Source of the DNA: an uncultured Gammaproteobacteria bacterium | Lineage (GTDB): Bacteria > Patescibacteriota > Microgenomatia > UBA10105 > UBA927 | DNA: 64,000 bases | Direction: 5' to 3' | NCBI GenBank assembly: GCA_964621305.1 | Contig: CAZUOM010000003.1 | Span: forward strand, 14,589-78,588 | Shown: positions 1 through 64,000 of the stretch, piece after piece | Position numbering within the stretch: position 1 is the first letter of the stretch | Layout of the letters: every line of letters starts with the position of its first letter | Program-made: the position numbers and the translations under genes | Notes under the pieces: generated by a model | Seen by the model: the letters and a program-made list of their open reading frames with translations, nothing else | Databases searched by the model: none | What the model was told of the DNA's origin: nothing

Positions 1-565
1 TACCGTTATGAGACAGAATCAAAAAACTCCAGAGTATTGCCGTCCGGAGTTTTGCGGTTACAGACGTTTGGACAGTGGACGATTCAAGACTGAAAAACAA
101 CCACGGAAGGATGGCTAGTGCAACTAACTCACCGATGTCTCCTCGTACATAGAGGTTGAGAAAGTGATAGGGTGCAAGCCCGTACGCGATGCCTGCCGCA
201 AGTGCTGACAAAGTATCGACATGCCGAAGCAACCAGAGGTACATTCCTGTACCAGAGAGTATGAAAGCAAAACCGATAAGTATTTTGAATACAGTTTCAT
301 ATTCGATAGGCAAAAAAGAAATTGCCCCGGCGATGTAGCCGGGTAAGGGATAGAAAAAATTAAACACAGGGGTGCCATAGCGATAATTGATGTTCCCCGC
401 CCAGCGTGGCGGGAAGTGGCCGTCGGCAAACGCTTGTCGATATGCAGCAAATCGCGCGACGTGGTTTTCGCCATCGTGACTACGGTAGAAGCCGGGCTCA
501 AAGAGCGGTTTAAGGAAGAAAAGATGGACGAGAGCGACGGCGAGAACTAACTATGCTGGTTTCAT
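1..565 (-). CDS. YfhO-like polytopic membrane protein (short-type paralog), N-terminal part; CDS continues beyond window start. ATG at 565..563 is followed by in-frame TAG at codon 5 (possible pseudogene, sequencing error or unrecognised start)
   Basis: Minus-strand frame encodes MKPA*LVLAVALVHLFFLKPLFEPGFYRSHDGENHVARFAAYRQAFADGHFPPRWAGNINYRYGTPVFNFFYPLPGY..., matching the N-terminal HDG...H..R...PRWAG.LN.GYG.P.FNF motif of paralogs at 4546..6150, 13834..15480 and 17897..19549. The ORF-track entry 124..501 is in a different, non-homologous frame. Confidence 0.5.
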
Positions 566-569
566 ACGC

Positions 570-2216
570 TTACCGTGATGCGTTGACGATACCAAAATGT
601 GCCAGTTTTTCGGTTGATCGAATTGACTGGGGAATATCGTCGAAAAAATCAACCAAGAGGGAGCGCGTTTGGCCCATCTCACTCGTCCAATCTATGGGAC
701 GGAAGGTAAAGCGATCAAAGCTTTTGACGTGATAAAAGGCATCTGCCGTAAGCGGGTAGCGAACTGCGCTTTGTTGATACAGATGTGGTGGGTAGCTCGT
801 GTAAAACAGGAGAAATATATACGGTGAGTACTCCGGGTGTGTGATAACGACTGGTTTTTGTCGATATTCTTCTTGCAAAATCAGATCCGTCAATTTTTTA
901 TACGGGGCTCCCCAGTGACTGGCTTCATTTTTGGGGAAGTTGACGAAATACTGGTTTAGGTAGTAGCTAATGTTGAGAAGAAACACGATGCTGACAATGA
1001 TGATACCGGCCTTTTGGATCTGTGGCTTTTGCAGCGTCTTTAGTAGCGTCATGATGCCGATGGCAGTGAGAATCGGTGGTAGTGGGTAGATGGGGAACAT
1101 ACGATTGGTGTGGGGTGCATCCTTGGTGATGCTTGCCGCTATCGGACTTATGAAAATCCACCAGAGGAGAAACGTGTAAGGAAGTTTTTTTCTTTTCTGT
1201 ATAAGGATAAGAATCCCAAGGTAAAAGAATACTGCCTCAACCACGTAAAGGTTTCCCATGCCTTCGATATTGTGCGCGCGATTGGTGCCGCCACGGAGAA
1301 ATAGGAACGTGGGTCCAAAGGAGGCAAGGTAGTTTCTGGTTACTGTTTGGATGACGTAGGTTACGCGGTTATATCGCAGTCGTGTTATTAACGCATTTGG
1401 GTTGCCGCTTGAGAGCCTCGGTAGTTCAATTTTTGCGTGAATGACGGACGGATCGCCAAAGATACTTATACCAGCAAGCTTCGTCCTATCCGCATTATGG
1501 AAAGTTTTAGAGAGGATCCCGGCTGGTAAGGTTACGAGGATGATGAGAGCAACTAGGGAAAAACGATTCCGCGGTATTTGACTCCTGAACAAAACTACAA
1601 GTCCTGCAATAAGGAGAGAACTTGCAACGTGGTTGCCGTGGTAGGTGAAGTACGGCAGTGTGAGAAACAAAGCAGAGAACGGAAGCACCCTATGTTGTTT
1701 GAGTCCTTTGAAGAACAGGAGAAGTCCGACAGTAGTCAAAAAAACGGCGACGTTGGACTCAGACTCAACTCGTGAGAGGTGGAGGTGCCAGGGGGAGATG
1801 GCCAACAACAGCGAAGCTGTTATTGGAATGCCAAATGACCAATGCCAAATGTCAAATAAATCTTTTTTATTACGAAAAAGTTCCTTTACTAAAAAAAACG
1901 TTATGAATACAGTAAGTGTTCCGGCAATTGCAGATGGAAGGCGGACGGCGAGTTCAGTTAAACCGAATATCGCTACAAACGGCATGGTGGTATAGATATA
2001 GAGCGGGAGCTTCCAGTCGCCGAAAGATTGAAAGGAGATTGGCCATGACCTGCCGTATTCATCTTTGCCGGTTGTGATAAGCGAATATGCGCTGTAGCCG
2101 ATGGATGCTTCGTCGCGATTGACTCCGGGTGGGATCGTGTCAAGCTTATAGAGACGAAGGAAGGACGCTACTAGCGTTATGACAAAAAGAAGGGAGAGAA
2201 TAAATTTTGATTTCAT
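570..2216 (-). CDS. GT39/PMT_2 (ArnT-like) polytopic membrane glycosyltransferase, paralog 1
   Basis: 548-aa ORF. N-terminal RLYKLD..P.G..RDEA.IGYSAYSL..TGKDEYG plus KLPLY motif and C-terminal FRPIDW are shared with 7462..9105, 9106..10788 and 10785..12347. Multi-TM hydrophobic profile. Confidence 0.7.
   Translation of the reverse strand: MKSKFILSLLFVITLVASFLRLYKLDTIPPGVNRDEASIGYSAYSLITTGKDEYGRSWPISFQSFGDWKLPLYIYTTMPFVAIFGLTELAVRLPSAIAGTLTVFITFFLVKELFRNKKDLFDIWHWSFGIPITASLLLAISPWHLHLSRVESESNVAVFLTTVGLLLFFKGLKQHRVLPFSALFLTLPYFTYHGNHVASSLLIAGLVVLFRSQIPRNRFSLVALIILVTLPAGILSKTFHNADRTKLAGISIFGDPSVIHAKIELPRLSSGNPNALITRLRYNRVTYVIQTVTRNYLASFGPTFLFLRGGTNRAHNIEGMGNLYVVEAVFFYLGILILIQKRKKLPYTFLLWWIFISPIAASITKDAPHTNRMFPIYPLPPILTAIGIMTLLKTLQKPQIQKAGIIIVSIVFLLNISYYLNQYFVNFPKNEASHWGAPYKKLTDLILQEEYRQKPVVITHPEYSPYIFLLFYTSYPPHLYQQSAVRYPLTADAFYHVKSFDRFTFRPIDWTSEMGQTRSLLVDFFDDIPQSIRSTEKLAHFGIVNASR
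1788..1907. repeat. 120-bp inverted repeat copy A (inside GT39 paralog 1, minus strand)
   Basis: 119/120 nt identical to the reverse complement of 7771..7890. Both encode the same 40-aa block; antisense ORFs 1645..1995(+) and 7683..7994(-) are mirror artefacts of this repeat. Confidence 0.85.
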
Positions 2217-4573
2217 GCGTTTCTTTTATATCGCAGCTTGCGTAAAACAATAAGCGTTATCACGATGCTTACGAGAGTTACCACCTTCCCAATTTTTACC
2301 GAAAGCGGGTCGTAGATGAAAAAAATCGAATGTTTTCCAGCCGGTACATAAACCGCGCGAAAAGCGAAGTCAGCCCTAAGAATCGGTGTTTGGGTTCCGT
2401 CGATGGTGGCTTTCCAGCCCGGATAGAAGCTATCGGAGAGAAACAACAGTTGCGGTGCCACGTCTTCCGTTTCTATATCAACTTTTGTCGGAGAGTAGTG
2501 AGAAACTTTCACATCTTTTCGCGTTCCCGGCTCGACTGGTTTTTCGATGACAGAAGACAGGAGGATAGTATCCTTGGGGGAAAAGGAGGGGTCAAAAAAA
2601 CGATGGGAGAACTCCTCCTTAGACTGGTATGTTTCATACTTGCCGGAAAGAAACGCTCTAGGGAGCGCGTTTATATTTTTATACAAAATCCATCCACTAG
2701 ACCCCTCTGTAACAGTAAATTGTGAGGGAGGGATGGTTTTCTCTGAATTGTTATTTTCCACGTGATCTAAGAGAAAGCGAGTACCTAAAAGGTTAAGGAT
2801 TCGCAGGCGATAGTGATTGACAGCAAGATCGCCACCGTCCGTTGGAGCAAGGCGCGCATCAGAGCGCGTATCCCGGCTGAAACGCTCAAGAAGTCTGCCG
2901 TCATCGCTAGCGTGAATAAACTCGCCGTACCAGCGCGGGTAGAGGGGGTCATACCCCTCGGCAGAAAAGATTCGGTACTGGGTTGGGAAATTTGCCTCGA
3001 TGGTCGCGCTACCGAACGACCAAAAGCGGTCGATGCCAGTTTTTTCCCTTATGGTTTTTAAAATAGGAACCAATGGAAAGACGAGCTCTTTTGGCACAAA
3101 GGGGTTGAATTTTTGGAACGATTGCCACAACTGTACAACATGGACTAGAAGGAGCATTCCTAAAATCACTGGTGCGTATTTTGGTTTCTTGGACCAAAGC
3201 AGAAGGAGAAAAATGGATGTAACCAGAATGGTTGAGGTTATAAGAAGTGGATTTATTTGGAGTAATTTCGGACCAGTTGCGACGACAATCCAGAGAAGGG
3301 TCGTGATGACGACCAGAGGGGTTCCCGCAGTAAGCACGCTAGCGACCTTTAGCCGATTTTTCATCCATGCATCAAGGCCGAAACCCGCAGCTAGTGCAAG
3401 AGATAACTGAAAAAGGAATACCACAAGCGTTGGGCTGCCAGACGAAAGAATTGGGAGGTTAAGTCGATAGACTAACTCAGTTGCCGGATTTCGGGTGATA
3501 AAGATAAGGATGACCCCGCTGGCTACAAGAAAAAATTTAGCTAGCCGATCCAACTTCTGAAAAAGGAGCAGACAAACAAAAATGAGTGGAATCAAACCGA
3601 TGTTGGTAACTTTTCCCACATACGTGTCGGATGGCCAATAGGAGCGGGTTGCCGGGTTTCCAAATAAATCTTGCACCAGGAGCATGATAAGCTGCCATGG
3701 TTGAATAAGAACTTTGTTCAATATTTCGTTGACATCCAGTGGAGTCCTTGCCGAGTAAAGAATAAGCTCAATACCTGGAATTAACTGCACTGCAGCAACT
3801 CCAATTGATAAGATCATAAAGACTAGTACCTTTGCACTCTGCTTTAGTGCCGGTAGCCTGAACCAGGCATAGATTGCGGTAAAGAGGAATGCGTAAAAGG
3901 CCAACTGCGGATGTCCAGCCAAAAGTGAAAAAGTTAATCCGATGGCTAGGATTGCCCACCATTTCGTTACTGTTTGCTCCCTTATTCCTTCGATTGCCAA
4001 AAGCAACAAAGGCAACCAGGCGACAACGTGGCCTATGGTGTTGTACTCGATCCAGACGGTCATAAATGACCCGAAGGCGTAAGAAAGCGCAGATAACCAT
4101 GAAGCAGGCGGCGACAGTCTAATTTTTCGACAATAAAGATAAAGGAATACCAACGCCAGAGTAGGCTGCACGACAACCAGGATGGACCAGGCGAGGGGAT
4201 CAGGGAAGAAAAAGAAAAGGATGTTAAGTGGATAGAGTGCGGCGGATTGGAAGTTGGCAAGCAGTGGGCTGCCGGAAAAATTGTATGGATTCCAAAGTGG
4301 TAGTTTGCCTTCTTTAAGCAAATGTACAGAAAGCGACCTCCATGGGTAGAGCTGTCGAAGCACGTCAAAATATTGTGCCTTGTGTGGGTAGGAGCCAGGA
4401 TTGTAGCCCAGGAAAGAATAGTTTCTCCACGGCCGATACTCAGAGATAAGAAGATCACCCGGAAACGGTAGATGACCAAAGAGGAACGTTTTGTAAAAAA
4501 ATATGGCGATTGCGGCACAAATAATCGCGACTGGGACAAATCGTTTCATATTTTTCTTTTTCGGAAAATCCAT
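2213..4573 (-). CDS. YfhO-family polytopic membrane protein (long form, 786 aa)
   Basis: N-terminal LPFPGDLL...PLWNPYNFSGSPLLANFQSAALYPLN and C-terminal FYPGWKATIDG are typical of the YfhO family. Start overlaps the stop of 570..2216 (ATGA). Many TM segments. Confidence 0.7.
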   Translation of the reverse strand: MDFPKKKNMKRFVPVAIICAAIAIFFYKTFLFGHLPFPGDLLISEYRPWRNYSFLGYNPGSYPHKAQYFDVLRQLYPWRSLSVHLLKEGKLPLWNPYNFSGSPLLANFQSAALYPLNILFFFFPDPLAWSILVVVQPTLALVFLYLYCRKIRLSPPASWLSALSYAFGSFMTVWIEYNTIGHVVAWLPLLLLAIEGIREQTVTKWWAILAIGLTFSLLAGHPQLAFYAFLFTAIYAWFRLPALKQSAKVLVFMILSIGVAAVQLIPGIELILYSARTPLDVNEILNKVLIQPWQLIMLLVQDLFGNPATRSYWPSDTYVGKVTNIGLIPLIFVCLLLFQKLDRLAKFFLVASGVILIFITRNPATELVYRLNLPILSSGSPTLVVFLFQLSLALAAGFGLDAWMKNRLKVASVLTAGTPLVVITTLLWIVVATGPKLLQINPLLITSTILVTSIFLLLLWSKKPKYAPVILGMLLLVHVVQLWQSFQKFNPFVPKELVFPLVPILKTIREKTGIDRFWSFGSATIEANFPTQYRIFSAEGYDPLYPRWYGEFIHASDDGRLLERFSRDTRSDARLAPTDGGDLAVNHYRLRILNLLGTRFLLDHVENNNSEKTIPPSQFTVTEGSSGWILYKNINALPRAFLSGKYETYQSKEEFSHRFFDPSFSPKDTILLSSVIEKPVEPGTRKDVKVSHYSPTKVDIETEDVAPQLLFLSDSFYPGWKATIDGTQTPILRADFAFRAVYVPAGKHSIFFIYDPLSVKIGKVVTLVSIVITLIVLRKLRYKRNA

Positions 4574-6150
4574 AAGAGTGCTAGCGCAGCCAGAGTGGTT
4601 GCGGAAAGAAGCTCACCCAGGAGTTGGACCTTGCTTTTTTCAAAAGAGACCTTTACGCGGTGAGATCCTTCAGGAACGATATACGTGATCAACCCGCGCC
4701 AATTTTGATCTTGGAATTCGATCGGCACTTTTACGCGATCGACATATACTCGCCAGCCTGGAAAATACTGGGTGTGATCCACGAGACGCACGCCGCTTGC
4801 GGCGCGAACTGTGTAGGTGTGGAGGTTTGAGCGCTTCATAATATTTTCGACCTGGCCTTTTCCTTCAACGATTTCTGCTGGCGCGTTCGGGTACCTCTTG
4901 GCCGGGCCGGCTGACCAGATGAGATCAGTTTCGCCGAAGTAGGTCGTGTTGAGGGGATAGTTCCAGAATTGCGCCTCATTGGTGAGGCGATCATATCCAA
5001 GCGGTGGCTTCCAAAAGGCGACAGTTGCAAGGACGGCTAGACCTAGGAAAATAGGAAAACTTTTTTGAAACCACTTGAATTCAAACAGGAACCGTGCTGA
5101 AAGCGCACTTAGCAATAAAACGACTGATAAAAATCGCCAGGGGAACTGAAATTGGCGAAGGAATGCGATATTCTCCCAGGCGGATCTGGATATTTCAGTC
5201 ATGAAAACAACTGAACCGGCAAAAAGCAAAAGACAGAAGGCAAAAAGTCGTCGAAGGACTTTATCTTTTTTCTTCCGAAAAAAGAAAAGAACTGTCGCTG
5301 CTAGCGCAACAGTCTGGGCAAGTCCAATTTGCACAGAAACCCCACCGACATGAAACGCAGGGTCGTTAGTAATGTTTGGGAAAAGAAGAGGAGCGAGGGG
5401 CACGAAGTGTGTTTTATACAGGTCTTTCATGAAGAGGTTTCCGTAGGTGTACTTGTGTTCGAAAAGAGCCGGTAGCCAATAGAAGGAAGAGAGAAGAAGT
5501 CCAACGAGGAGCGCTGTTGCGGCAATTACAAACACGCGCTTCTTTTTGGCAAAAAAGAGGGAGAAAGCTATGCAAATACCAAAATAAACCAGGCTCACTG
5601 AGTTGTGGGAAATAATAAGAAGAAAACTTCCAACCGCGGTCAAAAGGAGATACCTAGGGAGAAAACTTTCCATAAGGCGAGTGATGCCCAGGAGCGTTAA
5701 CGGAAGAAAAGTATAGGTAAAAAGCTCGCCGAAGCTTCCGCGTACGGCAAGTTCCACCAGTCTAAATGGCGCAAATTGATACAGAACGGTTGTGACAAGT
5801 GCAACGTTTTCGTTTTTGAAAAACGCTTTGGCAAATTGGTACATAAAAACGCCAGCGGCAAGGTAGCTTATTGCCATAACCAGCTTGAATGTGGTCACGA
5901 GCCCCACCCCGAGGGCAAGAAACAGTGAGGAGACCAAATACGGCGTGTGATAGATGAAGTTAAATAGTGGCAGTCCGTAACCGTAGTTGAGGTCCCCTGC
6001 CCAGCGGGGTAGGATCTGCCAGTCAACGAGAGCCTTGTAGTATGCCGCCATCCGCGCCAGATGCACCGGCCCGTCGTGAGTATGTGGGAGATCGGAAGTT
6101 ACGAAGAAGCTAATGAGAGGGACAGATGAAAGGAAGAGAATTAATTTCAT
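4546..6150 (-). CDS. YfhO-like short-type polytopic membrane protein
   Basis: 534 aa. N-terminal THDGPVHLARMAAYY..PRWAGDLNYGYGLPLFNF and C-terminal YFPGWRVYVDRV resemble YfhO termini and the paralogs at 13834 and 17897. Confidence 0.65.
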   Translation of the reverse strand: MKLILFLSSVPLISFFVTSDLPHTHDGPVHLARMAAYYKALVDWQILPRWAGDLNYGYGLPLFNFIYHTPYLVSSLFLALGVGLVTTFKLVMAISYLAAGVFMYQFAKAFFKNENVALVTTVLYQFAPFRLVELAVRGSFGELFTYTFLPLTLLGITRLMESFLPRYLLLTAVGSFLLIISHNSVSLVYFGICIAFSLFFAKKKRVFVIAATALLVGLLLSSFYWLPALFEHKYTYGNLFMKDLYKTHFVPLAPLLFPNITNDPAFHVGGVSVQIGLAQTVALAATVLFFFRKKKDKVLRRLFAFCLLLFAGSVVFMTEISRSAWENIAFLRQFQFPWRFLSVVLLLSALSARFLFEFKWFQKSFPIFLGLAVLATVAFWKPPLGYDRLTNEAQFWNYPLNTTYFGETDLIWSAGPAKRYPNAPAEIVEGKGQVENIMKRSNLHTYTVRAASGVRLVDHTQYFPGWRVYVDRVKVPIEFQDQNWRGLITYIVPEGSHRVKVSFEKSKVQLLGELLSATTLAALALLWIFRKRKI

Positions 6151-6209
6151 GTCCCTATACTACATCATCAGTTGGCGGCGACACCACTTTTTCGATACAA
6201 TGGATTTGT

Positions 6210-7469
6210 ATGGGCTGGGGGATGATATCTTCGCTACTCCTTGCCGTTTTTTCCATTCCGGTGGTTACGGCCTATCGGATAGCTCCGATTGAGGGAACAC
6301 CCTATTGGCTCTTTGGCTTTCTCTTTTTGTTCCTCATGTGGAACCTTGTGATTTACCTATCTCCAACATTGCTTCCCACCTGGTTGAAAACTCAAAAAGT
6401 ACGATTAGCCCTTCTTGCGGCTTGCGTTTCCATCGTTTTGGGGGGAGCAACATGGACTGCAGTTGTCGATCGGTCGCGCGTTGCACCGGTGTATGGCGTC
6501 CATGACATTATTCTCCAGCAGGAAGCAGCTATGCGATATCTCTTGGCCGGTAAAAATCCGTATAAAGAAAAGTACTTTGGGACACCGGTTGAACAGTTTA
6601 ATTATGATGAGCCGGGAAACACCGAGGCTATCAATCCGGCACTCTTTCACTTCGTCATGCCGCCTTGGTATCTCTTATTCCCCATAGGGATTTATTTTTT
6701 AACTACACCAATCCTGGGATACTTCGATGGACGAATGGCTCTTCTTGTTGCGGCCTTTGGATTGCTTTTGGTAGTTTGGAGATGGTTTCGCAATCGGGAA
6801 ATTGCCAGCCTTGCCATTGTCACCGCGGTACTTTCACCGGCAACCGTGCATTTTGCCATTGAAGGCAGAAGTGACATATTTGCCCTCTTTTGGTTCGTAT
6901 GGGCGCTTTACCTACTTGACCGAAACCGGATTTGGTCCTCTGCCATTATGTTTGGATTAGCGCTCATGAGCAAGCAGACGATCTGGTTTGCCGCGCCAGT
7001 GTACCTGGCACTTTTGGTATTTAGTAAACGCTCAACAAAACAAGTTGTAACAGCTGTTGGCGTGGTTGCTATGGTTGTGCTAATTCTGGCAGCGCCCTTT
7101 ATTCTCTGGGATGCGAATGCATTCATTGACAGCACCGTTCTGTATCTTTCTGGGGCAGCAGCTGGGAGTTATCCCGTATCTGGTTATGGGCTGGGGATGC
7201 TGCTTACCCAACTAGGCGTAATTAAAGATATTCACGGCTATTACCCGTTCATCATCTGGCAGATAGTTTTTGGATTGCCATGGCTTTTCGTACTTCTCCG
7301 TTGGTTCCGTCAAAAACCGACCAGCGGCCGCTTACTGGTTGCCTACGCACTTTTCCTCTCTGTCATGTGGTACATGAGCCGATACTTTAATAACAGTCAC
7401 CTGGGATATCTATCAACCGTGTTCGCCCTCGGCGGATTAAAGATATTCGACGAGGAACACCATGACTAG
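6210..7469 (+). CDS. Integral membrane protein, possibly DUF2029/GT87-like glycosyltransferase
   Basis: Long multi-TM ORF. The ORF track starts at 6126 and would overlap the divergent start of 4546..6150, so an in-frame ATG at 6210 (MGWGMISS...) is preferred. Weak resemblance to 16813..17931. Confidence 0.5.
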   Translation: MGWGMISSLLLAVFSIPVVTAYRIAPIEGTPYWLFGFLFLFLMWNLVIYLSPTLLPTWLKTQKVRLALLAACVSIVLGGATWTAVVDRSRVAPVYGVHDIILQQEAAMRYLLAGKNPYKEKYFGTPVEQFNYDEPGNTEAINPALFHFVMPPWYLLFPIGIYFLTTPILGYFDGRMALLVAAFGLLLVVWRWFRNREIASLAIVTAVLSPATVHFAIEGRSDIFALFWFVWALYLLDRNRIWSSAIMFGLALMSKQTIWFAAPVYLALLVFSKRSTKQVVTAVGVVAMVVLILAAPFILWDANAFIDSTVLYLSGAAAGSYPVSGYGLGMLLTQLGVIKDIHGYYPFIIWQIVFGLPWLFVLLRWFRQKPTSGRLLVAYALFLSVMWYMSRYFNNSHLGYLSTVFALGGLKIFDEEHHD

Positions 7470-9105
7470 GTCAACGAAAATATTGCTCGTTGCGATTGTC
7501 CTTCTCTCTTTTTTTCTTCGTTTTTACAAGGTAACAGAGAACCCGCCGTCTCTATCGTGGGATGAAGTGTCTATTGGTTACAACGCCTACAGCATCCTCA
7601 AAAGTGGCCGCGACGAGCACGGGAGATTTCTTCCGCTGGACACCTTTGTTGCCTACGGAGATTACAAGCCACCACTGTCAATCTATGCTACTGTACCATT
7701 TGTTGCACTACTGGGACTCAACGAACTTGCCGTACGATTACCCTCCGTTATCGCAGGAACACTAACAGTTTTCATAACGTTTTTTTTAGTAAAGGAACTT
7801 TTTCGTAATAAAAAAGATTTATTTGACATTTGGCATTGGTCATTTGGCATTCCAATAACAGCTTCGCTGTTGTTGGCCATCTCTCCCTGGCATATTCTTC
7901 TCTCACGTGCCGGTTTTGAAGCAAACATCGCATTATTTTTCGTCGTCGTCGGTGTGTATCTCGTTTTGCGCGCACGAGACGACCCAAGGCTCATTCATTT
8001 TTGTTGGTTGCCATTTGTTGCAGGGGTTTACACCTTCAACAGCACACGTTACTTCGTCCTTCTTATGGCGGCGGGACTGGTTGTTTTCTGCCGTCACCAA
8101 TTTCTCAAAAACAAACGACAACTAGTTACGGGAGCTCTAGTTGCATTAATAGCACTTCTTCCGATTGCACCGCACCTGGTTTCCAAAGAGTCACGTCTTC
8201 GTTTTGACGAAGTGAGCATTTTCAACGAGCTGGAGTTAATTTTGCGATCAAATGAGCGAGCGGCGGTAGACGGTAGTCCGTGGTGGGGGAGGATCCTACA
8301 CAACCGGAGAATTGGCTATATGCGAAGTTACCTTACCCACTTTTTTGATCATCTCGAGCCGCGGTTTTTGTTTATTGCCGGAGATGGCAATCCAAAGTTT
8401 TCCATCCAGGAGGTTGGCCAGCTCTATTGGGTGGAAGCACCTTTGCTTTTGGTTGGGATATTTTTGCTGTTTCGCTCCAACAAAGGTATAGCAACACTTC
8501 TTTTGTTTTGGCTGCTGGCAGCTATTGTGCCCGCAGCAGTTGCTCGGCAGACTCCGCATGCGCTGCGGATAGAGAATAGCTTGCCGACGTGGCAGATTAT
8601 AATAGCGTTTGCGATAATTTCAAATTTCAAATTTCAAATTTCAAATTGGAAGAAAAATTCAATGAGGATATTGATTATTGGAGCTTACCTATTTAACTTT
8701 TTGTACTTTTGGCACCATTATATGGCCCATTACCCGAAGGATTATTCCGGAGAATGGCAGTATGGATATCGGGAGGCCATCAGTTTTGTATCCGGAATAA
8801 AAGATCAATACGACACGATTGTTATTTCCGAAAGCATTGGCAGGCCCTACGCGTATGTCCTGTTTTACGAGCGGACTGACCCAAAAACATATTGGGATAC
8901 AAAGAACTCAACATTTGATGCTAGTGGATTTTATCTTGTTTTTGGCTTTGACAAGTATCGTTTCACCCGCGTCGGTGTGGAAGAAGGAAAATACAAAGGT
9001 CGAGTTTTGTATGTTCTTCCTCCACATGAAGTACCCGCTGACGCGCGCATACTTGCCAGTGTGAAGCGGTTGAACGGGGAACACGCACTTGTGGTATTTG
9101 ACTAA
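7462..9105 (+). CDS. GT39/PMT_2 (ArnT-like) membrane glycosyltransferase, paralog 2
   Basis: 547 aa. Shares the N-terminal motif and a 48-aa identical block (IAGTLTVFITFFLVKELFRNKKDLFDIWHWSFGIPITASLLLAISPWH) with 570..2216. C-terminal FTRVGVEEG region is family-like. Confidence 0.7.
   Translation: MTRSTKILLVAIVLLSFFLRFYKVTENPPSLSWDEVSIGYNAYSILKSGRDEHGRFLPLDTFVAYGDYKPPLSIYATVPFVALLGLNELAVRLPSVIAGTLTVFITFFLVKELFRNKKDLFDIWHWSFGIPITASLLLAISPWHILLSRAGFEANIALFFVVVGVYLVLRARDDPRLIHFCWLPFVAGVYTFNSTRYFVLLMAAGLVVFCRHQFLKNKRQLVTGALVALIALLPIAPHLVSKESRLRFDEVSIFNELELILRSNERAAVDGSPWWGRILHNRRIGYMRSYLTHFFDHLEPRFLFIAGDGNPKFSIQEVGQLYWVEAPLLLVGIFLLFRSNKGIATLLLFWLLAAIVPAAVARQTPHALRIENSLPTWQIIIAFAIISNFKFQISNWKKNSMRILIIGAYLFNFLYFWHHYMAHYPKDYSGEWQYGYREAISFVSGIKDQYDTIVISESIGRPYAYVLFYERTDPKTYWDTKNSTFDASGFYLVFGFDKYRFTRVGVEEGKYKGRVLYVLPPHEVPADARILASVKRLNGEHALVVFD
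7771..7890. repeat. 120-bp inverted repeat copy B (inside GT39 paralog 2, plus strand)
   Basis: See 1788..1907. The single mismatch is ccagggGgag versus ccagggAgag. Confidence 0.85.
8617..8644 (+). repeat. Heptanucleotide tandem repeat (atttcaa)x4 inside GT39 paralog 2 CDS
   Basis: Directly visible as atttcaaatttcaaatttcaaatttcaa, encoding ISNFKFQISN in a loop inserted relative to paralogs 1 and 4. Confidence 0.8.
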
Positions 9106-10788
9106 ATGAAAAATAGTAAACACATTCAGAAAGTTTTTATCGTGTGCATCGTGATCCTTGCAGCAAGTATCCGGCTGTGGCAGTTGGGGAAGGTGCCGCC
9201 TAGTCCGGATTGGGACGAGGCGGCGTTGGGGTACAATGCCTACTCTATTCTAAAAACTGGAAAGGATGAATACGGAACGTTTCTGCCACGCGTGCTTCGT
9301 TCGTTTGACGATTACAAGCCGCCTCTCTATGCGTACTTGGCAATTCCATCGGTTGCAGTCTTTGGCCTTACTGTTTGGTCAGTACGACTCCCATCGGCTA
9401 TTGTCGGTACGCTTGCGGTATTGGGCACGTTTTTTTTGGTGAGAGAACTGTTTTTTAATTTCTCATCTCGACACTCGAAACCCGACACTCGAAACCCGAC
9501 ACTCGCGCTGGTAAGCGCACTCTTGCTTGCCCTCTCTCCCTGGCATATCCAATTCTCCAGGATCGCATTTGAGGCAAACATTGCTATCGGCATCAACATA
9601 TGGGTCCTCTATTTATTCTTTAAGGGGTTACGCGATCGCGGGTGGCTTCTTGTTAGTGCACTGCTCTTTGGCCTTGGCCTCTATGCCTATCATAGCGAAC
9701 GGATCTTTTTACCTCTCTTGGCGTTAACCGTGGCTGTTCTTTATCGGCGTGAATTGTTTATACATCGACGGTCGGTTGCTGCCGCTGTTGTTGTGGGGGT
9801 TTTGGTGGTTGCGCCTCTTGCACCAGTTATCTTTGATCACACGTCTTTTATGCGTCTTAAAGGAACCGGTTCTCTTTCAGATAAAACAGGACTGCTTGCC
9901 AACAGTGCCCGTAAGTTACAGGAAGATCTGGCTAGTGGCGATCGGTTGGGTGCTTTGTTGGAAAATCGGCGCATCGTCTATGCAAAAAAACTTCTAGAGG
10001 GGTACTTGACGCACTACTCGTTTCGGTGGCTGTTTGTTACCGGAGATAACGATCGCCACCATGCGCCAGATAATGCGCTTTTGTACCTCGTGGAGCTCCC
10101 ATTTCTTCTTTTGGGCATGTACGTCGTGTTTATGAAGATAGGCGGTCGTCTTGGTAAACTTCTTGGGGTTTGGTTTCTGATTGCGCCCCTTGCTGCGTCA
10201 CCGACGACGGAAGTACCGCATGCAATTCGCTCCATCGTATTTCTTCCTATTTTTCAGATTTTTACGGCAGTAGGAATTATTGCTGCGATATCAAATATCA
10301 AATATCAAATATCAAATATACATATCAAATATCAAAAATTATTAGCGTACGGGGTCAGCGTGCTTACTATTTTATTTTTGATACTTAATATTTCATATTA
10401 TTTCCACATGTACTTCGGACACCAGAATGGCGAGTTTTCGAAGTTTTGGCAGTACGGTTATGAGCAGGCGGTCGCGTACGCCAAAGCGCATTACGAAGAG
10501 TATCAAAAAATCGTAGTATCGACCAAACTCGAGCAGCCGCACATGTTTTTCCTTTTCTTTCTGCCGTATGACCCGAAAAAGTACCTGGCAGAAGGTGGCA
10601 CCGCATCCGGAGGCTTTGCTGAGGCAAACAATAAGTTTGACAAATTTGAATTTCGGCCAATCCGGTGGGATAAAGAGGAACGCGACGGCACGACGCTTTA
10701 CATCGGAACGTTTAAAGAAATCCATGGAGACCTTCTTGCCGCAATATTTAACGTGGATGGAACGGAGGCTATCCGTATCGCCAAATGA
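9106..10788 (+). CDS. GT39/PMT_2 (ArnT-like) membrane glycosyltransferase, paralog 3
   Basis: 560 aa. N-terminal RLWQLGKVPPSPDWDEAALGYNAYSILKTGKDEYG plus YKPPLYAY, C-terminal FRPIRW. Start abuts the previous stop. Confidence 0.7.
   Translation: MKNSKHIQKVFIVCIVILAASIRLWQLGKVPPSPDWDEAALGYNAYSILKTGKDEYGTFLPRVLRSFDDYKPPLYAYLAIPSVAVFGLTVWSVRLPSAIVGTLAVLGTFFLVRELFFNFSSRHSKPDTRNPTLALVSALLLALSPWHIQFSRIAFEANIAIGINIWVLYLFFKGLRDRGWLLVSALLFGLGLYAYHSERIFLPLLALTVAVLYRRELFIHRRSVAAAVVVGVLVVAPLAPVIFDHTSFMRLKGTGSLSDKTGLLANSARKLQEDLASGDRLGALLENRRIVYAKKLLEGYLTHYSFRWLFVTGDNDRHHAPDNALLYLVELPFLLLGMYVVFMKIGGRLGKLLGVWFLIAPLAASPTTEVPHAIRSIVFLPIFQIFTAVGIIAAISNIKYQISNIHIKYQKLLAYGVSVLTILFLILNISYYFHMYFGHQNGEFSKFWQYGYEQAVAYAKAHYEEYQKIVVSTKLEQPHMFFLFFLPYDPKKYLAEGGTASGGFAEANNKFDKFEFRPIRWDKEERDGTTLYIGTFKEIHGDLLAAIFNVDGTEAIRIAK
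9469..9505 (+). repeat. 14-bp tandem repeat (cgacactcgaaacc) x2.6 inside GT39 paralog 3 CDS
   Basis: cgacactcgaaacc cgacactcgaaacc cgacactcg, encoding HSKPDTRNPTL. Contains the same acactcga core as the heptamer array at 15764. Confidence 0.75.
10288..10336 (+). repeat. Heptanucleotide tandem repeat (atatcaa), 4 perfect plus 3 degenerate units, inside GT39 paralog 3 CDS
   Basis: atatcaa x4, then atataca, tatcaaa, tatcaaa. Encodes ISNIKYQISNIHIKYQ at the position equivalent to the repeat in paralog 2. Confidence 0.8.
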
Positions 10789-12347
10789 AGAAATTCATTT
10801 TGCTTATTTTGGTTCTTGCGACATTTTTGCGCACGTATAGGTTGTCCTCGGTCCCGCCGAGCCCTTCGTTGGATGAGGCATCAATCGGTTACAACGCCTA
10901 CTCCATTCTCAAAACTGGCAATGATGAGTACGGCTATCGGTTTCCTATCCTCCTTCGTGCCTACGATGACTGGCGACCGGCAGGCTACGCATATTTGACG
11001 CTACCCTTCGTTGGGTTACTGGGTTTAACAGTCAAAGCAGTACGCTTGCCGTCGGTCATCATGTCTGTCGTGACTATTTGGTTGGTGTATGTGTGGTTTA
11101 GTAAACTGTTTCAAAAACAGAAAGAAGGGGAGGCTATTGCATTGATTGTCGCACTGCTCGTTGCAATTTCACCTTGGCACATTTACCTTTCGCGGCTTGG
11201 TCATGAGGTGAACGCCGGACTGTTTACCGTAGTTCTTGGTGGATACTTCCTTATCAAGTTTTTGGGAGCAAAGCAATCCAAGTGGATTATTGGTGCAGCA
11301 GTGGCGTTTGCGCTTTCGTTCTATACCTACCAAAGCGAGAAATTGGTGGTGCCAATGCTCGTCGTTGCCGCGACGTTGCTCTTTTTCAAAGAGTTTTGGA
11401 AGGTTAAAAAATATACACTCGCCGCAGTAATTGTTGGGTTGGTTATTTCCCTTCCTGCAGTTATCGCATCACTTTCGCCGGAGGGCCTGATCCGCTTACG
11501 CGCTACATCGGTTTTTTCTTCGGCAGCCGACACGAGGTTAGTAACAAAGGTTGGTATTTTAGCATCACAATATCTGACACACTTTTCCCCTGGCTGGCTG
11601 TTTACAGGTGGGGCAGCCGAAAGCCACAAAGTGCCAGGGCTTGGGCCCCTGTGGTTTTGGGAGGCGCCGTTTATTCTTCTGGGCGCTGCAGCATTTTTAA
11701 GAAGTGCGCTTGATCGTCGCATGAAAGCATTTCTTCTGGTCTGGTTTCTGTCTGCTCCTCTTCCTGCAGCCATCAGCAATCAGGTGCCGCATGCTATGCG
11801 CGCATTTACGTTTCTGCCTATCTGGCAGCTCTTTGGTGCATTTGGCCTCGTGACATTTTTTGTTGTAGCCGCCAAAAGAGTTAGAAGAGAGTATCTCTGG
11901 CTTTTAGCAAGTATCGTGATCTCAGTCAGTGTTGGCTATTTTATGAGGCAGTACTTTGACGTTTTTCGACGACAACACTCCTCCTCCTTCCAATACGCGT
12001 TGGCACACTCACTTCAATACTCTATGGAGCGCGATCATAGCTATCGAAGCATTATTGTTTCCAATAGCGCCGCCCTTTACCAATCATACATGTTTTACTT
12101 ATTTTTTAGCGGTTTTGATCCGGCAACGTACCAGCGTTTCGGCGGGACGGTTTCGGGGGGTTACGCGGAGACGCATCGGATTGGAAAATATCTTTTTCGG
12201 CCGATTGATTGGATAAGGGAAAAAATCGTGTGTGGAAATCTTTATCTTGATACTATTGAGACTATTCCTAAAGATCGAGGAGTAACACGCGTTGTGAATA
12301 ACCTGGACGCAGTTCCTGCCATCGGCATAGTTGATCCATGCTTATGA
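10785..12347 (+). CDS. GT39/PMT_2 (ArnT-like) membrane glycosyltransferase, paralog 4
   Basis: 520 aa. N-terminal RTYRLSSVPPSPSLDEASIGYNAYSILKTGNDEYG, C-terminal FRPIDW. ATGA overlap with the previous gene. Confidence 0.7.
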   Translation: MKKFILLILVLATFLRTYRLSSVPPSPSLDEASIGYNAYSILKTGNDEYGYRFPILLRAYDDWRPAGYAYLTLPFVGLLGLTVKAVRLPSVIMSVVTIWLVYVWFSKLFQKQKEGEAIALIVALLVAISPWHIYLSRLGHEVNAGLFTVVLGGYFLIKFLGAKQSKWIIGAAVAFALSFYTYQSEKLVVPMLVVAATLLFFKEFWKVKKYTLAAVIVGLVISLPAVIASLSPEGLIRLRATSVFSSAADTRLVTKVGILASQYLTHFSPGWLFTGGAAESHKVPGLGPLWFWEAPFILLGAAAFLRSALDRRMKAFLLVWFLSAPLPAAISNQVPHAMRAFTFLPIWQLFGAFGLVTFFVVAAKRVRREYLWLLASIVISVSVGYFMRQYFDVFRRQHSSSFQYALAHSLQYSMERDHSYRSIIVSNSAALYQSYMFYLFFSGFDPATYQRFGGTVSGGYAETHRIGKYLFRPIDWIREKIVCGNLYLDTIETIPKDRGVTRVVNNLDAVPAIGIVDPCL

Positions 12348-13837
12348 AAGTACTTACTAAATATTTCTGGTGGTTAGGAGGAGCTATATTGGTTCTGGCT
12401 GCACTTCCCCGGGCAATTGAGCTTATCAACCATAACTATCTTTTCGGCTTTGACCAGGGGGAGCACTTTATGGCTGTCAAGCGGATTGTGATAGACGGCA
12501 AGCCCACCCTCATCGGGACAGAAAGCGGCGGCATCGGTGGACTCTTTCAAGGCCCCGGGTGGTACTGGCTCCTTGCGATTCCCTTTGCAGTAAGCCGAGG
12601 TGATCCATACGCAGCAATGGTCCTTATGTTCTTGCTTTCGCTTGTAGTAATACTGCTGCCTATTCTTGCCTTTAAAAAATCACCCGGGGCTATTGTGGCC
12701 ATTCTGGTCGCCTGGGTCCTGGCGCTTTCCCCGGAGCTTACCAAGCACGCCCGGTTCATCTGGCCGCCGTTTGTTATACCGTCGCTCACTTCGTTGGTTC
12801 TGGTCTGCTTGTGGCAGGGAATTAATGGAAAGAAATATTATTTCCCGATGGCAACTTTTTTGGTCGGCAGCATGTACCACTTTGAAGTTGCGACAGCAGC
12901 GACACTTCTCCTTGCCTTGGCTCTTTATGCGCCGCTTGCGTGGCGAAGGCGGATCATAGACGGCAAAATACTTATTGCCGCAGGTTGTTCTGCGCTTTTT
13001 TCTTTTTTGCCCATGCTTTTATTTGATCTGCGGCACGATTTTCTCAATACCAGGGGTATCGTAAATTTATTTGTGTCCAAAAACCTCCCGCCGTTTTCTT
13101 ATGAAAATATCCTCGCCAACCATCGCGAGATTTTTAGCAGAATCGTCTCCCAAACACTTCCCATCCCACCAGAGGCACTAGGAGCGCTCATCCTTCTTAT
13201 GGTTGTGGGTTGGTGTCTGTACTTGCGAAATCAGAGGATTCCCCACACACAGCGCGCGTACGTATTTTTTCTTGGTACATTTCCGGTGGCGCTATTTGCT
13301 GTTTTTTTGTTCTATCGAAATCACCTGTGGGAGTGGTGGCTCTATGACGTAAGTGTTATTTTGAGTTTTCTCGTCGGTTTCCTGCTCGCCTTTTGGTTAC
13401 GGGAAAAACGTTGGATATGGGCGGCAGTAGCCGTACTCCTTCTGTTTTTTTCCACCTACGCCAAGAAGACGGCTGAGTTCTACTCCTATGACATCCGCGA
13501 TTACGGTGGGGTCCACAAAATAAAGGGAAAACTTGCCGCTTTGGACACAATCTATCAAGATGCAGGGAGCATACCGTTCGGTTTGTTGGTTTTTACCCCG
13601 CCGATTTATACCTGGGCATATGATTACCTCACCTGGTGGTACGGGCAACGGAAGTATCAGTATGTACCATATCAAGATAAGCGCGGGACCGTGTATCTCC
13701 TGATCGAGCCGGACAACGAGAAACCCTGGCGTCACCAGGGGTGGCTTGAGACGGTTATCAAAGACGGAGAAGTTATCTGGACCAAGGAACTGCCGAGCGG
13801 TTTCATTCTCGAAAAGAGAGTGTTTCCCTCAACATGA
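12338..13837 (+). CDS. Divergent ArnT/PMT-like polytopic membrane protein (putative GT-C glycosyltransferase)
   Basis: 499-aa multi-TM ORF. N-terminal FDQGEHFMAVKRIVIDGKPTLIGTESGG..GPGWYWLLAIP resembles the ArnT/PMT_2 DE..Y...A and KPPL.YW loop motifs. Confidence 0.45.
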   Translation: MLMKVLTKYFWWLGGAILVLAALPRAIELINHNYLFGFDQGEHFMAVKRIVIDGKPTLIGTESGGIGGLFQGPGWYWLLAIPFAVSRGDPYAAMVLMFLLSLVVILLPILAFKKSPGAIVAILVAWVLALSPELTKHARFIWPPFVIPSLTSLVLVCLWQGINGKKYYFPMATFLVGSMYHFEVATAATLLLALALYAPLAWRRRIIDGKILIAAGCSALFSFLPMLLFDLRHDFLNTRGIVNLFVSKNLPPFSYENILANHREIFSRIVSQTLPIPPEALGALILLMVVGWCLYLRNQRIPHTQRAYVFFLGTFPVALFAVFLFYRNHLWEWWLYDVSVILSFLVGFLLAFWLREKRWIWAAVAVLLLFFSTYAKKTAEFYSYDIRDYGGVHKIKGKLAALDTIYQDAGSIPFGLLVFTPPIYTWAYDYLTWWYGQRKYQYVPYQDKRGTVYLLIEPDNEKPWRHQGWLETVIKDGEVIWTKELPSGFILEKRVFPST

Positions 13838-15480
13838 AAAAACTTATTTGGGTTGTTTTGTTTTTGCTGACCTTGGTGCCCATCCTGAATCTTGCGCATC
13901 CAGGCCTGCCCCTCACACATGACGGTCAGGATCACGTGGCTCGGATTGCCAACTTTTACCAGTCAATTTTGGAGGGCAACGCAATCCCGCGTTGGGCGGG
14001 GAATCTCAATTGGGGATACGGACACCCGATTTTGATGTTTCTTTATCCGTTTCCTTCCTACGTTGCCTCGTTTTTTCATTGGATTGGATTTTCTTTGGTT
14101 GACGCGACTAAGTTGGTTTTTGGATTGAGTTTTGTTGCGAGCGTGTTGGCGATGTACCTGTGGTTATCGTGCTGGTATGGTAGAGCTCCCGCGTTTGTTG
14201 GCGCCGCCCTCTATGGTTTTGCACCCTACCGGTTTGTTGATCTCTCTGTGCGTGGGGCGATAGGCGAGCATGTAGCATTCGTTTTTCCGCCGCTCATTTG
14301 TTGGGGATTGCACCTGTTGGCCCGCAGAGAACGACCCTTTCGCTCAGCCCTTCTTGTATCTTTGGGAACCGCGGGATTGCTTCTTTCCCATAACGCATTA
14401 AGCGTGATGTTTCTGCCGTTCGTTGTTCTCTACTTCGTCTACCTCGGTTTCTTTGGAGCAAAGAACCGTCTGCAGTTTTTTATGCTTGGTTCTTGGTACT
14501 TAGTTCTTGGCTTTTTGCTCGCTGCATTTTTTTGGGCTCCTGCTTTTTTTGAGGGCAAATATACCCTGCGAGATATTGTCACCAAAGGTGAGTACGCCAC
14601 TCGCTTTGTTTCTTGGCAGTGGTTTCTTTCTTCAACTTGGAATTATGGTGGGGGCGATGAGTTTAGCAAAGAACTAGGGCTTCTTCAGTGGTTGGGTGTG
14701 GTTGGGTCAGTACTCGTTTTTTTCAAAACAAAAGAGAAAAAATTTCGTGTCGCAATAGTAAGCTTGCTGACTCTGTTTTTCTTCTTGCTGTTTCTTATGA
14801 CAAGTTATGCAAGGGTCATCTGGGATAGCATCACCATTCTCCAGAAATTTCAGTTCCCCTGGCGGCTTTTGAGTGTTTCTGTTTTTCTTTCTTCCATATT
14901 GGGGACAATCGTAATCTCCAAACTACCAAAACAATTCGCTTTATTTACGTGCTTTTTTGTTCCATTGACGTTATTGGTTACGACCAACACTATGTGGGGT
15001 CCGAAAGACTATCTTGTAAAACCTGAATCGTTTTACACGGGGGTCTACCCTGGTACTACCGATACCGGCGAAAGCAGCCCCATCTGGTCAGTGCGGTTTA
15101 TGGAACAAGAAGCGAAAGCACCCTACGAGGTCATCGAAGGCGAGGCAGCAATTGCCCAGATCTCTCGCAGTACGACTAAGCACGTCTTTTCTGTCGATGC
15201 AAAAAAGAAATCCAGAATTGTTGATAATACACTCTACTTTCCCGGATGGACAGTGCTAGTCGACGGGAAAACGCTACCTCCATTGGACATCTGGTTCCAG
15301 GACCCCCAGTATCGGGGACTTATTAACTTTTGGCTAGAGAAGGGGAAGCACACGGTTACACTCGAATTTCGGGAAACGAAACTGCGCCGTTTTGCAGATA
15401 GCGTAAGCGTATTCGGGTTGCTCCTCCTCGTTGGGACTGTTACCATTGGGAAACCTTGGGTATGGCTAAAATCTCGGTAG
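13834..15480 (+). CDS. YfhO-like short-type polytopic membrane protein
   Basis: 548 aa. LTHDGQDHVARIANFYQ..PRWAGNLNWGYGHPILMFLYPFPSY and C-terminal YFPGWTVLVDGK, paralog of 4546..6150. Confidence 0.65.
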   Translation: MKKLIWVVLFLLTLVPILNLAHPGLPLTHDGQDHVARIANFYQSILEGNAIPRWAGNLNWGYGHPILMFLYPFPSYVASFFHWIGFSLVDATKLVFGLSFVASVLAMYLWLSCWYGRAPAFVGAALYGFAPYRFVDLSVRGAIGEHVAFVFPPLICWGLHLLARRERPFRSALLVSLGTAGLLLSHNALSVMFLPFVVLYFVYLGFFGAKNRLQFFMLGSWYLVLGFLLAAFFWAPAFFEGKYTLRDIVTKGEYATRFVSWQWFLSSTWNYGGGDEFSKELGLLQWLGVVGSVLVFFKTKEKKFRVAIVSLLTLFFFLLFLMTSYARVIWDSITILQKFQFPWRLLSVSVFLSSILGTIVISKLPKQFALFTCFFVPLTLLVTTNTMWGPKDYLVKPESFYTGVYPGTTDTGESSPIWSVRFMEQEAKAPYEVIEGEAAIAQISRSTTKHVFSVDAKKKSRIVDNTLYFPGWTVLVDGKTLPPLDIWFQDPQYRGLINFWLEKGKHTVTLEFRETKLRRFADSVSVFGLLLLVGTVTIGKPWVWLKSR

Positions 15481-16241
15481 CAATCGCTACATACAACGAA
15501 GAGCAAAATATACGAGCGTGTTTGGATTCGGTACGCTCTTGGGTAGATGAGATCGTTGTGGTTGATGGTGAGTCGACGGATAAAACCGTGGAGATTGCAA
15601 AACGATATAAAGCGAAAGTCATCGCTAGCGATAATCCACCGATTTTTCATATTAATAAACAAAAAGCCGTTGACACATGCACTGGGGACTGGATTTTTCA
15701 ACTCGACGCCGACGAAGTCGTGACTCTAGAGCTTGCAAATGAAATTCAAGAAATTGTTTCTAACACTCGACACTCGACACTCGACACTCGACGCAACGGT
15801 CATTATGTTCCACGTAAAAACTTTTTTCTCGGCCACTGGCTGAGAAAGGGCGGGCAGTATCCTGACTACGTCATACGTTTATTTCGGCGGGGGAAGGGAA
15901 AATTTCCGAGTAAAAGCGTGCATGAACAAATCGAAATTGACGGCAATGTCGGTTATCTTAAAAATCCATTATTACATTACACATCTAGAACACTCGGCGA
16001 TTACTGGAAAAAGGCACGTGCCTATACTTCGTTGGAGGCCCAGGAGTTTAAACAAAGCGAGCTTGCTTTGAATATTTTTACATACGTTGAGTACAATCTA
16101 TTGAAACCGACCATGACATTACTCAGTCTATTTCTGCGCCACAAAGGATTCCTCGATGGTATCTACGGCTTTCTCTTTTCCCTCTTTTCCGCTCTTCATC
16201 ATCCAATCGCATTTTGGAAAAACGCAACGATGCAAAAATAA
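15456..16241 (+). CDS. GT2 family glycosyltransferase
   Basis: ISVAIATYNEEQNIRACLDSV...VVVDGESTDKT...QLDADE, a typical GT-A (family 2) N-terminal domain with a DxD-like motif. Confidence 0.75.
   Translation: MGMAKISVAIATYNEEQNIRACLDSVRSWVDEIVVVDGESTDKTVEIAKRYKAKVIASDNPPIFHINKQKAVDTCTGDWIFQLDADEVVTLELANEIQEIVSNTRHSTLDTRRNGHYVPRKNFFLGHWLRKGGQYPDYVIRLFRRGKGKFPSKSVHEQIEIDGNVGYLKNPLLHYTSRTLGDYWKKARAYTSLEAQEFKQSELALNIFTYVEYNLLKPTMTLLSLFLRHKGFLDGIYGFLFSLFSALHHPIAFWKNATMQK
15764..15791 (+). repeat. Heptanucleotide tandem repeat (cactcga)x4 inside GT2 CDS
   Basis: cactcgacactcgacactcgacactcga, encoding TRHSTLDTR. Confidence 0.8.
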
Positions 16242-16272
16242 ATTCGCTCTACTTTTTTAATATTGATGAGGC

Positions 16273-16806
16273 ATGGGAAAATATTATTTCATTCTGCTTA
16301 TGGCGGTCATTTTTTTAAGCAATACTCACACTTCATTTGCAGAGTATGTTTTGCCATATCCGTCGTATATGCCGGGAAATAAGGTGTATAAAATTTCAAG
16401 ACTGGTTGGCGAGTTAAAGAAATATTGGTACTGGGGGTCGATTGCGAGTTTTAAATATCATCTTGGTCTTTCTGACAAATACTTGGTAGAAGCCAAGACG
16501 CTTTTTGAATACAAACAATATCTTTTGGCAAGGGATGCGCTCGCGCGCTCCAATGAAAACTTCCGAGAGCTTCCTCAATACCTTATCCGGGCAAAAAACG
16601 AAGGAAAGGATATGCGAATATTTAATCAACAAATTCAAAAGGCGGCTGCAGCGCATATGGGGGTCATCGATGGGTTGGCACGACTTGTGCCAAAAACATT
16701 TAACTGGAGGGAGGAAAAAAAGCAACCGGTAGAGCTTGGCCTCCAGCAGCTTTTGACTGAGACAAACAAGCTTCGCCAGAGCGTTGCTTTGGAGATGAGA
16801 AAGTGA
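16273..16806 (+). CDS. Hypothetical secreted protein
   Basis: 177-aa ORF with an N-terminal hydrophobic signal-like segment (MGKYYFILLMAVIFLSNTHTSFA). No recognisable family. Confidence 0.4.
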   Translation: MGKYYFILLMAVIFLSNTHTSFAEYVLPYPSYMPGNKVYKISRLVGELKKYWYWGSIASFKYHLGLSDKYLVEAKTLFEYKQYLLARDALARSNENFRELPQYLIRAKNEGKDMRIFNQQIQKAAAAHMGVIDGLARLVPKTFNWREEKKQPVELGLQQLLTETNKLRQSVALEMRK

Positions 16807-16812
16807 GAAGGT

Positions 16813-17931
16813 ATGAGATTTCTTTTTCCGGCGTATGTGGTTCTGTCGGTAATATTCGCTTTCTACTCGTATGCCTTTGTTGATCCCAATGTAAGCTTAA
16901 GCACCCACACATGGTATTTGGCCATTCATAGCCCTCTTTCGCGTTTACTCTACGAAGAGCGACCGTTGAACGGTATATTACTTGTGGCCTTTTTCAGTCT
17001 CTGGTGGATCTTCTATGGTTTTTCACTCCGGTGGTTGTCGCGACTAACCAACGGTACGCTATTCCGTCGAACAATTCTTGCCGTTGCCGCCATCCTTCTT
17101 TTTTCCTTCCCGGCATTTTCCTATGATCTTTTCAACTATATCACCACTGCCAAAGTGACGTTTTTCTGGAAAGAGAATCCCTACGTAGTCATGCCCATTG
17201 AAATACCCAACGAGCCCAATCTTGCTTTCACGCGGGCCGCCAACAAGCTTGCTCTTTACGGACCCACGTGGATTGTTGCGTCGTTTTTTCCTTCCCTTGC
17301 CGGATTTGGAAATATTTGGCTTTCGCTAATTGCTTTTAAATCGTTCGTGGTAGCCTTTTACGGCTTGATGTTATGGCTTATTTTTCGCCTTACCAATCAT
17401 TGGTGGAACGTCGTTTTTTTTGGACTCAATCCACTCGTCTTATCCGAAGTCCTCGTCAATGGTCACAACGACATAGTCATGATGGTTTTGGCAGTTGGAG
17501 GACTGGTGCTGGCGAAAGATGAACAGGCTAGGAATCGGTTTTTCGGATATGCATTGTTTCTTGCTTCGGTTTTTGTCAAGGCAGCCACGATAGTGCTTGT
17601 CCCACTATTCTTTGTCCGCATGCCGATTGAGAAGGTATGGCGAGTTGGGTTTTTCCTTATGTTGGGTATATTTCTGCTTACTCCTTTTCGCGAGGAACTC
17701 TACCCCTGGTACGCTGTGTGGTTCTTGACCTTTGCTGCACTTCTGCCAAAAGGAAAAGCGCCACTCATCCATGGGATCGCAATTGCACTCTCTCTGGGGT
17801 TGGTTTTTCGTCATCTCCCGTACGTCATCACGCGCGAGTACGGGGGAACGGGTCCTTTTTGGCGAATAATAATCACATTAGTACCCGCTGCTTTATATGT
17901 TGTCTGGAAGGGGCTTAAAAAATATGTTTAA
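16813..17931 (+). CDS. Integral membrane protein, DUF2029/GT87-like putative mannosyltransferase
   Basis: 372-aa multi-TM ORF. Central VNGHNDIVMMVLAVGGLVLAKDEQARNRFFGYALFLASVFVKAATIVLVPLFF resembles the conserved core of GT87/DUF2029 proteins. Confidence 0.45.
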   Translation: MRFLFPAYVVLSVIFAFYSYAFVDPNVSLSTHTWYLAIHSPLSRLLYEERPLNGILLVAFFSLWWIFYGFSLRWLSRLTNGTLFRRTILAVAAILLFSFPAFSYDLFNYITTAKVTFFWKENPYVVMPIEIPNEPNLAFTRAANKLALYGPTWIVASFFPSLAGFGNIWLSLIAFKSFVVAFYGLMLWLIFRLTNHWWNVVFFGLNPLVLSEVLVNGHNDIVMMVLAVGGLVLAKDEQARNRFFGYALFLASVFVKAATIVLVPLFFVRMPIEKVWRVGFFLMLGIFLLTPFREELYPWYAVWFLTFAALLPKGKAPLIHGIAIALSLGLVFRHLPYVITREYGGTGPFWRIIITLVPAALYVVWKGLKKYV

Positions 17932-19549
17932 GTGGCTTCTGGTGGCATTATTGCCCGCGATATTTGCCGCGCGGGCCCTACTTGCGCCGGGATTCATTCC
18001 TACTCACGACGGAGAATATCACCTTATCCGTTTCCACGAATTTGAAACCATGCTCAAAAGTGGTTCGCTGTTTCCCCGTTGGGCGCCGAATCTTAACAGC
18101 GGGTATGGCGTGCCGCTGTTTAACTTCCACTACCCGTTTCCAAACTACTTCGGTTCACTCTTTCACTTTTTAGGGGCGAGTTTGGCTGATTCGGTAAAAC
18201 TTGTCCTTGTCACGGGTTACTTGACTGCGGTGGCTTTTTGTTTCCTTTGGCTGTCGGCGCTGTTTAAGAGGAGGGTAGCAGCCATTGGTACGATTGTGTT
18301 TTCGCTCGTTCCCTACTGGTTTGTTGATCTCTATGTTCGTGGCGTTGTCGGGGAAGTTTTAGCACTTGCTTGGGTGATGCTTGCCTTTGCATGTATCGAA
18401 CGCGGGTGGAAAGTAGGCGTTGCAGTTTCTATCGGGCTCCTTATCGCTAGTCACAATATCATGGCAATTTTATTTCTTCCAATATTATTTTTGTATCTGA
18501 TCGCGCGTCGTCGGTCTGCGATTGTCGCATTCTTTGTCGGCATTGGGCTTGCATCTTATTTTTGGATTCCTGCGCTTTTGGAGCGGGACTACGTTGTTGG
18601 ACTTAATTCTGTCAATTTCCGTGACCATTTTCCGGCTCTGACCCAGACCCTTTTTCCCTCCTGGGGGACCGGTTTTTCTCAACCAGGGCAAAACGCAGAC
18701 GAAATGTCGTTTCAGATCGGTGTCGTACCGTTAATGGTGTTGTTTGCGTCTTTGATTTTGTTTCTAAAGCATATGAAAAACGTACTGGCTTTATTTTTTC
18801 TTTTTATTTGCGGAGTTGGGTTTTTATTGATGCAGGAAACATCGCTTTGGATATGGGAATTTTTGTCGTTTTTGCAATACGTTCAATATCCCTGGCGGCT
18901 GTTATCTGTCTTTCTGCCGGGAGCGGCGTACCTCACAGGGTATCTGGTTATGAAGAAAGGCTTGTTCGTCGGAGCAACACTCGTGCTGGTTGCGGTTGTG
19001 GTGACAGTTCCCTACATCCGACCTGTTACCTACGAGCCGCGTTCAGACGTTTACTACCTCTCCCGGCCGAATTTTACCGACGGCACATCGTCTCTCGGGA
19101 ATACGTTTTCTACTCGATGGAGCCAGTGGAAGGGCAAAAGACCGAGAAACAAAGTTGAAGTTGTCAATGGAGAAGCTAGAGCAACCATATTGACAACTTC
19201 ATCCATCCGCTATAAGTTTTTACTTCAGGCGAAATCTGAAAGTCGCATCCGTGTTAACACACTGTATTACCCTGGCTGGAAGGTGTGGGTCGATGGTGAG
19301 CTCGTGCCGATTGACTACCAAAATGATGGGACCATCACCTTCCCCATCACTGTCGGAGAAAATAAGGTAACGGTTAGTTTCGCAGAGACACCTTTGCGAA
19401 AAGCCGCGGATGTTCTTTCATTGGCGAGTTTGTTATGGCTGATTTTTTCGGTTATACTCGATATTAATGCGCGTCGCCATCGACATCTCCCCACTTTCAA
19501 GCAACCACAAGGTTCGTGGTACCGGATTTTATACAAGAAATTTAATTGA
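17897..19549 (+). CDS. YfhO-like short-type polytopic membrane protein
   Basis: 550 aa. PTHDGEYHLIRFHEFETMLKSGSLFPRWAPNLNSGYGVPLFNFHYPFPNY and C-terminal YYPGWKVWVDGE. Confidence 0.65.
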   Translation: MLSGRGLKNMFKWLLVALLPAIFAARALLAPGFIPTHDGEYHLIRFHEFETMLKSGSLFPRWAPNLNSGYGVPLFNFHYPFPNYFGSLFHFLGASLADSVKLVLVTGYLTAVAFCFLWLSALFKRRVAAIGTIVFSLVPYWFVDLYVRGVVGEVLALAWVMLAFACIERGWKVGVAVSIGLLIASHNIMAILFLPILFLYLIARRRSAIVAFFVGIGLASYFWIPALLERDYVVGLNSVNFRDHFPALTQTLFPSWGTGFSQPGQNADEMSFQIGVVPLMVLFASLILFLKHMKNVLALFFLFICGVGFLLMQETSLWIWEFLSFLQYVQYPWRLLSVFLPGAAYLTGYLVMKKGLFVGATLVLVAVVVTVPYIRPVTYEPRSDVYYLSRPNFTDGTSSLGNTFSTRWSQWKGKRPRNKVEVVNGEARATILTTSSIRYKFLLQAKSESRIRVNTLYYPGWKVWVDGELVPIDYQNDGTITFPITVGENKVTVSFAETPLRKAADVLSLASLLWLIFSVILDINARRHRHLPTFKQPQGSWYRILYKKFN

Positions 19550-20543
19550 TGCGTTACAGAAGTACAAAAAGAGACATTCGTACCTTTTTTTTACTCGAGG
19601 AGATTTGGTACCCAAAAATGCAGACTTAGTCCATTATCCCTATTTTGATCCATTTTTCCCAACGCTGCCGCTTTTGAAACCAAAGCCTGTTGCGGTTACG
19701 GTCCATGACCTTATTCCATTGGTATTTCCAGATAAATTTCCAGCCGGATTAAGAGGTTTACTGAAATGGCAGTTGCAGCGGTTGTCTCTCTTGGGAGCCG
19801 ATCGTATCATCGCTGACTCAGCCCAGTCTGCGCAGGATATCGCGCGTTACTCTGGAGTTTCGCATGAGCGTATCGACGTGGTGCACCTTGCCCCAGGGGA
19901 AAGATTTCGAAAGATGGATAAGAAGGATAAGATGAATCAGAGGGGAATAGAACGGGTGAAGGCAAAGCACCACTTACCCGAGCACTTCATTCTCTACGTG
20001 GGAGATGTCAATTGGAACAAAAACATCCACGGAATGCTTGAAGCATTCCGAAATCTCAAAACTCAAAACTCAAAACTCAAAACTAAATTAGTTTTCGTTG
20101 GTGCCGCTTTTAAAAATAGTTTACTTGCTGAAACGAAGGATATCGACAACCATATCCATTCATTAAACGTAACTGACGATGTAATGAAACTGGGTTTTGT
20201 GCCGGATGAAGATTTACCGGCTATTTATTCGCTTGCAAGCGTTTACATCCAACCGTCGTTTTATGAAGGTTTTGGGCTGCCGGTTCTGGAGGCGATGGCA
20301 TGCGGGTGCCCAGTGGTGTGTTCGTACGTTGCCAGCCTTCGTGAGATTGGCGGGCCGGCCATTTCTATCGATCCCGACGACCCCGCCAACATCGCTTCAG
20401 GCATTTTGCGCGTGTTGTCCTTGTCTAAAGAGCAGAGAAATAAGCTGATAGGTGACCAGCGACAATGGGCAAAACAGTTTACCTGGAGGAATGTTGCGGC
20501 CCTAACCATGAAGGCCTATGAAAAAGTTTTGGCAAACAAATAG
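19467..20543 (+). CDS. GT4 (group 1) glycosyltransferase
   Basis: N-terminal MRVAIDISPL...GTGFYTRNL and C-terminal EGFGLPVLEAMACGCPVVCS (E-x7-E region) are typical of GT4 retaining glycosyltransferases. Confidence 0.75.
   Translation: MRVAIDISPLSSNHKVRGTGFYTRNLIDALQKYKKRHSYLFFTRGDLVPKNADLVHYPYFDPFFPTLPLLKPKPVAVTVHDLIPLVFPDKFPAGLRGLLKWQLQRLSLLGADRIIADSAQSAQDIARYSGVSHERIDVVHLAPGERFRKMDKKDKMNQRGIERVKAKHHLPEHFILYVGDVNWNKNIHGMLEAFRNLKTQNSKLKTKLVFVGAAFKNSLLAETKDIDNHIHSLNVTDDVMKLGFVPDEDLPAIYSLASVYIQPSFYEGFGLPVLEAMACGCPVVCSYVASLREIGGPAISIDPDDPANIASGILRVLSLSKEQRNKLIGDQRQWAKQFTWRNVAALTMKAYEKVLANK
20053..20087 (+). repeat. Heptanucleotide tandem repeat (aactcaa)x3 with degenerate flanking units inside GT4 CDS
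   Basis: atctcaa aactcaa aactcaa aactcaa aactaaa, encoding NLKTQNSKLKTK. Confidence 0.8.
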
Positions 20544-21630
20544 ACCAGTTGTGTTCTTATACATGCTTTGGTTGGCTGGTATGGTGTTCGTTGAGCGCCT
20601 AGCCCCGGCGTTATTTCTTTTGCGTGAGGAGTACGTGGGAGTTATTCCTTGGGCGAACTTTGACGGCATGCACTACGTCACCATTGGCACTGACGGCTAC
20701 CACCCGTACCAGCAAGCGTTCTTTCCCGGTTATCCACTGCTTATCCGTGCGTTTTCTGAATTATTTCCGAATATTTTAGCCGAGACAATCGCGATCGTTA
20801 TCTCTCGCATCCTATTCCTTCCGGCACTTTTGGTGTTTTACGCTTTGGCTCGAAGGGTAGTGCCGCAGCAGGCTGTCTGGGCAGTCGTTTTGCTCCTTTT
20901 GTTCCCAACGAGTTTTTTCTTTGGCGCAGCCTACACTGCCAGTCTCTACCTACTCCTTGGGGCAGGGGTGTTTCTTCTCTTGCTACACCGACAGCATCTT
21001 CTGGCTGGAATTGTTGGTGCGGCTGCAAGCGGGAGCTGGCTCTTTGGCGCGTTTCTCTTTCCGGCCGCTCTTTTGGCGTGGAAGGAGGAGGAGGAGAAGA
21101 AGAAAAATAAGGGGGACAAGAAGGATAAGAAGTGGGTATTGGCCATCTTCGTTATGCCGTTGGGACTGGTTGGGTACATGATATACCTCTGGTGGTCAAT
21201 GGGGGACCCGCTCGCATTCATCCACGTGCAGCCGTCTTTTGGTGCAGGCAGAAGTGGCGGGGAGATTATTCTTTTGCCACAGGTATTGTGGCGCTATGCC
21301 AAGATTCTCTTGACTGCATCCGCCAATACCGTTCAGTACTTTGTCGCGGGTTTTGAACTTTTGACCCTCATCTTGGCCCTGTTTCTCTTGTGGCAGGGGT
21401 ATTTGAGAAAACTGCCGCTGGCCTATCTTTTGTACTCGATGGCCATTGTTATTACCCCAACACTCACCGGTACGCTCTCATCATTCCCGCGGTACTTTCT
21501 CGCAGCATTTCCTCTTTTTTGGGTATTGGCGAATATTAGTGGAAGGACCAAAGTCGTGGTAGCATTGGTGTTTTTACTTGTGCAAGCTGTCGTTTCGAGT
21601 GCATTTTTGAGAGGGCACTTCGTTTCGTAA
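20518..21630 (+). CDS. Polytopic membrane protein, putative glycosyltransferase (mannosyltransferase-like)
   Basis: 370-aa multi-TM ORF. FDGMHYVTIGTDGYHPYQQAFFPGYPLL motif. Contains a polypurine-encoded charged loop WKEEEEKKKNKGDKKDKKW. Confidence 0.5.
   Translation: MKKFWQTNRPVVFLYMLWLAGMVFVERLAPALFLLREEYVGVIPWANFDGMHYVTIGTDGYHPYQQAFFPGYPLLIRAFSELFPNILAETIAIVISRILFLPALLVFYALARRVVPQQAVWAVVLLLLFPTSFFFGAAYTASLYLLLGAGVFLLLLHRQHLLAGIVGAAASGSWLFGAFLFPAALLAWKEEEEKKKNKGDKKDKKWVLAIFVMPLGLVGYMIYLWWSMGDPLAFIHVQPSFGAGRSGGEIILLPQVLWRYAKILLTASANTVQYFVAGFELLTLILALFLLWQGYLRKLPLAYLLYSMAIVITPTLTGTLSSFPRYFLAAFPLFWVLANISGRTKVVVALVFLLVQAVVSSAFLRGHFVS
21061..21135 (+). repeat. Polypurine (GAR) tract inside a membrane-protein CDS
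   Basis: gaaggaggaggaggagaagaagaaaaataagggggacaagaaggataagaag, encoding the low-complexity loop WKEEEEKKKNKGDKKDKKW. Generates spurious Arg-rich and Phe-rich ORFs in other frames. Confidence 0.7.
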
Positions 21631-21635
21631 GAAAT

Positions 21636-22322
21636 ATGAAAACATTATCGGTCATCATGCCGGTCTATAATGAGGAAGCAACCGTTTCCGAGATACTGCG
21701 GCGGGTATTTGCTGTGAGGATTGCCGGATGGAAGAAGGAAGTCATTGTTGTGGATGATGGGTCAACAGACGGGACGAGGGCAGCCTTGAAACGGTGGGAG
21801 GGGAAAGCGATTGTTATCTTCCAGAAAAAAAATCAAGGCAAGGGGTCAGCCATAACTGCCGGGCTTTTGCGTGTTACCGGGGATATCGTGCTTATTCAGG
21901 ACGCTGACCTTGAATATAATCCGCAAGACTACCCCACACTTCTTGCGCCCTTTGACGATACACGGATACACGTGGTGTACGGATCGCGCTTCCTGGGGCC
22001 GCATCTGACTACTATGTTTGTGTATGAGGTGGGGAACAAATTCATCACTTTTGTAACGAACCTTCTGTTTAACACCAATATCACAGATGTTGAAACCGGA
22101 TACAAGGTGTTCCGACACAAGGTACTTGCGGCAATGACACTGCGGGCCAAACGATTTGATTTTGAACCGGAAGTTACGGTTAAGCTACTCAAAGCTGGCT
22201 ATCAGATATACGAAGTACCCATCTCGTACTTTGGAAGGAAGTTTTCTGAAGGGAAGAAGTTGACATGGAAAGATGGAGTGATGGCAATCTGGACGCTTCT
22301 CGTGTATCGTTTTTTCCCCTAA
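21636..22322 (+). CDS. GT2 glycosyltransferase, polyprenyl-phosphate sugar synthase-like (Dpm1/GtrB-like)
   Basis: LSVIMPVYNEEATVSEIL...VVDDGSTDGT...QKKNQGKGSAITAGL...LIQDADLEYNPQDY, a classic Dpm1/GtrB-type GT2. Confidence 0.8.
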   Translation: MKTLSVIMPVYNEEATVSEILRRVFAVRIAGWKKEVIVVDDGSTDGTRAALKRWEGKAIVIFQKKNQGKGSAITAGLLRVTGDIVLIQDADLEYNPQDYPTLLAPFDDTRIHVVYGSRFLGPHLTTMFVYEVGNKFITFVTNLLFNTNITDVETGYKVFRHKVLAAMTLRAKRFDFEPEVTVKLLKAGYQIYEVPISYFGRKFSEGKKLTWKDGVMAIWTLLVYRFFP

Positions 22323-22323
22323 T

Positions 22324-23565
22324 ATGCACTGGGAGTCACTTTTATCCAACAAACTGCTGCGCGCTGGTGGCGTGGTGTATGCAGGATCGATGGTGGCCAA
22401 TGTGGCTGCCTGGGGCTACCATGTCCTGGTTGGTCGTATTTTGGGCGCAGAGGCCTATGGAGAGCTGGCTGCTCTCTTGTCACTGTTTTACCTGGTCAAT
22501 GTTCCTTCTGTTGTGCTCCAGACGATTCTCGTCAAGTTCTTTTCGGTTCTTAAGGCTCGTGGTGATACCGGCGGAGCGAGGCACTTATTTGAACGCGTAA
22601 CTATTTTTTTGATTGCGGCTCTTGTCGTAGTCGGGGTGATCGCATCCTTCTTGGTGCCTACGCTGGCGTCATTTCTCCATATTGATAACCGCTGGTATTT
22701 CGTCTTTCTCTACCTCATTTTTGCAACGTTCATCGTATCGGTGGTGAACACCAGTCTCCTCCAGGGGTACCAGCGATTTGTGGCCGTCAGCATATTTACC
22801 AACCTGGGGGTGATTCTGCGACTGATAGTCAGTATCCCTGCGGCGCTTTTCGGGGTTGGTTGGACCTTGGTTGCCAACATCGCATCAAACGTAACCAGCT
22901 ACCTCCTCATGTTTGTTCCGATGCAATTTCTCTTTCGCCAAAAACCGGTGGCGGTTGCCATCACAAAGGAGCAGGCGCTGGGTTTTAGTTTATCTGCTCT
23001 TTTGGCAACAGTCGGTGTTGTCGCCCTGTTTTCCGTCGATGTCATACTCGTCAAACACTACTTTTTGCCCTTTGAGGCCGGCATATATAGTGCACTTTCG
23101 ATACTTGGTAAAGTGGTCTATTACGCATCGTTTGCGGTAACGTTTGTTCTCTATCCGGTCTTGGCGGAGCGCAAAGAGCAACGCCGAGACCATAGGCGGA
23201 TTGTGTTCGTTGGACTTTCGTTTATTGGAGCCACAGGTTTGGCCGTTACCGCTTTGTACACGCGTTTCCCGTCCTGGGTGATTATTCCATTTGGGGCTGC
23301 GTATAAAGATGCAGTACCGTACTTAGGAAGTTTTGCGTTGTTCATTTCATTTTTTTCTTTGGCCAACATCCTCGTGACGATACTTTTGGCCCTGGATGCA
23401 CGGCGCGTGTGGGTTATGAGCGTTGCCGCAGCCACCACCCAGGCCACGTTGATCGTGCTGTCTCATACGAGCTTACAGAGGGTCATTGCAATCAACACGG
23501 CTGTTTCGGCGGCCCTGGCCGCTCTACTTCTGCTATACTACCTCTATGTTATCCGGCGCACGTAA
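22324..23565 (+). CDS. MOP-superfamily oligosaccharide flippase-like membrane protein (Wzx-like)
   Basis: 413-aa ORF with about 12 TM segments. N-terminal L...G.VVYAGSMVANVAAWGYHVLVGRILGAEAYGELAA pattern is typical of polysaccharide biosynthesis (PF01943-like) flippases. Confidence 0.6.
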   Translation: MHWESLLSNKLLRAGGVVYAGSMVANVAAWGYHVLVGRILGAEAYGELAALLSLFYLVNVPSVVLQTILVKFFSVLKARGDTGGARHLFERVTIFLIAALVVVGVIASFLVPTLASFLHIDNRWYFVFLYLIFATFIVSVVNTSLLQGYQRFVAVSIFTNLGVILRLIVSIPAALFGVGWTLVANIASNVTSYLLMFVPMQFLFRQKPVAVAITKEQALGFSLSALLATVGVVALFSVDVILVKHYFLPFEAGIYSALSILGKVVYYASFAVTFVLYPVLAERKEQRRDHRRIVFVGLSFIGATGLAVTALYTRFPSWVIIPFGAAYKDAVPYLGSFALFISFFSLANILVTILLALDARRVWVMSVAAATTQATLIVLSHTSLQRVIAINTAVSAALAALLLLYYLYVIRRT

Positions 23566-24346
23566 GCTCCTTTCTCTTATCATTCCAGTCTACAATCAGG
23601 AGAAAACCATCGCGAAAAACCTTCGCAATATTGTTGCGGCACTCGAGCAGCTAACGCATCCATACGAAATTATTGTCGTCGTCGACGGAGCAACCGACAA
23701 AAGCATGGAGGAAGCAAAAAAGGTATCCTCACAACATCTATCGGTTGTTGGGTATAAAACGAATAAAGGAAAGGGCTACGCGGTGCGGTTTGGGATGGCA
23801 AAAAGTCACGGTGACATCATCGGATTTCTTGATTCTGGCGGGGATATCGATGAGACGGGGTTAACAATGATGTTGGAACATTTTCGTTGGTACAATGCCG
23901 ACATCATCGTGGGGAGTAAACGACATCCAGTCTCAAAAGTTTACTACCCACTCGGTCGCAAGATTCTCTCTCTCGGATACCAACTTATTGTGCGGCTTCT
24001 TTTTGGCCTTAACATCCGCGACACCCAGGTGGGGTTCAAGCTCTACCGTCGGGATGTGTTGGAGGATGTACTCCCGCGACTTTTGGTGAAGCAGTTTGCC
24101 TTTGATATCGAGATTTTGGCTGTCGCGCATCAATTGGGGTACCGGCGGATCTTTGAGGCGCCGGTAGAGCTTGATTTCACCGGCGCATCCAGTATCACCT
24201 CTACTAGTTTTTGGAAAGTAGTTTTACACACGCTGTGGGATACGTTGGCCGTGTTTTATAGGTTGAAGATTTTATGCTACTACGATAACGCAAACAAACG
24301 GAAATGGCGTTTCGACCCTGAACTTAATTTTCGCGTAAACGTCTGA
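23546..24346 (+). CDS. GT2 family glycosyltransferase
   Basis: LSLIIPVYNQEKTIAKNL...IVVVDGATDKS...KGKGYAV...GFLDSGGDID. Internal ATG at 23546 is preferred over the ORF-track start at 23486, which overlaps the previous gene. Confidence 0.7.
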   Translation: MLSGARKLLSLIIPVYNQEKTIAKNLRNIVAALEQLTHPYEIIVVVDGATDKSMEEAKKVSSQHLSVVGYKTNKGKGYAVRFGMAKSHGDIIGFLDSGGDIDETGLTMMLEHFRWYNADIIVGSKRHPVSKVYYPLGRKILSLGYQLIVRLLFGLNIRDTQVGFKLYRRDVLEDVLPRLLVKQFAFDIEILAVAHQLGYRRIFEAPVELDFTGASSITSTSFWKVVLHTLWDTLAVFYRLKILCYYDNANKRKWRFDPELNFRVNV

Positions 24347-24352
24347 TAACCC

Positions 24353-25462
24353 ATGCGAATTCTTGTTTTTAACTGGCGGGATATAAAAAATCCGCAGGCT
24401 GGTGGAGCAGAGCTCCTCACCCACGAGCTTGCAAAACGATGGAAGAAACATGGACACACAGTAACCTTATTTACCTCAGGATTTTCCGGTGCAAAGGCTG
24501 ACGATGCTATCGATGGAGTCACGGTTATTCGGCGGGGGAGATGGTGGAGTGTGCACGGATTGGCTTTTTTCTATTATCTGTTGCACTTCCGAAGCTTGGT
24601 CGATGTGGTGGTGGATGAAGTCCACTGGTATCCTTTTTTTAGCGTACTGTATGCGCGACACAAGACAGTTCTTTTGGCCTGCGAAGTTGCCAACCGATTA
24701 TTTTTTCAGCTTTTGCCATACCCACTTGCGCTTCTTGGACGATGGTTGGAGAAGATCTACCTTTTTATCTATCGGAGCACACCGGTTATGGCAATCTCCC
24801 CATCGACCAAGCGCGATCTTGTCGCCGAGGGCATAGATGCAGGTCAGATTACCATCTTGCCCATGGGAGTTACTGTGCCAAAGACCGCTTCTAGGTTGAA
24901 AAAAAGTATGCACCCGACGATTCTCTTCCTCGGTCGTCTGCATCCACTAAAGGGCGCACGTGATGCCATCGATGCGTTTGCGTTGATTCGAAAAAAGCTC
25001 CCTTCTGCAAAACTGTGGATTGTTGGAGAGGGTCAAAGTCGCTACAAAAAACAGCTCGATACACAGATTCACTCACTCGCACTCGCATCTTCGGTAACAT
25101 TTTTTGGACACGTATCCGAGCGAAGAAAATTTGAGCTCTTAGCCGCGGGACACCTCTTATTGGTACCGTCGGTACACGAGGGGTGGGGGTTGGTGGTGGC
25201 TGAAGCAGCGCACGTGGGGACTCCGGCGGTTGGCTACCGCACAGCCGGTATTGCCGATGTCATCGTTGATGGAAAGACCGGAGTTCTTGTGCCGCCCGGA
25301 AACATAGAGGAATTGGCGTTAGAAACACTGAAACTATGGGAAGATCGTGCCAGATACAAACGGTACCAGACAGCTGGAAAAAAACGAGCGTTATCTATGA
25401 ACTGGGGCAATACGGCGCTGGTTGCACTTTCCGTATTGGTCAAGGCGCATGAGAAAAACTAA
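24353..25462 (+). CDS. GT4 (group 1) glycosyltransferase
   Basis: MRILVFNWRDIKNPQAGGAE...PSVHEGWGLVVAEAAHVGTPAV, a GT4 signature. Confidence 0.8.
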   Translation: MRILVFNWRDIKNPQAGGAELLTHELAKRWKKHGHTVTLFTSGFSGAKADDAIDGVTVIRRGRWWSVHGLAFFYYLLHFRSLVDVVVDEVHWYPFFSVLYARHKTVLLACEVANRLFFQLLPYPLALLGRWLEKIYLFIYRSTPVMAISPSTKRDLVAEGIDAGQITILPMGVTVPKTASRLKKSMHPTILFLGRLHPLKGARDAIDAFALIRKKLPSAKLWIVGEGQSRYKKQLDTQIHSLALASSVTFFGHVSERRKFELLAAGHLLLVPSVHEGWGLVVAEAAHVGTPAVGYRTAGIADVIVDGKTGVLVPPGNIEELALETLKLWEDRARYKRYQTAGKKRALSMNWGNTALVALSVLVKAHEKN

Positions 25463-26468
25463 CCTTCCAACCATAAGTGTCGTGATCGCTACATATAACT
25501 CGTCGCGAACAATCGGGCGCTGCCTCAAAAGCATCCGGCAGCAGCACTACCCGCAGGAGAAGGTCGAGATTATTATCACCGACGGCGCTTCCACCGATAC
25601 GACGAAAGAGATTGCTTTAGGCCACATCGTGCGATGGATTGACGTCCCTTCTGCCCGTCAAAACGCCGAGTACAACAAGGCGACGGGTATTGCGGCAGCA
25701 AGCCATGAGATTATCGCGATGATTGATCACGACAATGTATTGCCACACGTCAGGTGGCTTCAGAATATGGTGGCGCCGCTTGCCAAGCATAAAGAGGTCG
25801 TCGGTGTCGAGACACTTCGGTATCACTATGATCCGCGGGTGTCGCTTCTCGATAGATACTTTTCGCTTTTTGGCGCTGGGGATCCATTGGTGTGGTATAT
25901 GGGAAAAGCCGATAGACTTTCGTACATCTATGACAGCTACGCGCTTAAAGGCGCGGCGAAGGATTGCGGCGCGTACTATTTAGTACAGTTTCGTCCTGAT
26001 ACCATGACGACCATAGGAGCGAATGGGTTCCTAGTTAGAAGAGACGTGCTTATGAAAAACGCTAATGTGGCGCCGCGCAAGTATTTTGATATGGATGTAA
26101 ATGTTGACTTGATCAAAAAGGGATTTAACACATATGCATTTGTGAAAGATTCGATTTTGCACCTTACAGGTTATGGCAGCGTTTCGAATTTTTTGAAACG
26201 CAGATTGTTGTTTTTGACCCAATATCGATTTGGGAGGGAAGTGGCGCGTGTGCAAAAATTACGCCGATACGGAAAGTTATCAGGGAAAGACAAGTGGCAT
26301 CTTCTCTGGGCGATTATCGCGTGTGCAACGCTCGTTGTTCCGCTGTATGATAGTATTCGCGGGTGGAGAAAAGTGAAGGACAGGGCGTGGTTTCTCCATC
26401 CGGTATTGTGTCTAAGTTTCGTTGCGATATATGGTCTTGCAGTTGGAAAAAAACTTTTGGCGAAATAG
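25449..26468 (+). CDS. GT2 family glycosyltransferase
   Basis: ISVVIATYNSSRTIGRCLKSIRQQHY...IIITDGASTDTT...IDHDN. An alternative start at 25422 is in the ORF track. Confidence 0.65.
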   Translation: MRKTNLPTISVVIATYNSSRTIGRCLKSIRQQHYPQEKVEIIITDGASTDTTKEIALGHIVRWIDVPSARQNAEYNKATGIAAASHEIIAMIDHDNVLPHVRWLQNMVAPLAKHKEVVGVETLRYHYDPRVSLLDRYFSLFGAGDPLVWYMGKADRLSYIYDSYALKGAAKDCGAYYLVQFRPDTMTTIGANGFLVRRDVLMKNANVAPRKYFDMDVNVDLIKKGFNTYAFVKDSILHLTGYGSVSNFLKRRLLFLTQYRFGREVARVQKLRRYGKLSGKDKWHLLWAIIACATLVVPLYDSIRGWRKVKDRAWFLHPVLCLSFVAIYGLAVGKKLLAK

Positions 26469-27354
26469 GCGAGTTTTGGTGACGGGCGCGGGCGGTTTTG
26501 TCGGATCGCACCTGAGAGAAACACTTGTGGCACTTCGTGCAAACGTCATGACACTTGCTCGAAAGAATGACGGAGTCGATATTACCCGTAGGGAGGATGT
26601 TGCCCCGATGTTTGAAAAAAATCCGTCCGTGGTGTTTCACCTAGCTGGTGAGGCTCTGGTAGAGCGGGGGCAGAAGGCTCCCTACGAGACATTCCGTACA
26701 AACGTGATGGCCACGCTTAACGTTCTGGAACTCTGCCGCTTGACTAAGGTCGCAAGGATCATCATCGCTTCCACGGCTCACGTCTACGGCGCCGGACAAC
26801 CGCCGTATACCGAAGACGATCCGCCACGCCCTTCTCGGCCGTATGAGACGAGTAAAACCGCAACGGATCTCTTGGCCCAGTCATATGCCGACAGTTTTCG
26901 TTTACCCGTGGTTATCCCTAGGTTTGTCAACATTTATGGCCCGGGCGATGCAAATATGACAAGGCTTATCCCAAAAACCATGTACCATATCCTTCGTGGC
27001 AAGCCCCTGCCGATGTGGGGCGGGAAGGCAAAAAGAGAGTATATCTACATTGATGATGCGATCAATGCCTATCTTCTCCTTGCCACCATGTTAGAGGATA
27101 AGTTGGAGAAAAATCGCATCTTCAATTTCGGGTCGGGCAGACCAGTGACGGTTGTAGAACTTGTCCGGCGCATTGGGAAAGTTGTAGGGCATTCCGTGCG
27201 GATCAAGCACATCCGAAAAGAGAGAGAAGGGGAGATAGCCGAGCAGTATGTCTCCTGGGAGAAGGCCCGGCGTGTGTTGGGGTGGAGGCCGCGGATATCT
27301 CTTGATGAGGGGCTACAGCGCACCGTTGCGTGGTATCGCAGGAACCCTCTATAA
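26422..27354 (+). CDS. NAD-dependent NDP-sugar epimerase/dehydratase (SDR family)
   Basis: Rossmann motif VLVTGAGGFVGSHL and catalytic YETSK (YxxxK). About 310 aa, extended SDR. Confidence 0.75.
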   Translation: MRYMVLQLEKNFWRNRRVLVTGAGGFVGSHLRETLVALRANVMTLARKNDGVDITRREDVAPMFEKNPSVVFHLAGEALVERGQKAPYETFRTNVMATLNVLELCRLTKVARIIIASTAHVYGAGQPPYTEDDPPRPSRPYETSKTATDLLAQSYADSFRLPVVIPRFVNIYGPGDANMTRLIPKTMYHILRGKPLPMWGGKAKREYIYIDDAINAYLLLATMLEDKLEKNRIFNFGSGRPVTVVELVRRIGKVVGHSVRIKHIRKEREGEIAEQYVSWEKARRVLGWRPRISLDEGLQRTVAWYRRNPL

Positions 27355-28544
27355 TGCGCCGTATGATCCCGCTTATTAAATCGACGTTTTACCATGAAAC
27401 CCAGACCAAACGAAAGCTGTGTCAATTCATACAATCGGCTAAAAAGTTGAGCATAGGTGACCAGTGCCGACGATTTGAAGAAAACTTTGCCAAATACCAA
27501 GGACGAGCCCACTGTGTTTTTGTCAATAGCGGCAGCAGCGCCAATCTTGCTTTGATTCAAGCGCTCCTCAACCTTGGTAGACTTAAAAAAGGTGATAGCG
27601 TTGGGTTTTCCTCACTCACCTGGTCCACAAACGTGATGCCGCTTATTCAATTGGGTCTTATGCCAATACCTATTGATGTGGAACTTGATACATTAAATGT
27701 ATCAAGTAAATCGCTTCTTGCGGCAACAAAAAAACACACGCCGAAGGCAGTGTTCCTTACCAACCTCTTGGGATTTTGCGATGACATTGAGACAATTAGC
27801 GACATTTGTAAGTCCAAAGGTATTCTCTTTTTGGAGGACAATTGCGAGGCCTTAGGCTCTGTGTATAAAAATAAAAAGCTCGGGAATTGGGGACTAGCAA
27901 GTACATTTTCCTTTTACGTGGGACACCACATGTCTACCGTAGAGGGCGGTGCCATCTGTACCAACAATGGTCAGCTTGAAACAATGCTCCAGCTTGTGCG
28001 AGCACACGGATGGGACCGAAATTTAACCGAGCAAAAGCAGCTAAAAATTCGGGTACGTCATGGCGTGAATGAAACATTTTATTCACGCTATACTTTTTAT
28101 GATTTGGGCTATAACTTGCGCGTGAATGAGATACAAGGGTTTCTTGGCAATACGCAACTTGGCTATATTGATGAGATTGTAAAAAAAAGAGAGAAAAATT
28201 TTTTCTCCATGACCAGTCGCATCATGCGAAGAGATGACCTCTACTTTCCGCTGCGCTACAATCACATTGATCGTGTTTCAAATTTTGCGGTTCCGCTGGT
28301 ATGCCGCTCGCAGAAGATTCGAGATGCACTGGCGGCACGCTGTGACGGGAAGGTTGAGATCCGACCCGTTGTGGGCGGAGACATGACAAGCCAGCCGTTT
28401 TTCAAAAAGTACATGGGGAAGCACATCGACACCGCCTGTCCGAATGCCCGGCTTATCCACGAGCAGGGGTTGTACTTCGGCAACAACCCTGAATTGACCA
28501 AAAAAGAGATGGACACGATCGTTCACGTATTTACCGACCTATGA
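27330..28544 (+). CDS. DegT/DnrJ/EryC1-family PLP enzyme with His replacing the Schiff-base Lys; candidate NDP-4-keto-6-deoxyhexose 3-dehydratase (ColD/E1-like)
   Basis: Family motifs FEENFAKYQG...VNSGSSANLALIQALL, KKGDSV, LEDNCEALGS, then FSFYVGHHMSTVEGG where canonical aminotransferases have SFH..K. A His at this position is characteristic of ColD/E1 3-dehydratases. Confidence 0.6.
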   Translation: MVSQEPSIMRRMIPLIKSTFYHETQTKRKLCQFIQSAKKLSIGDQCRRFEENFAKYQGRAHCVFVNSGSSANLALIQALLNLGRLKKGDSVGFSSLTWSTNVMPLIQLGLMPIPIDVELDTLNVSSKSLLAATKKHTPKAVFLTNLLGFCDDIETISDICKSKGILFLEDNCEALGSVYKNKKLGNWGLASTFSFYVGHHMSTVEGGAICTNNGQLETMLQLVRAHGWDRNLTEQKQLKIRVRHGVNETFYSRYTFYDLGYNLRVNEIQGFLGNTQLGYIDEIVKKREKNFFSMTSRIMRRDDLYFPLRYNHIDRVSNFAVPLVCRSQKIRDALAARCDGKVEIRPVVGGDMTSQPFFKKYMGKHIDTACPNARLIHEQGLYFGNNPELTKKEMDTIVHVFTDL

Positions 28545-29521
28545 GTGCTTTTTGGAAAAGTAAAAAGGTCTTAGTCACCGGAGGCACCGGGTTTATCGGT
28601 AGCCACGTCGTGGAAAAACTGGTCGAAATGAGAGCAAAGGTAACAGTTCTTGACAATTTACAAAACGGCAAAATTAAAAACATCTCATCGTTGAAGGATC
28701 GCGTTCGATTCATCAAGGGGAATTGCGCGGATATAAAAGACGCGTTAGCTGCATGTAAAAATCAGGAGGTGGTTATGAATCTTGCTGCGCGCGTCGGAGG
28801 CATCGAATATAACCGAACGCACCAGGCGACGATGCTCCGCGACAACCTCACCATTGCCACGACGATGATGGAGGCGGCAAGACGCGCCGGTGTCGAGCGA
28901 TATCTCGTGGTCTCCTCTGCCTGTGTATATCCACGGACCTGTTCGATGCCCACACCAGAGTCCGAGGGATTTGTGGATGAGCCGGAACCAACCAACGGCG
29001 GATATGGCTGGGCCAAGCGTATGGCGGAAAAACTGGGCATGTATTATGCAGAGGAGTTTGGGATGAAGGTAGCAATTGTCCGGCCATACAACGCGTATGG
29101 CCCACGAGACCACTTCGACCCTGCTGTTTCGCATGTCATTGCCGCGCTTATCAAGCGAGTTTTTGATGGAGAAAATCCGTTGGTGGTATGGGGAAGCGGT
29201 AAGCAGACGAGGGCCTTCCTCTATGTTGACGATTTGGCTCGAGGAATGATCGAAGCAATTGAGCACTATCCAAAGCCGGATCCGGTTAATCTTGGTACGG
29301 ACGAGGAAGTAACTATTAGAGAGCTTGTAGAAAAGATTGTGCGGTTAAGCGGAAAATCGCCCACGGTAGTTTTTGACACCACCAAACCGGACGGTAGCCC
29401 CAGAAGGAATAGCGATAACACGAAAGCGAAAGAAAATATCGGTTTTGTAGCCAAGACAAGACTCGATGAGGGGTTGGAAAAAACCATCATGTGGTACCAG
29501 AAGACTATCAAAAGGGTGTAG
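28541..29521 (+). CDS. GDP-L-fucose synthase-like epimerase/reductase (Fcl/ColC-like SDR)
   Basis: KVLVTGGTGFIGSHV, YGWAKRMAE (YxxxK), YNAYGPRDHFDPAVSHVIAALIKRV closely matches the Fcl PTNLYGP.DNF....SHVIPALLRR region. Confidence 0.75.
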   Translation: MSAFWKSKKVLVTGGTGFIGSHVVEKLVEMRAKVTVLDNLQNGKIKNISSLKDRVRFIKGNCADIKDALAACKNQEVVMNLAARVGGIEYNRTHQATMLRDNLTIATTMMEAARRAGVERYLVVSSACVYPRTCSMPTPESEGFVDEPEPTNGGYGWAKRMAEKLGMYYAEEFGMKVAIVRPYNAYGPRDHFDPAVSHVIAALIKRVFDGENPLVVWGSGKQTRAFLYVDDLARGMIEAIEHYPKPDPVNLGTDEEVTIRELVEKIVRLSGKSPTVVFDTTKPDGSPRRNSDNTKAKENIGFVAKTRLDEGLEKTIMWYQKTIKRV

Positions 29522-29560
29522 GTTAGAGCCTCAAGTTGTAAACCTCTCATTTAGTGAGCA

Positions 29561-29577
29561 TAGCGTCGCTAATTTTC
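29561..29577 (+). terminator. Weak candidate intrinsic terminator in a convergent gap
   Basis: Short hairpin tagc-gtc-gcta followed by a T-run (aatttt) between the convergent gene ends at 29521 and 29600. The stem is only 4 bp. Confidence 0.2.
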
Positions 29578-29599
29578 TGACAGTGTAATTTCCGGGTGG

Positions 29600-29929
29600 C
29601 TAAAATTTGACTTTAACATTAATTATAAAAATCGCCCACATGAGTAAATATAACAGAGTGCCAAGATTTTCGGCTATATCGTGTCTGGAAAAAAGAACGG
29701 CAAGGATTGAGAGGAAGAGAAAAAAAATGGCAATAACCAAATAAGCCCTGGTTCTAAATTTGAGGATAATGGTTGCAAGAATTATCATGATAAAAATCTT
29801 ATTCCTAGTCGTAAAGACAAGGCTTGAGTAGGGAAGAATAGACAAAAGGTCCACAACGAAATAGCTCAAGGTAAAAGCAAGTAATTTCCCGCTGTTTTGA
29901 CTGATAAACTCTTTAATCTTCTGCCACAT
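29600..29929 (-). CDS. Small membrane protein (GtrA-like?)
   Basis: 109 aa, 3-4 hydrophobic segments. Start overlaps the stop of the upstream large membrane protein. Family uncertain. Confidence 0.3.
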   Translation of the reverse strand: MWQKIKEFISQNSGKLLAFTLSYFVVDLLSILPYSSLVFTTRNKIFIMIILATIILKFRTRAYLVIAIFFLFLSILAVLFSRHDIAENLGTLLYLLMWAIFIINVKVKF

Positions 29930-32900
29930 ATTTTCTTTTTCTCAGAAAAACTAGTAACAGGACGAATGTTGGCAGGGTCACAGACGTAATCAGAAGACCT
30001 ATATAGAAAAAGCTCTGTGGAGCATAGACAATCCTCATTTCAAAATCTCCTGTATTTTGGACTAGCCAGGCATTCGAGTAACCGTCAAGACTAAAATGGA
30101 CAGATGGGTCAACTTGACTGAAAAATTTTCCCGGTAAGATTTTGGCCAAAAAGGTCGATTTAACATCTTCCTCCACGAAGTAAGCTTTCCAACCGTTATT
30201 GAAAGACTGCAAGAAGTTAAGAATAAAACCGGAGTCTGCCCCGCTGACCTTTAGTTTGTATTCGGTAGGCGAGACCATTTCACTGGTAATTTGTGGGGTG
30301 GACAATTTTTCCCCCGCGAGTTCCTTGGTAAAAAAAACTTTGGGACTATAAGTTCTATAGATCCTGGGGCTACTGACCTCAAAATACTTTTCATCTATAA
30401 AGCTGTTAAAACCTTGATATTCAAACCCTAGATAACCTTCCCTCGCCAAAAAATTAGGGTCAATGGTAAAGCTAAAGGTTCTCGGAACCCTGGAAGTTTT
30501 TAAGTCTTTTTTAACTCTGTCTGCTTTTCCTAAAATATTCGGTCTATCATTGTCCTGAAAGATAATTAAGCGGGGGTTGGTATTTTTGCTAGCCCGATAT
30601 TCGAAAGAAACTGCGTACGAATCCGAATATGAGTAATCATTAATTTTTAGCCTGCTGCTCTCGTTTTTCGAAATATCAATAAGCTCCCCAGGAGGTGGTT
30701 CTAATAGATTCACGGGCTCGGGATATATAAGCTCAACTCGATGTGTACCTTCTGCTAATGATATCTGGCGCCTGTTACTAACTTTTTGTCCATTAAGATA
30801 TAGAGAAACTGGTTCTGTAACTTGTTCTACAATTTCCAGCCGGTAAATTCCCGGCTCGCTTATGACGACCAAATACCTTTTTTTCGTTTCTTCCTGTGTT
30901 ACCCAGACTTGTTTCTCAAGAACTGAAACCCCGTCGTTTATAAACCCAAAAAGCTGGTTAAAAGCATCGGGGGCTAAGTTGTATTGGTTCTCTACTGCCG
31001 AAAGAGACCTCTTGTGCATCGTCAGATAGCCCAAAATTTTTAGCCCATAGGCATTCTTGTCTGATAAATTAAGATTCGAAAACTGGGACATGGCGTCTTC
31101 CAGATTCTTTTGATAGCGAGAAAGACTATCCTCTATTAACCCGGCTGTGAGCTCTCTCTCTTTTGGATTTTGGCTTCCGGCTCTTTCTGTTAGAAGCGCC
31201 GCTTCCCCCAATCTTTTGCTGGCAATACCAAGGTTGGCGTCGATTCTCCGGGCCGGGAGATCTTCAACTTCCTTAAGAACACCAGCCTCTCTCTTGTCAA
31301 TAAAGCTGTAGAGAAGAGAACCGGGCAAAAAGTTAATATAGGGAAGAGATAACTCTTCAACGAATTGCATATATTCTCCTTGTTTGCAATATACACAAGT
31401 TGCCTCAATTCCCAAGGCGTCGGAATAAATAAGAATTTTTCCTACGTCTTTTCCTTCTGTGTCCAAGGAGCTGACAAGGTGCTTACCAGACCCGCTGATT
31501 GCCTTAAACGTCTCCTCTGTAGGCTGCTTATCAGATTGAATGTAGGAAAAAGTCCTTACCGTACCAACTTGGGCCAGATCATAGATGGCTTTGTCTAGGC
31601 CATATAGTCTCCAAGCGCCCTCTTCCCTTTCCAAGAATACTCCCCTAAAGCTTTTTAAGTTCTCCTCCCAAAACAAGGCGTCTTGGCTTTTATTTATTTT
31701 ATTGTTGTACAAGATATCGTCTCTCCAGAGAACCTTCTTTACCCCCGACAGTTTTACGAAATATATAAAATCGTTTTCGTCCCCCCTCTCAATTGCTTTG
31801 TACAGAGCGTCGACTAATTTCTCCCTTTTGGTGTCGTTGGCCAAAAACGATTTGGTGGTGGAAATCCTGGGAAGAAGATCTAAACTCCAATAACCCCATT
31901 CGTAGCTGTCGGAGTTGAACTGGGAATCCATGGGTGGGATCATAAGTATTCTTGCTTCCTTGTCTTTAAGGTTATCGATGTAGTTTGACATATCCCTGAC
32001 ATAGGAGGGAACTGTTACTTTTGTGCTAAATGGCGGATTCCAGTCAAAAAATCTGTTGGAAAAATACGGGTAGTGATATGAAAGAATAAAAACTATCGAT
32101 AAGACTCCAGCAACAATTTTTTTCTTACCGGAAGCAATGAATCTCTGAATCAAAAAATTCAAGAAAAATCCTGTCAGGAGAACTGCTGGAAACCAGGCGG
32201 CGGGAGCAAACTTGTAAAAAGCGGTCCTGAATATGGCAAATCCAGGAAGATACTTAATAAGAAAAACATAGATAAAACCGAACGGAGGATGTGAACCTGC
32301 CGTAAAGACCAATCCGACCAGGAAAAGAAGCAGAAGAAAGAAAACGACCTCCCTCTTTTGGTTTTCTTTACTTGCGAAATAAGACCACATTCCGACCAAA
32401 ACGAGGAGAGTGGGAATAAAGCTGGCCATAATAAGGATGGGGTTTCCCATAAAGGGCTGTGAGTAAGGATGGTGGCCGCTATACCAATCAGGAATTCCTT
32501 GCAGCCTGAAAAGGTTTATAAGACTTGAATACTGACTAACATTCTCTTCCCACCGAAGCGCCCCCAATATTCCTCCCATGGACGAGAGCTCCGATTTATA
32601 AGTGTTGAAAAATAAGTAAGATTGGGGAAAAACCCAATAGGCATTAGTGACCAAAAAGGTAAATACAAAAGTTAAGCCAGTTACGGCCGGCCGTAAAATA
32701 CCTTTTAAGCCATATTTGTATATAGCGGTAAACGCCAAGTATGCAAAAGCCACAAGAACAGCCAAAAGGACCGAGCCATAGAGGGGGGCGGAACCTCCGC
32801 CATTTAAAAAGAAAAAAAGAAAAGAAAAAAAGATTGCTCCCTTCAAAATAGAATAGTCCGTCTTAAGAGTTTTATATGTAATTAAAATTGCAAGAGGAAG

Positions 32901-33368
32901 GGCTGCATAAAGGGAAAATTTTGCCCTCTCGCCTATAAACCAGCCCTGCAAGATAAAAAAGTTGTAAACATAGAAGGTGCTAGAAAATATTCTCAATATC
33001 CAATATTTTTTTTCTGGAAAGAAGTTGCGAACAAAAATATACATGGATATCACCATAACGAAAAACCAGAGAACAAAGGAAAATCTTTGGGCGATAGAAA
33101 GGGAACCTGTCAGATAGTTGCCCAGAACTTCGGGTAGTTGGTTGACGAGGAAACCTTTATTGATAGCCCAATCGACACCAAAACCAATAGTTGGATTCCA
33201 AGAATAAAAAAGACTTTTAAGGTGGGACATCGAAAGCAATCTAAATCCAGAGTCGTGCCCCAAAACAACTTCTCCTCCTTTAAACCAGAGAAGTGGTGTA
33301 AGAGACAACAAGAAAATAAATAAAATTTCGAGTGTTTTTGTATTTAAAAAATTTATCCTAAATTTCAT
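29913..33368 (-). CDS. Large polytopic membrane protein (1151 aa) with extracytoplasmic C-terminal domain; putative GT-C glycosyltransferase
   Basis: About 500-aa N-terminal multi-TM region homologous to 43634..45232 (for example IKYLPGFAIFRTAFYKF versus EHFPGFVMFRDPTKFYV). Long C-terminal soluble domain. AT-rich codon usage. Confidence 0.7.
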   Translation of the reverse strand: MKFRINFLNTKTLEILFIFLLSLTPLLWFKGGEVVLGHDSGFRLLSMSHLKSLFYSWNPTIGFGVDWAINKGFLVNQLPEVLGNYLTGSLSIAQRFSFVLWFFVMVISMYIFVRNFFPEKKYWILRIFSSTFYVYNFFILQGWFIGERAKFSLYAALPLAILITYKTLKTDYSILKGAIFFSFLFFFLNGGGSAPLYGSVLLAVLVAFAYLAFTAIYKYGLKGILRPAVTGLTFVFTFLVTNAYWVFPQSYLFFNTYKSELSSMGGILGALRWEENVSQYSSLINLFRLQGIPDWYSGHHPYSQPFMGNPILIMASFIPTLLVLVGMWSYFASKENQKREVVFFLLLLFLVGLVFTAGSHPPFGFIYVFLIKYLPGFAIFRTAFYKFAPAAWFPAVLLTGFFLNFLIQRFIASGKKKIVAGVLSIVFILSYHYPYFSNRFFDWNPPFSTKVTVPSYVRDMSNYIDNLKDKEARILMIPPMDSQFNSDSYEWGYWSLDLLPRISTTKSFLANDTKREKLVDALYKAIERGDENDFIYFVKLSGVKKVLWRDDILYNNKINKSQDALFWEENLKSFRGVFLEREEGAWRLYGLDKAIYDLAQVGTVRTFSYIQSDKQPTEETFKAISGSGKHLVSSLDTEGKDVGKILIYSDALGIEATCVYCKQGEYMQFVEELSLPYINFLPGSLLYSFIDKREAGVLKEVEDLPARRIDANLGIASKRLGEAALLTERAGSQNPKERELTAGLIEDSLSRYQKNLEDAMSQFSNLNLSDKNAYGLKILGYLTMHKRSLSAVENQYNLAPDAFNQLFGFINDGVSVLEKQVWVTQEETKKRYLVVISEPGIYRLEIVEQVTEPVSLYLNGQKVSNRRQISLAEGTHRVELIYPEPVNLLEPPPGELIDISKNESSRLKINDYSYSDSYAVSFEYRASKNTNPRLIIFQDNDRPNILGKADRVKKDLKTSRVPRTFSFTIDPNFLAREGYLGFEYQGFNSFIDEKYFEVSSPRIYRTYSPKVFFTKELAGEKLSTPQITSEMVSPTEYKLKVSGADSGFILNFLQSFNNGWKAYFVEEDVKSTFLAKILPGKFFSQVDPSVHFSLDGYSNAWLVQNTGDFEMRIVYAPQSFFYIGLLITSVTLPTFVLLLVFLRKRKYVAED

Positions 33369-33408
33369 AATTACTTCTTAACGAATAATTAACCCCTACA
33401 ATAATTTT

Positions 33409-35064
33409 TTATTGTTTTCTCCATGTCCCCACTTTCCCTAACCTTACTCTTGTCTCGGAGGTAATATCTTCTAATGTTTTCGTTTGGCCATCGTAGAAAA
33501 AGGCATAAACATTCTCCGGTTCAAGAATATTTTCTTTTACTGTCTCCCTCATTTCCTCAAAATCCCAAAAATAACCAAAGCCAGCCTCACCTACCTCTCT
33601 ATATCCTTGCTCTGTCATTCCCCACAAAAAATTATCTACCAAAAGTTCTTTAGGAATAATCCCAGTATCGTTGTACCAAACCATTAGTGTATATCCTGGT
33701 CCTTGTTGTAGGGGAAGAGGAAGATTTTCTATATAGAAGCTCTTATTTCCTGTAATATAAAAAATATTTTTGCTACCAAGTGTAGGATAGTTCTTCTTTA
33801 TTTGGGATAAAATCGCTTTTCTGTCGCCTGCTAAAATTACTTGTCTTGCAATCTCTGCCCTAATAATACTAGCGTGGTGAAATAAAAAAATTAGAAATAC
33901 AAATAACCCCATTATTTTTAATAATCCCGCTTTTTGAGAAATCCATCTAATAACCGAGGCCAGGATAATACCGGCACCTGCCGAGGCAATATAATAGTAA
34001 CGGGATTCAAGATAGGTAAAAGTGCGATCTAAAACTATGTAAGGAAGAAAACTTAGAAAAACTAAAGCAACGGCAAGCAAAACAATTTTAGCATCTTCAC
34101 TTTTTCTATAAAGGAAGAGAAGAGTCAAGAGTAAAGAAGCTGAAATGAAAATCGAAAGAAGGTCAGCTGTTATTGTCTGTGATACTAATCCAATAATGGG
34201 ATTGCCTTCAAGGAACGGGTACTGGATTTTAGTTATTTCGCTAGCCCAAGAAGAAAGAGTTAAGGGGGGAATAAAAACTTGAGAAAAACTCGTAGTTGGA
34301 TAAAGGATCAGACGAACAGTAATGGTTTTTAAAAAATTATCACCACCGGCTACAAAAACTCCCACCTGCTCCTTTTGAGAAAAAAGTTCAAAAAGTCGGA
34401 AGAGAATAAGTCCCAAACCATAGACAAGCAGTGATAGATGTATCTTAACAGCTCGAAGAACGTTTGCTTTTTTAAAGATGATGTACATGAGGGGTAGAAA
34501 TAGAAAAAGAAAAAGGCCTATCTCTTTAAACCAGAAAGAAATGATAGTAAACAAAAATGAAAAATACAAAAACCTCTTTTTATCATTTTTACAATAGATA
34601 AAATAAGAAATAATAGCCAAAAGAATAAATGTTGTGGCTGGAAGCGTTCCGGTTGAAGTACCAAACCATGTAACAGGTTGGTGTGAAACACTATTTAGAG
34701 AAAAAAATAAGGCAGGGATCAATGCAATCAGACGATTTGTAAATATTTTTTTGGCTAGAGTAAATACTAAAATCGCATTTAAAAAATGGATCATAATTGA
34801 AAAGATTACCAGTGGAACGATATTAAATCTTGATATTTTAAAAAGAGGAAGGCTAATAAACCGTGTTAAAATCCGTCCCTCGCCAAAAAAAATCTGTAAA
34901 GGTGTAAAACCACCAGTAATGTGCTGCTCTATCCCCTCAACCATCATGTGGCCTAAACCTTGCCATTCATCTTGTTGATAAAAGGTTCTTGGAAGATCCT
35001 GGAAGGTTCCAATTATGGCAAAAAAAATTATTAGGGTGGGTAGAATTAGAAAAAACCGCTTCAT
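33409..35064 (-). CDS. Polytopic membrane protein, putative GT-C glycosyltransferase
   Basis: 551-aa ORF with about 12 hydrophobic segments and ATGA overlap with the downstream gene. No specific family recognised. Confidence 0.55.
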   Translation of the reverse strand: MKRFFLILPTLIIFFAIIGTFQDLPRTFYQQDEWQGLGHMMVEGIEQHITGGFTPLQIFFGEGRILTRFISLPLFKISRFNIVPLVIFSIMIHFLNAILVFTLAKKIFTNRLIALIPALFFSLNSVSHQPVTWFGTSTGTLPATTFILLAIISYFIYCKNDKKRFLYFSFLFTIISFWFKEIGLFLFLFLPLMYIIFKKANVLRAVKIHLSLLVYGLGLILFRLFELFSQKEQVGVFVAGGDNFLKTITVRLILYPTTSFSQVFIPPLTLSSWASEITKIQYPFLEGNPIIGLVSQTITADLLSIFISASLLLTLLFLYRKSEDAKIVLLAVALVFLSFLPYIVLDRTFTYLESRYYYIASAGAGIILASVIRWISQKAGLLKIMGLFVFLIFLFHHASIIRAEIARQVILAGDRKAILSQIKKNYPTLGSKNIFYITGNKSFYIENLPLPLQQGPGYTLMVWYNDTGIIPKELLVDNFLWGMTEQGYREVGEAGFGYFWDFEEMRETVKENILEPENVYAFFYDGQTKTLEDITSETRVRLGKVGTWRKQ

Positions 35065-36317
35065 TTTACTGTCATCTTACAAAATTTTTTGATTATTTTT
35101 GCCTCATCTTGGGCGATTTTCCTCCAAGCAAACCTTCTGGCATACTTTCTTGCCTCAGAAGAAATACGTTTTACTTCTTCCGGCCGAAGAAAAAGAAACG
35201 CCAATACTTTCTTTGTTGCTTTTCTAATGTTTTTATTTTCTACTAGATAAAAAGATGGATGATTATAAAGTTCTGGATAATCTTTCAAAGCTGCTACGTT
35301 GTAGTGTACGACTGGAAGACCGCAAGATAAGGCTTCAAGAATAGTAATAACAGGAACCAGAGGTTCAAAATGAGCTAAATGGATAAAAACTCTCGATTCT
35401 CTCAATCTTTGAAATTTTTCCTCTTCAGATAAAACTCCAAGAATAAAGATATTCTTTTTTAATTTCTTTTTCTCAATTTCTCCCTCTAGTTTCAACTTTG
35501 TTTCTCTGTCGCAAGGGCCAATCATGATGAGCTTTGCACCCTTTTTTATTTTTGTCACATTTTCCCAAACTTTTACCAAATCAAAGATCCCTTTTTCCGA
35601 AGTATGACGGCCAACAAAAACCCCATCATATTTTGGTAAAATCTTCTTATAGCTAACACTGTTTATGGTTCCTATTGAAACGCCTGAAGGAGTTACACTT
35701 ATTTTTGATGAATGGTAGTAAGGTGCTAATTTTCTTTTAACGTGAGGGCTAACAGTAACAACATAGTTAACATTTCGTATTAATCTTTTCATCAGAAGCA
35801 AACTAATTACAATACCAAGGGGCGAAACAAATGAACGAGATCTTCCAATCTTGTTACTTCTTAGCGATTTATAATATTGCCAAAACCCTCCCTCTGGAAT
35901 TTCAAAGTTAAGAACGTCAATAATTACTGAGACAGAAGGAAAAAGTTTTTTTAAGATAACAGCGGGTAGAAAAATGTGTAAAGCTTCCCCTATCGGTGCA
36001 TAAATTACTTTATATCTTTTTGTCTTTAATTCTTGCCAACCCTTAATTGTTAGGATGACCGCAATCAAACTCCATTCTAGTATTCTTCCCCAAAGGAAGC
36101 TCCAGTTATAAATTCTGTCAACGATACTAGGTAGTTTATATTCAACAACCCTTCCGTTGAATTTTAAATCGGCAAGAATCGTTGGGTACTTGTCTAGAAC
36201 AGTTACGTGAAAATCTTGCGGAAAAAATCTCAAAAATTCTTTGGTTCGGACTAAACCACCAGAAGTAGGAACGGGCTGATCTGGGTGCCATAAGAGAAGT
36301 AAAATACCCTGATTCAT
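35061..36317 (-). CDS. GT4 (group 1) glycosyltransferase
   Basis: C-terminal domain with HTSEKGIFDLVKVW and FEPLVPVITILEALSCGLPVV (E-x7-E-like), GT-B architecture. Confidence 0.7.
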   Translation of the reverse strand: MNQGILLLLWHPDQPVPTSGGLVRTKEFLRFFPQDFHVTVLDKYPTILADLKFNGRVVEYKLPSIVDRIYNWSFLWGRILEWSLIAVILTIKGWQELKTKRYKVIYAPIGEALHIFLPAVILKKLFPSVSVIIDVLNFEIPEGGFWQYYKSLRSNKIGRSRSFVSPLGIVISLLLMKRLIRNVNYVVTVSPHVKRKLAPYYHSSKISVTPSGVSIGTINSVSYKKILPKYDGVFVGRHTSEKGIFDLVKVWENVTKIKKGAKLIMIGPCDRETKLKLEGEIEKKKLKKNIFILGVLSEEEKFQRLRESRVFIHLAHFEPLVPVITILEALSCGLPVVHYNVAALKDYPELYNHPSFYLVENKNIRKATKKVLAFLFLRPEEVKRISSEARKYARRFAWRKIAQDEAKIIKKFCKMTVK

Positions 36318-36336
36318 AAAATAACTGCCTCAAATA

Positions 36337-37359
36337 TTAATCTTTATAGTTTTCTAACTCTGTAAACAAATAATAGTAATACAACAGCCGAACCTTTTTC
36401 TTTACCCGTTTCATAAGTTTTTTGTCGCTGATCTTTCGTAACTTCTCCTGGACTTTTTTTCTGTTGTTCAAGGTTTTCCCCAGATGAGTCAGATTCCAAA
36501 AGACAGCCTGTTGGATTGAGATTGCAACTCCAACTCTACCTCGTAAGAGAAAGGAAAACACTACGGCCTGGGTTAAGAGTAGATGGATGGGAAGCGTCTT
36601 AATAAGCTCCCATAGCCCGAGGTTTTTGATAATTGCGCTGATCCTATTCTTAAAGGAATGAAAATTAATGAAAGCGGTGGGAAGCTTTCTAGTGGTACTG
36701 CCTCCTTTGTGGAATATCGATGTGGTCGGCACGTACTTAATAATGTAGCCAGCCAACCAAACTCTCCAGCAAAAATCTGTCTCCTCAAAATATAAAAAGA
36801 ACTCATCGTCAAAAAGTCCAACTTTGTCTATAACCTCGCGCTTAATAAGCATGCAGGAGCCATTTGCAGAAAAAATTTCAGAGGATTCATTGTATTTTTT
36901 AAGTTTTGGGTTTTTATCATAACCGAAGTGGTATAAAAACCCCGAACTAGTCAAGAATGCCCCTGCGCTTTGGAGCTTCCTAGAGTCTACAAAAATTATT
37001 TTTGGCTGAACCACGCCAAGAATTTTTTCTTTTTCTAGTGCAGCCACCAGTTCAGTGAGAAGATTGGGCTGGACGACAGTGTCGTCGTTTAGCAACAAAA
37101 CATATTCTCCCTTTGTTTCCTTTACCCCCAAATTATTGCCTTTTGCAAAACCCAGGTTCTTTTTTTTCTCTAGAAGTTTTACCCGGGGATAATGTCTTTT
37201 AATGTATTCAATGGAGCCGTCGGTAGAGCCGTGGTCAACAATAATCATCTCAACGTTTTTATATTTAAGTTTCAAAAGAGACGGGAGAAGATCTCTCAAG
37301 TTTTCTAAACCATTTAAGTTAATGGTGACTATTGAAACCAAGCCTTTTTGGGAAGCCAT
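36337..37359 (-). CDS. GT2 family glycosyltransferase
   Basis: VSIVTINLNGLENLRDLLPSL...IIVDHGSTDGS...NLGFAKGNNLG...LLNDDT, a GT-A fold family 2. Confidence 0.75.
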   Translation of the reverse strand: MASQKGLVSIVTINLNGLENLRDLLPSLLKLKYKNVEMIIVDHGSTDGSIEYIKRHYPRVKLLEKKKNLGFAKGNNLGVKETKGEYVLLLNDDTVVQPNLLTELVAALEKEKILGVVQPKIIFVDSRKLQSAGAFLTSSGFLYHFGYDKNPKLKKYNESSEIFSANGSCMLIKREVIDKVGLFDDEFFLYFEETDFCWRVWLAGYIIKYVPTTSIFHKGGSTTRKLPTAFINFHSFKNRISAIIKNLGLWELIKTLPIHLLLTQAVVFSFLLRGRVGVAISIQQAVFWNLTHLGKTLNNRKKVQEKLRKISDKKLMKRVKKKVRLLYYYYLFTELENYKD

Positions 37360-37428
37360 AACTTTCTAGTATTGTATACCGATAAGATGAAGCATTAAAG
37401 CTTTCTAGACATAAAGTTTTTCGTCATT

Positions 37429-38112
37429 TCAAAAATAAAGCTCTTTTATCAGGGAGAACAGAAATTTTATCCCCTCGGTCGTCTTAAGCTTTGACTCACC
37501 CCAGGCTCTTGCTTTCTCCCGACTGGGAATCTCTAATACTTTAAGACCATACCTCAAAGCCTTAACAACCATTTCCTGTTCAGACCTAAAATCATTGAAT
37601 TTTAATCCTAGCTTAAGCGCTTCTGATTTTTTTATGGCCCGGAAGCTATAAAGTATGTCTGTCAGATTTGTACCATATCGCCTGTTAACTAAGGCGACCA
37701 AAAGATCGCTGCCCGCAGAACGAACTATCCCGCCTAAGTTAATATCCATATCATAACTTCCTCCAGTTCTTCTCGAGGCCGTAACCAAATCGGCTCTTCC
37801 TTGTTTAATCGGGTTTACAAATTTTGGGATGTCTTTCTCGTCGTGTGAGCCGTCCGCATCAAAAAATACAACAATGTCCCCTTTGGCTTTTTTGATACCT
37901 ATCCTTAAAGCCGCTCCTCTGCCTTTTTTATTATCCAAAAAAAATCTGGCGCCTAGTTTTTCAGAAATTTCTTTTGTCCCGTCGTTAGAATGTCCATCGA
38001 TAACCACTATCTCATCACCATATCTTTTTATTGACTTTAAAATCTTTTCAATTCCCTGCCCTTCGCCTTTAGTCAAAACTACAAGACTTACTTTTTGTTC
38101 TACTTTTTTCAT
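37429..38112 (-). CDS. GT2 glycosyltransferase, Dpm1/GtrB-like polyprenyl-phosphate sugar synthase
   Basis: VSLVVLTKGEGQGIEKIL...IVVIDGHSNDGT...KKGRGAALRIG...VFFDADGSHD. Confidence 0.75.
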   Translation of the reverse strand: MKKVEQKVSLVVLTKGEGQGIEKILKSIKRYGDEIVVIDGHSNDGTKEISEKLGARFFLDNKKGRGAALRIGIKKAKGDIVVFFDADGSHDEKDIPKFVNPIKQGRADLVTASRRTGGSYDMDINLGGIVRSAGSDLLVALVNRRYGTNLTDILYSFRAIKKSEALKLGLKFNDFRSEQEMVVKALRYGLKVLEIPSREKARAWGESKLKTTEGIKFLFSLIKELYF

Positions 38113-38777
38113 TTCTTACCCTTCACCGCACGAACAACGCAATATAAAGACAAATCGACCGGAAGTAAATAAGGAAACCAAATGGTCTTGTCAATAACGA
38201 CATTCTTTTTAATCGCACCGATAATTTGCCTATGGCTTGAAGGATGTATCTCGTCTGGAGTAAAGCCCAATACGTTTTTAATAATAAAATCGGTAAGTAG
38301 ATTTTTTGCGGGAAAACCCATTATTAAATAACCGTCGGGTTTCAAAATACGATACATTTCGCCAATAGCAACGCTCAACTCTTTCTTGGTGAAATGTTCA
38401 AGAACGCTCATGCAAACAATAGTATCAAAATAATTTTTCCGGTAAGGAGTTCTAAAAATCGACCCTGTAACTAACTTGGCTTTTATATTTTGTTTTTTAA
38501 GTATCTCTTCCACAGTTCTTGGATTGGGCAGGGTATCAATACCATGGATTTGAATGCCAAGCTTTACAAGTGTTGGTATAAAAGTTCCTCCTCCGTAACC
38601 CACATCAAGAATCTTCTCCACCTTGCGGCGCTTCATCAAAGAAATGGCCATCTCCAGACGTTTTCTCATAAAGTAGCCTTGTATAGGTCGATAGTACTGA
38701 TCAATAGTACTATCGATATAATCATAGTTGAGGTTCTTCAAATTCTCCTTTGGGGGTATAACCAATTTGACTTTCAT
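38109..38777 (-). CDS. Class I SAM-dependent methyltransferase
   Basis: Motif I KILDVGYGGGTF and post-I LVKLGIQIHGID; downstream VLEHF. Typical methyltransferase type 11/12. Confidence 0.7.
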   Translation of the reverse strand: MKVKLVIPPKENLKNLNYDYIDSTIDQYYRPIQGYFMRKRLEMAISLMKRRKVEKILDVGYGGGTFIPTLVKLGIQIHGIDTLPNPRTVEEILKKQNIKAKLVTGSIFRTPYRKNYFDTIVCMSVLEHFTKKELSVAIGEMYRILKPDGYLIMGFPAKNLLTDFIIKNVLGFTPDEIHPSSHRQIIGAIKKNVVIDKTIWFPYLLPVDLSLYCVVRAVKGKK

Positions 38778-41317
38778 AGAGACAATTGCGGCACTAGTTT
38801 AATCAGAAAGACATCAATATTCAGCGGTAATTCTCCAAATTCTAGAGAAATTTCGGTCAGATACTTATCAAACATCTGCCCTGAGGCTGCGAATATTTCT
38901 CCTTCGGGAATCTTTACTCTCACCTCTTGTGGTTGCAATTGTACCTTAAACCGAAAGTACAGCTCCTGCGAGTTTTGTTTCGGGCTATCTTTGTTCGTGT
39001 TCCAGCGAAGTTTTGCCCAAAAAGTATCCAGACCAGCCTTTTTTGCATAAGCAAAATCATCATAAGAAGCCATAAAAGAGAATGTGTCTAAGAAATCTTT
39101 TAAAAGCTGGTCGCGGCTGATGTACAAATTTAATACCGCCCTGGCTCCATCAGTAATAACCTCAAACTCATCGAGGAGGGCGAAGTTTCCGGTCTGGGTT
39201 GTATGGAGATCCATTTTTATATATCGAGCCCTGATTGGCCCATCTAGTATATCAAGCCTGCTATCTTTTTTATTATTTGAAATCTCCAAAACCTTTTCCC
39301 AATTAATTCCATCCAAAGAGGCCGAGTAGGTATAGGTTGAAGGAGTTCTGCCCACACCCGGTTGCGAACCCCAGGCCAATGCTGCCACATTTAGCTCTCT
39401 ACCTAAGTCGACCTTTATCCAAGCGGGTACTGCGTCAACAATCCAAGAGGATCTTTCGCCAACGTTCCCATCTATTAAGTTTTCCGGTAAAACATGTAAA
39501 AAGGGTTCTCCCGGTCTTTGAGACAAAGTATTTGCTGTGTTCACTTTCGCGGTTTTCAAATACCTGGCGCGGTCAATTGAATAATCCACTAAAGCCCTAA
39601 ACTTTTTACTGTCCGGTCGAGATCCCTGCTTAAAAATGCCAAAACTGGAACTCATATTTATTTCTGCTAAGTAGGGAGTTTCGACAAATGGGACACCATC
39701 AGTTTTCGCAATATAGGTACTCCTGTCGCTTTCGGCCGGCTCGAGGAAATATGTCCCCTGCTTAGCCAGTACGGTTCTTGCTTCTTTTGTCCTGTTAATA
39801 ATGCCCTCGTTGCTGTTATAATCTAGAAAGATAACGCTAGACAAATCGAGCTTGCCTTCTTTTACCTTCTTTAAGACTGCTGCGATTTGAGATTCAATTC
39901 GATAAGGCTCATCTGCCAGGTTTGGGTATTGTTTGTCTTTCACAAAGGACCACTCATATAAGAAATCATTTAAACCTGAAGCGTGAGGGTAGATGTAAAA
40001 AACTACACCATCCGGCAGTGACGGAAACTCCTTTGAAAATTGAGAATTAAATCTCTTTGGCTCCGAATACGTTGACAGGTAAGCTTCGGATTGAATTTTA
40101 TGAAGATGATAAAGTTGCACTCCCAAATAAAAAGTGACTGCTGTGGCGAGTATTTTATGGGTTCCAATTTTTGCCGCTTTCTTTTGAAGTTTTTTAGACA
40201 AAAAGATCAGAAAGTATGCCAAAAGGACAGAGGTGCCTGCAAACGCAAAGTAGCCATAGCGCATCGTGATGAATTTATAATCTCGTGACAGAAATTCTTC
40301 CGTGTAAGGTATTGCCATCGCCACAAATGTAATAAAGCAAGCAACCCAACCGGTAAACAATAGGGGAAGACAAATATCTTTCTTCTTTTTACGCAGTAAA
40401 TAAAGAGCGTAGCTTAATAAAGAAATTGTCACCCACCCTATAAATGGAAAGAAGTACTTGTTAAGAAAGTTTGCATTCACAAATGTTTTTAAACTCTCTC
40501 TAACATCATTGAGAATTGGATAGGGAACTGCTTGTGGTGATATGAGCTTCCCAATCGTTAACAAAATAGACTTGAAATACACAAAGTACAATCCGTCTGC
40601 GATGAGCTTTACGCGCATTTTAACGTTGCTGTCAGCAAAGTCTCCGGGTATGCCTCCGTACCAGGATCGAATCATAAGAAACGCAAAGACAGAAAGATAG
40701 AAGGGAAACTGTCTTATGACAATTTTGTAAAGTACTTTCTTAGAAAAAGCGTCTTTGGTATTAATAAAGTCATAAAGAGTGATAATTGCTACAATTACTA
40801 AACCCGTTTCCCTGGTGAAAAAGGCCAAGAAAGAAAAAAACATAGACAACAATAGGTTCCACGAGCTTCCATTCTTTCTGTAATCTATAAATTTAATTAG
40901 TGCCAAGGACATAAAAATCAAAAGGAGCGGGTAATAGGAATTAAAACTACCCCAGGTAAGAACGTCGTTGTAGGCAGTGTTTGCAACGAAAATAAGACTT
41001 GAAATAAAAGATAGTTGTCTATTTTTTGTTAGGATTTCCACGAGCCTAAAGAGAGTCAAGGCTGCGACAATGTGTAGGACTAAGCTAGTCAGGTACCAGC
41101 CGCTGGGATTCCAGCCGAAAATTTTCCAATCCAAATAATATAAAAAACTGTGGCTCTTAATGAGATTTACAAGAGTATGCGGAGTTGACCCCATCAGCCA
41201 AGATGTTTCAAAACCTTTAAGAAACCAAAAATCCAGAGTCCGATGCCAAGCAATCAAACCGGTAAGTATAATGGCTATCGGGTATATAAATGGAGAGTTA
41301 AAAATTCTTTTTAACAT
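38774..41317 (-). CDS. Polytopic membrane protein (putative GT-C glycosyltransferase) with C-terminal F5/8 type C (discoidin) carbohydrate-binding domain
   Basis: 847 aa. N-terminal about 400 aa is multi-TM. Residues 612-720 read LIDGNVGERSSWIVDAVPAWIKVDLGRELNVAALAWGSQPGVGRTPSTYTYSASLDGINWEKVL...YIKMDL, matching the discoidin DGN..T.W....QWI.VDLG....I..V.L.W pattern. Confidence 0.7.
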   Translation of the reverse strand: MLKRIFNSPFIYPIAIILTGLIAWHRTLDFWFLKGFETSWLMGSTPHTLVNLIKSHSFLYYLDWKIFGWNPSGWYLTSLVLHIVAALTLFRLVEILTKNRQLSFISSLIFVANTAYNDVLTWGSFNSYYPLLLIFMSLALIKFIDYRKNGSSWNLLLSMFFSFLAFFTRETGLVIVAIITLYDFINTKDAFSKKVLYKIVIRQFPFYLSVFAFLMIRSWYGGIPGDFADSNVKMRVKLIADGLYFVYFKSILLTIGKLISPQAVPYPILNDVRESLKTFVNANFLNKYFFPFIGWVTISLLSYALYLLRKKKKDICLPLLFTGWVACFITFVAMAIPYTEEFLSRDYKFITMRYGYFAFAGTSVLLAYFLIFLSKKLQKKAAKIGTHKILATAVTFYLGVQLYHLHKIQSEAYLSTYSEPKRFNSQFSKEFPSLPDGVVFYIYPHASGLNDFLYEWSFVKDKQYPNLADEPYRIESQIAAVLKKVKEGKLDLSSVIFLDYNSNEGIINRTKEARTVLAKQGTYFLEPAESDRSTYIAKTDGVPFVETPYLAEINMSSSFGIFKQGSRPDSKKFRALVDYSIDRARYLKTAKVNTANTLSQRPGEPFLHVLPENLIDGNVGERSSWIVDAVPAWIKVDLGRELNVAALAWGSQPGVGRTPSTYTYSASLDGINWEKVLEISNNKKDSRLDILDGPIRARYIKMDLHTTQTGNFALLDEFEVITDGARAVLNLYISRDQLLKDFLDTFSFMASYDDFAYAKKAGLDTFWAKLRWNTNKDSPKQNSQELYFRFKVQLQPQEVRVKIPEGEIFAASGQMFDKYLTEISLEFGELPLNIDVFLIKLVPQLSL

Positions 41318-41430
41318 AATAGATCGATAAAAACATCGATGATTTTTTGGATTTCCCTGCCGGTCAATTCCGGATTATTTCCAATATACAACCCCTGTCC
41401 GCGAACAAGTCTTGCATCGGGAACCTTGTC

Positions 41431-42216
41431 TTAAACTTTTTGCATCACGACGTGGTAGGCGGAAGCAAATCTTTCGTCTTGATCCAAACGGTCTAATAAA
41501 AACCCCATACAATTCATCAAGAAAAATATTAAAGGGGACACTAAAAGCAAAACAATTTTTGTCATGGCCCTTCCTTCGAGTATTTTTCTTACTATATATT
41601 GATTTACAAGTATAGCCAGCGTTGTCCCAAAAAATGAATAAGTGTAAATTCTTTTCACTTTTAATCCGGATTTTCTTGCCAACTGCCGGTAGCCGCCCCT
41701 GGTTATTCTTTGGAAATCGCTGTCGATACCGCCATGCTCCCGATAAATAAACGGAGAAACGGTTAAACACCTTCCGCCTTTTTTAAGAACTCTGGCAGCC
41801 TCGCGGAAAAATTTTTGAATATCAGAGATATGTTCCGCCACTTCAAAGCTTGCGTAAGTATCAAAGGTTTTATCTTTAAAGGGCAGCGTGAGGGCATCAC
41901 AAACTAGGTCTATTTTTTGAGGGTCCTTAGTTCTCCCGTATAGTATCTCGGTGATGACTCCAAATTTATGCGCCTCCTCCTTTTGTGTCTTAAATTGCTT
42001 ATCCCACGAAGATGAGTCTGTTGCTATATATTCTCTAACCCGCTTGTTCCTAGCTAATATTCTTTCTTTTTTCTCACAATTTCCAGCCCCCGTTTCCAAA
42101 ACTTTTCCCTTAAAATATTTAATCAGTTCATTATTTCCCTTCTCCTTGTTCCTAAAATCAAGCCAGTGAGGATAAAAAGGGGTCGCGACAAAAGTGGTAA
42201 GTAGCGCTCTTATCAT
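41431..42216 (-). CDS. Class I SAM-dependent methyltransferase
   Basis: GKVLETGAGNCE (motif I), acidic motif II, GGRCLTV. 261 aa. Confidence 0.6.
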   Translation of the reverse strand: MIRALLTTFVATPFYPHWLDFRNKEKGNNELIKYFKGKVLETGAGNCEKKERILARNKRVREYIATDSSSWDKQFKTQKEEAHKFGVITEILYGRTKDPQKIDLVCDALTLPFKDKTFDTYASFEVAEHISDIQKFFREAARVLKKGGRCLTVSPFIYREHGGIDSDFQRITRGGYRQLARKSGLKVKRIYTYSFFGTTLAILVNQYIVRKILEGRAMTKIVLLLVSPLIFFLMNCMGFLLDRLDQDERFASAYHVVMQKV

Positions 42217-42218
42217 TG

Positions 42219-43391
42219 TTATACACCTAGCGTTTTTCCCAGTGCCTCTGCAAAAATTTTATTCCAATCGAAGTTGACAGCGTATTGTACTGCGTTGGCC
42301 GAATAGCTGTCTAATTTAGACCTGTTTCCTAATAACTCTTCTATTTTCCGGGCTACTGAATCTACGTTGTATCTGGCTATTAATCCGCACCTCTTCTTGG
42401 CTAATTGTTTAGCTATTGGCGGTACGTCTGTCAAAATTACAGGGAGGCCTGCGGCAAGATAGCTTTTTATTTTTCCGGGGTCTGTAAAATAGGTAAAACT
42501 GTCTGGCGCGGGTTCATAAGTAGCTACCGAAAGAGTACTTTTTGCCAACTCCTCCTCAATTTTTTTATGGTTTTTGATAAAACCAAGAAAGGAAACCTGA
42601 TTTTGTAAATTGTTTTTTTTAACTCTTCTCCTGAGATCTTGTTCATAAGGACCGGTGCCGATAGCATAAAGGTGTACTCCCGGAAATTTTTTAGAAACCT
42701 TAGTAATTGCATCGATAACGACTTGAAGCCCTTGTTTTTTTATGAGGTGGCCCAAAAAGACAATTCGATCTTTTTCTTTTTGGACTTTCCGATGCCTTTG
42801 GGTTCTCTTAAGCCAGATACCAACCGGCACTACTATGTTAGTTGCGAGTCTATCTCTTTTCAGTTCGTGTTTTATTCTTGCTTCTACGATTTTTTCCGAA
42901 AGATTCCACACCATATCAGCCTTCTTTGCACATTGCGAATCAAAAAAATGATAAAGTTTGTTCAAAAAGCTATTGGTAAACCTTTTAGGGACGTAATCGA
43001 TGGTGTAGAAAACTACTTTTTTAGCTCTTCCCAGTCGTTTCAGAAATAGGCCAAGGTATGCAAGAAGGCCATCTGAACCAATATATAAGTCAACTTTATC
43101 TGTTTTTCCCAATACCCACAGCACGGTAGAGACGGCCTCTTTTAAGTATGTAAATACCCCAGGGAGTTTCAGATTAAGCCCATGGTGCTCTCTAAGTAAT
43201 TTTCCCTGCTTATAGGTTCGATAAAAAGATGGCTTCCCTTCCATGATGGAAAACGGGTGGCCAATAAAAAGAAGGCTGCCTGTTTTGTTTTTTAAATACT
43301 CCTCTAGATCAAGAGCCGGACCACTTGCAGAGACGTGAGAAGAGATTACTACGTCAAGACCCTTTAGGGTTCTTTTTAAATCTTCATTCAT
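42219..43391 (-). CDS. GT4 (group 1) glycosyltransferase
   Basis: 390 aa, GT-B-like. C-terminal domain RIVFLGHLIKKQGLQVVIDA...GTGPYEQDL...FIKNH. First gene of the minus-strand AT-rich operon. Confidence 0.7.
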   Translation of the reverse strand: MNEDLKRTLKGLDVVISSHVSASGPALDLEEYLKNKTGSLLFIGHPFSIMEGKPSFYRTYKQGKLLREHHGLNLKLPGVFTYLKEAVSTVLWVLGKTDKVDLYIGSDGLLAYLGLFLKRLGRAKKVVFYTIDYVPKRFTNSFLNKLYHFFDSQCAKKADMVWNLSEKIVEARIKHELKRDRLATNIVVPVGIWLKRTQRHRKVQKEKDRIVFLGHLIKKQGLQVVIDAITKVSKKFPGVHLYAIGTGPYEQDLRRRVKKNNLQNQVSFLGFIKNHKKIEEELAKSTLSVATYEPAPDSFTYFTDPGKIKSYLAAGLPVILTDVPPIAKQLAKKRCGLIARYNVDSVARKIEELLGNRSKLDSYSANAVQYAVNFDWNKIFAEALGKTLGV

Positions 43392-43633
43392 ACCAATCTA
43401 TTCTTTCTTGACAGATAACCACATCCGCACCCCTCGTAACTTTTAAATTATATCACAGCTTCCTGTATGTCACCCTGTTAGAAGTTCTGGCAAGGTATTC
43501 CTGATTTTGAAATGAGTTCCAGGAAAAGAGGGCTTCCCCCAGTTGTGGTTAAAATGCTAGGATATACTTTGGGTAAGATATTAGTTTTAAAACTGGCTCA
43601 TGGAATGTTTGTTTTGCAACGCCAATTACACGC
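43392..43633. promoter_or_regulatory. Divergent intergenic region (242 bp) likely holding promoters for the minus-strand island operon and the plus-strand downstream genes
   Basis: Largest non-coding gap in the window and the only divergent gene pair junction here. Contains a TTGACA hexamer at 43411; no confident -10 assigned. Confidence 0.3.
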
Positions 43634-45232
43634 ATGATGCCGTACCTTATAACGTTTTTGATTGTTTTGGTTGTTTATCGCGGCTGGTTTCTGGCTCCGG
43701 AAATTATCGGCGGAGACTGGCCGTATTATTTTGCCGAGACGGTCAAGGAAAAAGCATTTCCCCCGCCCGTATGGGTTTATTGGGCCAGTAACGGTTTGGG
43801 GGGTATTGACCCGGTACGGGGGCTCCATGCGTTTGAGTCGTTTCTTGCCGTGGTCGGGACACAATGGTTCGGATTGCCCTGGCCGGTTGTCTATAAAATC
43901 GGGTGGTTTGGTTTATTTCTAGTACTTTCGTTTGGTTGCTCAGTTTTGCTGTGGCGGCGTGTATTTCCTGATGTCTCCTCGGCGTGGCCCGCGGCGTTTG
44001 CCGGTCTTATCTATACGACCAATACCTATATCCTTATGGTGACGGGAGGCGGGCAGATGGGAGTGGCATTAGCCTACTCCGTAGCGCCATTAGTTATCAC
44101 GAGTTTCATAATTAAATCAGCTGTATTCTCCGGAATTATTTTAGGATTTCAAATAATGATTGATCCCAGAATTGCGTATATCACGATGATCGGTGTGGTA
44201 ACATATTTAATTTCAAATTTTAAATATGAAAAATCAAATATACCACGGAATTATTTTCTGCCGCTAGCGATTGCCATTGGCTTCAATGCATTTTGGATCG
44301 TTCCGATGATTGTCTTGCGATTTAATCCTATCGATGCCATGGGATCGGCATACACGTCTGTAGGGTCGGTTAAGTTTTTTAGTTTTGCGGACTTTCCCCA
44401 CGCCCTTTCGTTTCTTCATCCCAACTGGCCGGAGAATATATTTGGGAAGACTTATTTTCTGCAGCCGGAGTTTTTAGTGCTTCCTATACTGGCTTTTTCA
44501 AGTTTGCTGTTTGGCAGAAAGGATAAGAACATTCTTCTGTTTTCTCTCCTTGGATTGATTGGTGTTTTTTTAGCTAAAGGAGCGGGGGAACCGTTCGGTT
44601 GGATATATGTGTGGTTTTTTGAGCACTTTCCAGGATTTGTGATGTTTCGCGACCCGACCAAATTCTACGTATTGACGGCAATTTCGTATTCTATGCTAAT
44701 ACCTATTGCCTTGGTTTATATTGGTAAAAGACTGGAGACAATTACGGGATTGGCACTGGCGACCACATGTATTCTTTTCTGGCTGTTTGTTCACCGCCAA
44801 GCAGTATCTGGCAATCTGGGCGGGACGTTTGCTCGTCGATCAGTTCCGAATGAGTATATTGCATTGAAAGACTTTCTCGTAGCTCAACCAGAATTTTTTC
44901 GAACGCTCTGGGTGCCGCGGCAAAGCAGATTTGCGTTCAACTCTTCCCTTCACCCGGCAGTAGAAGCCCAGCCGCTGTTGGGGGCGACTTCCTCCGCTTC
45001 CCTTTTCGCATCGTTGCGCGACAGCAAGACTCGTAGGACGTTGGAGGATGTTTCGGTTAAGTACATAATCGTGCCGTCTGATTACCACGGCGAGATATAT
45101 ATTTCAGATCGTCGCTACGATGATGCGAAAAGGGAAGCGTTAGACCACACGCTGTCACAGGTTCCTTGGTTGAGGAAGCTTCCTTTTTCTGGATTTTCAC
45201 TCTATAGGGTAGGTGATGAGGTGGTAAAATAA
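43634..45232 (+). CDS. Polytopic membrane protein, short paralog of the N-terminal domain of 29913..33368
   Basis: 532-aa multi-TM ORF. Shared blocks with 29913..33368 (GGDWPYYFAE/WxxNG..G.D region; EHFPGFVMFRDPTKFYVLTAISY versus IKYLPGFAIFRTAFYKFAPAAWF). GC-normal composition, unlike its AT-rich paralog. Confidence 0.6.
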   Translation: MMPYLITFLIVLVVYRGWFLAPEIIGGDWPYYFAETVKEKAFPPPVWVYWASNGLGGIDPVRGLHAFESFLAVVGTQWFGLPWPVVYKIGWFGLFLVLSFGCSVLLWRRVFPDVSSAWPAAFAGLIYTTNTYILMVTGGGQMGVALAYSVAPLVITSFIIKSAVFSGIILGFQIMIDPRIAYITMIGVVTYLISNFKYEKSNIPRNYFLPLAIAIGFNAFWIVPMIVLRFNPIDAMGSAYTSVGSVKFFSFADFPHALSFLHPNWPENIFGKTYFLQPEFLVLPILAFSSLLFGRKDKNILLFSLLGLIGVFLAKGAGEPFGWIYVWFFEHFPGFVMFRDPTKFYVLTAISYSMLIPIALVYIGKRLETITGLALATTCILFWLFVHRQAVSGNLGGTFARRSVPNEYIALKDFLVAQPEFFRTLWVPRQSRFAFNSSLHPAVEAQPLLGATSSASLFASLRDSKTRRTLEDVSVKYIIVPSDYHGEIYISDRRYDDAKREALDHTLSQVPWLRKLPFSGFSLYRVGDEVVK

Positions 45233-45365
45233 CTGTATGGGCGCTTTGGGGCACTAAATGTTCTAAGCCAGGAAGAAGACATCGAAATGTTTCCTCGGTG
45301 GCTTACCACGGATTGTTCCTACCTCCTCGTTTTGGAAAAGCCATAGTTGGGTATACAATACCTCT

Positions 45366-46307
45366 ATGAACGTTATTGTAACCGGGGGCGCAGGGTTTAT
45401 CGGTTCACATCTAGTGGACGGATTGCTTAAGAGGGGGTATCGGGTTGTTGCGGTTGATAATCTTGTTACCGGCAGCAAAGGTAATCTTGCAGATGCTTCC
45501 AAAAATCCCAATTTTACCTTTGTCGAGCACGACATTATACAACTTCTAACGAAACAACAAATTGACAAAGCGACGCACATTTTTCATTTAGCATCACCCG
45601 CGTCGGTTGTAGATTATCAGAAGTATCCAGAAGAAACCGCACTAGTTAATTCGGTTGGCACAAGGAACCTTTTGCAACTAGCGCAGGAAACAGGATCCCG
45701 CTTCCTCTTTGCCTCCACCTCCGAAGTCTACGGAGATCCCCAAGAACATCCGCAGAAGGAGACGTACTGGGGGAACGTGAATCCCAACGGGGTGAGGGCG
45801 TGCTACGACGAGAGCAAGCGGTTCGGGGAAATGCTTTCGATGACGTACTTCAGGCGCGACAAACTCGATATCCGGATTGCTCGGATTTTTAACACCTATG
45901 GACCTCGGATGCGCTCCGATGATGGCCGAGTGGTGTCCAATCTTATTAACCAGGCCATCGGTAACCAACCACTGACTGTCTACGGTGACGGTACGCAGAC
46001 GCGCTCCTTTTGTTATGTATCGGATATGGTCGAAGGCCTAGTCAAACTTATGTTTACCGATGGTATTGCGGGAGAGGTGATCAATGTAGGTAGTCCCGAG
46101 GAGTACCGCATTCTGGACTTGGCGACGAAAATAAAAACAATGACAGGGGCTCACTCAGAAATTGTATTCAAATCGCTTCCAGCTGACGATCCAAAGGAGC
46201 GACGGCCCGATATCACAAAGGCAAAAGAACTTCTAGGCTGGGAGCCAAAAGTTAGCCTTGATGAAGGCTTACAAAAGACGATTGAACACTATAGGACCCA
46301 CCCATGA
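45366..46307 (+). CDS. UDP-glucuronate decarboxylase (UDP-xylose synthase, UXS)
   Basis: MNVIVTGGAGFIGSHLVD...ETYWGNVNPNGVRACYDESKRFGEMLSMTYFRRDKLDIRIARIFNTYGPRM..DDGRVVSNLINQA...GDGTQTRSFCYVSDMVEGL closely matches conserved UXS blocks. Confidence 0.85.
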   Translation: MNVIVTGGAGFIGSHLVDGLLKRGYRVVAVDNLVTGSKGNLADASKNPNFTFVEHDIIQLLTKQQIDKATHIFHLASPASVVDYQKYPEETALVNSVGTRNLLQLAQETGSRFLFASTSEVYGDPQEHPQKETYWGNVNPNGVRACYDESKRFGEMLSMTYFRRDKLDIRIARIFNTYGPRMRSDDGRVVSNLINQAIGNQPLTVYGDGTQTRSFCYVSDMVEGLVKLMFTDGIAGEVINVGSPEEYRILDLATKIKTMTGAHSEIVFKSLPADDPKERRPDITKAKELLGWEPKVSLDEGLQKTIEHYRTHP

Positions 46308-46525
46308 AGTCGCAGGACATCCTATTTCTGATAGTGTTTGTTGCTCTTCTGTTTTTACGTAAGCCGCGATTTCTTGTCTGGGCGGGTTTAGTAAACCTCG
46401 CCCTTGCAATACCGCTATTTGCCACCTGGACATTTTTTACCGCAGAGCGACTGACGTGGTATGCGGCAGCTTTTTTTCTTGTTTTTATCCTCATTTTTCT
46501 CCTCAAACCACATAAGGTACAATAG
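46304..46525 (+). CDS. Small two-TM membrane protein (hypothetical)
   Basis: 73-aa ORF with ATGA overlap to UXS and two hydrophobic helices. No family. Confidence 0.3.
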   Translation: MKSQDILFLIVFVALLFLRKPRFLVWAGLVNLALAIPLFATWTFFTAERLTWYAAAFFLVFILIFLLKPHKVQ

Positions 46526-46530
46526 GATAT

Positions 46531-46584
46531 TAGCAGCTAGTAGATAGTAGCTAGCAGCTAGGAGTTTTTCTAACTACTAACTAC
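46531..46584. repeat. Intergenic TAG-rich heptamer microsatellite (tagcagc/tagtaga/tagtagc/tagcagc/taggag) followed by (taactac)x2
   Basis: ttagcagctagtagatagtagctagcagctaggag ... ctaactactaactac between the small ORF 46304..46525 and galE. Has stop codons in all forward frames. Confidence 0.7.
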
Positions 46585-46589
46585 GCCTT

Positions 46590-47567
46590 ATGAAAATTTT
46601 AATCACCGGCGGGGCTGGCTATATTGGTTCAATTACCAATTGGTTGCTTCGGAAACAGGGCATTGAGACAGTTATCTTTGACAATCTTTCGTGTGGACAC
46701 AAAGAGGCGGTTGGTGACACTCCGTTGGTTGTTGGTGATTTGACAAAAAAAACTGACGTTTCCGCACTTTTCCAACAGTATAAGTTCGACGCTGTCGTCC
46801 ACTTTGCAGCTTTAGCTCTAGCCGGTGAGTCTATGGAGCGCCCGGCTGACTATTATTACAACAACATTGTCGGAGGAATAAATCTTTTAGAGGCAATGAA
46901 CGCTCACAATTGTAAATACATCGTTTTTTCCTCTACCTGTGCTGTATACGGCACACCAAAAGAACTTCCCGTGACTGAAGGAGCTCCAATTCATCCAGAG
47001 AGTGTGTACGCCTCCAGCAAAAGGATTTTTGAGGAAATTTTGGCTTGGTACGCTTTGTTGAAAGACATTCGATTTACAAATCTTCGCTACTTTAACGCTG
47101 CCGGTGCTCTTTTAGACGGTAGCCTAGGAGAAGATCACCGTCCAGAAACCCACATCATCCCCATCGCGCTTTCCGTAGCGGCAGGTAAGCGTAGCATCTT
47201 TGAATTCAATGGTGATGATTATGATACGCCCGATGGAACCTGTATCCGCGACTACATTCACACCACGGATTTAGCCCACGCCCACATAAAAGCGCTTGAG
47301 TACATTACGAAGGGTGGATCATCAGACTCATTTAATCTCGGAGTAGGGAAGGGTTATAGCAATAGAGAGGTGATTCAGATGGTTGAGCAGGTGGTCGGCC
47401 GCGAGATTCCCAAGAAAGTGGTTGGCAGGCGACCCGGAGACCCAGCTACCATTTGGGCAGACAACACCAAAGTCAAAAAAGTCCTAGGCTGGGAGCCGAA
47501 ATACTCCGATCTTAAAACTATTGTCGAGAGCGCATGGAAATGGGAAAAGAATAAATTTAAAATTTAA
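46590..47567 (+). CDS. galE: UDP-glucose 4-epimerase
   Basis: MKILITGGAGYIGS, YASSKRIFEEIL (YxxxK), NLRYFNAAGA, DGTCIRDYIHTTDLAHAH, matching GalE-family blocks. Confidence 0.85.
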   Translation: MKILITGGAGYIGSITNWLLRKQGIETVIFDNLSCGHKEAVGDTPLVVGDLTKKTDVSALFQQYKFDAVVHFAALALAGESMERPADYYYNNIVGGINLLEAMNAHNCKYIVFSSTCAVYGTPKELPVTEGAPIHPESVYASSKRIFEEILAWYALLKDIRFTNLRYFNAAGALLDGSLGEDHRPETHIIPIALSVAAGKRSIFEFNGDDYDTPDGTCIRDYIHTTDLAHAHIKALEYITKGGSSDSFNLGVGKGYSNREVIQMVEQVVGREIPKKVVGRRPGDPATIWADNTKVKKVLGWEPKYSDLKTIVESAWKWEKNKFKI

Positions 47568-47577
47568 AATTGAAAAT
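47553..47577 (+). repeat. Heptanucleotide repeat (aaattta/aaattga) about x3.5 spanning the galE stop and the next gene start
   Basis: aaattta aaattta aaattga aaatg, covering the KNKFKI* C-terminus and the TTG/ATG start of 47570. Confidence 0.65.
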
Positions 47578-48124
47578 GCGCATAGGTATAGATATTAGTC
47601 AGATTGCTCATGAGGGGACTGGAGTGGCTACATACGTGAGAGAGATGGTAAAAGCGCTTCTTGGGCAAGATAAAAAGAATGAGTACGTGCTATTTGGCGC
47701 GTCTCTACGGAAACTGCACGTTTTTTTCGAATACTTCCAAACTGTTAACACCTTGAGTAAAAAAATTCGATTAGTCGTTGTTCCCTTTCCACCGACACTT
47801 CTTGAAATTATTTGGAATCGACTCCATGTGCTGCCAATTGAATGGTTTGTAGGAAACATTGACGTTTTTTGGAGCAGCGACTGGGCGCAGCCTCCGCTAA
47901 CATCTGCAAAAGGCATAACGACCATTCACGACCTTATTGCCGTCAGGTTTCCCCGCGAGACTGATCGTAGGATTGTTGCTGCGCATACGCGACGATTGGC
48001 GCATGTTGCAAAAGAATGTCAGGCGATTTTATGCGACAGCCAAGCAACGAAAAAAGATACCGCGACGTTATTAAACGTACCTACTGATCGACTTCATGTG
48101 GTATACCCAGGAGTCAATGTATGA
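47570..48124 (+). CDS. GT4 N-terminal-domain-only ORF (184 aa); possible truncated duplicate or pseudogene fragment
   Basis: MKMRIGIDISQIAHEGTGVATY...HDLIAVRFP...VVYPGVNV* stops where GT4 enzymes begin their C-terminal catalytic domain. A full-length GT4 follows immediately with ATGA overlap. TTG start per ORF track; ATG at 47576 also possible. Confidence 0.45.
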   Translation: MKMRIGIDISQIAHEGTGVATYVREMVKALLGQDKKNEYVLFGASLRKLHVFFEYFQTVNTLSKKIRLVVVPFPPTLLEIIWNRLHVLPIEWFVGNIDVFWSSDWAQPPLTSAKGITTIHDLIAVRFPRETDRRIVAAHTRRLAHVAKECQAILCDSQATKKDTATLLNVPTDRLHVVYPGVNV

Positions 48125-49245
48125 TGATAGCAATTGACGGTTATGAGGCAAACGATGTCCATCGAGTAGGAATTGGACGCTACGCCTATGAAATCTTAAA
48201 AAATATTCATCTTTTACGCTCAAGGCACGAATTTCGTATCTATCTTCCCGACCAGCGTCTTGCCGATATGCCCCAGGAGACCGATTGGTGGCGATATCGG
48301 GTACTTTCGCCGAAGCGACTTTGGACATTCTTTCGCCTGCCGCTTGCGTTGAGTGTTGATTTGCCTCGGGCTGATGTCGTGTTTTCTCCGACACATTACG
48401 TTCCTCGGTTTGTTGGCACACCGCGGGTTATGGCCATTATGGACCTTTCTTTTGCGGTTTACCCGGAGATGTTTAGACGCAAAGATCTCCATCAATTGGT
48501 TCACTGGACTAGATATTCAGCCCGTCAGGCAAAGAAAATCCTTACAATCAGCCAGTTTAGCAAGAATGCTATAATTAAGGAGTACGGAAAGAAGCCGGAA
48601 GATGTGGTGGTGACATACCCGGGATTAACAATTAAAAATTCAAAATTCAAAATGCAAAATTATAAGAGTAAATACAGCATCACAAACCCCTATATCCTTT
48701 CAGTAGGCACGTTGCAGCCTAGAAAGAATTTCGTGAGACTTATTGAGGCGTTTTCAAAATTGTTGCCAAAATATCCTCATTTTGAACTTGTTATTGTGGG
48801 TAAAAAAGGTTGGCTGTATGAGGAGATTTTGGATGCTCCGAAGAAGTACGGAGTTATTGGCAGAGTAAAGTTTTTAGATTTCGTTATAGACGAAGATCTT
48901 CCAGCTCTTTATCAGGGTGCGAAGTGCTTTGTTTTGCCTAGTTTATACGAAGGATTTGGCTTGCCGGTTTTGGAGGCAATGGCGCTCGGAACGCCCGTCG
49001 TGGTAAGCAATAGTTCAAGTTTGCCGGAAGTAGCAGGAAAAGCCGGGATTTATGTTGATCCGCTCAATACTGACAGTATAGGCCGCGGCATTGATCAAGT
49101 TTTACAGGAAGAGGGAAAAGCAGTCGGCAAGAATCGAATTGACTTAGGAAAAAAGCAAGCCGGACAATTTACGTGGGAGGCGGCAGCCAAGCAGACCCTG
49201 GAAGTGTTAGAAGGCCTCGCCTTGCGAGGCAAGGCGAGACCTTGA
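48121..49245 (+). CDS. GT4 (group 1) glycosyltransferase
   Basis: MMIAIDGYEAN...VVVTYPGL...ILSVGTLQPRKN...LPSLYEGFGLPVLEAMALGTPVVVSNSSSLPEVAG. Confidence 0.8.
   Translation: MMIAIDGYEANDVHRVGIGRYAYEILKNIHLLRSRHEFRIYLPDQRLADMPQETDWWRYRVLSPKRLWTFFRLPLALSVDLPRADVVFSPTHYVPRFVGTPRVMAIMDLSFAVYPEMFRRKDLHQLVHWTRYSARQAKKILTISQFSKNAIIKEYGKKPEDVVVTYPGLTIKNSKFKMQNYKSKYSITNPYILSVGTLQPRKNFVRLIEAFSKLLPKYPHFELVIVGKKGWLYEEILDAPKKYGVIGRVKFLDFVIDEDLPALYQGAKCFVLPSLYEGFGLPVLEAMALGTPVVVSNSSSLPEVAGKAGIYVDPLNTDSIGRGIDQVLQEEGKAVGKNRIDLGKKQAGQFTWEAAAKQTLEVLEGLALRGKARP
48633..48661 (+). repeat. Heptanucleotide tandem repeat (caaaatt)x3-4 inside GT4 CDS
   Basis: taaaaatt caaaatt caaaatg caaaatt, encoding IKNSKFKMQNYK. 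Confidence 0.75.
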
Positions 49246-49251
49246 AAACAT

Positions 49252-49830
49252 ATGAGAATGTTTATCGATTTCTGGGTTTTTCTTTGTACGCTAACCGGTT
49301 TTATTCCGAGTCATACGATTCGGCTGTTCCTGTACCGCAATTTTTTCCGGGTTAAAATCGGCAAGGACAGCTCGATTCACTGGCTTGCTCGATTTAACAA
49401 TCCCGCAGGAGTTTCGATCGGGAACAATACCGTCATCGGCAACGACGCATTTCTGGACGGAAGATATAAACGCAATGGGGGAAGCTACCTGAAAGACTTT
49501 TTTTCTCCTCGGGTGAGGCCGCTAGTGATAGGCAATAACGTGTCTATTGCAGGTGAAGTAAGGATTTATACGATGCAACATGATGTTGATGACCCGAACT
49601 TTGTAGAAATTGAAGCCCCCGTCGTCATGGGTGACTACGTTGTTATAGGTACGAGGGTGACTATATTGCCAGGAGTTCACATCGGTCAAGGAGCAGTTGT
49701 TGCAAGCGGCGCAGTCGTAACCAAGGACGTTCCCTCATACACGGTCGTGGGCGGAGTTCCGGCGACGTTTATAAGAAATAGAAGTAAGAATTTACGGTAT
49801 ACGTTAAAATTCGCGAGACTGTTTCAATAA
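49252..49830 (+). CDS. Hexapeptide-repeat (LbH) sugar O-acetyltransferase
   Basis: Repeated [LIV]G.N..I hexapeptides: [15 protein letters not shown]...[13 protein letters not shown]...[34 protein letters not shown]-terminal hydrophobic segment. Confidence 0.75.
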
Positions 49831-49834
49831 CAAA

Positions 49835-50704
49835 GTGGATCTTTCCATTATTATTCCCAGTTACGGTACGCGAGGCCTCCTCGACCGCTGTTTACGCTCA
49901 ATATATGACAGTCTGAAAGTATCAAAACTATCTTTTGAGATTATAGTCGTCGATAACGCGTCAGATGATGGTTCTGTAGAACTATTGAAGAAGAAATATC
50001 CTCGAGTACAAACAATTTTCAATAAAGATAATTTGGGCTATGGAAAAGCGAATAATCAAGGAATAAAAAAAGCAAAAGGGAAGTACGTGCTTCTTTTAAA
50101 TTCGGATATTTCAGTTGTTGATAGTGGCATAGAACGTCTCTGGCAATTTGCAACAATGCAAAGTAATGCGTTTGTCGGCGGAAAGCTCTTCAACGAAGAC
50201 GGAACTTCACAACCATCTTGCGGCCCCATGTACAGTTTGCCAATCGTGTTCCTAATGCTTTTTACCAAAGGCGATCGCTTGGGCATTACTCGTTACGCTC
50301 CACAGAGAGTCCAGTCGGTAGATTGGGTCTCTGGTGCCTGTCTTATCGGTCCAAAGCTGGCGTTTGTCGAGGTGGGTCTTTTTGATGAGAGAATATTTAT
50401 GTACATGGAAGAAATTGAGTTTCTTTACCGAGCCAAACAGAAAGGGTATACTGTCTTTTTCTATCCGAATGCACACTTTGTCCATACGGGTGCCGCAAGT
50501 AGCGGCGAGCGACGGACACCGGTGGTTAATATCTACCTGGGTCTCTTGTATTTTTATCGGAAACACCGGGGGCCTCTTGCCTTGGGAGTACTTCGACTTC
50601 TATTGGTGGCCAAAGCCTTGGCAGCGATCATCATTGGACGTATGATTGGGAGGAAGGACCTTTTTGTTACATATGAAGAAGCTCTTCGGATGGTTTTTCG
50701 ATAA
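49835..50704 (+). CDS. GT2 family glycosyltransferase
   Basis: LSIIIPSYGTRGLLDRCLRSI...IIVVDNASDDGS...NLGYGKANNQG...LLNSD. Confidence 0.75.
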   Translation: MDLSIIIPSYGTRGLLDRCLRSIYDSLKVSKLSFEIIVVDNASDDGSVELLKKKYPRVQTIFNKDNLGYGKANNQGIKKAKGKYVLLLNSDISVVDSGIERLWQFATMQSNAFVGGKLFNEDGTSQPSCGPMYSLPIVFLMLFTKGDRLGITRYAPQRVQSVDWVSGACLIGPKLAFVEVGLFDERIFMYMEEIEFLYRAKQKGYTVFFYPNAHFVHTGAASSGERRTPVVNIYLGLLYFYRKHRGPLALGVLRLLLVAKALAAIIIGRMIGRKDLFVTYEEALRMVFR

Positions 50705-53700
50705 CGCGCTTGCCATCGGAACGCTTTTTTTGTTGGTTTTCATCCCACTTTACCCGAAACTGCCGCTTGTCGATGTGGTGGGTACTTGGGTCTATGTACG
50801 CGCCGAAGATTTCGTGGTTTTTGGCGTGCTATTTTTGTGGGCCGTGGCGTTAATTCGCAACAAGATTACCCTTAGAACGCCGCTGACGGTTCCAATTTTT
50901 CTTTTTTGGATAGCCGGAGCAATCGCGACCCTCCATGGGGTTCTCTTAATATTTCCGACTCTCCATGATGTCTATCAGAACGTTGCGTTTCTAAGTTTCC
51001 TGCGGCGCATCGAGTATATGAGCATGTTTTTCGTGGCCTTTAGCGCGACGAAGGGGAAGGGCAATATCCGCCATGTTATCGCCGTTTTGGCAGCCACACT
51101 GTTTTTAGTGACAGTCTATGGAATCGGTCAAAAGTACTTAGGATTTCCGGCCTTTTTGACGATGAACGAAGAATTTGCCAAAGGTTGGGTGATACGACTT
51201 TCACCACTGTCGCGCATTTCTTCTACTTTTGGCGGCCACTACGATTTTGCAGCCTACCTTGTGCTTGTGGTTCCGATCATAGCCAGTGTCCTTTTTGTGT
51301 TTCGACATTGGCTATTACGAACGGTGTTGATACTTCTTATTCTACTTTCTGCAATCGCTATGTTTATGACGGTATCGAGAATATCTTTTCTTGCGCTGGT
51401 TGCCGCTATCGCTTTGGTATTGCTGTTTCACAAAAGTAAACTTGTCTTAGTAGCTATACCGGCAGCGGCTCTTGCAGCAGCAGCGACAATCATTGTCTCG
51501 CCGACGCTTCTTTCGCGTTTTGGCAGCACGGTCAAAGAGATCGATGTTATTGTGGATGCCAAAACGCAGCGCGTAATCGGACACCCTCGGGAAGTTCCCA
51601 ATACCTATTTTGTTGATAAGGTCATTCATCAGCAGTTCCTTACTGACATTTCTGATGTTTCACTAACTGCCAGTGCGTCTGCAGATGTTGTCATTCCTTA
51701 TAAAAATCTTCCCGCCTCCGTTGTTCTTTTGACCCAACCCAGCGCGCCAACGGGGGAAGATTTACCACCCGGAACAGGTTATATCAACTTATCGCTTTCT
51801 CCTATCAAAAGAAAAATCGGAAATTTTTATTATGAACCCAAAAAGGCTGTACCGGCAGCTGGCGGACCGGTTTTTGTAATCAATGGAAATTTTTTGGTAA
51901 GGCGCGTATTAACCTATGATTTATCATTTACCACAAGATTTCAGGGCGGATGGCCGCGTACTCTTGCTGCTTTTAAACGAAATGTGTTTTTTGGTAGCGG
52001 CTACGGTTCGGTGGGTCTAGCGGTTGACAACAGTTACCTGCGTATGCTCGGAGAGACAGGGATATTTGGCTTTGCTTCGTTTCTCGGAATATTTCTGATC
52101 ATGGCTATTGTGATAAGAAAAAAATTCTCGAGTCTCACAGATCATCTTGAAAAAAGTTTTCTGGTTGGTTTTTGTGCAGGGCTGGTAGGTTTGGCATTTA
52201 ACGCGCTATTTATAGACGTTTTTGAAGCTTCGAAAGTTGCGTTCGTGTTATGGATTTTGGCAGGAATTGCAATGGGAATACTTGTTGGCTACCGAGACAG
52301 CACCGTTAAACTCGTCAAGGAGCTTCGAACTGCCATCTCCTCTTCCGTTGCCGTGGTTTTGTCGTTGTTTGTTGTTGCAATTTTGATTTATTCTCCACTA
52401 CTCCGAAATGGATTCGTCGGCGATGACTTTACCTGGTTCCGCTGGGTTTCTGATTGTGGTGCCAGCGAGATAGTACAGCGATGCCCTCCTGCTATTTCGA
52501 CGATCCAAGATTTTTTTACTAATGCCAGTGGATTTTTTTACCGGCCAGGAGCAAAAATATATTTTTTAGCTATGTACTGGTTGTTCTGGCTAAACCAAAA
52601 CGCCTACCACGTCGTTTCACTGCTTTTACATTTTGGGGTTAGCGTCCTAGTTTTTTTCCTTGCCAAGAAGATAGTCAAAACGATTCTTGCCTCTGCGGCA
52701 GTGGCATTTCTGTTTCTCCTGTCAAGCGGGACGATTGAGGCAGTTCATTGGATCTCTGCGACAGGATTCCTCTGGGCGACAGCCTTTTCTCTTTTGAGCT
52801 TACTCGCATTTATCTCGTGGCAAGAAAAAAGAAAGACGTTTCTTTTTTCGGCTACCCTTATATTTTTCGTCTTGGCGCTTCTGTTTCATGAGTTAGCTAT
52901 TGTTACGCCCTTATTGTATTTGGTGTACGTATTTGTAGCAGGCGGTGCTGTTCCAAAGGTTCTTTTTTCACCTATACCTCTCTACCTTATCGTGAGATTC
53001 TTGGCTGGCAGCCACTGGTTTAGCGGAGATTACAATTATAATCTCTTTAAATTACCTTTTAACGCGGTTGGCAACTCCTTAGGATATTTCTCACTCGCCC
53101 TGTTTGGTCCGGCTTCGACTCCATTTTACTCTTCTCTTAGAAATTTACTCAGAGACAACATTTTAATAGCTGTTGGTGCAATTGCGCTACTTCTTCCATC
53201 TGTTTTTTATACAGGAAAGCAATTTTTTATTCGACTTCAAAAAGACAACCAAAAAGCATTTTTGTTCGGTTTGTTATTTTTTCTAGCTTCTTTGCTTCCT
53301 TTTCTAGGCTTGGGAAACATGTCGTCACGATATGGTTATGTTGCCGCTATTGGCGTAATGTTTATGTTAGTGGTTTTTCTCAAAAATCTATATACGTTTT
53401 TGTTAGGCAATGGTCGAGCAATTGCCTTATTAGGAATAACGATTACGGTAAGCTCGTTTAGTCTGTTTCAACTTATTCAACAGCAGCAGTTGCATAGCGA
53501 CTGGTATGAGGCAGGTGAAAAAACTAAAAGGTTTATTAACTCTATAGCGGCCTACTATGAAGATGAGTGGACTACTCAACCAATTGAAATTCACTTGGTT
53601 AACGTTCCAATTCGCATGGGCGAGGCGTGGGTATTTCCCGTGGGTATTGATGACGCGCTTTTTTTAATATTTCGTAATCAACAGATGAAAATATATAAGT

Positions 53701-53819
53701 GGCCGTCGCTACTCGCTGCATTCGACGCAGTCTCTTATAACTCACAGACACAAAGGGTATTTATGTTCGATAGAGATGGTAACGTCACGGAACAGAAAAA
53801 AGTCAAGATCGCGCAATGA
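50646..53819 (+). CDS. Large polytopic membrane protein: O-antigen ligase (Wzy_C)-like N-terminal half fused to a second multi-TM GT-C-like domain
   Basis: 1057 aa. TVSRISFLALVAAIAL ... GYGSVGLAVDNSYLRMLGETGIFGF matches the Wzy_C/WaaL loop and HNSYL motif with N for H. Second half (GFVGDDFTWF...NAYHVVSLLLHFGVSVLVFFLAKKI) resembles DUF1736/PMT-like N-termini. Confidence 0.55.
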   Translation: MGGRTFLLHMKKLFGWFFDNALAIGTLFLLVFIPLYPKLPLVDVVGTWVYVRAEDFVVFGVLFLWAVALIRNKITLRTPLTVPIFLFWIAGAIATLHGVLLIFPTLHDVYQNVAFLSFLRRIEYMSMFFVAFSATKGKGNIRHVIAVLAATLFLVTVYGIGQKYLGFPAFLTMNEEFAKGWVIRLSPLSRISSTFGGHYDFAAYLVLVVPIIASVLFVFRHWLLRTVLILLILLSAIAMFMTVSRISFLALVAAIALVLLFHKSKLVLVAIPAAALAAAATIIVSPTLLSRFGSTVKEIDVIVDAKTQRVIGHPREVPNTYFVDKVIHQQFLTDISDVSLTASASADVVIPYKNLPASVVLLTQPSAPTGEDLPPGTGYINLSLSPIKRKIGNFYYEPKKAVPAAGGPVFVINGNFLVRRVLTYDLSFTTRFQGGWPRTLAAFKRNVFFGSGYGSVGLAVDNSYLRMLGETGIFGFASFLGIFLIMAIVIRKKFSSLTDHLEKSFLVGFCAGLVGLAFNALFIDVFEASKVAFVLWILAGIAMGILVGYRDSTVKLVKELRTAISSSVAVVLSLFVVAILIYSPLLRNGFVGDDFTWFRWVSDCGASEIVQRCPPAISTIQDFFTNASGFFYRPGAKIYFLAMYWLFWLNQNAYHVVSLLLHFGVSVLVFFLAKKIVKTILASAAVAFLFLLSSGTIEAVHWISATGFLWATAFSLLSLLAFISWQEKRKTFLFSATLIFFVLALLFHELAIVTPLLYLVYVFVAGGAVPKVLFSPIPLYLIVRFLAGSHWFSGDYNYNLFKLPFNAVGNSLGYFSLALFGPASTPFYSSLRNLLRDNILIAVGAIALLLPSVFYTGKQFFIRLQKDNQKAFLFGLLFFLASLLPFLGLGNMSSRYGYVAAIGVMFMLVVFLKNLYTFLLGNGRAIALLGITITVSSFSLFQLIQQQQLHSDWYEAGEKTKRFINSIAAYYEDEWTTQPIEIHLVNVPIRMGEAWVFPVGIDDALFLIFRNQQMKIYKWPSLLAAFDAVSYNSQTQRVFMFDRDGNVTEQKKVKIAQ

Positions 53820-55213
53820 AGAAAGAACTTTTGTTAGTTTTAATACTTTTAGCTGTCGCAATAGCAGTTCGACTTTACAGGATCGATCAGCCCATGGCTG
53901 ACTGGCATAGTTTCCGCCAGGCTGATACGGCGGCCGTAGCCCGCAATTTCGAGATATTTGGATTTGATCCTCTGCGACCACGCGGCATTGACCTTTCCAA
54001 CATTCAGTCAGGAAAAGACAATCCGATGGGTTGGAGGATGGTGGAGTTTCCGCTCTATCAATCCGTTGGGTACAGGATAAAGAAGCTCTTTCCGTCTCTC
54101 TCATGGGAGGTTGCTTTGCGGCTAACTACGGTTGTTGCCTCATCGCTGACGGCACTTCTTTTGGCAGTAATCGTTCGACGTAGCGTTGGAATTCTCGCCG
54201 GCTTCATCACCTTTCTTTCTTTTGCGATTTTGCCATACAGCATTTTTTACGGCCGCGCGATCTTGCCGGAGCCTTTTATGGTTTTTTGGGCAGTTTTGAG
54301 TGTGTTTCTCCTTGCTCGCGGGCTTCCTGTTCCTTCCGCATTTGCTGCAGCTGTTGCCCTTTTGGTGAAACCGACCGCTCTATTTCTCCTTTTTCCCGTA
54401 CCGTACTTATTTTTCCGAAAGTTTTCTTTTTCAAAGCATTTGCTTATTTACTTATTTGTTTATTTACTTATTTGTTTATTACCCCTGTGGTGGTGGAGGG
54501 TCTGGATTCAACAGTTTCCGGAAGGAATACCGGTATTTAGTTGGCTTCTTAATGAAGGGAATATTCGACTAAAAGGCGCGTGGTTTTATTGGTTATTCGC
54601 CGAACGCCTGGGAAAGTTAATTCTTGGCTACTGGGGGCTTATACCTTTTGCGCTAGGCCTCTTAGTAGCTCCGTCAAAAAAAGAAGGTTGGCTTTTTCGA
54701 TTGTGGGGGATTGGAGCAATGGCGTATTTAATGGTTGTTGCAAGAGGTAACGTACAACATGATTATTACCAGATTCTCCTTTTACCGGTAATAAGCGTTT
54801 ATCTTGGAAAAGGATTTGCATTTTTATTAACTACTCCTGTTTTTTCCAAATTTATCACTTATCCCTTATCATTTATTACCTTTTTATTCATGCTCGCCTT
54901 TTCCTGGCATACAGTTCGCACCTACTATTGGATCAATCGGCCAGAAATTGTTGAGGCAGGAAAGGAAGCTGATAAAAATTTGCCTCCAAATGCTAAAGTT
55001 ATCGCTCCCTATCAGGGCGATACGACATTCCTTTATCAAATCAACAGAGTTGGTTGGCCGCTGGGGTTTGAGATCGATAAAAAAATAGCCATGGGTGCCA
55101 CCCACTACGTGACTGTGTCGCCAACCGATGCTGACCTTGAGACGAAAGAGCTCGCCGAAAAATATACTGTTTTAGTTCGCAACGACAAATTCGCCATTAT
55201 CGATCTCAGATGA
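53816..55213 (+). CDS. GT39/PMT_2 (ArnT-like) membrane glycosyltransferase (short form)
   Basis: RLYRIDQPMADWHSFRQADTAAVARNF. R-Q-A-D-T-A-x-x-A-R-N is the hallmark N-terminal loop of PMT_2 proteins. 465 aa multi-TM. Confidence 0.6.
   Translation: MKKELLLVLILLAVAIAVRLYRIDQPMADWHSFRQADTAAVARNFEIFGFDPLRPRGIDLSNIQSGKDNPMGWRMVEFPLYQSVGYRIKKLFPSLSWEVALRLTTVVASSLTALLLAVIVRRSVGILAGFITFLSFAILPYSIFYGRAILPEPFMVFWAVLSVFLLARGLPVPSAFAAAVALLVKPTALFLLFPVPYLFFRKFSFSKHLLIYLFVYLLICLLPLWWWRVWIQQFPEGIPVFSWLLNEGNIRLKGAWFYWLFAERLGKLILGYWGLIPFALGLLVAPSKKEGWLFRLWGIGAMAYLMVVARGNVQHDYYQILLLPVISVYLGKGFAFLLTTPVFSKFITYPLSFITFLFMLAFSWHTVRTYYWINRPEIVEAGKEADKNLPPNAKVIAPYQGDTTFLYQINRVGWPLGFEIDKKIAMGATHYVTVSPTDADLETKELAEKYTVLVRNDKFAIIDLR
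54444..54480 (+). repeat. 16-bp tandem repeat (ttatttacttatttgt)x2.3 inside GT39-like CDS
   Basis: ttatttac ttatttgt ttatttac ttatttgt ttatta, encoding LIYLFVYLLICLL. Confidence 0.7.
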
Positions 55214-56385
55214 AAATTCTTTTTGTCTCAGCCCTCTTGCCGTACCCTCCCCATCAAGGAGGGCAAGTCCGGATGTTTAACCTGCTCAAGCGAGTTGCCA
55301 AAAATCACGACGTGACGCTTCTGTCTTTTATTCGGAGTAATGATGAGATTGGGCATATTAAGAGCTTGGACTTTTGCAAAAAGGTTATTCCTGTTATGCG
55401 GGGCTCCGCTTGGCAATCAAAATATATTTTGCGGGCGGCTCTAACCAATATTCCACTTCTCTATGCAACCTATGAAAACGGGGAGATGCGACAAACGATT
55501 ACCAGAGAACTTGCTACAGGAGGTTATGACCTTATACATCTTGAGCCAAGTTACGTGCGGCCATCGCTACCAGATACAAAAATTCCTACAGTTGTAACAG
55601 AACACAACATTGAGTCGAGTGTTTATAGCGGGTTTGTCCGGCGTTTTCCGATTATTTTTGCAAGACCACTATTGTTCTTCGACGTAATTAAGCTTTGGTT
55701 TGGAGAGCGACAGATATGGAAAAAGGCAAATCATGTAATTGCTGTTTCAGAGCAAGATGCAGCTGTTATTAAAAAAGTTAATCTTAATGTAGCCGTAGTG
55801 TCAAATGGTGTGGATTTAGAAACATATTCATTCCGGCCAAAAATTAATAAAGGTGAACTGATATTTTTGTTTGTCGGATATTTTGGCTGGCTCCAAAACC
55901 GCGATGCGCTAACCTATTTAATGGAAAGCATTTGGCCAAAGATAATAGTGCAATTTCCGGGTGCGAAACTTCGGGTCGTAGGTAAAAATTTACCAAAAAC
56001 TTTGGCTAAAAAACTTAAAGGCGAATACATTTCAGAAGTAAGCGATCTTGCTTCTGAATATCATAATGCGGATCTTCTGTTGGCTCCGATTAGAATCGGA
56101 GGTGGAACGCGATATAAAATATTGGAAGCGATGGCTTGTGGCACGCCAGTCATAACGACAACCAAAGGCGCCCAAGGTTTGGGGGTCAGTGATCGAAAAG
56201 AACTTTTGATCGCCGATACGCCAGCGGCAACGGTAGACGCTATGAACAAGCTCACTGCCGAGCCTCGATTAAGGAAGGAAATGGTTAGCTTCGCGCGAAA
56301 ACTTGTCGAAAAAAGATATTCGTGGGATTTGCTTGCCCGAAAATTGGAAGGAGTTTGGCAGCATGCCGCAAAAAAATCACGCTGA
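55210..56385 (+). CDS. GT4 (group 1) glycosyltransferase
   Basis: MKILFVSALLPYPPHQGGQVRMFNLLKRV...FVGYFGWLQNRDAL...LAPIRIGGGTRYKILEAMACGTPVI. Confidence 0.8.
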   Translation: MKILFVSALLPYPPHQGGQVRMFNLLKRVAKNHDVTLLSFIRSNDEIGHIKSLDFCKKVIPVMRGSAWQSKYILRAALTNIPLLYATYENGEMRQTITRELATGGYDLIHLEPSYVRPSLPDTKIPTVVTEHNIESSVYSGFVRRFPIIFARPLLFFDVIKLWFGERQIWKKANHVIAVSEQDAAVIKKVNLNVAVVSNGVDLETYSFRPKINKGELIFLFVGYFGWLQNRDALTYLMESIWPKIIVQFPGAKLRVVGKNLPKTLAKKLKGEYISEVSDLASEYHNADLLLAPIRIGGGTRYKILEAMACGTPVITTTKGAQGLGVSDRKELLIADTPAATVDAMNKLTAEPRLRKEMVSFARKLVEKRYSWDLLARKLEGVWQHAAKKSR

Positions 56386-57232
56386 ACTTTCCATTATTGT
56401 AGTTTCTTATAATACCAAAGACCTCACGCGACAGTGTTTGGCGTCACTCCTTGCCGCCAAAACAAAAAAAGACTCATGGGAAATTATTGTCGTCGACAAC
56501 GCCTCGACCGACGGTTCGGCTCAAATAATTAAAAAGGAATTTCCAACGGTGAAACTAATGAATCAACACGGCAATCTCGGCTTTTCAGTCGGCAATAACG
56601 TTGGTATTCGACGATCTGGAGGGCGTTACATCCTGCTTCTTAATTCGGATACCGAAATAAGACCTGGATCAATTCAAAAAACGCTTGAGTTTCTCAAGAG
56701 TCAACCGGGTGTCGGAGTTGCGACGTGTAAGCTTGTGCAAGAGGATGGTTCTATGGATCCGGCCTGCCACCGAGGGTTTCCAACTCCATGGGCTTCTCTA
56801 ACGTATTTTTCCGGGCTCGAGCGACTGTTTCCCAGATTAAGATTTTTTGGACAATATCATCAAGGATATAAAGATTTACATGAGGCGCACGAAATCGATA
56901 GCCCAAGTGGAGCTTTTTTCATGGTCAGGAGAGAGGTAATCGACGCTGTTGGTCTTCTTGATGAGCAGTTTTTTATGTACGGCGAAGATCTTGATTGGGC
57001 TTATCGTATTAAACAAGCTGGGTGGAAAATAATGTTTTACCCGCAGGTGAGTGTTCTTCACAAGAAATGGCAAAGCGGAAAAGCCCACGCGGATGAAGTT
57101 ATCCGTAAAGAAACTCAAGAGCATTTTTCCGAATCAATGCAACTATTTTACAAAAAACATTACCAACACCGCTACGGGTGGCTGGTAACAGCGCTCGTTA
57201 TTTTAGGAATAAAACTTCATTCATTCAGGTAA
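56363..57232 (+). CDS. GT2 family glycosyltransferase
   Basis: LSIIVVSYNTKDLTRQCLASL...IIVVDNASTDGS...NLGFSVGNNVG...LLNSDT. Start at internal ATG 56363 is preferred; the ORF track begins at 56303, overlapping the previous gene. Confidence 0.75.
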   Translation: MPQKNHAELSIIVVSYNTKDLTRQCLASLLAAKTKKDSWEIIVVDNASTDGSAQIIKKEFPTVKLMNQHGNLGFSVGNNVGIRRSGGRYILLLNSDTEIRPGSIQKTLEFLKSQPGVGVATCKLVQEDGSMDPACHRGFPTPWASLTYFSGLERLFPRLRFFGQYHQGYKDLHEAHEIDSPSGAFFMVRREVIDAVGLLDEQFFMYGEDLDWAYRIKQAGWKIMFYPQVSVLHKKWQSGKAHADEVIRKETQEHFSESMQLFYKKHYQHRYGWLVTALVILGIKLHSFR

Positions 57233-57262
57233 ACTTACAAACCGAGATCGTTATATTATACT

Positions 57263-57278
57263 GTACATATATGTACAA
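57263..57278. promoter_or_regulatory. Perfect 16-bp palindrome tgtacatatatgtaca in the intergenic region upstream of the cohesin-dockerin gene set
   Basis: Read directly from the sequence. Lies in the 146-bp AT-rich gap 57233..57377, about 100 bp upstream of 57378 ATG. Could be an operator or promoter element. Confidence 0.25.
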
Positions 57279-57377
57279 AATAGATAAACTATTGAAGCTG
57301 GATCGGAAACTTTTTCACACGAAGTCATTAATAAAGACTTAAACTCACTTTTACCGCGATGAGGGTGTACCCCGTAT

Positions 57378-57659
57378 ATGAAAAATAAGAAAGTTGAACT
57401 CTTTTTAGTCTTTTTTCTCCTGTTGCTTCTATCAGGATTAATCTCCCTAACTCTATTTATATCATCCCAAGAAAGAATTAATGAAAAGGGGAAATTTAAG
57501 CCACCTGGAGAAAGACCTTTATGTACAAGCGACCTAAACTGTCAAAAGGGATTTTCTTGCTGGTATAAAATTCCGGCAGGACCAGCCGAAGGGGAAAAGG
57601 GATCGAGGGAAAATCCAGGCATCTGTCGGGACAACGAAGTAATAAATACGATCCTTTAG
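57378..57659 (+). CDS. Small secreted/anchored Cys-containing protein (hypothetical)
   Basis: 93 aa with N-terminal hydrophobic segment and CTSDLNCQKGFSCWY...GICRD. No family. Confidence 0.35.
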   Translation: MKNKKVELFLVFFLLLLLSGLISLTLFISSQERINEKGKFKPPGERPLCTSDLNCQKGFSCWYKIPAGPAEGEKGSRENPGICRDNEVINTIL

Positions 57660-57662
57660 TCA

Positions 57663-58865
57663 ATGAAAAATTTTCTTCTCAATATTATACTCCTGATTAT
57701 TACTGTATTTTTCACTCCCAATGTTTTCGCACAAGAAGGGCCAAATCCAGCTGTTTCTCGTCTACAAGTAAAAATCCTTAATAAAAAGACTATCTACATC
57801 AATAACCAGCCCTTTATTCCCAAAGGCATTTGGAACCCGTTTGTAGTAAGTCTTGGAGAACTGGCAAACCCAACTATTATCAGCAGCCGTATTGAAGAAC
57901 TTGGAAGTAGAAAGTTTAACTTATTGGTGGAGAAGATAAATTGTCTTAGCGCCTTTAATGCCTGTAAGAATGTTCTTGACGCTCTATCCCTATTCAATCA
58001 AAACAGGACCTCTCCAAACGAGCAGATCTGGGCTTTTTTCTCCTTACAGGATGTGCTTTACGATAAAAACCTATCCGAAGAAGAGAGGATCAGAAAAACT
58101 AAAGAAGTGGTCAGAAAAGTCTATTCATACCCATTTTTCTTAGGCATGCTTCTTGGTGATGAACCGGACTATGGTCATGCTTCAGCAACATTTCTTGCCC
58201 AAGTTAATCAAGCTATCCATCAGGAATTTCCCAATATCCTGACATTTATTGACTTGGCAAAATCAGATCCGACTAGCGTAAAATCATTTCTCACATCAGC
58301 CGATATCCTTGCCCATGAACAGCATTTTTACAAAACTATTTACACCAGCTACGAAGATTATCTTCCGAAATTGGCTACCGACGCGAAACAGTTCGTCGAT
58401 GCCACCAAAGATTCAAACGGACAATATCAAATGCCTCTTTGGGGTGCAGTCCATACGTTCGGAAATTATACAGGCTATACCGATAGTCCACCGACCCCGC
58501 AGCAACATCTTAACATTACCAAAAAATGGCTTGAGGCAGGGGTGACTGGCGTTATTTACTACGCCTACCAGCATACAAATTGGATCCTCTCTAAAGACTC
58601 ACCTCACTCCTGGCCAACTACAACTGGTAGTTTTGGTTCACCAGCGCTTTGGAACAGTCTCACAGATACTAACTCTTATATAAACAAAACATTGACAACG
58701 ACACCTGGCGATCTCAATGCAGACAACAAAGTAGATATCTTTGATTATAATTTGATGGTCCAAAACTTTAGTGCCACTAATTGTGGCAATGTGGCTGATC
58801 TTGACGGCAACTGTAGGGTGGATATTTTTGACTACAATATCTTGGTGCAAAACTTTGGGAAATAG
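57663..58865 (+). CDS. Secreted protein with C-terminal dockerin-like domain (type I dockerin repeats); N-terminal domain possibly TIM-barrel glycoside-hydrolase-like
   Basis: Signal peptide MKNFLLNIILLIITVFFTPNVFA. C-terminus GDLNADNKVDIFDYNLMVQNF...VADLDGNCRVDIFDYNILVQNFGK is a duplicated Ca-loop D.N.D..VD...D segment, typical of dockerins. LLGDEPDYG is reminiscent of GH TIM-barrel NEP-type motifs. Confidence 0.65.
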   Translation: MKNFLLNIILLIITVFFTPNVFAQEGPNPAVSRLQVKILNKKTIYINNQPFIPKGIWNPFVVSLGELANPTIISSRIEELGSRKFNLLVEKINCLSAFNACKNVLDALSLFNQNRTSPNEQIWAFFSLQDVLYDKNLSEEERIRKTKEVVRKVYSYPFFLGMLLGDEPDYGHASATFLAQVNQAIHQEFPNILTFIDLAKSDPTSVKSFLTSADILAHEQHFYKTIYTSYEDYLPKLATDAKQFVDATKDSNGQYQMPLWGAVHTFGNYTGYTDSPPTPQQHLNITKKWLEAGVTGVIYYAYQHTNWILSKDSPHSWPTTTGSFGSPALWNSLTDTNSYINKTLTTTPGDLNADNKVDIFDYNLMVQNFSATNCGNVADLDGNCRVDIFDYNILVQNFGK

Positions 58866-58931
58866 ATCGCTTGACAATGGTCTATTTATATTCCATAATT
58901 AGTAGTATATTTTACTATTTGCGAAACAAAT

Positions 58932-59588
58932 ATGAATAATCTGAAGCTGAACAATATTTTAAAACAGGCGCCCTATCTGACTAAACAAAATCTGGCGCTC
59001 GCCCTTTCTAAGGAAGGAGAGAGTTTAAATTACTGGATAAAAAAGCTCTTGAAAGAAAAGGCCTTAATCAGCCTGAAAAAGGGTTTCTATATTTCTTCTT
59101 ATTATCTCGATCTTGTTTCGCAGAACCCTTTAAACAAAGAGGCTTATTTTGAGTATTTGGCCAATTTTTTACGTTTTCCTTCTTACATTTCTTTGGAATA
59201 CGTTCTGTCTTCCCGGAATTTTCTGGCCGAAACAGCCTTTGCCATTACTTCTGTTACTGTCAAATCGCCCCGCGTATACGAATCAGAAATTACCAAGTTT
59301 GTCTACCGCAGCATCAAGCAAGAACTATTTTCCGGTTACGGATTCAAAGAATTTGGAATAAAAAGTATAAAGATTGCCAGCCTTCCCAAGGCTTTTTTCG
59401 ATTTTGTCTACCTAAAAAAATTCGCTACGGTTGAGGAAATGCGCGAGTATTTAACTGAAGGGGGAAGATTTAACTGGGATGTCATGTTACCGAACGACAA
59501 AAAGGAACTGGTACAATTAACGGAGGTCTCCGGCTCAAAAAAGATGAAATTGGTTCTTTCTATTCTTAGAAAGGCTAAAATCTTATGA
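58932..59588 (+). CDS. AbiEi-family antitoxin / transcriptional regulator (type IV TA, abortive infection)
   Basis: 218 aa with an N-terminal wHTH-like segment (LTKQNLALALSKEGESLNYWIKKLLKEKALISLKKGFYIS). 4-bp overlap with the downstream AbiEii-like gene is classic pair organisation. Confidence 0.5.
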   Translation: MNNLKLNNILKQAPYLTKQNLALALSKEGESLNYWIKKLLKEKALISLKKGFYISSYYLDLVSQNPLNKEAYFEYLANFLRFPSYISLEYVLSSRNFLAETAFAITSVTVKSPRVYESEITKFVYRSIKQELFSGYGFKEFGIKSIKIASLPKAFFDFVYLKKFATVEEMREYLTEGGRFNWDVMLPNDKKELVQLTEVSGSKKMKLVLSILRKAKIL

Positions 59589-60424
59589 TCGTTGACAAAC
59601 TAAAATCAGTCCTGGATCAATATAAAACCAATGCTAATAAGCTCTTTATCCGAAGCGCTCTTAAAGAAGCTCTGCAAGATTATGTGCTCAACTTTATCTA
59701 CAATGACGCCGATTATAAAACGCTGATTTTCACCGGCGGAACGTGTCTACGAAAAGTTTATGGTCTGCCCCGTCTTTCCGAAGATCTGGATTTTGATTTT
59801 ATAGACGGGTTTGAGATCAAAAATTTTGCCGCTGGTATCAAGGCGTATTTTATCAAAGGACTACAGTATAAAGATCTAGCTGTAAAAGTAAGCGGCGCCG
59901 GACAATCCGTTTTTCTGAAATTTCCCATCTTTAAGGATTTGGGGTTGGTCAAGAACCCGTCTGATTCGCCGTTTCTTTTCGTCAGGTGCGATTTTTCCAG
60001 AGAAACAATCGGCGTTTTTAAAACCGAAGTCAATTCTATTTCTACCACGGAATTTTCTTTTTTTTCTTTATCTTATGATCTGCCGACCCTTTTTAGCAAT
60101 AAGATTATGGCTTTCCTAAAAAGGGATTTTTTTAAAGGGAAAAAACAGGCCCTCCCTTTCAAGGGCCGGGATTTGTTTGATCTGGTCTGGTTTCTGGAAA
60201 AGTCGAAAAAATCCGATTTAAAACCAAATTGGGAAAGACTGATTAAGGGATTAACAGTGAAAAGCAAACAAGAAGTTGTTGAAAGGATTCTTGATAAAAC
60301 AGAAAGAATCGAAAAGAAAGATGTCTATACTGACCTTTCGCCTTTTATTGAAAATGGTCAGGTCCTTGATAATTTTGTCAGTAACTTTGGCAGGATAATA
60401 AAAGATAATGCCAAGTATTTTTGA
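59585..60424 (+). CDS. AbiEii/AbiGii-family nucleotidyltransferase toxin (DUF1814; type IV TA / abortive infection)
   Basis: LIFTGGTCLRKVYGLPRLSEDLDFDF matches the conserved GGTAL...R.SEDLDF nucleotidyltransferase motif of AbiEii. Confidence 0.7.
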   Translation: MIVDKLKSVLDQYKTNANKLFIRSALKEALQDYVLNFIYNDADYKTLIFTGGTCLRKVYGLPRLSEDLDFDFIDGFEIKNFAAGIKAYFIKGLQYKDLAVKVSGAGQSVFLKFPIFKDLGLVKNPSDSPFLFVRCDFSRETIGVFKTEVNSISTTEFSFFSLSYDLPTLFSNKIMAFLKRDFFKGKKQALPFKGRDLFDLVWFLEKSKKSDLKPNWERLIKGLTVKSKQEVVERILDKTERIEKKDVYTDLSPFIENGQVLDNFVSNFGRIIKDNAKYF

Positions 60425-60473
60425 CTATAATGATTATAATTTAGCGGTAAGGAATTTTGGGAAGACACAATGA
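60417..60473 (+). pseudogene. Remnant of a dockerin repeat 3' end (IFDYNDYNLAVRNFGKTQ*) between the AbiEii stop and the next gene start
   Basis: Alternate frame spanning the AbiEii stop translates to SIFDYNDYNLAVRNFGKTQ-stop, homologous to the IFDYNILVGNFGKTN* C-termini of the flanking dockerin proteins. Its TGA overlaps the ATG of 60470. Confidence 0.5.
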
Positions 60474-61636
60474 AAAAAATTATTCTTCTCACTTTTATAC
60501 TTCTTATTTCCGCTTTAACGCTTACCCCCAACGTTTTAGCACAAGATGCTCCGGGCGTGCCCGTGGTTCCCTTCGTTTTCGCCGTTGACATTATGGGTCA
60601 GGGGTATTCCTCTGAAAATTGTAACGCGCTGAGGACCAGAGCCGGCTATTGCTTTGGACTGGAGACAGACTTGGAGAAAATAAAGAAAGCCTACAATACA
60701 ATCAATGTGGTTTCCAGCATACCTGCATATTGGGATAGGTGGCTGATACGTGTTATTCAAAAAGCTAGGGAGAAAAACTTGGCAGTGATTATCAATAGTA
60801 GTACCGCTACAAATGTCGAACAATGGTTTACTGATTTATCACTGAAGGTGAAAAACCATCCCAATGTGATAGGTTTTCGGGTGGTTGATGAGATTGGTAG
60901 TACGAACACTATTGACTTCTGGTTATCTTATCTCAGAAAGACAAAAGCCGGTATCAGAAAAAATTCTCAAGCTCCAATTATGGTTGACGTCATTCCCTGT
61001 GAATATGTGCATAATAATCCTTCATGGTGTCAGGAGAAATATCCAGCCATGACGCTTTCGGCTATTGACCGGTATGTAAATTCCGGTTATATCGATGCCC
61101 TCATTTTATCGTTGGGTAATGACTTGGAAGCAGATTTAAAAACTGCGGTTGATAGATGGGGAGGAAAGGTGAAGATTTATGTTCGCAATGGAAGTGCTAT
61201 TAAGTTGAATTTATCATTTCCCCCGGATGCCGAAATAAAAACAAAGATATTAAACCGCCAAAATTTTATCAGGGATAACGGAGCAATCGGAACAAGTGAT
61301 TATGCCTGGAGACATGAAAGCAGTCCCGGAGACGAATATAGAATGTTAAACGCAGACGGAACGGAAACAAGTATCTATCGCGCTCTGGTCGCCACATTTC
61401 AGGCATTCGGAAGTCCAAGATTCAATTTTCCCGCACCGCCAATTTCAACGCCAACGCCTATATTACTACCCGGCGATCTCAACAGAGACAACAAAGTAGA
61501 CATCTTTGATTATAACTTATTGGTCCAGCACTTTGGCAACACCACTTGCCGCAATGTGGCTGATATTGACGGCAACTGCAAGGTGGATATTTTTGACTAT
61601 AATATCCTGGTAGGGAATTTTGGGAAAACGAACTAG
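60470..61636 (+). CDS. Secreted protein with C-terminal dockerin-like domain; N-terminal domain possibly TIM-barrel hydrolase-like
   Basis: Signal peptide MKKIILLTFILLISALTLTPNVLA. C-terminus GDLNRDNKVDIFDYNLLVQHF...VADIDGNCKVDIFDYNILVGNFGKTN. Internal FRVVDEIGS beta-strand-acid motif. Confidence 0.65.
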   Translation: MKKIILLTFILLISALTLTPNVLAQDAPGVPVVPFVFAVDIMGQGYSSENCNALRTRAGYCFGLETDLEKIKKAYNTINVVSSIPAYWDRWLIRVIQKAREKNLAVIINSSTATNVEQWFTDLSLKVKNHPNVIGFRVVDEIGSTNTIDFWLSYLRKTKAGIRKNSQAPIMVDVIPCEYVHNNPSWCQEKYPAMTLSAIDRYVNSGYIDALILSLGNDLEADLKTAVDRWGGKVKIYVRNGSAIKLNLSFPPDAEIKTKILNRQNFIRDNGAIGTSDYAWRHESSPGDEYRMLNADGTETSIYRALVATFQAFGSPRFNFPAPPISTPTPILLPGDLNRDNKVDIFDYNLLVQHFGNTTCRNVADIDGNCKVDIFDYNILVGNFGKTN

Positions 61637-62447
61637 TGCTGCTAGAATGAATACATTGAAAAAATATTTGGGGATTATTCTGTTGGCAGTTGCGGTACTT
61701 GGTACCGCTGGGTGGGTATCTAGGCCCCAAAATACACAGGAAACTCGCAGCAGGGCCTGGGCGGCAAGCACTCTGTCGTTTGACCCATCGAATGCGTCTG
61801 TTGGCGTGGGACAGCTGGTTTCACTAGACGTCAAAATCACGCCTGCGACAAATATTGTAAGTGCAACAGAGCTCTATTTTCGGTACGACCCTGCAAGAGT
61901 TGAGTTGCTAAGTATCGTACCCTCGTCTGCTTTTTCTGCAATACTTTCTGCTGCATCCATTAATAACGCGACTGGGCAAGCCAGTATTACAGTCGGTACG
62001 CCTCCGCTGTCGCCGGTCAAAGATCCAACATCGGTAGCAACCATTTCATTTCGTACGAAAACTGCTGGTTCGCCAACCACCGTTACCTTCACTTCTGCCA
62101 CCAAAGTGGCCGCGCTTAATGAGAAAGGCAATGTTGTCTCATCTCTGACGCCCGCTACGATCGCCATCCTTTTACCCACGCCTACGCCAACCCCCATTCC
62201 CACTGTGACACCCACGCCGACACCACGACCGACGGTAACCCCGACACCTACTCCCACTGCAACGCCCACGCCTACCCCAACGCCACTGCCGGGAGATCTG
62301 GATCGAGACGGAGACGTGGATATTTACGACTACAATATCCTGGTTACAAACTTTGGACGAACTGGAACAAATGTGGCAGATATTGACGGCAACGGCAAAG
62401 TAGATATTTTTGACTACAATATCATCGTAACGAATTTCGGCAAGTGA
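61620..62447 (+). CDS. Cohesin-like domain protein with Pro/Thr linker and C-terminal dockerin-like domain (adaptor-like)
   Basis: N-terminal TM/signal. About 135-aa domain TLSFDPSNASVGVGQLVSLDVKITPATNIVSATELYFRYDPARVELLSIVP...ITVGTPPLSP...ATISFRTK follows the cohesin pattern (...DF.L.YDP..LE...). PTPTPTPIPTVTPTPTPRPTVTPTPTPTATPTPTPTP linker; C-terminal GDLDRDGDVDIYDYNILVTNF...VADIDGNGKVDIFDYNIIVTNFGK. Confidence 0.6.
   Translation: MGKRTSAARMNTLKKYLGIILLAVAVLGTAGWVSRPQNTQETRSRAWAASTLSFDPSNASVGVGQLVSLDVKITPATNIVSATELYFRYDPARVELLSIVPSSAFSAILSAASINNATGQASITVGTPPLSPVKDPTSVATISFRTKTAGSPTTVTFTSATKVAALNEKGNVVSSLTPATIAILLPTPTPTPIPTVTPTPTPRPTVTPTPTPTATPTPTPTPLPGDLDRDGDVDIYDYNILVTNFGRTGTNVADIDGNGKVDIFDYNIIVTNFGK
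62170..62285 (+). repeat. Pro/Thr-linker coding repeats (ACN-CCN)n
   Basis: Encodes PTPTPTPIPTVTPTPTPRPTVTPTPTPTATPTPTPTPLP between the cohesin-like and dockerin-like modules. Antisense gives the spurious GVGVGV ORF 61874..62269. Confidence 0.8.
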
Positions 62448-62466
62448 ATTTTGGTATGCTGGATCT

Positions 62467-63015
62467 ATGGCTAAATCTCAGAGGCAAAATCATTGGCTGA
62501 TGCCACTTATCATCGTGGCATTGGTGGTGCTCGGAGTATACGCTGTGGTGCGACTAAAGATTCCTTTGTTACCCACGTTTTCATCTGTGTCGCAGGTTGC
62601 CGCGGATACCACGCTGTCGTTTGTTCCTGCGACTCTGACGGGGAAAGTCGGCGAGACCAAAACTCTTGCCATTGCCGTTTCTTCCGGCAAAAACACCCTG
62701 ACAGGAGCGGAGTTTCAACTTTCCATCGACTCCTCTGTTGCGCGCATTCAGAAAGCCTCCGCTGCATCTTTTTTTGAAAAGCCGACAGTTCTTGCAAACG
62801 TTCTCTCAAAGTCAGGCAGTTCCCTTCACTTTGCCGTCGGCAGTTTGACTCCTAAGCAGGGAGACGGAACATTAGTAAACATTACGATGCGCCTGATCAA
62901 GCCGGGGAGCATAGCTATGAGTTTTTTTGACGTCAAGATTGCGGCGGTGGGCGCCGGATCAACCAATGTCTTTCGTGCAGCCTCGCCGATTACAATTACT
63001 GTGACAAAACCATGA
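62467..63015 (+). CDS. Membrane-anchored cohesin-like domain protein
   Basis: N-terminal TM (WLMPLIIVALVVLGVYAVV), then TLSFVPATLTGKVGETKTLAIAVSSGKNTLTGAEFQLSIDSSVARIQ...LVNITMRLIKPG, the same domain pattern as 61620 and 63012. Confidence 0.55.
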   Translation: MAKSQRQNHWLMPLIIVALVVLGVYAVVRLKIPLLPTFSSVSQVAADTTLSFVPATLTGKVGETKTLAIAVSSGKNTLTGAEFQLSIDSSVARIQKASAASFFEKPTVLANVLSKSGSSLHFAVGSLTPKQGDGTLVNITMRLIKPGSIAMSFFDVKIAAVGAGSTNVFRAASPITITVTKP

Positions 63016-63827
63016 AATTGCTTCGTCCGTTTCTGCCATTTTTGGTGCTGGCATTTGTCTTAGGTGTGTTGGTAACGGCGGTGCAAAAGCCACAGGAACT
63101 CCGAAGGAAAGCCGCACCGGCCACCACCCTTTCATTTTCTCCTGCCAACCTTTCGGTCCATCCCGGCGACACATTTGACGTGAGCATACTAGTGGAAACA
63201 GGAGAAAATACTATTTCCGCCGCCGACATTAGCATTTCCTTTGACAAGAATAAACTGCAGGGCAAATCGATAGTAGCCGACGACTTTCTGACGAATGTCC
63301 TGATCTCCGGAGCTATTGGCGATGGTAAAGCGACCATCACCCTCGGCAGTCCGCCAACATCTCCTAAAAAGGGAAACGGAAAGCTTGCAACCGTCATATT
63401 TCGGGCAAAAGACTCAGGGACAACACAAGTAAGTTTTACTGACGCAACGCAAATTGCCGGTATCGGAGAGAACACAAATGTTATTATCGGGAAAACTCCG
63501 GCAACCGTAACGATTGGGAGCGGCGGCAGTGTATCCAAACCCACGCTGACTCCCACGCCACGGCGCTCCAGTCAGTCGAAGACCCAGCCATCGCCGGTAC
63601 CACCGGCCGAGGTTTCCGCCCAATTGAGTACGTGTACTTGTGGCGACGGCATATGTCAGAAAGACAACTGTGGGGAGTCTGCTTTTACCTGTGCGGCTGA
63701 CTGTAAATCCGTCGCTTCAGATGCTACCGGTTTACCGACATTGCCTATCGTGTCCGAAAAAAACTCTGAGCCCTTCTTTGTCAGTTTCGTTAGAAAAGTA
63801 CTCAGTCTTTTTGGCATCAGATTTTAG
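63012..63827 (+). CDS. Cohesin-like domain protein with Cys-rich C-terminal region
   Basis: Signal/TM, then TLSFSPANLSVHPGDTFDVSILVETGENTISAADISISFDKNKLQ...ATITLGSPPTSP...ATVIFRAKDSG. C-terminal STCTCGDGICQKDNCGESAFTCAADCKS. Confidence 0.55.
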   Translation: MKLLRPFLPFLVLAFVLGVLVTAVQKPQELRRKAAPATTLSFSPANLSVHPGDTFDVSILVETGENTISAADISISFDKNKLQGKSIVADDFLTNVLISGAIGDGKATITLGSPPTSPKKGNGKLATVIFRAKDSGTTQVSFTDATQIAGIGENTNVIIGKTPATVTIGSGGSVSKPTLTPTPRRSSQSKTQPSPVPPAEVSAQLSTCTCGDGICQKDNCGESAFTCAADCKSVASDATGLPTLPIVSEKNSEPFFVSFVRKVLSLFGIRF

Positions 63828-63888
63828 CCAAACGCCAGCGCCTAGATAAACTTTTTTCCCTCAATGGTTTATAATTGGTACTACTTCT

Positions 63889-64000
63889 ATGCGCATAGGA
63901 ATCGATGCACGACTTATCAATGAGACCGGGGTGGGGAGGTATATCAATAATCTCGTTAAAGAGCTGGGGGAGATTGAGAAAAACAATAATTACATCGTTT
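63889..64000 (+). CDS. GT4 glycosyltransferase, N-terminal fragment (continues beyond window end)
   Basis: ATG at 63889 opens MRIGIDARLINETGVGRYINNLVKELGEIEKNNNYIV, a typical GT4 N-terminus like 19467 and 47570. A TATAAT hexamer sits at 63870..63875. Confidence 0.45.
   Translation, partial: MRIGIDARLINETGVGRYINNLVKELGEIEKNNNYIV

Follow-up and report, generated by a model that had tools for sequence, protein, structure and literature searches.

Segmental conversion between paralogs for surface proteins is a documented mechanism of variation in Helicobacter pylori (babA/babB and sabA/sabB) and in Neisseria (pilE/pilS), in which antigenic or binding regions are altered. Shufflons and invertons (Rci, Hin, Fim) rely on a dedicated recombinase and on recognition repeats that are short and conserved, with both orientations present together. 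The glycosyltransferase contingency loci of Haemophilus and Neisseria carry tetra- to heptanucleotide repeats, those of Neisseria pglE being heptanucleotides. For inversely oriented duplicate genes, RecA-dependent conversion has an established precedent in the tufA and tufB genes of Salmonella, which are ~99% identical over 1.2 kb and lie 762 kb apart (PMC5485169).

We analyzed a 64-kb stretch of DNA (the window) from an uncultivated groundwater-type bacterium with a Candidate Phyla Radiation (Patescibacteria) genome, in which two GT39 genes, A and B, share a short block in inverted orientation. As in tufA-tufB (PMC5485169), the copies are inverse on one chromosome, the tracts are contiguous and apparently non-reciprocal, the paralogs are more alike than expected and the repeats can in principle mediate inversion too. 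Unlike the tuf genes, the GT39 genes are only ~49% identical and 5.9 kb apart, a homology island of only ~120 nt is exchanged, and this island is kept in a lineage-specific manner with varying partner genes (A/B, A/D, B/C). The partial-gene mosaicism of envelope-related paralogs by intragenomic recombination recalls the bab, sab and pil systems, but here the exchange concerns a membrane helix-loop-helix and the copies become more alike, not more diverse. With shufflons and invertons the locus has in common inverted repeats in or beside genes, whose inversion would swap gene ends, whereas no recombinase was detected (ORFs of at least 150 aa), the repeat is unconserved between genomes and neither an alternative orientation nor a chimera was seen. 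Finally, tandem arrays with a unit length not divisible by three lie inside glycosylation genes, as in the simple-repeat contingency loci; unlike in these, the arrays are short and often degenerate (the block array is 79% regular), and neither variation in copy number nor a frameshifted allele was detected at them.

The locus and the shared block

Gene A (570..2216, minus strand) codes for an A-type GT39/GT-C glycosyltransferase of 548 aa and is the last gene of a leftward PTPS_related-YfhO-A unit. Gene B (7462..9105, plus strand) codes for a B-type enzyme of 547 aa and comes after GT87 in a rightward operon. Two YfhO genes and a GT87-like gene had been proposed between them; ORF and Pfam analysis retained YfhO (2213-4573, minus strand) and GT87 (6126-7469, plus strand) but assigned 4546-6150 (minus strand) to a PTPS_related (PF10131) membrane protein. 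Two further paralogs, C (9106-10788) and D (10785-12347), both on the plus strand, were recognized by alignment and are devoid of the block. The A and B proteins are 36% identical overall, and their codon-aligned DNA is 49% identical over the whole gene and 45% outside the block; gene B orthologues are 55-65% identical. The homology search missed gene B because of a spurious 49-aa sequence that represents its database cluster.

The PMT match of gene A in Pfam (19.2 bits, E 1e-3) lies under the 22.7-bit cut-off, and its homologues bear PF02366/PF13231; gene B matches PMT_2 (32.9 bits) and PMT (27.6 bits), each over its cut-off. The AlphaFold model of the gene A protein (pLDDT 83.5, pTM 0.86) gave STT3, AglB, ArnT, Pmt4 and AftD as top Foldseek matches, with E values from 6e-8 to 7e-4. 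An acidic Asp-Glu motif occurs in the first extracytoplasmic loop, NRDEASIGY in A and SWDEVSIGY in B, with D34 and E35 invariant in the homologue alignment. By profile, predicted fold and this motif, both genes qualify as GT39/GT-C lipid-carrier-dependent glycosyltransferases of predicted activity.

The left arm of the block (1788..1907, minus strand) and the right arm (7771..7890, plus strand) occupy the same position in both genes, nt 310-429 or codons 104-143. As first proposed, they form a near-perfect 120-bp inverted repeat: 119/120 positions agree as reverse complements, the sole mismatch being at 1794, and 1795-1907 is a perfect run of 113 nt. An inverted-repeat search returned a wider, decaying similarity (arms 1738-2035 and 7643-7940, 78%), and self-blastn aligned 1786-1959 with 7892-7720 at 90.8%. 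Two other candidates within 1-12 kb, I2 and I3, are inverted repeats of 32-34 nt at 74-75% identity that resemble chance or family similarity.

The comparison of synonymous codons inside and outside the block, suggested together with the original prediction, gave a clear-cut answer. Of the 37 identical residues other than Met and Trp inside, 36 share their codon; outside, the proportion is 55/159 (35%; binomial P = 6e-16). Codons 104-140 are identical in an unbroken series of 37, so that the tract is contiguous and has definable ends. Its upstream edge is sharp, since codons 92-103, directly before the block, share 11/12 residues and yet differ at 10 of the 12 codons. Similarity restricted to the protein level, which had been claimed for both flanks, holds upstream (17/20 residues identical, 4/17 codons identical), while downstream the two genes are plainly divergent (9/20 residues identical). 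The DNA flanking the block is ~58-65% identical, and no graded edges are seen on the window's tract.

In the AlphaFold model of the gene A protein, the block covers the end of helix 87-112, a loop at ~113-127, with pLDDT below 50 at residues 119-125, and helix 128-138. Its downstream end is the SPW of a conserved SPWH motif, just ahead of the paralog-type motif, SRVESESN in A and SRAGFEAN in B. The variable loop is probably cytoplasmic; a sequence search of solved structures found STT3 as a weak match only (E = 0.005), which hints at an extracytoplasmic position for the acidic motif that follows the block and a cytoplasmic one for the loop. This loop is encoded by a degenerate heptanucleotide array detected with TRF, AATGCCA x4.4 in gene A (1827..1857, minus strand, 79% matches) and ATTTGGC x4.4 in gene B (7821..7851, plus strand), where it specifies ..FDIWHWSFGI..

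Paralogs C and D reach at most 0.78 identity to A or B in their best 60-nt window, and no near-identical copy of the block was found among 110 related loci (best match ~77%). The block is thus conserved neither across the family nor between genomes, and the alternative that it is ordinary sequence common to all GT39 paralogs does not hold. Its GC content is 35%, against 45-46% for genes A and B; a foreign origin, though conceivable, finds no support in the same 110 loci. It is extremely improbable that a DNA or RNA element constrains the nucleotide sequence in both genes, or that the heptamer array expanded in parallel in both loops. The 120-nt block does fold slightly better than shuffled sequences (z = -2.1), but the signal is weak, with 8/200 shuffles folding at least equally well; moreover the block sequence is unconserved in orthologues and no shared structure or motif is visible in the loci examined. 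A tandem array could indeed expand in parallel, but the identity continues into ordinary helix-coding sequence on both sides of it, for ~50 nt upstream and 39 nt downstream.

Probable gene conversion and its recurrence in related genomes

The block is very probably the footprint of a recent non-reciprocal copy (ectopic gene conversion) between anciently diverged GT39/GT-C paralogs lying on opposite strands, 5.9 kb apart. Some 113-120 nt of one gene would have overwritten the other, over half a membrane helix, the variable loop and the next helix, with an end at the SPWH motif before the type motif. Recent conversion, one of the two readings originally put forward, is well supported by the identity at synonymous sites, the contiguous and sharp-edged tract, a similarity between paralogs within a genome that in this segment exceeds that of any A-B pair between genomes, and the recurrence in four other genomes.

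Four other Microgenomates genomes also have this segment homogenised between paralogs; the sequences differ, and in some cases so do the partner genes. When 256 pairs of paralogs from the same locus were compared, all best 60-nt windows with an identity of at least 0.85 started at residue 99-116, on a background of at most 0.83. The pairs are A/B of the window (1.00), A/B of L025 (0.98), the A/D-like pair of L002 (0.97), A/B of L027 (0.92), B/C of L002 (0.88) and the B/C-like pair of L038 (0.85). Over the segment, A-B identity within a genome is 0.95, 0.89 and 0.83 in three of eight genomes, whereas none of 448 A-B comparisons between genomes exceeds 0.737. The loop sequences of the blocks in the other genomes are unrelated. 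These results identify the segment as a hot spot at which concerted evolution recurs, and the window's block is probably one instance of a process that repeatedly homogenises it in related Microgenomates gene clusters. The other genomes carry older, graded islands, with longest perfect runs of 58, 52, 33, 23 and 17 nt, which fits repeated conversion followed by decay. In two further genomes with this loop type, A and B are unconverted (L111) or no A is present beside YfhO (L110).

The window comes from a metagenome-assembled contig, in which reads lying wholly within a near-identical block may be mis-assigned; an assembler or a polishing step could then have homogenised similar segments, or the contig could be chimeric. 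Such an artefact is very improbable. Five genomes from different groups and pipelines have their blocks at one and the same position, and the same sequences were obtained in loci of different sources, L025 (ENA), L026/L034 (JGI), L027 (NCBI) and L028/L054 (JGI). Furthermore, one mismatch is kept within the block, the flanks are unique, and a 113-nt repeat, which common maximum k-mers and read lengths exceed, should be assembled through. Short-read assemblies cannot span longer identical tracts, and the picture of tract lengths is biased for this reason.

With regard to the course of the conversion, the transfer was presumably non-reciprocal, and the loop type gives no direction from donor to recipient: A-type as well as B-type orthologues show KK..FSFxIWHLSFGIP and the helix residues. 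In related genomes the N-terminal region with the catalytic loop and the last 400 residues remain strictly type-specific; selection may remove exchanges elsewhere, leaving only this segment to be seen. The copying would be carried out by recombinational repair, either RecA-type repair or template switching, and the heptanucleotide array of the loop may be a fragile site at which events start. The recA gene is not within the window. As flanks of only ~58-65% identity are poor for classical RecA invasion, a start by template switching or the loss of an older, wider island is possible.

A purely replicative route, in which a nascent strand halts at the heptamer array, switches to the inverted paralog by microhomology of the conserved flanking motifs, copies ~115 nt and returns without RecA break repair, is considered unlikely. 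It would account for a short, sharp-edged tract between flanks too diverged for efficient RecA pairing, for a bias to inverted partners and for the tandem array, a plausible stalling site, at the centre of every block. However, intra-fork switches (quasipalindrome and template-switch mutagenesis) usually span far less than the 5.9-10 kb that separates the arms, one converted pair is directly oriented, and the graded islands of the other genomes are those predicted by repeated homologous conversion.

Possible inversion of the segment between the arms

The segment between the arms (1908..7770) contains the 5' 309 nt of A, YfhO, PTPS_related, GT87 and the 5' 309 nt of B. The geometry of the original prediction holds: were the arms to recombine, 1908-7770 would be inverted, the two enzymes would trade residues 1-103, and C, D and the genes beyond would pass to the other divergent transcription unit. 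Since the arms are inverted, in frame and at the same codons, any exchange yields two intact chimeric ORFs. The arrangement, together with 113 nt of perfect identity, would suit an inverted repeat that exists to flip the segment, as a shufflon-like or RecA-driven switch. Blocks are also commoner in inverted pairs (5/25 genomes) than in direct ones (1/48; Fisher P = 0.016), a bias confounded with the identity of the paralog types that are inverted.

Several observations nevertheless make such a switch quite improbable, and the proposal of a recombination site producing chimeric glycosyltransferases finds no support in the analysis. Pfam analysis of the window's ORFs of at least 150 aa not nested antisense inside a larger ORF, plus ORF 124-501, turned up no family of integrases, resolvases, invertases or transposases; several ORFs match no Pfam entry. 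Between genomes the arms are unconserved in sequence (best external match ~77%). No chimera joining an A-type N-terminus to a B-type C-terminus, or the reverse, occurs among 188 homologues; in all 188 the type scored for the N-terminus agrees with that of the C-terminus, by a margin of more than 40 bits. Every block-bearing locus is in the native order and relatives keep the divergent synteny, the same divergent gene order being found in the Gottesmanbacteria-type loci L001, L002, L004, L009, L025, L027 and L111. Two contigs of the L002 species, L002 and L039, are 99.5% identical and run collinearly across the A-side arm. In addition, the block of the L002 B/C pair links neighbours in direct orientation. 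Exact-protein contig look-ups for genes A and B gave no match, hence no same-species contig with which to compare orientation. The 113-bp perfect repeat could be a substrate for rare RecA-type homologous inversion, and nothing indicates that inversion of 1908-7770 is used or fixed.

Heptanucleotide arrays and significance of the exchange

Period-7 arrays were counted in the window (nine, against none in 30 shuffles) and in the related loci (78, mostly in frame within glycosyltransferase genes). They are strikingly enriched in these genes, although short (~3-7 copies) and often degenerate. No 7-nt indel was observed among near-identical loci, most of which are 100% identical and offer little power, and a frameshift scan found no frameshifted or OFF allele at the arrays. 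The single array that appeared to lie in a different frame, in L029, turned out to contain a 100-N scaffold gap.

The helix-loop-helix could be a programmed hypermutable site, the arrays in the loops of many GT-C, GT2 and GT4 enzymes acting as frameshift contingency switches coupled to paralog-templated repair, although we regard this as unlikely. The gain or loss of one unit would cause a frameshift, and breaks or stalls repaired from the paralog would leave recurrent conversion blocks; now and then the segment might also be flipped through the 113-bp inverted repeat. If so, the surface glycosylation of Microgenomates would be stochastically variable, by slippage and paralog-templated repair.

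Gene conversion between gene copies is an ordinary event. In the literature searched, neither GT39 conversion of this kind nor heptamer arrays in CPR genomes were described. The block illustrates intragenomic gene conversion with textbook clarity in a Candidate Phyla Radiation genome and suggests that homologous exchange works between paralogs only about half identical. For annotators and phylogeneticists it is a caution, as this GT39 segment departs from the gene tree. The repeated homogenisation of the helix-loop-helix, next to a catalytic N-terminal loop and a C-terminal part that remain unmixed, would map which parts of these enzymes are interchangeable and which are co-adapted. The host group, the Microgenomates, comprises ultra-small bacteria thought to live attached to other cells; if the heptamer enrichment is due to slippage, it would mean variable surface glycans in such organisms.

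The inverted repeat and the proteins encoded by its arms

The two GT39 genes A (570-2216, minus strand; 548 aa) and B (7462-9105, plus strand; 547 aa) share the near-perfect inverted repeat of 120 bp described in the original prediction: positions 1788-1907 and the reverse complement of 7771-7890 are identical at 119 of 120 nucleotides, the sole mismatch lies at position 1794 and 1795-1907 forms a perfect run of 113 nt. The self-alignment proposed as a check, carried out by blastn of the window against itself, recovered 174 nt at 90.8% identity, and a repeat search revealed a wider, decaying similarity around the block (arms of 298 nt, 78% identity). Both arms occupy the same position in their genes (nt 310-429, codons 104-143) and encode the same residues in A and B (40/40), whereas the whole proteins are 36% identical and the codon-aligned DNA outside the block about 45%. 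The proposed comparison of synonymous positions gave a clear result: the same codon is used at 36 of 37 informative positions in the block versus 55 of 159 (35%) outside it (binomial P = 6e-16). The upstream edge is abrupt, since codons 92-103 (R-L-P-S-A/V-I-A-G-T-L-T-V) differ at 10 of 12 positions despite 11 of 12 shared residues. On the downstream side, the conserved SPWH motif marks the end of the identity, and the flanks of the block are only 58-65% identical between A and B. Neither of the tandem paralogs, C (9106-10788) and D (10785-12347), carried the block, as judged by alignment and sliding-window identity, and its closest match among 110 related loci was about 77%. The identity of the A/B block is thus far above chance or ordinary conservation.

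In Pfam, B matches PMT_2 and PMT, both above the cut-off; A matches PMT slightly under it, and the homologues of A carry both families. The AlphaFold model of A (pLDDT 83.5, pTM 0.86) has STT3, AglB, ArnT, Pmt4 and AftD as structural matches, and A is therefore predicted to be a GT-C lipid-carrier-dependent glycosyltransferase. In this model the block corresponds to the final third of helix 87-112, a loop of low confidence (pLDDT <50 at residues 119-125) starting with R-N-K-K, and helix 128-138 followed by a short turn (141-144). A profile comparison with STT3 gave a weak match that places the acidic motif following the block (SRVESESN in A) opposite the acidic GSYDNE stretch of STT3; on this basis the loop would be cytoplasmic and the motif would lie on the outer, catalytic side. 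This motif is also the clearest marker of paralog type, SRVESESN in A-type and SRAGFEAN in B-type proteins. Homologues of A and B belong to Patescibacteria/Microgenomates, the named matches being Gottesmanbacteria and Levybacteria, and the nearest ones are 59% (A) and 65% (B) identical. The database record of B is clustered under an unrelated 49-aa fragment representative and hidden from homology searches in that protein collection, a quirk of the database and not of the biology.

Recurrence of shared blocks in related loci

Within-locus GT39 paralog pairs were codon-aligned in the 110 related loci (256 pairs) and scanned with a sliding window of 60 nt. The background maxima of the best 60-nt identity did not exceed 0.83 and fell at conserved motifs. 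In all the pairs reaching at least 0.85, the best window was found at one shared place, starting at residues 99-116. Besides the A/B pair of the window (inverted, 1.00), these were the inverted A/B pairs of locus L025 (= L026, L034; 0.98) and of L027 (= L028, L054; 0.92), an inverted A/D-like pair in L002 (0.97), the directly oriented, adjacent B and C genes of L002 (0.88) and an inverted B/C-like pair in L038 (0.85). The longest perfect shared runs were 113, 58, 52, 33, 23 and 17 nt. At the codon level, the L025 and L027 alignments display graded, older islands. The sample of loci is probably biased to short tracts, because short-read assemblies would fail to span much longer identical ones.

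The block sequence is wholly different from genome to genome. Within a genome, the A-B identity of the segment was 0.95, 0.89 and 0.83 in three of eight genomes, compared with a maximum of 0.737 in 448 between-genome A-B comparisons. This excess of within- over between-genome identity is the signature of concerted evolution, produced by gene conversion that recurs in one segment only.

Heptanucleotide arrays and surroundings of the locus

The central variable loop of the block is encoded by a degenerate 7-nt tandem array (ATTTGGC x4.4, 7821-7851, corresponding to 1827-1857 in A), which is read in three successive frames and yields a peptide periodic at 7 residues. Arrays of other units are found in the loop of L027, (CATTTGG)n, of L038, (AAATTGG)n, and of L002, where a perfect (TCACTTA)x4.9 is present in B and C alike. 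Among the tandem repeats, period 7 predominates: the window contains nine arrays at a TRF score of at least 40 versus none in 30 local shuffles, and the 110 related loci (1.45 Mb) contain 78 period-7 arrays, by far the commonest period. For 61 of these 78, one in-frame tblastn match covers the whole array, and the arrays lie mostly in frame within GT-C, GT2 and GT4 genes, with clusters at residues 113-134 and ~377-408 of the GT39 genes. In the window, TRF detected the stronger arrays at 8616-8647, 9469-9505, 10288-10336, 15763-15792, 20051-20084 and 48624-48662 and weaker ones at 5219-5247, 14485-14510, 46531-46584 (immediately upstream of a gene starting at 46590), 47553-47577 and 54852-54876; their units are diverse, one has a period of 14, and most are in frame in GT-C, GT2 and GT4 genes. 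Copy numbers of, for example, 4.3-4.9 and 7.1 are consistent with insertions that add a net 21 nt and preserve the frame. Copy numbers did not differ between near-identical loci, a comparison of low power, and no frameshifted allele was found at an array. The array of gene C (9469-9505, unit CGACACTCGAAACC) lies in the loop homologous to that of the block, and the heptamer ACACTCG is common to it and to the array (15763-15792, x4.3) of the GT2 gene 15456-16241. In locus L029 (2836-2984, minus strand), an A-type GT39 gene is broken by a 100-N scaffold gap exactly within its (ACTTCTC)n loop array, which may be long or variable, having defeated the assembler. The arrays are possibly linked to the conversion blocks: they might slip as contingency loci do, and they might be the lesions that set off conversion. 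In these glycosylation genes they constitute an unexplained side observation.

The locus belongs to a glycosylation island that takes up roughly the initial 57 kb of the window and encodes some 10 membrane proteins of the GT-C type, numerous GT2 and GT4 enzymes, sugar epimerases/dehydratases and methyltransferases, as well as a DegT aminotransferase. Between 30000 and 44000 the GC content is low (0.35-0.42 versus ~0.46-0.50 elsewhere). This stretch, which may be a separately acquired sub-cluster, includes two large ORFs without Pfam match (29913-33368, 1151 aa; 33409-35064, 551 aa), GT1, GT2 and methyltransferase genes and an 847-aa protein with an F5/8 type C (discoidin) domain (38774-41317). 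Past the island, an overlapping 218-aa ORF without Pfam match (58932-59588) sits just upstream of an AbiEii-family nucleotidyltransferase toxin gene (59585-60424), where an antitoxin would be expected. The toxin gene is followed by three adjacent ORFs (60470-63827), one with a dockerin domain (60470-61636) and two with cohesin domains (61620-62447, 63012-63827). Such cell-surface scaffolding is unusual in a bacterium with a small genome.

The divergent order [.. C B GT87] <- -> [PTPS_related YfhO A] is kept in the Gottesmanbacteria-type loci L001, L002, L004, L009, L025, L027 and L111. In L110 (2242-8720, genome of P0160), a second, convergent YfhO gene follows PTPS_related-YfhO in place of the A-type GT39. 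In the window, the divergent genes 4546-6150 (minus) and 6126-7469 (plus) overlap by 25 nt (6126-6150) when each is taken from its longest-ORF start; at least one of the true start codons must therefore be internal to the longest ORF, and the two genes share a very short promoter region.

Possible inversion and probable copying between the paralogs

The original prediction offered two readings, a shufflon-like inversion or a recent gene conversion. The geometry of the former is correct: recombination of the arms would turn 1908-7770 around and produce two intact chimeric ORFs with residues 1-103 swapped, and would also place C, D and the genes beyond them in the other divergent transcription unit. 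Use of the segment as an invertible switch is nevertheless not supported. No integrase, invertase, resolvase or transposase was matched by Pfam among the window ORFs of at least 150 aa not nested antisense in a larger ORF, several of which had no match at all. The arm sequence differs between genomes and is therefore no recognition site. When 188 homologues (70 A-type, 118 B-type) were typed by their C-terminal signature and their N-termini scored with type-specific profiles, no N/C chimera was found (0/188), the N-terminal score gap always exceeding 40 bits in the expected direction. Every block-carrying genome is in the native order, two contigs of the L002 species (99.5% identical) are collinear through the A-side arm, and one block, L002 B/C, lies between directly oriented genes. 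In favour of a switch, blocks are commoner in inverted pairs (5/25 genome groups versus 1/48 for direct ones; Fisher P = 0.016), a difference confounded by which paralog types are inverted and which the loss of direct repeats through deletion could explain equally well. The inversion could physically take place, yet it is not fixed and there is no evident use of it.

The reading as recent gene conversion agrees with a contiguous, recent and sharply bounded A/B copy recurring at the same segment in relatives, while the N- and C-terminal paralog types remain strictly separate. The transfer would result from recombinational repair templated by the paralog, as in the conversion of Salmonella tufA/tufB, which is RecA-dependent, occurs about once per 1e5-1e6 generations and involves copies inversely oriented like A and B (PMC5485169). 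The helix-loop-helix would be functionally interchangeable, so that only exchanges limited to it would survive selection. The weak point of recombinational repair is the 58-65% identity of the flanks, poor for RecA pairing. Copying across them may have started from an earlier, wider island like those of L025 and L027 or, alternatively, have proceeded by a microhomology-based template switch. Gene conversion is thus supported and, beyond the A/B pair, widens to a recurrent hot spot specific to this segment. The phenomenon is of a well-known kind, ectopic gene conversion with concerted evolution of paralogs; what is new is an instance of ectopic conversion in a poorly studied phylum.

Follow-up and report, generated by a model that had tools for sequence, protein, structure and literature searches.

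Heptanucleotide arrays lie within glycosyltransferase genes

The window, a 64-kb stretch of DNA from an uncultured, Gottesmanbacteria-like member of the Patescibacteria, carries short 7-bp tandem repeats within several sugar-transferase genes. Four of the arrays are perfect (4.3-4.9 units, 30-34 nt) and one is degenerate, and they are hosted by genes of the GT39, GT2 and GT4 families. Repeats were re-found at all five sites named in the original prediction:

8616-8647, plus strand: GT39a array, AATTTCA ×4.6 with 100% matches, in the CDS at 7462-9105
10288-10336, plus strand: GT39b array, ATATCAA ×7.1, of which 10288-10319 is perfect (×4.6) and the remainder degenerate, in the CDS at 9106-10788
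15763-15792, plus strand: GT2 array, ACACTCG ×4.3 with 100% matches, in the CDS at 15456-16241
20051-20084, plus strand: GT4a array, AAAACTC ×4.9, perfect over 20055-20084, in the CDS at 19467-20543
48624-48662, plus strand: GT4b array, degenerate AATTCAA type, ×5.6 with 84% matches, in the CDS at 48121-49245

Three arrays had been overlooked in that earlier work:

9469-9505, plus strand: GT39b hot spot 1 array, a 14-nt array ×2.6 in which CGACACT and CGAAACC alternate
7821-7851, plus strand: GT39a hot spot 1 array, degenerate ATTTGGC ×4.4 with 79% matches
1827-1857, minus strand: array in a PMT-like paralog, degenerate and of the ATTTGGC type seen in GT39a, at the same residue position, in the inverted CDS at 570-2216 (minus strand)

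Rotating the CGACACT unit of the array at 9469-9505 gives ACACTCG, the GT2 unit at 15763-15792.

Perfect arrays of at least 21 nt in the window number four at period 7 and none at periods 4-6 or 8-12, and 200 dinucleotide shuffles gave a mean of 0.0 for period 7. When perfect arrays of at least three copies were counted, there were again four at period 7 and none at periods 5, 6 or 8-15; with up to two mismatches allowed, period 7 gave five arrays and each other period from 4 to 15 gave none. Seven unselected related loci held seven arrays of period 7, compared with one for any other period. These counts confirm that the 7-bp arrays are real and not a product of chance.

Arrays encode in-frame segments of loops, linkers and helix ends

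Pfam assigned the CDSs at 7462-9105 and 9106-10788 to PMT_2/GT39-like proteins, that at 15456-16241 to Glycos_transf_2, and those at 19467-20543 and 48121-49245 to Glycos_transf_1/GT4. The GT-C fold of the GT39 host genes, which contain the arrays at 8616 and 10288, is a multi-helix membrane fold resembling that of ArnT, OST and PMT, and is supported by the PMT_2 match (E 1e-10). Within this host family D37 and E38, the N-terminal D-E motif, are invariant among 54 homologs, and an AlphaFold model of the GT39 host (pLDDT 87.6, pTM 0.89) was matched by Foldseek to AglB, STT3, ArnT, PglB and Pmt4 with a probability of 1.00 each.

As had been claimed, the five arrays all lie inside CDSs and each is in frame. 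The claim that gain or loss of a unit causes a frameshift was also borne out, as a change of one or two units in either direction ends the protein 1-32 codons past the array in all five genes. The GT39a array codes for IISNFKFQISNW, in a loop that follows the helix ..WQIIIAFA (hot spot 2). That of GT39b codes for ISNIKYQISNIHIKYQK, which the AlphaFold model places across the last part of helix 373-404, a short turn and the first part of helix 408-443, and the second GT39b array, at 9469-9505, falls in a length-variable loop (aa 117-135, hot spot 1). The GT2 array codes for NTRHSTLDTRR, the GT4a array codes for RNLKTQNSKLKT in a loop between ..LEAF and KLVFVG, and the GT4b array lies within the interdomain linker.

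The proposal that the repeat peptides are loop insertions absent from paralogs fails as a general statement, with only GT4a showing a clean gain of 7 aa, relative to one homolog. Pure insertion was ruled out for GT39b, whose homologs without the motif have loops of equal length, for GT2, where the array stands in place of a longer loop in the ortholog at locus L007, and for GT4b, where the linker gains nothing.

Regular peptides of this kind might be the selected feature, with the periodicity of the DNA secondary. According to this reading, the seven-residue periodic peptides (ISNIKYQ, ISNFKFQ, KTQNSKL) would be maintained for their structure, for instance as the end of an amphipathic helix whose heptad positions a and d carry Ile, or as a strand-turn-strand. 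It is consistent with the confident modelling of the GT39b array (pLDDT about 92) as helix end, turn and helix start, with an array in LeuRS that fills the segment between SEG and TTRPDT and whose peptide alternates hydrophobic and polar residues (IKFQI..FKFQI), and with recurrence of the motif at the same sites in orthologs. As described below, the orthologs also supply the evidence against it.

Stop-codon avoidance accounts for part of the likeness among units

Because a 7-nt period gives the same cyclic seven-residue peptide in all three frames, a unit that lies within a gene has to be free of stop codons. Only 42 of the 128 heptamer necklaces with six A/T positions are stop-free, and since a run of A following T needs an intervening C if no stop codon is to arise, such units take on a TCAAA look. 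The four A/T-rich units nevertheless have a mean rotation distance of 1.5, compared with 2.68 for stop-free, A/T-rich, A-rich heptamers (P about 0.003). The suggestion that the units are near-variants of one another stands insofar as they are more alike than expected, but part of that likeness is forced by stop avoidance in three frames.

Unit likeness as proof of a common functional family is only partly rejected on these grounds, as the residual excess of similarity stays. CGACACT, moreover, occurs in arrays of two unrelated genes (GT2 and GT39b). Such excess likeness points beyond simple independent slippage, for example to exchange between arrays or to a sequence preference, and it is not explained by the account that we favor below. 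Units common to unrelated sites and genomes beyond what constraint imposes leave room for an active array-spreading process.

Arrays persist at orthologous sites and turn over there

In orthologs with 56-64% identity, the corresponding loop sites also hold arrays, which are of nearly equal length and mostly decayed by substitution. GT39b orthologs (60-64% identity) retain a degenerate array with the same position and total length, including its irregular 3' part ATACATATCAAATATCAAAAA, and many GT39b homologs have unrelated sequence of equal length at this site. The comparison of copy number between orthologs, which the original prediction had recommended, thus found array length to be nearly conserved at shared loop sites. 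The same prediction had held that finding these in-frame repeats in orthologs too, as conserved sequence that codes for loops, would speak against switching, and this is the situation that we observed.

Units at a given site nonetheless change. At the GT4a loop site, one ortholog has CTCAGAA (L128, degenerate) and another AATATCA ×4.4 (L129, perfect). Arrays with unrelated units also recur at GT39-family hot spot 1, in a loop whose length differs by as much as 42 aa: L001 has ACTTATC twice, L002 has TGGAATT and L007 has ACTCGCT. Altogether, units in the related loci L001-L007 and L129 include ACTTATC, TGGAATT, ACTCGCT, AGCGTCA, GTGTCAA and AATATCA, and among the matches listed there are 52 arrays of other units across the window and loci L001-L127. 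Three homolog comparisons (P0005, the GT39a ortholog of L006, and GT4a against L104) differ in length by exactly 7 aa, or three units, and a concerted unit change is seen in an L007 array, GTGTCAA ×4, which includes a synonymous change of AAA to AAG. Of the phase-variation claim, these 7-aa steps and concerted unit changes uphold slipped-strand or recombinational turnover over evolutionary time; the evolved on/off switches are not upheld.

In pairs of orthologs, residue identity is lower within the array (48%) than elsewhere (63%), whereas codon identity at positions encoding the same residue is higher (78% in the array versus 39% elsewhere). The codons concerned are not favored ones, with TCA making up 16% of Ser codons and ATA 17% of Ile codons. 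The apparent constraint on the arrays is therefore at the level of DNA and not of peptide. Together with the unrelated sequence of the same length found at the site in many homologs, and with units at one site that are wholly different between genomes, this makes structural selection of the heptad peptides very improbable.

Conservation of synonymous sites in the array could also reflect a nucleotide element that acts in cis within a long operon, for example an uptake signal, a promoter on the antisense strand, or a target for a protein or an RNA. Between 7.4 and 21 kb, the sequence that most resembles a sigma-70 promoter is indeed antisense, with a -35 element TTGAAA inside the 8616 array and TATAAT 16 nt away (11 of 12 positions matching). 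Promoter-like matches, however, number 17 against a shuffle expectation of 16.6, and units differ between arrays as well as between genomes at one site. Folding revealed no RNA structure in the arrays (z scores +0.3 to +1.3), the only stable fold being a flanking hairpin, and the host genes and genomes are very diverse. We consider a cis-acting role extremely improbable.

Two paralogous genes share an array-containing tract

Sequence exchange between paralogs is suggested by a tract that spans hot spot 1 of GT39a:

7771-7883, plus strand: 113-nt tract, 100% identical to the reverse complement of 1795-1907
1795-1907, minus strand: partner arm of the 113-nt tract, in the inverted PMT-like paralog

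Outside this tract GT39a and the inverted paralog share 37% protein identity, and we read the tract as a probable product of gene conversion. Furthermore, GT39a arrays are closer to the resident GT39b array (74-88%) than to their own orthologs (64-74%), whereas GT39b arrays are closest to their own orthologs. This pattern is suggestive only, but it would fit concerted evolution of the GT39a and GT39b arrays within one genome.

Frameshifted alleles and the distribution of host genes

The original prediction took the arrays to be selected slipped-strand switches that turn glycosyltransferases off and on, giving combinatorial surface glycans, in what would be an episymbiotic Patescibacteria cell. 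Several features favor such contingency loci: the 7-nt unit lies within the CDS, where a change of one or two units truncates each enzyme, a single glycan cluster holds five or more arrays, and the window's four arrays are perfect although most orthologous arrays have decayed. The contrast between perfect and decayed arrays implies recent turnover, which would fit selection for mutability and a high local slippage rate alike.

There is also a proven precedent with a surface-polysaccharide target. The O-acetyltransferase gene neuO of the Escherichia coli K1 prophage CUS-3 contains an in-CDS heptanucleotide VNTR, 5'-AAGACTC-3', at the 5' end of the gene, with 3-53 units (most commonly 20), 66% of genomes OFF and measurable mixed populations (PMC13001214). 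Like neuO, the genes described here have a 7-nt unit in the CDS, all frames open through the tract and full-length protein only at a unit number that fits the frame. The GT4a unit AAAACTC is one base from that of neuO, and the heptads compare as KTQDSRL in neuO (our own translation) and KTQNSKL in GT4a. Unlike neuO, these arrays have only 4-5 units, lie in mid-gene loops and are conserved in length among orthologs, and no OFF allele was found among 119 homologs or among 170 arrays in the matches listed.

The search among homologs used the 119 nearest relatives of GT39b, ranked by the N-terminal 394 aa alone. All are 474-579 aa long and none ends at the array; minority OFF variants are invisible in such data because assemblies give majority alleles. 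The nearest GT39b homolog is 64% identical, the 90% cluster of GT39b itself has a single member, an exact look-up of the GT39b protein returned no further contig, and a scan of genome contigs recovered one locus, with 60% identity. In Logan assemblies, contigs of L002 and L007 break at arrays, which might have pointed to polymorphism; we rejected this reading, since an array shared by paralogs would in any case interrupt a k=31 graph.

We also surveyed a metagenome sample of unspecified taxonomy, picked by one unit, ATWTCAA, and containing at least 170 perfect 7-bp arrays in 128 sequences. Among the matches listed, 48 of the 170 arrays were in frame and none was frameshift-like when at least 100 open codons were required on both sides. 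Lowering the threshold to 50 codons gave 69 in-frame and four frameshift-like arrays, again among the matches listed. The frameshift-like arrays in these matches, four or five at 40-50 codons, are in our view compatible with genes that are adjacent by chance.

The genes that host in-frame arrays are largely of other kinds. Among the matches listed, 7 of 47 ORFs match class I tRNA-synthetase families, and further hosts include NAD-dependent DNA ligase, MiaA, TsaD, TrmD, undecaprenyl-diphosphate synthase, EPSP-synthase/MurA-family and LpxB domains; only four are glycosyltransferases (two GT4 and two GT2). In LeuRS, four orthologs have an array that replaces the native segment between SEG and TTRPDT. 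Arrays of the ATWTCAA type are thus not associated with surface genes in preference to housekeeping genes, being in frame in LeuRS, NAD-ligase, TsaD, TrmD and MiaA-family genes among the matches listed, and switching off such housekeeping hosts is presumably lethal. Enrichment in glycosyltransferases cannot be shown in the window because about half of it consists of glycosyltransferase genes.

Given identical units in housekeeping genes, conserved array length, a ratio of 48:0 between in-frame and frameshift-like arrays in the matches listed and no truncation in 119 homologs, the claim of switchable glycosyltransferases with combinatorial glycan variation is unsupported, and we regard selected contingency loci as unlikely. 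A narrower form, in which arrays recently renewed to 4-5 perfect units in at least four glycan genes would be low-rate contingency switches that diversify the surface of an episymbiont, is in our view rather improbable. Were it true, contingency-locus biology, familiar from host-adapted pathogens, would reach the candidate phyla radiation, as the first SSR phase variation there, and would offer a handle on surface variation in tiny episymbionts. A literature search found no report of SSR phase variation in Patescibacteria.

Probable origin of the arrays in slippage and gene conversion

Our preferred interpretation is that the arrays probably belong to a known class, heptanucleotide long SSRs, which many bacteria have in excess; that they are born by slippage, pass between paralogs by exchange and last in loops that tolerate them; and that they did not evolve as switches. 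Slipped-strand mispairing would create the arrays, and further slippage together with short-patch gene conversion between paralogs would keep them homogeneous. To survive within a gene, an array would need a unit without stop codons and an overall length that preserves the frame, so that visible changes come in steps of three units (7 aa). Survivors would gather in permissive, length-variable loops, here two loops of the GT-C (GT39-like) proteins, one GT2 loop and, in the GT4 proteins, the linker and the first loop of the C-domain, where they would act as ordinary loop, helix-end or hairpin sequence. Slippage by a single unit must now and then yield null alleles, as a by-product and not as a selected switch. 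From the patterns described above we infer both the generating processes, slippage and gene conversion, and the absence of a regulatory role.

Classical SSR contingency loci have mono- to pentanucleotide units in long tracts, vary from strain to strain, show frequent OFF alleles and belong to host-adapted pathogens. Neither short units in long tracts nor, among the homologs and the matches listed, frequent OFF alleles were found for the arrays here. Lipooligosaccharide glycosyltransferase loci of Haemophilus, Neisseria, Campylobacter and Pasteurella resemble the present genes in having repeats within the CDS whose change in unit number shifts the frame.

Other heptanucleotide repeats offer a closer comparison in some respects. 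TAACTGA repeats of Beggiatoaceae, cyanobacteria and some Bacteroidetes, and the short tandemly repeated heptamers of the cyanobacterium Calothrix, share with the present arrays 2-6 copies per set, many sets per genome and frequent contig breaks. Repeats of the TAACTGA type lie mainly in intergenic DNA just upstream of start codons and have one dominant unit per genome, and TAACTGA itself, read forward, contains stop codons, whereas the units here are diverse and stop-free.

Long SSRs with units of 5-11 nt, mostly heptanucleotides, occur in bacteria that are not host-adapted; heptanucleotides are reported to be the commonest class of long SSR in most bacterial genomes and have been explained by polymerase slippage (Mrazek, Guo and Shah 2007, as summarized in PMC4679880 and PMC4692102). 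The arrays described here agree with this class, as those summaries present it, in their period-7 excess, short perfect arrays, many scattered loci and lineages, varied units and proposed origin in polymerase slippage. Their length exceeds what composition predicts, and related genomes likewise carry them at numerous loci, with a variety of units. In the same summaries, cases such as GGGAATC in Xanthomonas and GGGGAYT in Nostoc are mostly intergenic and non-triplet units are reported as disfavored in coding regions (PMC4679880, PMC4692102), whereas the present arrays lie in frame within genes and occupy loop sites that orthologs have in common.

Non-triplet microsatellites can accordingly last for long periods inside genes, housekeeping genes included, provided that the unit is stop-free and the length keeps the frame. 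Such arrays become a source of change in loop length and sequence in seven-residue steps, and gene conversion between paralogs can act on them. This bears on the evolution of variable GT-C and GT4 loops in Patescibacteria. A glycosyltransferase gene that contains a 7-bp repeat should not be annotated as phase-variable by default.

Array length seemed at first to be capped at about 34 nt; once the search pattern's rotation bias had been corrected for, the lengths resembled a decaying distribution in which long arrays are few.

Heptanucleotide arrays in the glycan-synthesis cluster

A glycan-synthesis cluster fills most of the window, and Tandem Repeats Finder and an exact scan located the five heptanucleotide arrays of the original prediction where it had placed them, inside glycosyltransferase genes that Pfam assigns to two PMT_2 (GT39-like, GT-C), one GT2 and two GT4 enzymes. 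Three further arrays, which it had missed, lie at a loop of the GT39 family termed hot spot 1 (about residues 117-135).

Heptanucleotide arrays in the window, with host genes
8616-8647, plus strand: AATTTCA x4.6, in GT39a (CDS 7462-9105)
10288-10336, plus strand: ATATCAA x7.1, first 4.6 units perfect, in GT39b (CDS 9106-10788)
15763-15792, plus strand: ACACTCG x4.3, in the GT2 gene (CDS 15456-16241)
20051-20084, plus strand: AAAACTC x4.9, in GT4a (CDS 19467-20543)
48624-48662, plus strand: degenerate, AATTCAA type, in GT4b (CDS 48121-49245)
9469-9505, plus strand: 14-nt array of two alternating heptamers, GT39b hot spot 1 (previously missed)
7821-7851, plus strand: degenerate heptamers of TTTGGCA type, GT39a hot spot 1 (previously missed)
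1827-1857, minus strand: degenerate heptamers of TTTGGCA type, hot spot 1 of the inverted PMT-like paralog (previously missed)

The arrays are a real observation and statistically secure. The exact scan found four perfect arrays with three or more units at period 7 and none at periods 5, 6 or 8-15; with two mismatches tolerated there were five at period 7 and none at any other period, and 200 dinucleotide shuffles gave a mean period-7 count of 0.0. Period 7 is thus the only enriched period in the window. As predicted, all five arrays are in frame, and gain or loss of one or two units terminates each protein shortly past the array. Because about half of the sequence consists of glycosyltransferase genes, the presence of all five arrays in such genes is weak evidence of an association.

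Two of these arrays, separated by 6.3 kb and in unrelated genes, are built on one heptamer, CGACACT, which is ACACTCG rotated (GT2, 15763-15792; GT39b hot spot 1, 9469-9505). Other repeats lie elsewhere in the window. The ORF 53816-55213 contains a 16-nt repeat (ATTTGTTTATTTACTT) x2.7 at 54438-54480 (96% matches) and a degenerate TTATCAC x3.6 array at 54852-54876. Two more degenerate arrays are non-coding or at a gene junction: TAGCAGC x4.4 (46531-46561) is intergenic, and AAATTTA x3.6 (47553-47577) bridges the 46590-47567 stop codon and the start region of the ORF that follows. That ORF (47570-48124) encodes only a GT4 N-terminal domain of 184 aa ending ...VVYPGVNV*, stops precisely at the interdomain linker that holds the array of the following gene (GT4b), overlaps the GT4b start and shares 22% identity with the GT4b N-domain. 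A low-GC block (29900-43400; 0.35-0.40 versus 0.45-0.50 elsewhere) has no perfect or near-perfect 7-bp arrays; it contains minus-strand GT4, GT2, methyltransferase and F5/8-type-C genes and large ORFs of 1151 and 551 aa lacking a Pfam match, and may have been acquired horizontally.

Unit likeness and the stop-codon filter

The units had been regarded as one family. Since 7 is congruent to 1 modulo 3, a heptamer array gives the same cyclic seven-residue peptide in all three frames, so a genic array is possible only if its unit is stop-free in every phase. By enumeration, 42 of 128 necklaces of heptamers with six A/T are stop-free, and an A-run after T needs a preceding C; this gives rise to TCAAA-like units and to peptides rich in K, Q, S and N. 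This filter accounts for much of the family resemblance, but leaves a remainder: the mean distance among the four A/T-rich units is 1.5, closer than the 2.68 for random stop-free, A/T-rich, A-rich heptamers (P ~0.003).

Arrays in orthologs

The nearest database proteins carry the names Candidatus Gottesmanbacteria or Patescibacteria. For GT39b, whose own cluster has one member, the best non-self match was 64% identical, and we compared the DNA of six orthologs (60-64% identical). All six carry a degenerate array at the same loop and of equal total length, the irregular 3' part included, and this conserved length goes against the switching that had been proposed. In homologs that lack the motif the loop is equally long, so the GT39b array is not an insertion, and the GT2 array stands in place of a longer loop in its ortholog at locus L007; the claim that the repeat peptides are loop insertions did not hold in general. 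At same-residue positions the codon was identical in 78% of ortholog pairs within the GT39b array versus 39% elsewhere in the gene, residue identity was lower in the array (48% versus 63%), and the array codons are not favored ones (TCA is 16% of Ser codons and ATA 17% of Ile codons). Together these values imply that the periodicity is kept at the DNA level, the pattern that continuing homogenization within the array should give; the codon and residue figures speak against selection on the peptide as its upkeep.

At the GT4a array, loop length varies widely among 50 homologs, several of which have array-like peptides there. One ortholog (L128) has a degenerate CTCAGAA array as long as that of GT4a, and in another (L129) this site holds a perfect array, AATATCA x4.4. 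The NCBI database product of GT4a (P0136) has 312 aa versus 358 aa for the ORF from the first ATG, from which homologs align.

Slipped-strand change of unit number very probably shaped the arrays, in keeping with the original prediction. Homolog lengths differ by exactly seven residues (three units) at three places, the expected appearance of in-frame slippage survivors, and the GT39b ortholog in L007 has GTGTCAA x4, a concerted change in several units that includes a synonymous AAA to AAG.

Frame and gene content of arrays across metagenomes

The original prediction held that the arrays make several glycosyltransferases independently switchable. We ranked database proteins on the N-terminal 394 residues of GT39b alone, so that truncated and full-length proteins competed equally; none of the 119 nearest homologs (474-579 aa) was truncated at the array. 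Searching metagenome contigs for (ATWTCAA)3 yielded at least 120 loci with GC contents of 0.16-0.67, and the window plus 127 loci provided at least 170 perfect 7-bp arrays with three or more units. Among the matches listed, at least 48 arrays held one frame on both sides at a threshold of 100 codons and none had long open frames differing upstream and downstream; at 50 codons the listed matches gave 69 in frame versus 4 frameshift-like. By contrast, neuO, a proven heptanucleotide switch, is OFF in 66% of genomes, with 3-53 units (PMC13001214).

Nor are the arrays restricted to surface-glycan genes. Of 47 ORFs with in-frame arrays among the matches listed, only four match glycosyltransferase families (two GT4, two GT2) and seven match class I tRNA-synthetase families; other hosts among the listed loci match NAD-dependent DNA ligase, the MiaA family, TsaD, TrmD, undecaprenyl-diphosphate synthase, the EPSP-synthase/MurA family and LpxB domains. 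Four LeuRS orthologs among these matches (L008, L014, L081 and L051; 50-59% identical) carry an ATWTCAA array at one site, where it takes the place of the native residues between SEG and TTRPDT. In the L008 LeuRS, residues 394-511 additionally match a NUDIX domain. Such housekeeping genes could not credibly be under on/off control; as a class, therefore, the arrays are not switches.

This comparative sequence evidence argues against the arrays as selected switches. A contingency role for the unusually perfect arrays of this particular genome appears unlikely given the untruncated homologs, the 48:0 frame ratio and the in-frame arrays in housekeeping genes among the matches listed. We consider it probable that the arrays are tolerated heptanucleotide microsatellites in permissive loops, homogenized by slippage and gene conversion.

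Hot spots and probable exchange between paralogs

Hot spot 1, before a conserved LLLAISPWH, is a length-variable loop (aligned segment 35-77 residues) that hosts arrays of unrelated units: ACTTATC in two L001 paralogs, TGGAATT in L002, ACTCGCT in L007 and, in the window, the 14-mer and degenerate TTTGGCA arrays. Centered on it, 7771-7883 is the reverse complement of 1795-1907 over 113 nt at 100% DNA identity, in two inverted PMT-like paralogs only 37% identical overall in protein; this stretch is probably a recent gene-conversion tract. At hot spot 2, the loop of the 8616 array, GT39a arrays are closer to the GT39b array of the same genome than to their own orthologs, which is only suggestive of exchange. 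Two Logan contigs (L002 1-30 and L007 1-30) end within perfect heptamer arrays at hot spot 1, most simply explained by paralogs with a common array breaking the k=31 assembly graph. L001 (CAYSOR010000001.1), titled 'uncultured Gammaproteobacteria', has a GT39 gene 60% identical to that of the window and two like heptamer arrays; its label or binning looks doubtful.

Relation to known repeats

According to the summaries of Mrazek et al. 2007 in PMC4679880 and PMC4692102, heptanucleotides outnumber every other kind of long simple-sequence repeat in most bacterial genomes, slippage may be favored because about 7 nt is the DNA length held by the polymerase, and units that are not multiples of three are disfavored in coding regions. 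The arrays here are members of this class, but they persist in frame within genes, at loop sites common to orthologs and paralogs; this persistence, in Patescibacteria, is their less familiar aspect. We found no paper on SSR phase variation in Patescibacteria.

Structural and transcriptional context

An AlphaFold model of GT39b (pLDDT 87.6, pTM 0.89) has a GT-C fold, with Foldseek matches to AglB, STT3, ArnT, PglB and Pmt4. In this model the 10288 array encodes the end of helix 373-404, a three-residue turn and the start of helix 408-443 (pLDDT ~92), and the loop of hot spot 1 is modeled with low confidence (pLDDT 57). The C-terminal domain of ArnT is periplasmic; by analogy, the 10288 array would face the cytoplasm.

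RNA of the arrays is unstructured (z scores +0.3 to +1.3). Stable folding is limited to a perfect 8-bp hairpin (GGAATGCTT GAA GCATTCC) at 20031-20049, immediately 5' of the GT4a array, in a 74-nt stretch (z = -2.97) that codes the conserved GMLEAF motif; it is also terminator-like on the minus strand. Between 7.4 and 21 kb, promoter-like matches were as many as in shuffles. The best sigma-70-like match there (11/12) lies on the minus strand at 8596-8623; its -35 element, TTGAAA, falls within the 8616 array read in antisense, with TATAAT 16 nt off.

Follow-up and report, generated by a model that had tools for sequence, protein, structure and literature searches.

The locus considered here lies in a 64,000-nucleotide stretch of DNA, hereafter the window, and comprises three genes, coding for an extended short-chain dehydrogenase/reductase (SDR1), a DegT-fold protein and a second SDR (SDR2), which follow a run of genes for glycosyltransferases and a flippase-like protein (Table 1). 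SDR1 and SDR2 match the Pfam Epimerase profile (6e-54 and 9e-60), and the protein between them matches DegT_DnrJ_EryC1 (PF01041, 8e-65) over residues 29-400. For the DegT gene the likeliest start codons are ATG 27354 (396 aa, the start chosen by NCBI) and ATG 27363 (393 aa, as in its homologues), and among the candidate starts of SDR1, TTG 26443 (MEKNFW...) is a possible one that matches the homologues. ATG 27354 forms a TAATG overlap with the SDR1 stop codon (27352-27356), and the ATG of SDR2 overlaps the dehydratase stop codon as ATGA (28541-28544); these overlaps indicate co-translation of the three genes. The whole block, from the first GT4 gene to SDR2 in the order of Table 1, is kept in three related loci (L087, L088 and L089), and the triad is the predicted co-transcribed end of a glycan operon of the candidate phyla radiation (Patescibacteria).

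Table 1. Genes of the triad and of the operon upstream of it
Feature	Position	Strand	Details
Upstream part of the operon	19467-26468	+	Pfam; gene order conserved in L087, L088, L089
GT4	19467-20543	+	Pfam
GT87-like membrane protein	20518-21630	+	Pfam
GT2	21636-22322	+	Pfam
Flippase-like protein	22324-23565	+	Pfam
GT2	23486-24346	+	Pfam
GT4	24353-25462	+	Pfam
GT2	25422-26468	+	Pfam
SDR1, extended short-chain dehydrogenase/reductase	26422-27354	+	ORF 310 aa; 303-310 aa depending on the start
Candidate starts of SDR1	TTG 26422, ATG 26431 or TTG 26443		
DegT-fold protein	27354-28544	+	393-396 aa; ORF 27330-28544, 404 aa maximal
SDR2, predicted Fcl/ColC-family NDP-4-keto-sugar epimerase/reductase	28541-29521	+	326 aa

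The best seven PDB matches of the DegT-fold protein are all 3-dehydratases, among them ColD (2gms, 1.5e-56, 195 bits, 32% identity) and E1 (3bcx, 4e-43, 151 bits, 31% identity), and its best NCBIfam model is RfbH, with 220 bits against a cut-off of 423. It contains the peptide FSFYVGHHMSTVEGG, whose first His (codon 27924-27926), the first of FYVGHH and His188 if counted from ATG 27363, aligns in phmmer searches of the PDB both with His188 of ColD and with the AHH of E1; the ColD mutant entries 3b8x (H188N), 2r0t (H188K) and 3gr9 (S187N/H188K) anchor this column. The earlier note had placed a histidine, the hallmark of 3-dehydratases, at the Schiff-base position of this protein, and both alignments set it there with no Lys aligned. 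The hallmark itself is borne out by a 39-sequence alignment, where this column holds K in aminotransferase-type relatives and H in all 3-dehydratase-type relatives, and VGHH is present in 116 of the 120 best homologues (thousands are found at E <= 1e-20; the top 120 are 68-100% identical). The replacement of Lys by His has been described as the defining difference of the 3-dehydratases, within which E1 and SpnQ have a four-cysteine [2Fe-2S] motif and ColD is devoid of it (PMC8987622). Opposite the E1 stretch CYCAPGCDNTC stands the Cys-free NLTEQKQLKIRV, so that C251, C253 and C261 of E1 have no cysteine counterpart; the cluster columns read C-R-L-I as against C-C-C-C in E1, with the first Cys alone conserved. 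A search of the cluster region for Cys was negative in 113 of 113 homologues, and neither a ferredoxin-reductase-type gene nor an E3 (AscD/RfbI) partner was found within the 64-kb window. The protein thus has neither the C-X57-C-X1-C-X7-C [2Fe-2S] motif nor the E3 partner that define the E1 (RfbH/AscC) subtype. Given the absence of three E1 cluster cysteines, its sequence identifies it as a ColD-type NDP-4-keto-6-deoxyhexose 3-dehydratase, predicted to depend on PMP and glutamate and to need no E3 reductase.

SDR2 recovers from the PDB GDP-fucose synthase (7ll6, 3e-53; the E. coli enzyme, GFS, 6e-46) and GME (1.5e-42), and its best NCBIfam match is GDPFucSynFcl (NF047922; 219 bits, cut-off 500). 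It thus groups with GDP-fucose synthase and GME rather than with the UDP-sugar 4-epimerases, as had been proposed from blocks of Fcl likeness that are indeed present (YNAYGPRDHF...SHVIAALIKRV, aligned with NLYGPHDNF...SHVIPALLRRF of E. coli Fcl). All five equivalents of Fcl S107, C109, Y136, K140 and H179 are present, including Cys128 (in SSACVYP, 28913-28933), Tyr155-x3-Lys and His198, and these motifs are conserved in 115 of the 120 best homologues. The L087 and L088 orthologues have Val at the Cys109 position, and epimerase function is therefore not universal. The columns of Fcl R12 and R36, which we take from the GFS structures to bind the 2'-phosphate of NADPH, hold T and L, and residues 36-40 form an NAD-type VLDNL motif. 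SDR2 accordingly lacks the NADPH site of Fcl/ColC proteins and stays below their equivalog cut-off; deprived of these arginines, SDR2 may be a redox-neutral epimerase and not a reductase.

Within the 64-kb window we found no nucleotidyltransferase or NDP-hexose pyrophosphorylase and no Gmd, ManC or competent 4,6-dehydratase; hence the pathway is entered elsewhere and the triad forms its late part only. In the crown subclade that includes the window, the dehydratase travels with SDR1, SDR2, tyvelose-2-epimerase-like SDRs and RfbF/RfbG-like genes. Five relatives (L003, L005, L006, L087 and L108) carry the RfbF-like genes (TIGR02623, 281 bits against 300 required) and RfbG-like genes (SSDKAYG) at a distance of 6-10 kb from the dehydratase. 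The SDRs resembling CDP-tyvelose 2-epimerase (PDB 9rl0, 6e-38) lie within ~4 kb of crown-subclade dehydratase genes, several of them directly downstream of the dehydratase or SDR2, and one type keeps the W-W-F residues with which TyvE binds CDP (PMC7851689). No crown-subclade relative has Gmd or ManC within 10 kb. Throughout the clade the dehydratase recurrently has an Fcl-family gene next to it or no more than ~3 kb away; in several relatives (L008-L013), SDR1 and SDR2 are both missing from the 10 kb around the dehydratase gene. The Gmd+Fcl (GDP-colitose) context is basal in the clade, being found as gmd-colD-fcl in members with 48-61% identity (L015, L016, L101 and L109). The neighbourhoods of the closest relatives hence point to entry from CDP-glucose over GDP-mannose, and instead of GDP-colitose the pathway may yield a 3,6-dideoxyhexose of the ascarylose/paratose or another type. 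The colitose-like sugar envisaged in the earlier note is therefore right as to class, a 3,6-dideoxyhexose, but the sugar made may not be GDP-colitose itself.

The Fcl family is classically GDP-specific, and since the basal members are in addition Gmd-linked, GDP is still a possible nucleotide. The triad could accordingly belong to a GDP-L-colitose pathway of the canonical kind known from E. coli O55/O111, with Gmd and ManC encoded elsewhere, the DegT protein acting as ColD on GDP-4-keto-6-deoxy-D-mannose, SDR2 as ColC and SDR1 as an unrelated accessory SDR. We regard this as less likely, even though ColD outscores E1 among the PDB matches, the Fe-S site is missing as in ColD and the characterised members of the Fcl family use GDP-sugars. 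The identities to ColD and E1 are effectively the same, neither Gmd nor ManC turns up in the window or in the 10 kb around the crown relatives, and five of the latter have RfbF/RfbG-like genes and several have TyvE-like genes. The Fcl model gives SDR2 less than half the score of the Gmd-linked L015 partner (449 bits), its cofactor motif is different, and SDR1 is tightly conserved beside the dehydratase, whereas canonical colitose clusters need no such protein.

The earlier note had also flanked the DegT gene with an SDR epimerase/dehydratase; an SDR does adjoin it, but it is not Gmd-like and lacks the dehydration pair. In place of the Thr-Asp-Glu (RmlB), Ser/Thr-Asp-Lys (RfbG) or Thr-Ser-Glu (Gmd) that precede VYG in 4,6-dehydratases, SDR1 has T-A-H in the motif STAHVYG (26770-26790), and in the PDB alignment its A-H stands opposite the D-E of dTDP-glucose dehydratases. 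Thr and the Tyr and Lys of YETSK (26842-26856) are retained, and the end of beta-2 reads TLAR, which is NADP(H)-type. Among the 120 best homologues, ST[AVS]HVYG is present in 106, Gln replaces the His in 12 and the motif is absent in 2. Its top NCBIfam matches are dTDP- and CDP-glucose 4,6-dehydratase (159 and 148 bits, cut-offs 365 and 278), and the gmd model yields 46.6 bits against 415; a Gmd-like role was rejected on this score and the TAH. The closest of the enzymes compared are the SSDKAYG-type RfbG-like SDRs, at 34-35% identity. We hence consider SDR1, from its sequence, a descendant of dehydratase-like SDRs that is without the dehydration residues. Its most probable role is that of a 4-ketoreductase; this is a guess, as a family-profile search of the PDB returned generic SDR matches only and thus no specific characterised relative.

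Were SDR1 instead the missing 4,6-dehydratase, with its His as the base where Glu or Lys is usual, the triad would be a self-contained module from NDP-hexose to 3,6-dideoxyhexose. Its top family matches, the naming of some homologues as CDP-glucose 4,6-dehydratase by JGI and the near-invariant His at the base position, together with the kept Thr/Tyr/Lys, speak for this. We nevertheless consider it improbable: every 4,6-dehydratase model scores far under its cut-off, and the acid Asp is replaced by Ala, Val or Ser while the His itself gives way to Gln, a poor fit to an essential acid/base pair. Further, the Arg that closes beta-2 speaks for NADP(H) as an exchangeable cofactor and not for NAD+ bound tightly as in dehydratases, and the SDR1-bearing relatives L005, L006, L087 and L108 have a separate SSDKAYG-type RfbG-like gene. 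That the DegT protein works as a common sugar aminotransferase in a cluster for an amino-deoxy sugar, as its fold and the public naming of homologues as 'DegT/DnrJ/EryC1/StrS family aminotransferase' would have it, is scarcely credible with His in a Schiff-base column where the true aminotransferase relatives have Lys; the entries 2r0t and 3gr9 presumably indicate that ColD itself needs H188K to act as one.

We therefore posit, with fair assurance, that the triad catalyzes the later reactions of a pathway to an NDP-3,6-dideoxyhexose, most likely destined for the cell surface, which supplies the glycosyltransferases and flippase encoded upstream. In the proposed order of steps, an NDP-4-keto-6-deoxyhexose produced elsewhere in the genome would reach the 3-dehydratase, where His188 would take the C4' proton and the 3-OH would leave; hydrolysis of the enamine would then release the 4-keto-3,6-dideoxy sugar together with PLP, which glutamate would recharge to PMP by the ColD route, free of iron-sulfur cluster and E3 reductase. 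With the Cys/His acid-base pair and Tyr/Lys redox pair of Fcl, SDR2 might perform C5 epimerisation and C4 reduction, its output being an L-series 3,6-dideoxyhexose of the colitose/ascarylose type. SDR1, as a 4-ketoreductase, might furnish a further product, of the D series, or carry out the reduction should SDR2 be an NAD-bound epimerase. More tentatively, it is conceivable that a large Patescibacteria lineage moved the ColD-type 3-dehydratase from its ancestral GDP-mannose pathway into a CDP-glucose pathway, replacing the E1/E3 of the classical CDP route, and there combined it with two non-canonical partners, an NAD-type Fcl-like epimerase/reductase and a dehydratase-derived T-x-H SDR, to yield a CDP-linked L-series 3,6-dideoxyhexose for the surface glycans of these ultra-small cells. 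The end sugar would then be of the ascarylose type, CDP-colitose or an undescribed L-lyxo isomer.

Described chiefly from the O-antigens of enterobacteria and the ascarosides of nematodes, the 3,6-dideoxyhexoses are rare sugars of strong antigenicity. A conserved operon for a predicted member of this class, widespread in Patescibacteria as the thousands of homologues attest, offers a handle on the nearly unknown surface-glycan chemistry of these episymbionts. E1/E3 is an oxygen-sensitive, two-protein radical deoxygenation system; if the transfer into a CDP pathway is true, it would be replaceable there by the simpler glutamate-driven ColD chemistry, which would be useful for the enzymatic synthesis of dideoxy sugars, and SDR1 would mark out an SDR subfamily, as yet uncharacterised, whose active site is T-x-H.

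Among known systems, that of ColD (WbdK), the GDP-4-keto-6-deoxy-D-mannose 3-dehydratase of E. coli O55, shares with the window the DegT/aspartate-aminotransferase fold, HH at the same columns, the lack of [2Fe-2S], the equivalents of Arg219 and Arg331, and an Fcl-family partner gene directly downstream, linked to the 3-dehydratase gene by translational coupling in the manner of colC and colD. It differs in the residue before the His, Ser187 in ColD and Gly here, in having no SDR1 and in its partner, of which SDR2 is a divergent NAD-type relative; with no gmd/manC nearby and relatives linked to RfbF/RfbG-like and TyvE-like genes, the nucleotide here may be CDP. E1 (RfbH/AscC/DdhC, CDP-6-deoxy-L-threo-D-glycero-4-hexulose 3-dehydrase) has the same fold and His and a similar likely neighbourhood in the relatives (cytidylyltransferase, CDP-glucose dehydratase-like and tyvelose-epimerase-like genes), but is set apart by the three of four cluster cysteines absent here and by its E3. 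With Fcl/GFS and ColC, for which the sequences compared were Fcl, SDR2 has in common the extended SDR fold, the Ser/Tyr/Lys triad and the Cys109/His179 epimerisation pair; it is 35% identical to E. coli Fcl, from which it departs in the Thr/Leu at Arg12/Arg36 and in a ~20-residue insert that carries VLDNL, as in the NAD+-bound epimerases GalE and GME. SDR1 is an extended SDR like CDP-D-glucose 4,6-dehydratase (RfbG/AscB; 1rkx, 1wvg), its N-terminal extension aligning from residue 2-3, and keeps Thr/Tyr/Lys with the RfbG-like SDRs of related loci; as it has Ala-His for the Asp-Lys of SDK and an NADP(H)-type motif, dehydration is not expected. The partner set of this predicted dideoxyhexose pathway departs from the textbook set while the pathway itself is recognisable, and the triad adds a genuine new member to a kind of pathway already known.

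The genes for SDR1 (a dehydratase-like short-chain dehydrogenase/reductase), the DegT-fold dehydratase and SDR2 (an Fcl-like SDR) are tightly packed: an in-frame ATG of the dehydratase gene at 27354 shares bases with the SDR1 stop in a TAATG junction, the SDR2 start shares bases with the dehydratase stop in an ATGA junction, and the preceding GT2 gene overlaps SDR1. Hence, we take the three genes to form the 3' end of a single operon, whose limit is probably set by a convergent gene at 29600-29929; a terminator scan found no plus-strand terminator after SDR2. The 21-kb contig SBBN01000033.1 (GCA_005239695.1) falls within the extent of the window.

Open reading frames of the three-gene set and their Pfam matches (window positions)
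Feature	Position	Strand	Pfam match
SDR1	26422-27354	+	Epimerase, 6e-54
DegT-fold dehydratase	27330-28544	+	DegT_DnrJ_EryC1, 8e-65
SDR2	28541-29521	+	Epimerase, 9e-60

In phmmer searches of the PDB, the DegT-fold protein best matched ColD, the Fe-S-free GDP-4-keto-6-deoxy-D-mannose 3-dehydratase (2gms, 1.5e-56), and its mutants, followed by the [2Fe-2S] CDP-sugar 3-dehydrase E1 (3bcx, 4e-43) and another putative 3-dehydratase, with aminotransferases appearing only from 1e-29 onward. The phmmer alignment pairs its FYVGHH with FYSHH of ColD, and as the ColD mutant entries mark the column (SNH for H188N, SKH for H188K, NKH for S187N/H188K), the first H of FYVGHH occupies the His188 column, at which E1 reads PAHH. 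In a 39-sequence MAFFT alignment this column holds Lys in every aminotransferase-type relative from the locus scan and His in every dehydratase-type one. Thus, the claim of the earlier note that a His replaces the Schiff-base Lys is borne out against both ColD and E1, and this replacement is the defining difference of the 3-dehydratases (PMC8987622). Within these, a four-Cys [2Fe-2S] motif separates E1/SpnQ from ColD (PMC8987622). The E1 stretch RDCYCAPGCDNTCKK pairs with the Cys-free DRNLTEQKQLKIRV of the window's protein, which, like ColD, retains only the first of the four E1 Cys columns. Among its best 120 homologues VGHH is present in 116, and the 45 residues after the RAHGWDRN anchor lack Cys in all 113 that have the anchor. 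The His in the Lys column together with the missing Cys motif leads us to predict that it is a ColD-type 3-dehydratase without the cluster. Overall identity is no higher to ColD than to E1 (32% and 31%), and the best-scoring NCBIfam model, RfbH, reaches half of its cut-off score. The equivalents of Arg219 and Arg331, the pyrophosphate-binding residues of ColD (numbering matched to the PDB chain), are conserved in the window's protein, ColD and E1 alike, and are hence uninformative as to GDP versus CDP.

SDR1 scores far under the cut-offs of the NCBIfam models for dTDP-glucose dehydratase (159 against 365), CDP-glucose dehydratase (148 against 278) and gmd (46.6 against 415). Its T-A-H faces the T-D-E of the dTDP-glucose dehydratases, with ST[AVS]HVYG present in 106 of 120 homologues and Q replacing the H in 12 of the 120, while YETSK is almost invariant in the same set. 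Its nearest relatives among the enzymes compared (a set, shared with SDR2, that did not include ColC, RfbS, RfbJ, AscE or AscF) are SDRs of related loci with 34-35% identity, which come after a cytidylyltransferase-like gene and carry SSDKAYG, with the Asp-Lys pair characteristic of CDP-glucose 4,6-dehydratases. A family-profile search of the PDB gave no specific match for SDR1; since only generic SDRs were recovered (4zrm at 168 bits, dTDP-glucose dehydratases at 146-160, Rmd at 136 and CDP-glucose dehydratase at 133), this search does not assign a function. By its sequence, SDR1 is thus best described as an SDR of dehydratase descent that has lost the dehydration pair. The Arg closing beta-2 is invariant in the family, which suggests NADP(H) as the cofactor, and the most economical guess for the role of SDR1 is that of a 4-ketoreductase.

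The best PDB matches of SDR2 are GDP-fucose synthases (3e-53 and 6e-46), followed by GDP-mannose 3,5-epimerase (1.5e-42), with UDP-glucose 4-epimerase-type entries ranking below these, in agreement with the Fcl-like identity first proposed for it. GDPFucSynFcl is likewise its top NCBIfam model, with 219 bits where the cut-off is 500. When mapped on E. coli Fcl (sequence from NC_000913), Ser107, Cys109, Tyr136, Lys140 and His179 are all matched in SDR2, Arg12 is replaced by Thr and Arg36 by Leu, and an additional segment of about 20 residues bears VLDNL, an Asp-containing beta-2 end. Such an end is typical of NAD(H) binders. These catalytic and cofactor-site features are retained across the family. 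SDR2 is thus an Fcl/ColC-family enzyme with the epimerization and redox residues intact but an altered cofactor site, and might act either as an epimerase/reductase dependent on NADH or, like GME, as an epimerase that holds NAD+ bound. Syntenic SDR2 orthologues in two related loci (L087, 9188-10162; L088, 11178-12149) carry Val at the position of the catalytic Cys109 (SSAVVYP), and therefore part of the family may have lost the epimerase function.

Pfam, NCBIfam and tblastn searches detected neither a nucleotidyltransferase nor a competent 4,6-dehydratase in the 64-kb window; the profile scans covered ORFs of at least 150 aa, except for a few that overlap or run antisense to others, and the tblastn queries were RmlA, GalF, ManC, RfbF-like, RmlB, Gmd and RfbG-like sequences. 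Hence, we posit that SDR1, the dehydratase and SDR2 supply the late pathway steps only. Besides SDR1 and SDR2, the window encodes just two SDRs, GalE and a UDP-xylose-synthase-like protein, both at 45-47.6 kb. The latter (SDR3, 45366-46307) was rejected as the missing 4,6-dehydratase on account of its UDP-xylose-synthase-type STSEVYG...YWGNVNP signature and its location, with GalE, in a cluster distinct from the three-gene operon.

Several further gene blocks were observed in the window. A convergent second glycan block on the minus strand (29913-43391) codes for a GT4, two GT2 and two SAM methyltransferase proteins, an 847-aa F5/8 type C protein, and proteins of 1151 and 551 aa with no Pfam match; its G+C of 0.35-0.42, against 0.46-0.50 for the 6-30 kb operon, may reflect separate acquisition. 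At least nine large membrane proteins (447-786 aa), mostly in tandem (570-15480, 17897-19549 and 53816-55213), show weak PMT_2/PMT/GT87/YfhO/PTPS_related matches and are apparently an unusually dense array of GT-C-type glycosyltransferases. At 47570-49245, a 184-aa ORF limited to the N-terminal GT4 domain lies directly upstream of, and overlaps, a full-length 374-aa GT4 gene; the pair could have arisen by splitting or duplication of a glycosyltransferase gene. Five successive proteins with dockerin and/or cohesin domains, one also with FG-GAP, are encoded at 57663-63827, the run being broken by an AbiEii-type toxin gene (59585-60424) whose 218-aa upstream partner has no Pfam match.

Beyond the folds, residue patterns, operon structure and synteny documented here, we infer the chemistry, step order, nucleotide and product of the pathway. 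PMP would form a Schiff base with an NDP-4-keto-6-deoxyhexose, the His188 equivalent would take the C4' proton with departure of the 3-OH, and hydrolysis would release the 4-keto-3,6-dideoxy sugar, PMP being restored by glutamate. SDR2 would then catalyze C5 epimerization and C4 reduction to an L-series 3,6-dideoxyhexose; NADPH-dependent 4-reduction by SDR1 might divert the pathway to a D-series sugar or, if SDR2 only epimerizes, provide the reduction step. The product would be consumed by the adjoining GT2/GT4 enzymes, the flippase and the numerous GT-C-type membrane proteins.

Homologues number in the thousands at E <= 1e-20, the best 120 being at least 68% identical, and the great majority come from Patescibacteria (Microgenomates, Gottesmanbacteria, Levybacteria and others). 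The gene order GT4, GT87-like, GT2, flippase-like, GT2, GT4, GT2, SDR1, dehydratase, SDR2 is retained in three related loci (L087, L088 and L089). Our literature search for Patescibacteria with colitose or CDP-glucose dehydratase found nothing relevant. Other DegT-family genes were noted in related loci. In L003 (4558-9961), from a metagenomic contig, split transketolase N/C genes immediately precede an intein-interrupted DegT-family gene (898 aa, Intein_splicing and LAGLIDADG_3) directly upstream of a ColD-like gene, an arrangement that may point to synthesis of a branched-chain sugar. More distant DegT relatives with 24-26% identity in L027 (10001-11086, adjoining a Gmd gene) and L043 (2443-3279) have His for Lys at the Schiff-base column (AHN and AHI) and are possible further His-type lineages.

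In a neighbor-joining tree of 40 dehydratase sequences with annotated neighbors, E1-type proteins with four Cys and RfbF/RfbG linkage form the outgroup, and canonical ColD-like genes adjoining Gmd and Fcl form the next branch. Members at the base of the window's clade (L109, L015/16, L101 and L103-105) still adjoin Gmd and/or canonical Fcl. In the crown subclade that includes the window, Gmd is absent from the annotated neighborhoods and the neighbors are SDR1, SDR2 and CDP-tyvelose-2-epimerase-like SDRs (top PDB matches 9rl0/1orr, 6e-38), one type of which retains the W-W-F residues that PMC7851689 lists for CDP binding; RfbF-like genes (TIGR02623, 281 bits; cut-off, 300) and RfbG-like genes lie within 6-10 kb in five loci of this subclade. 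This neighbor pattern suggests that a substrate derived from CDP-glucose may be used in the window's lineage. The three-gene set is a genuine but recognizable deoxysugar module, and both the observation and the core interpretation of the earlier note hold. The significance of the module lies in how broadly it is distributed across Patescibacteria, in the non-canonical enzymes that partner the dehydratase, and in a possible move of ColD chemistry into a CDP pathway.
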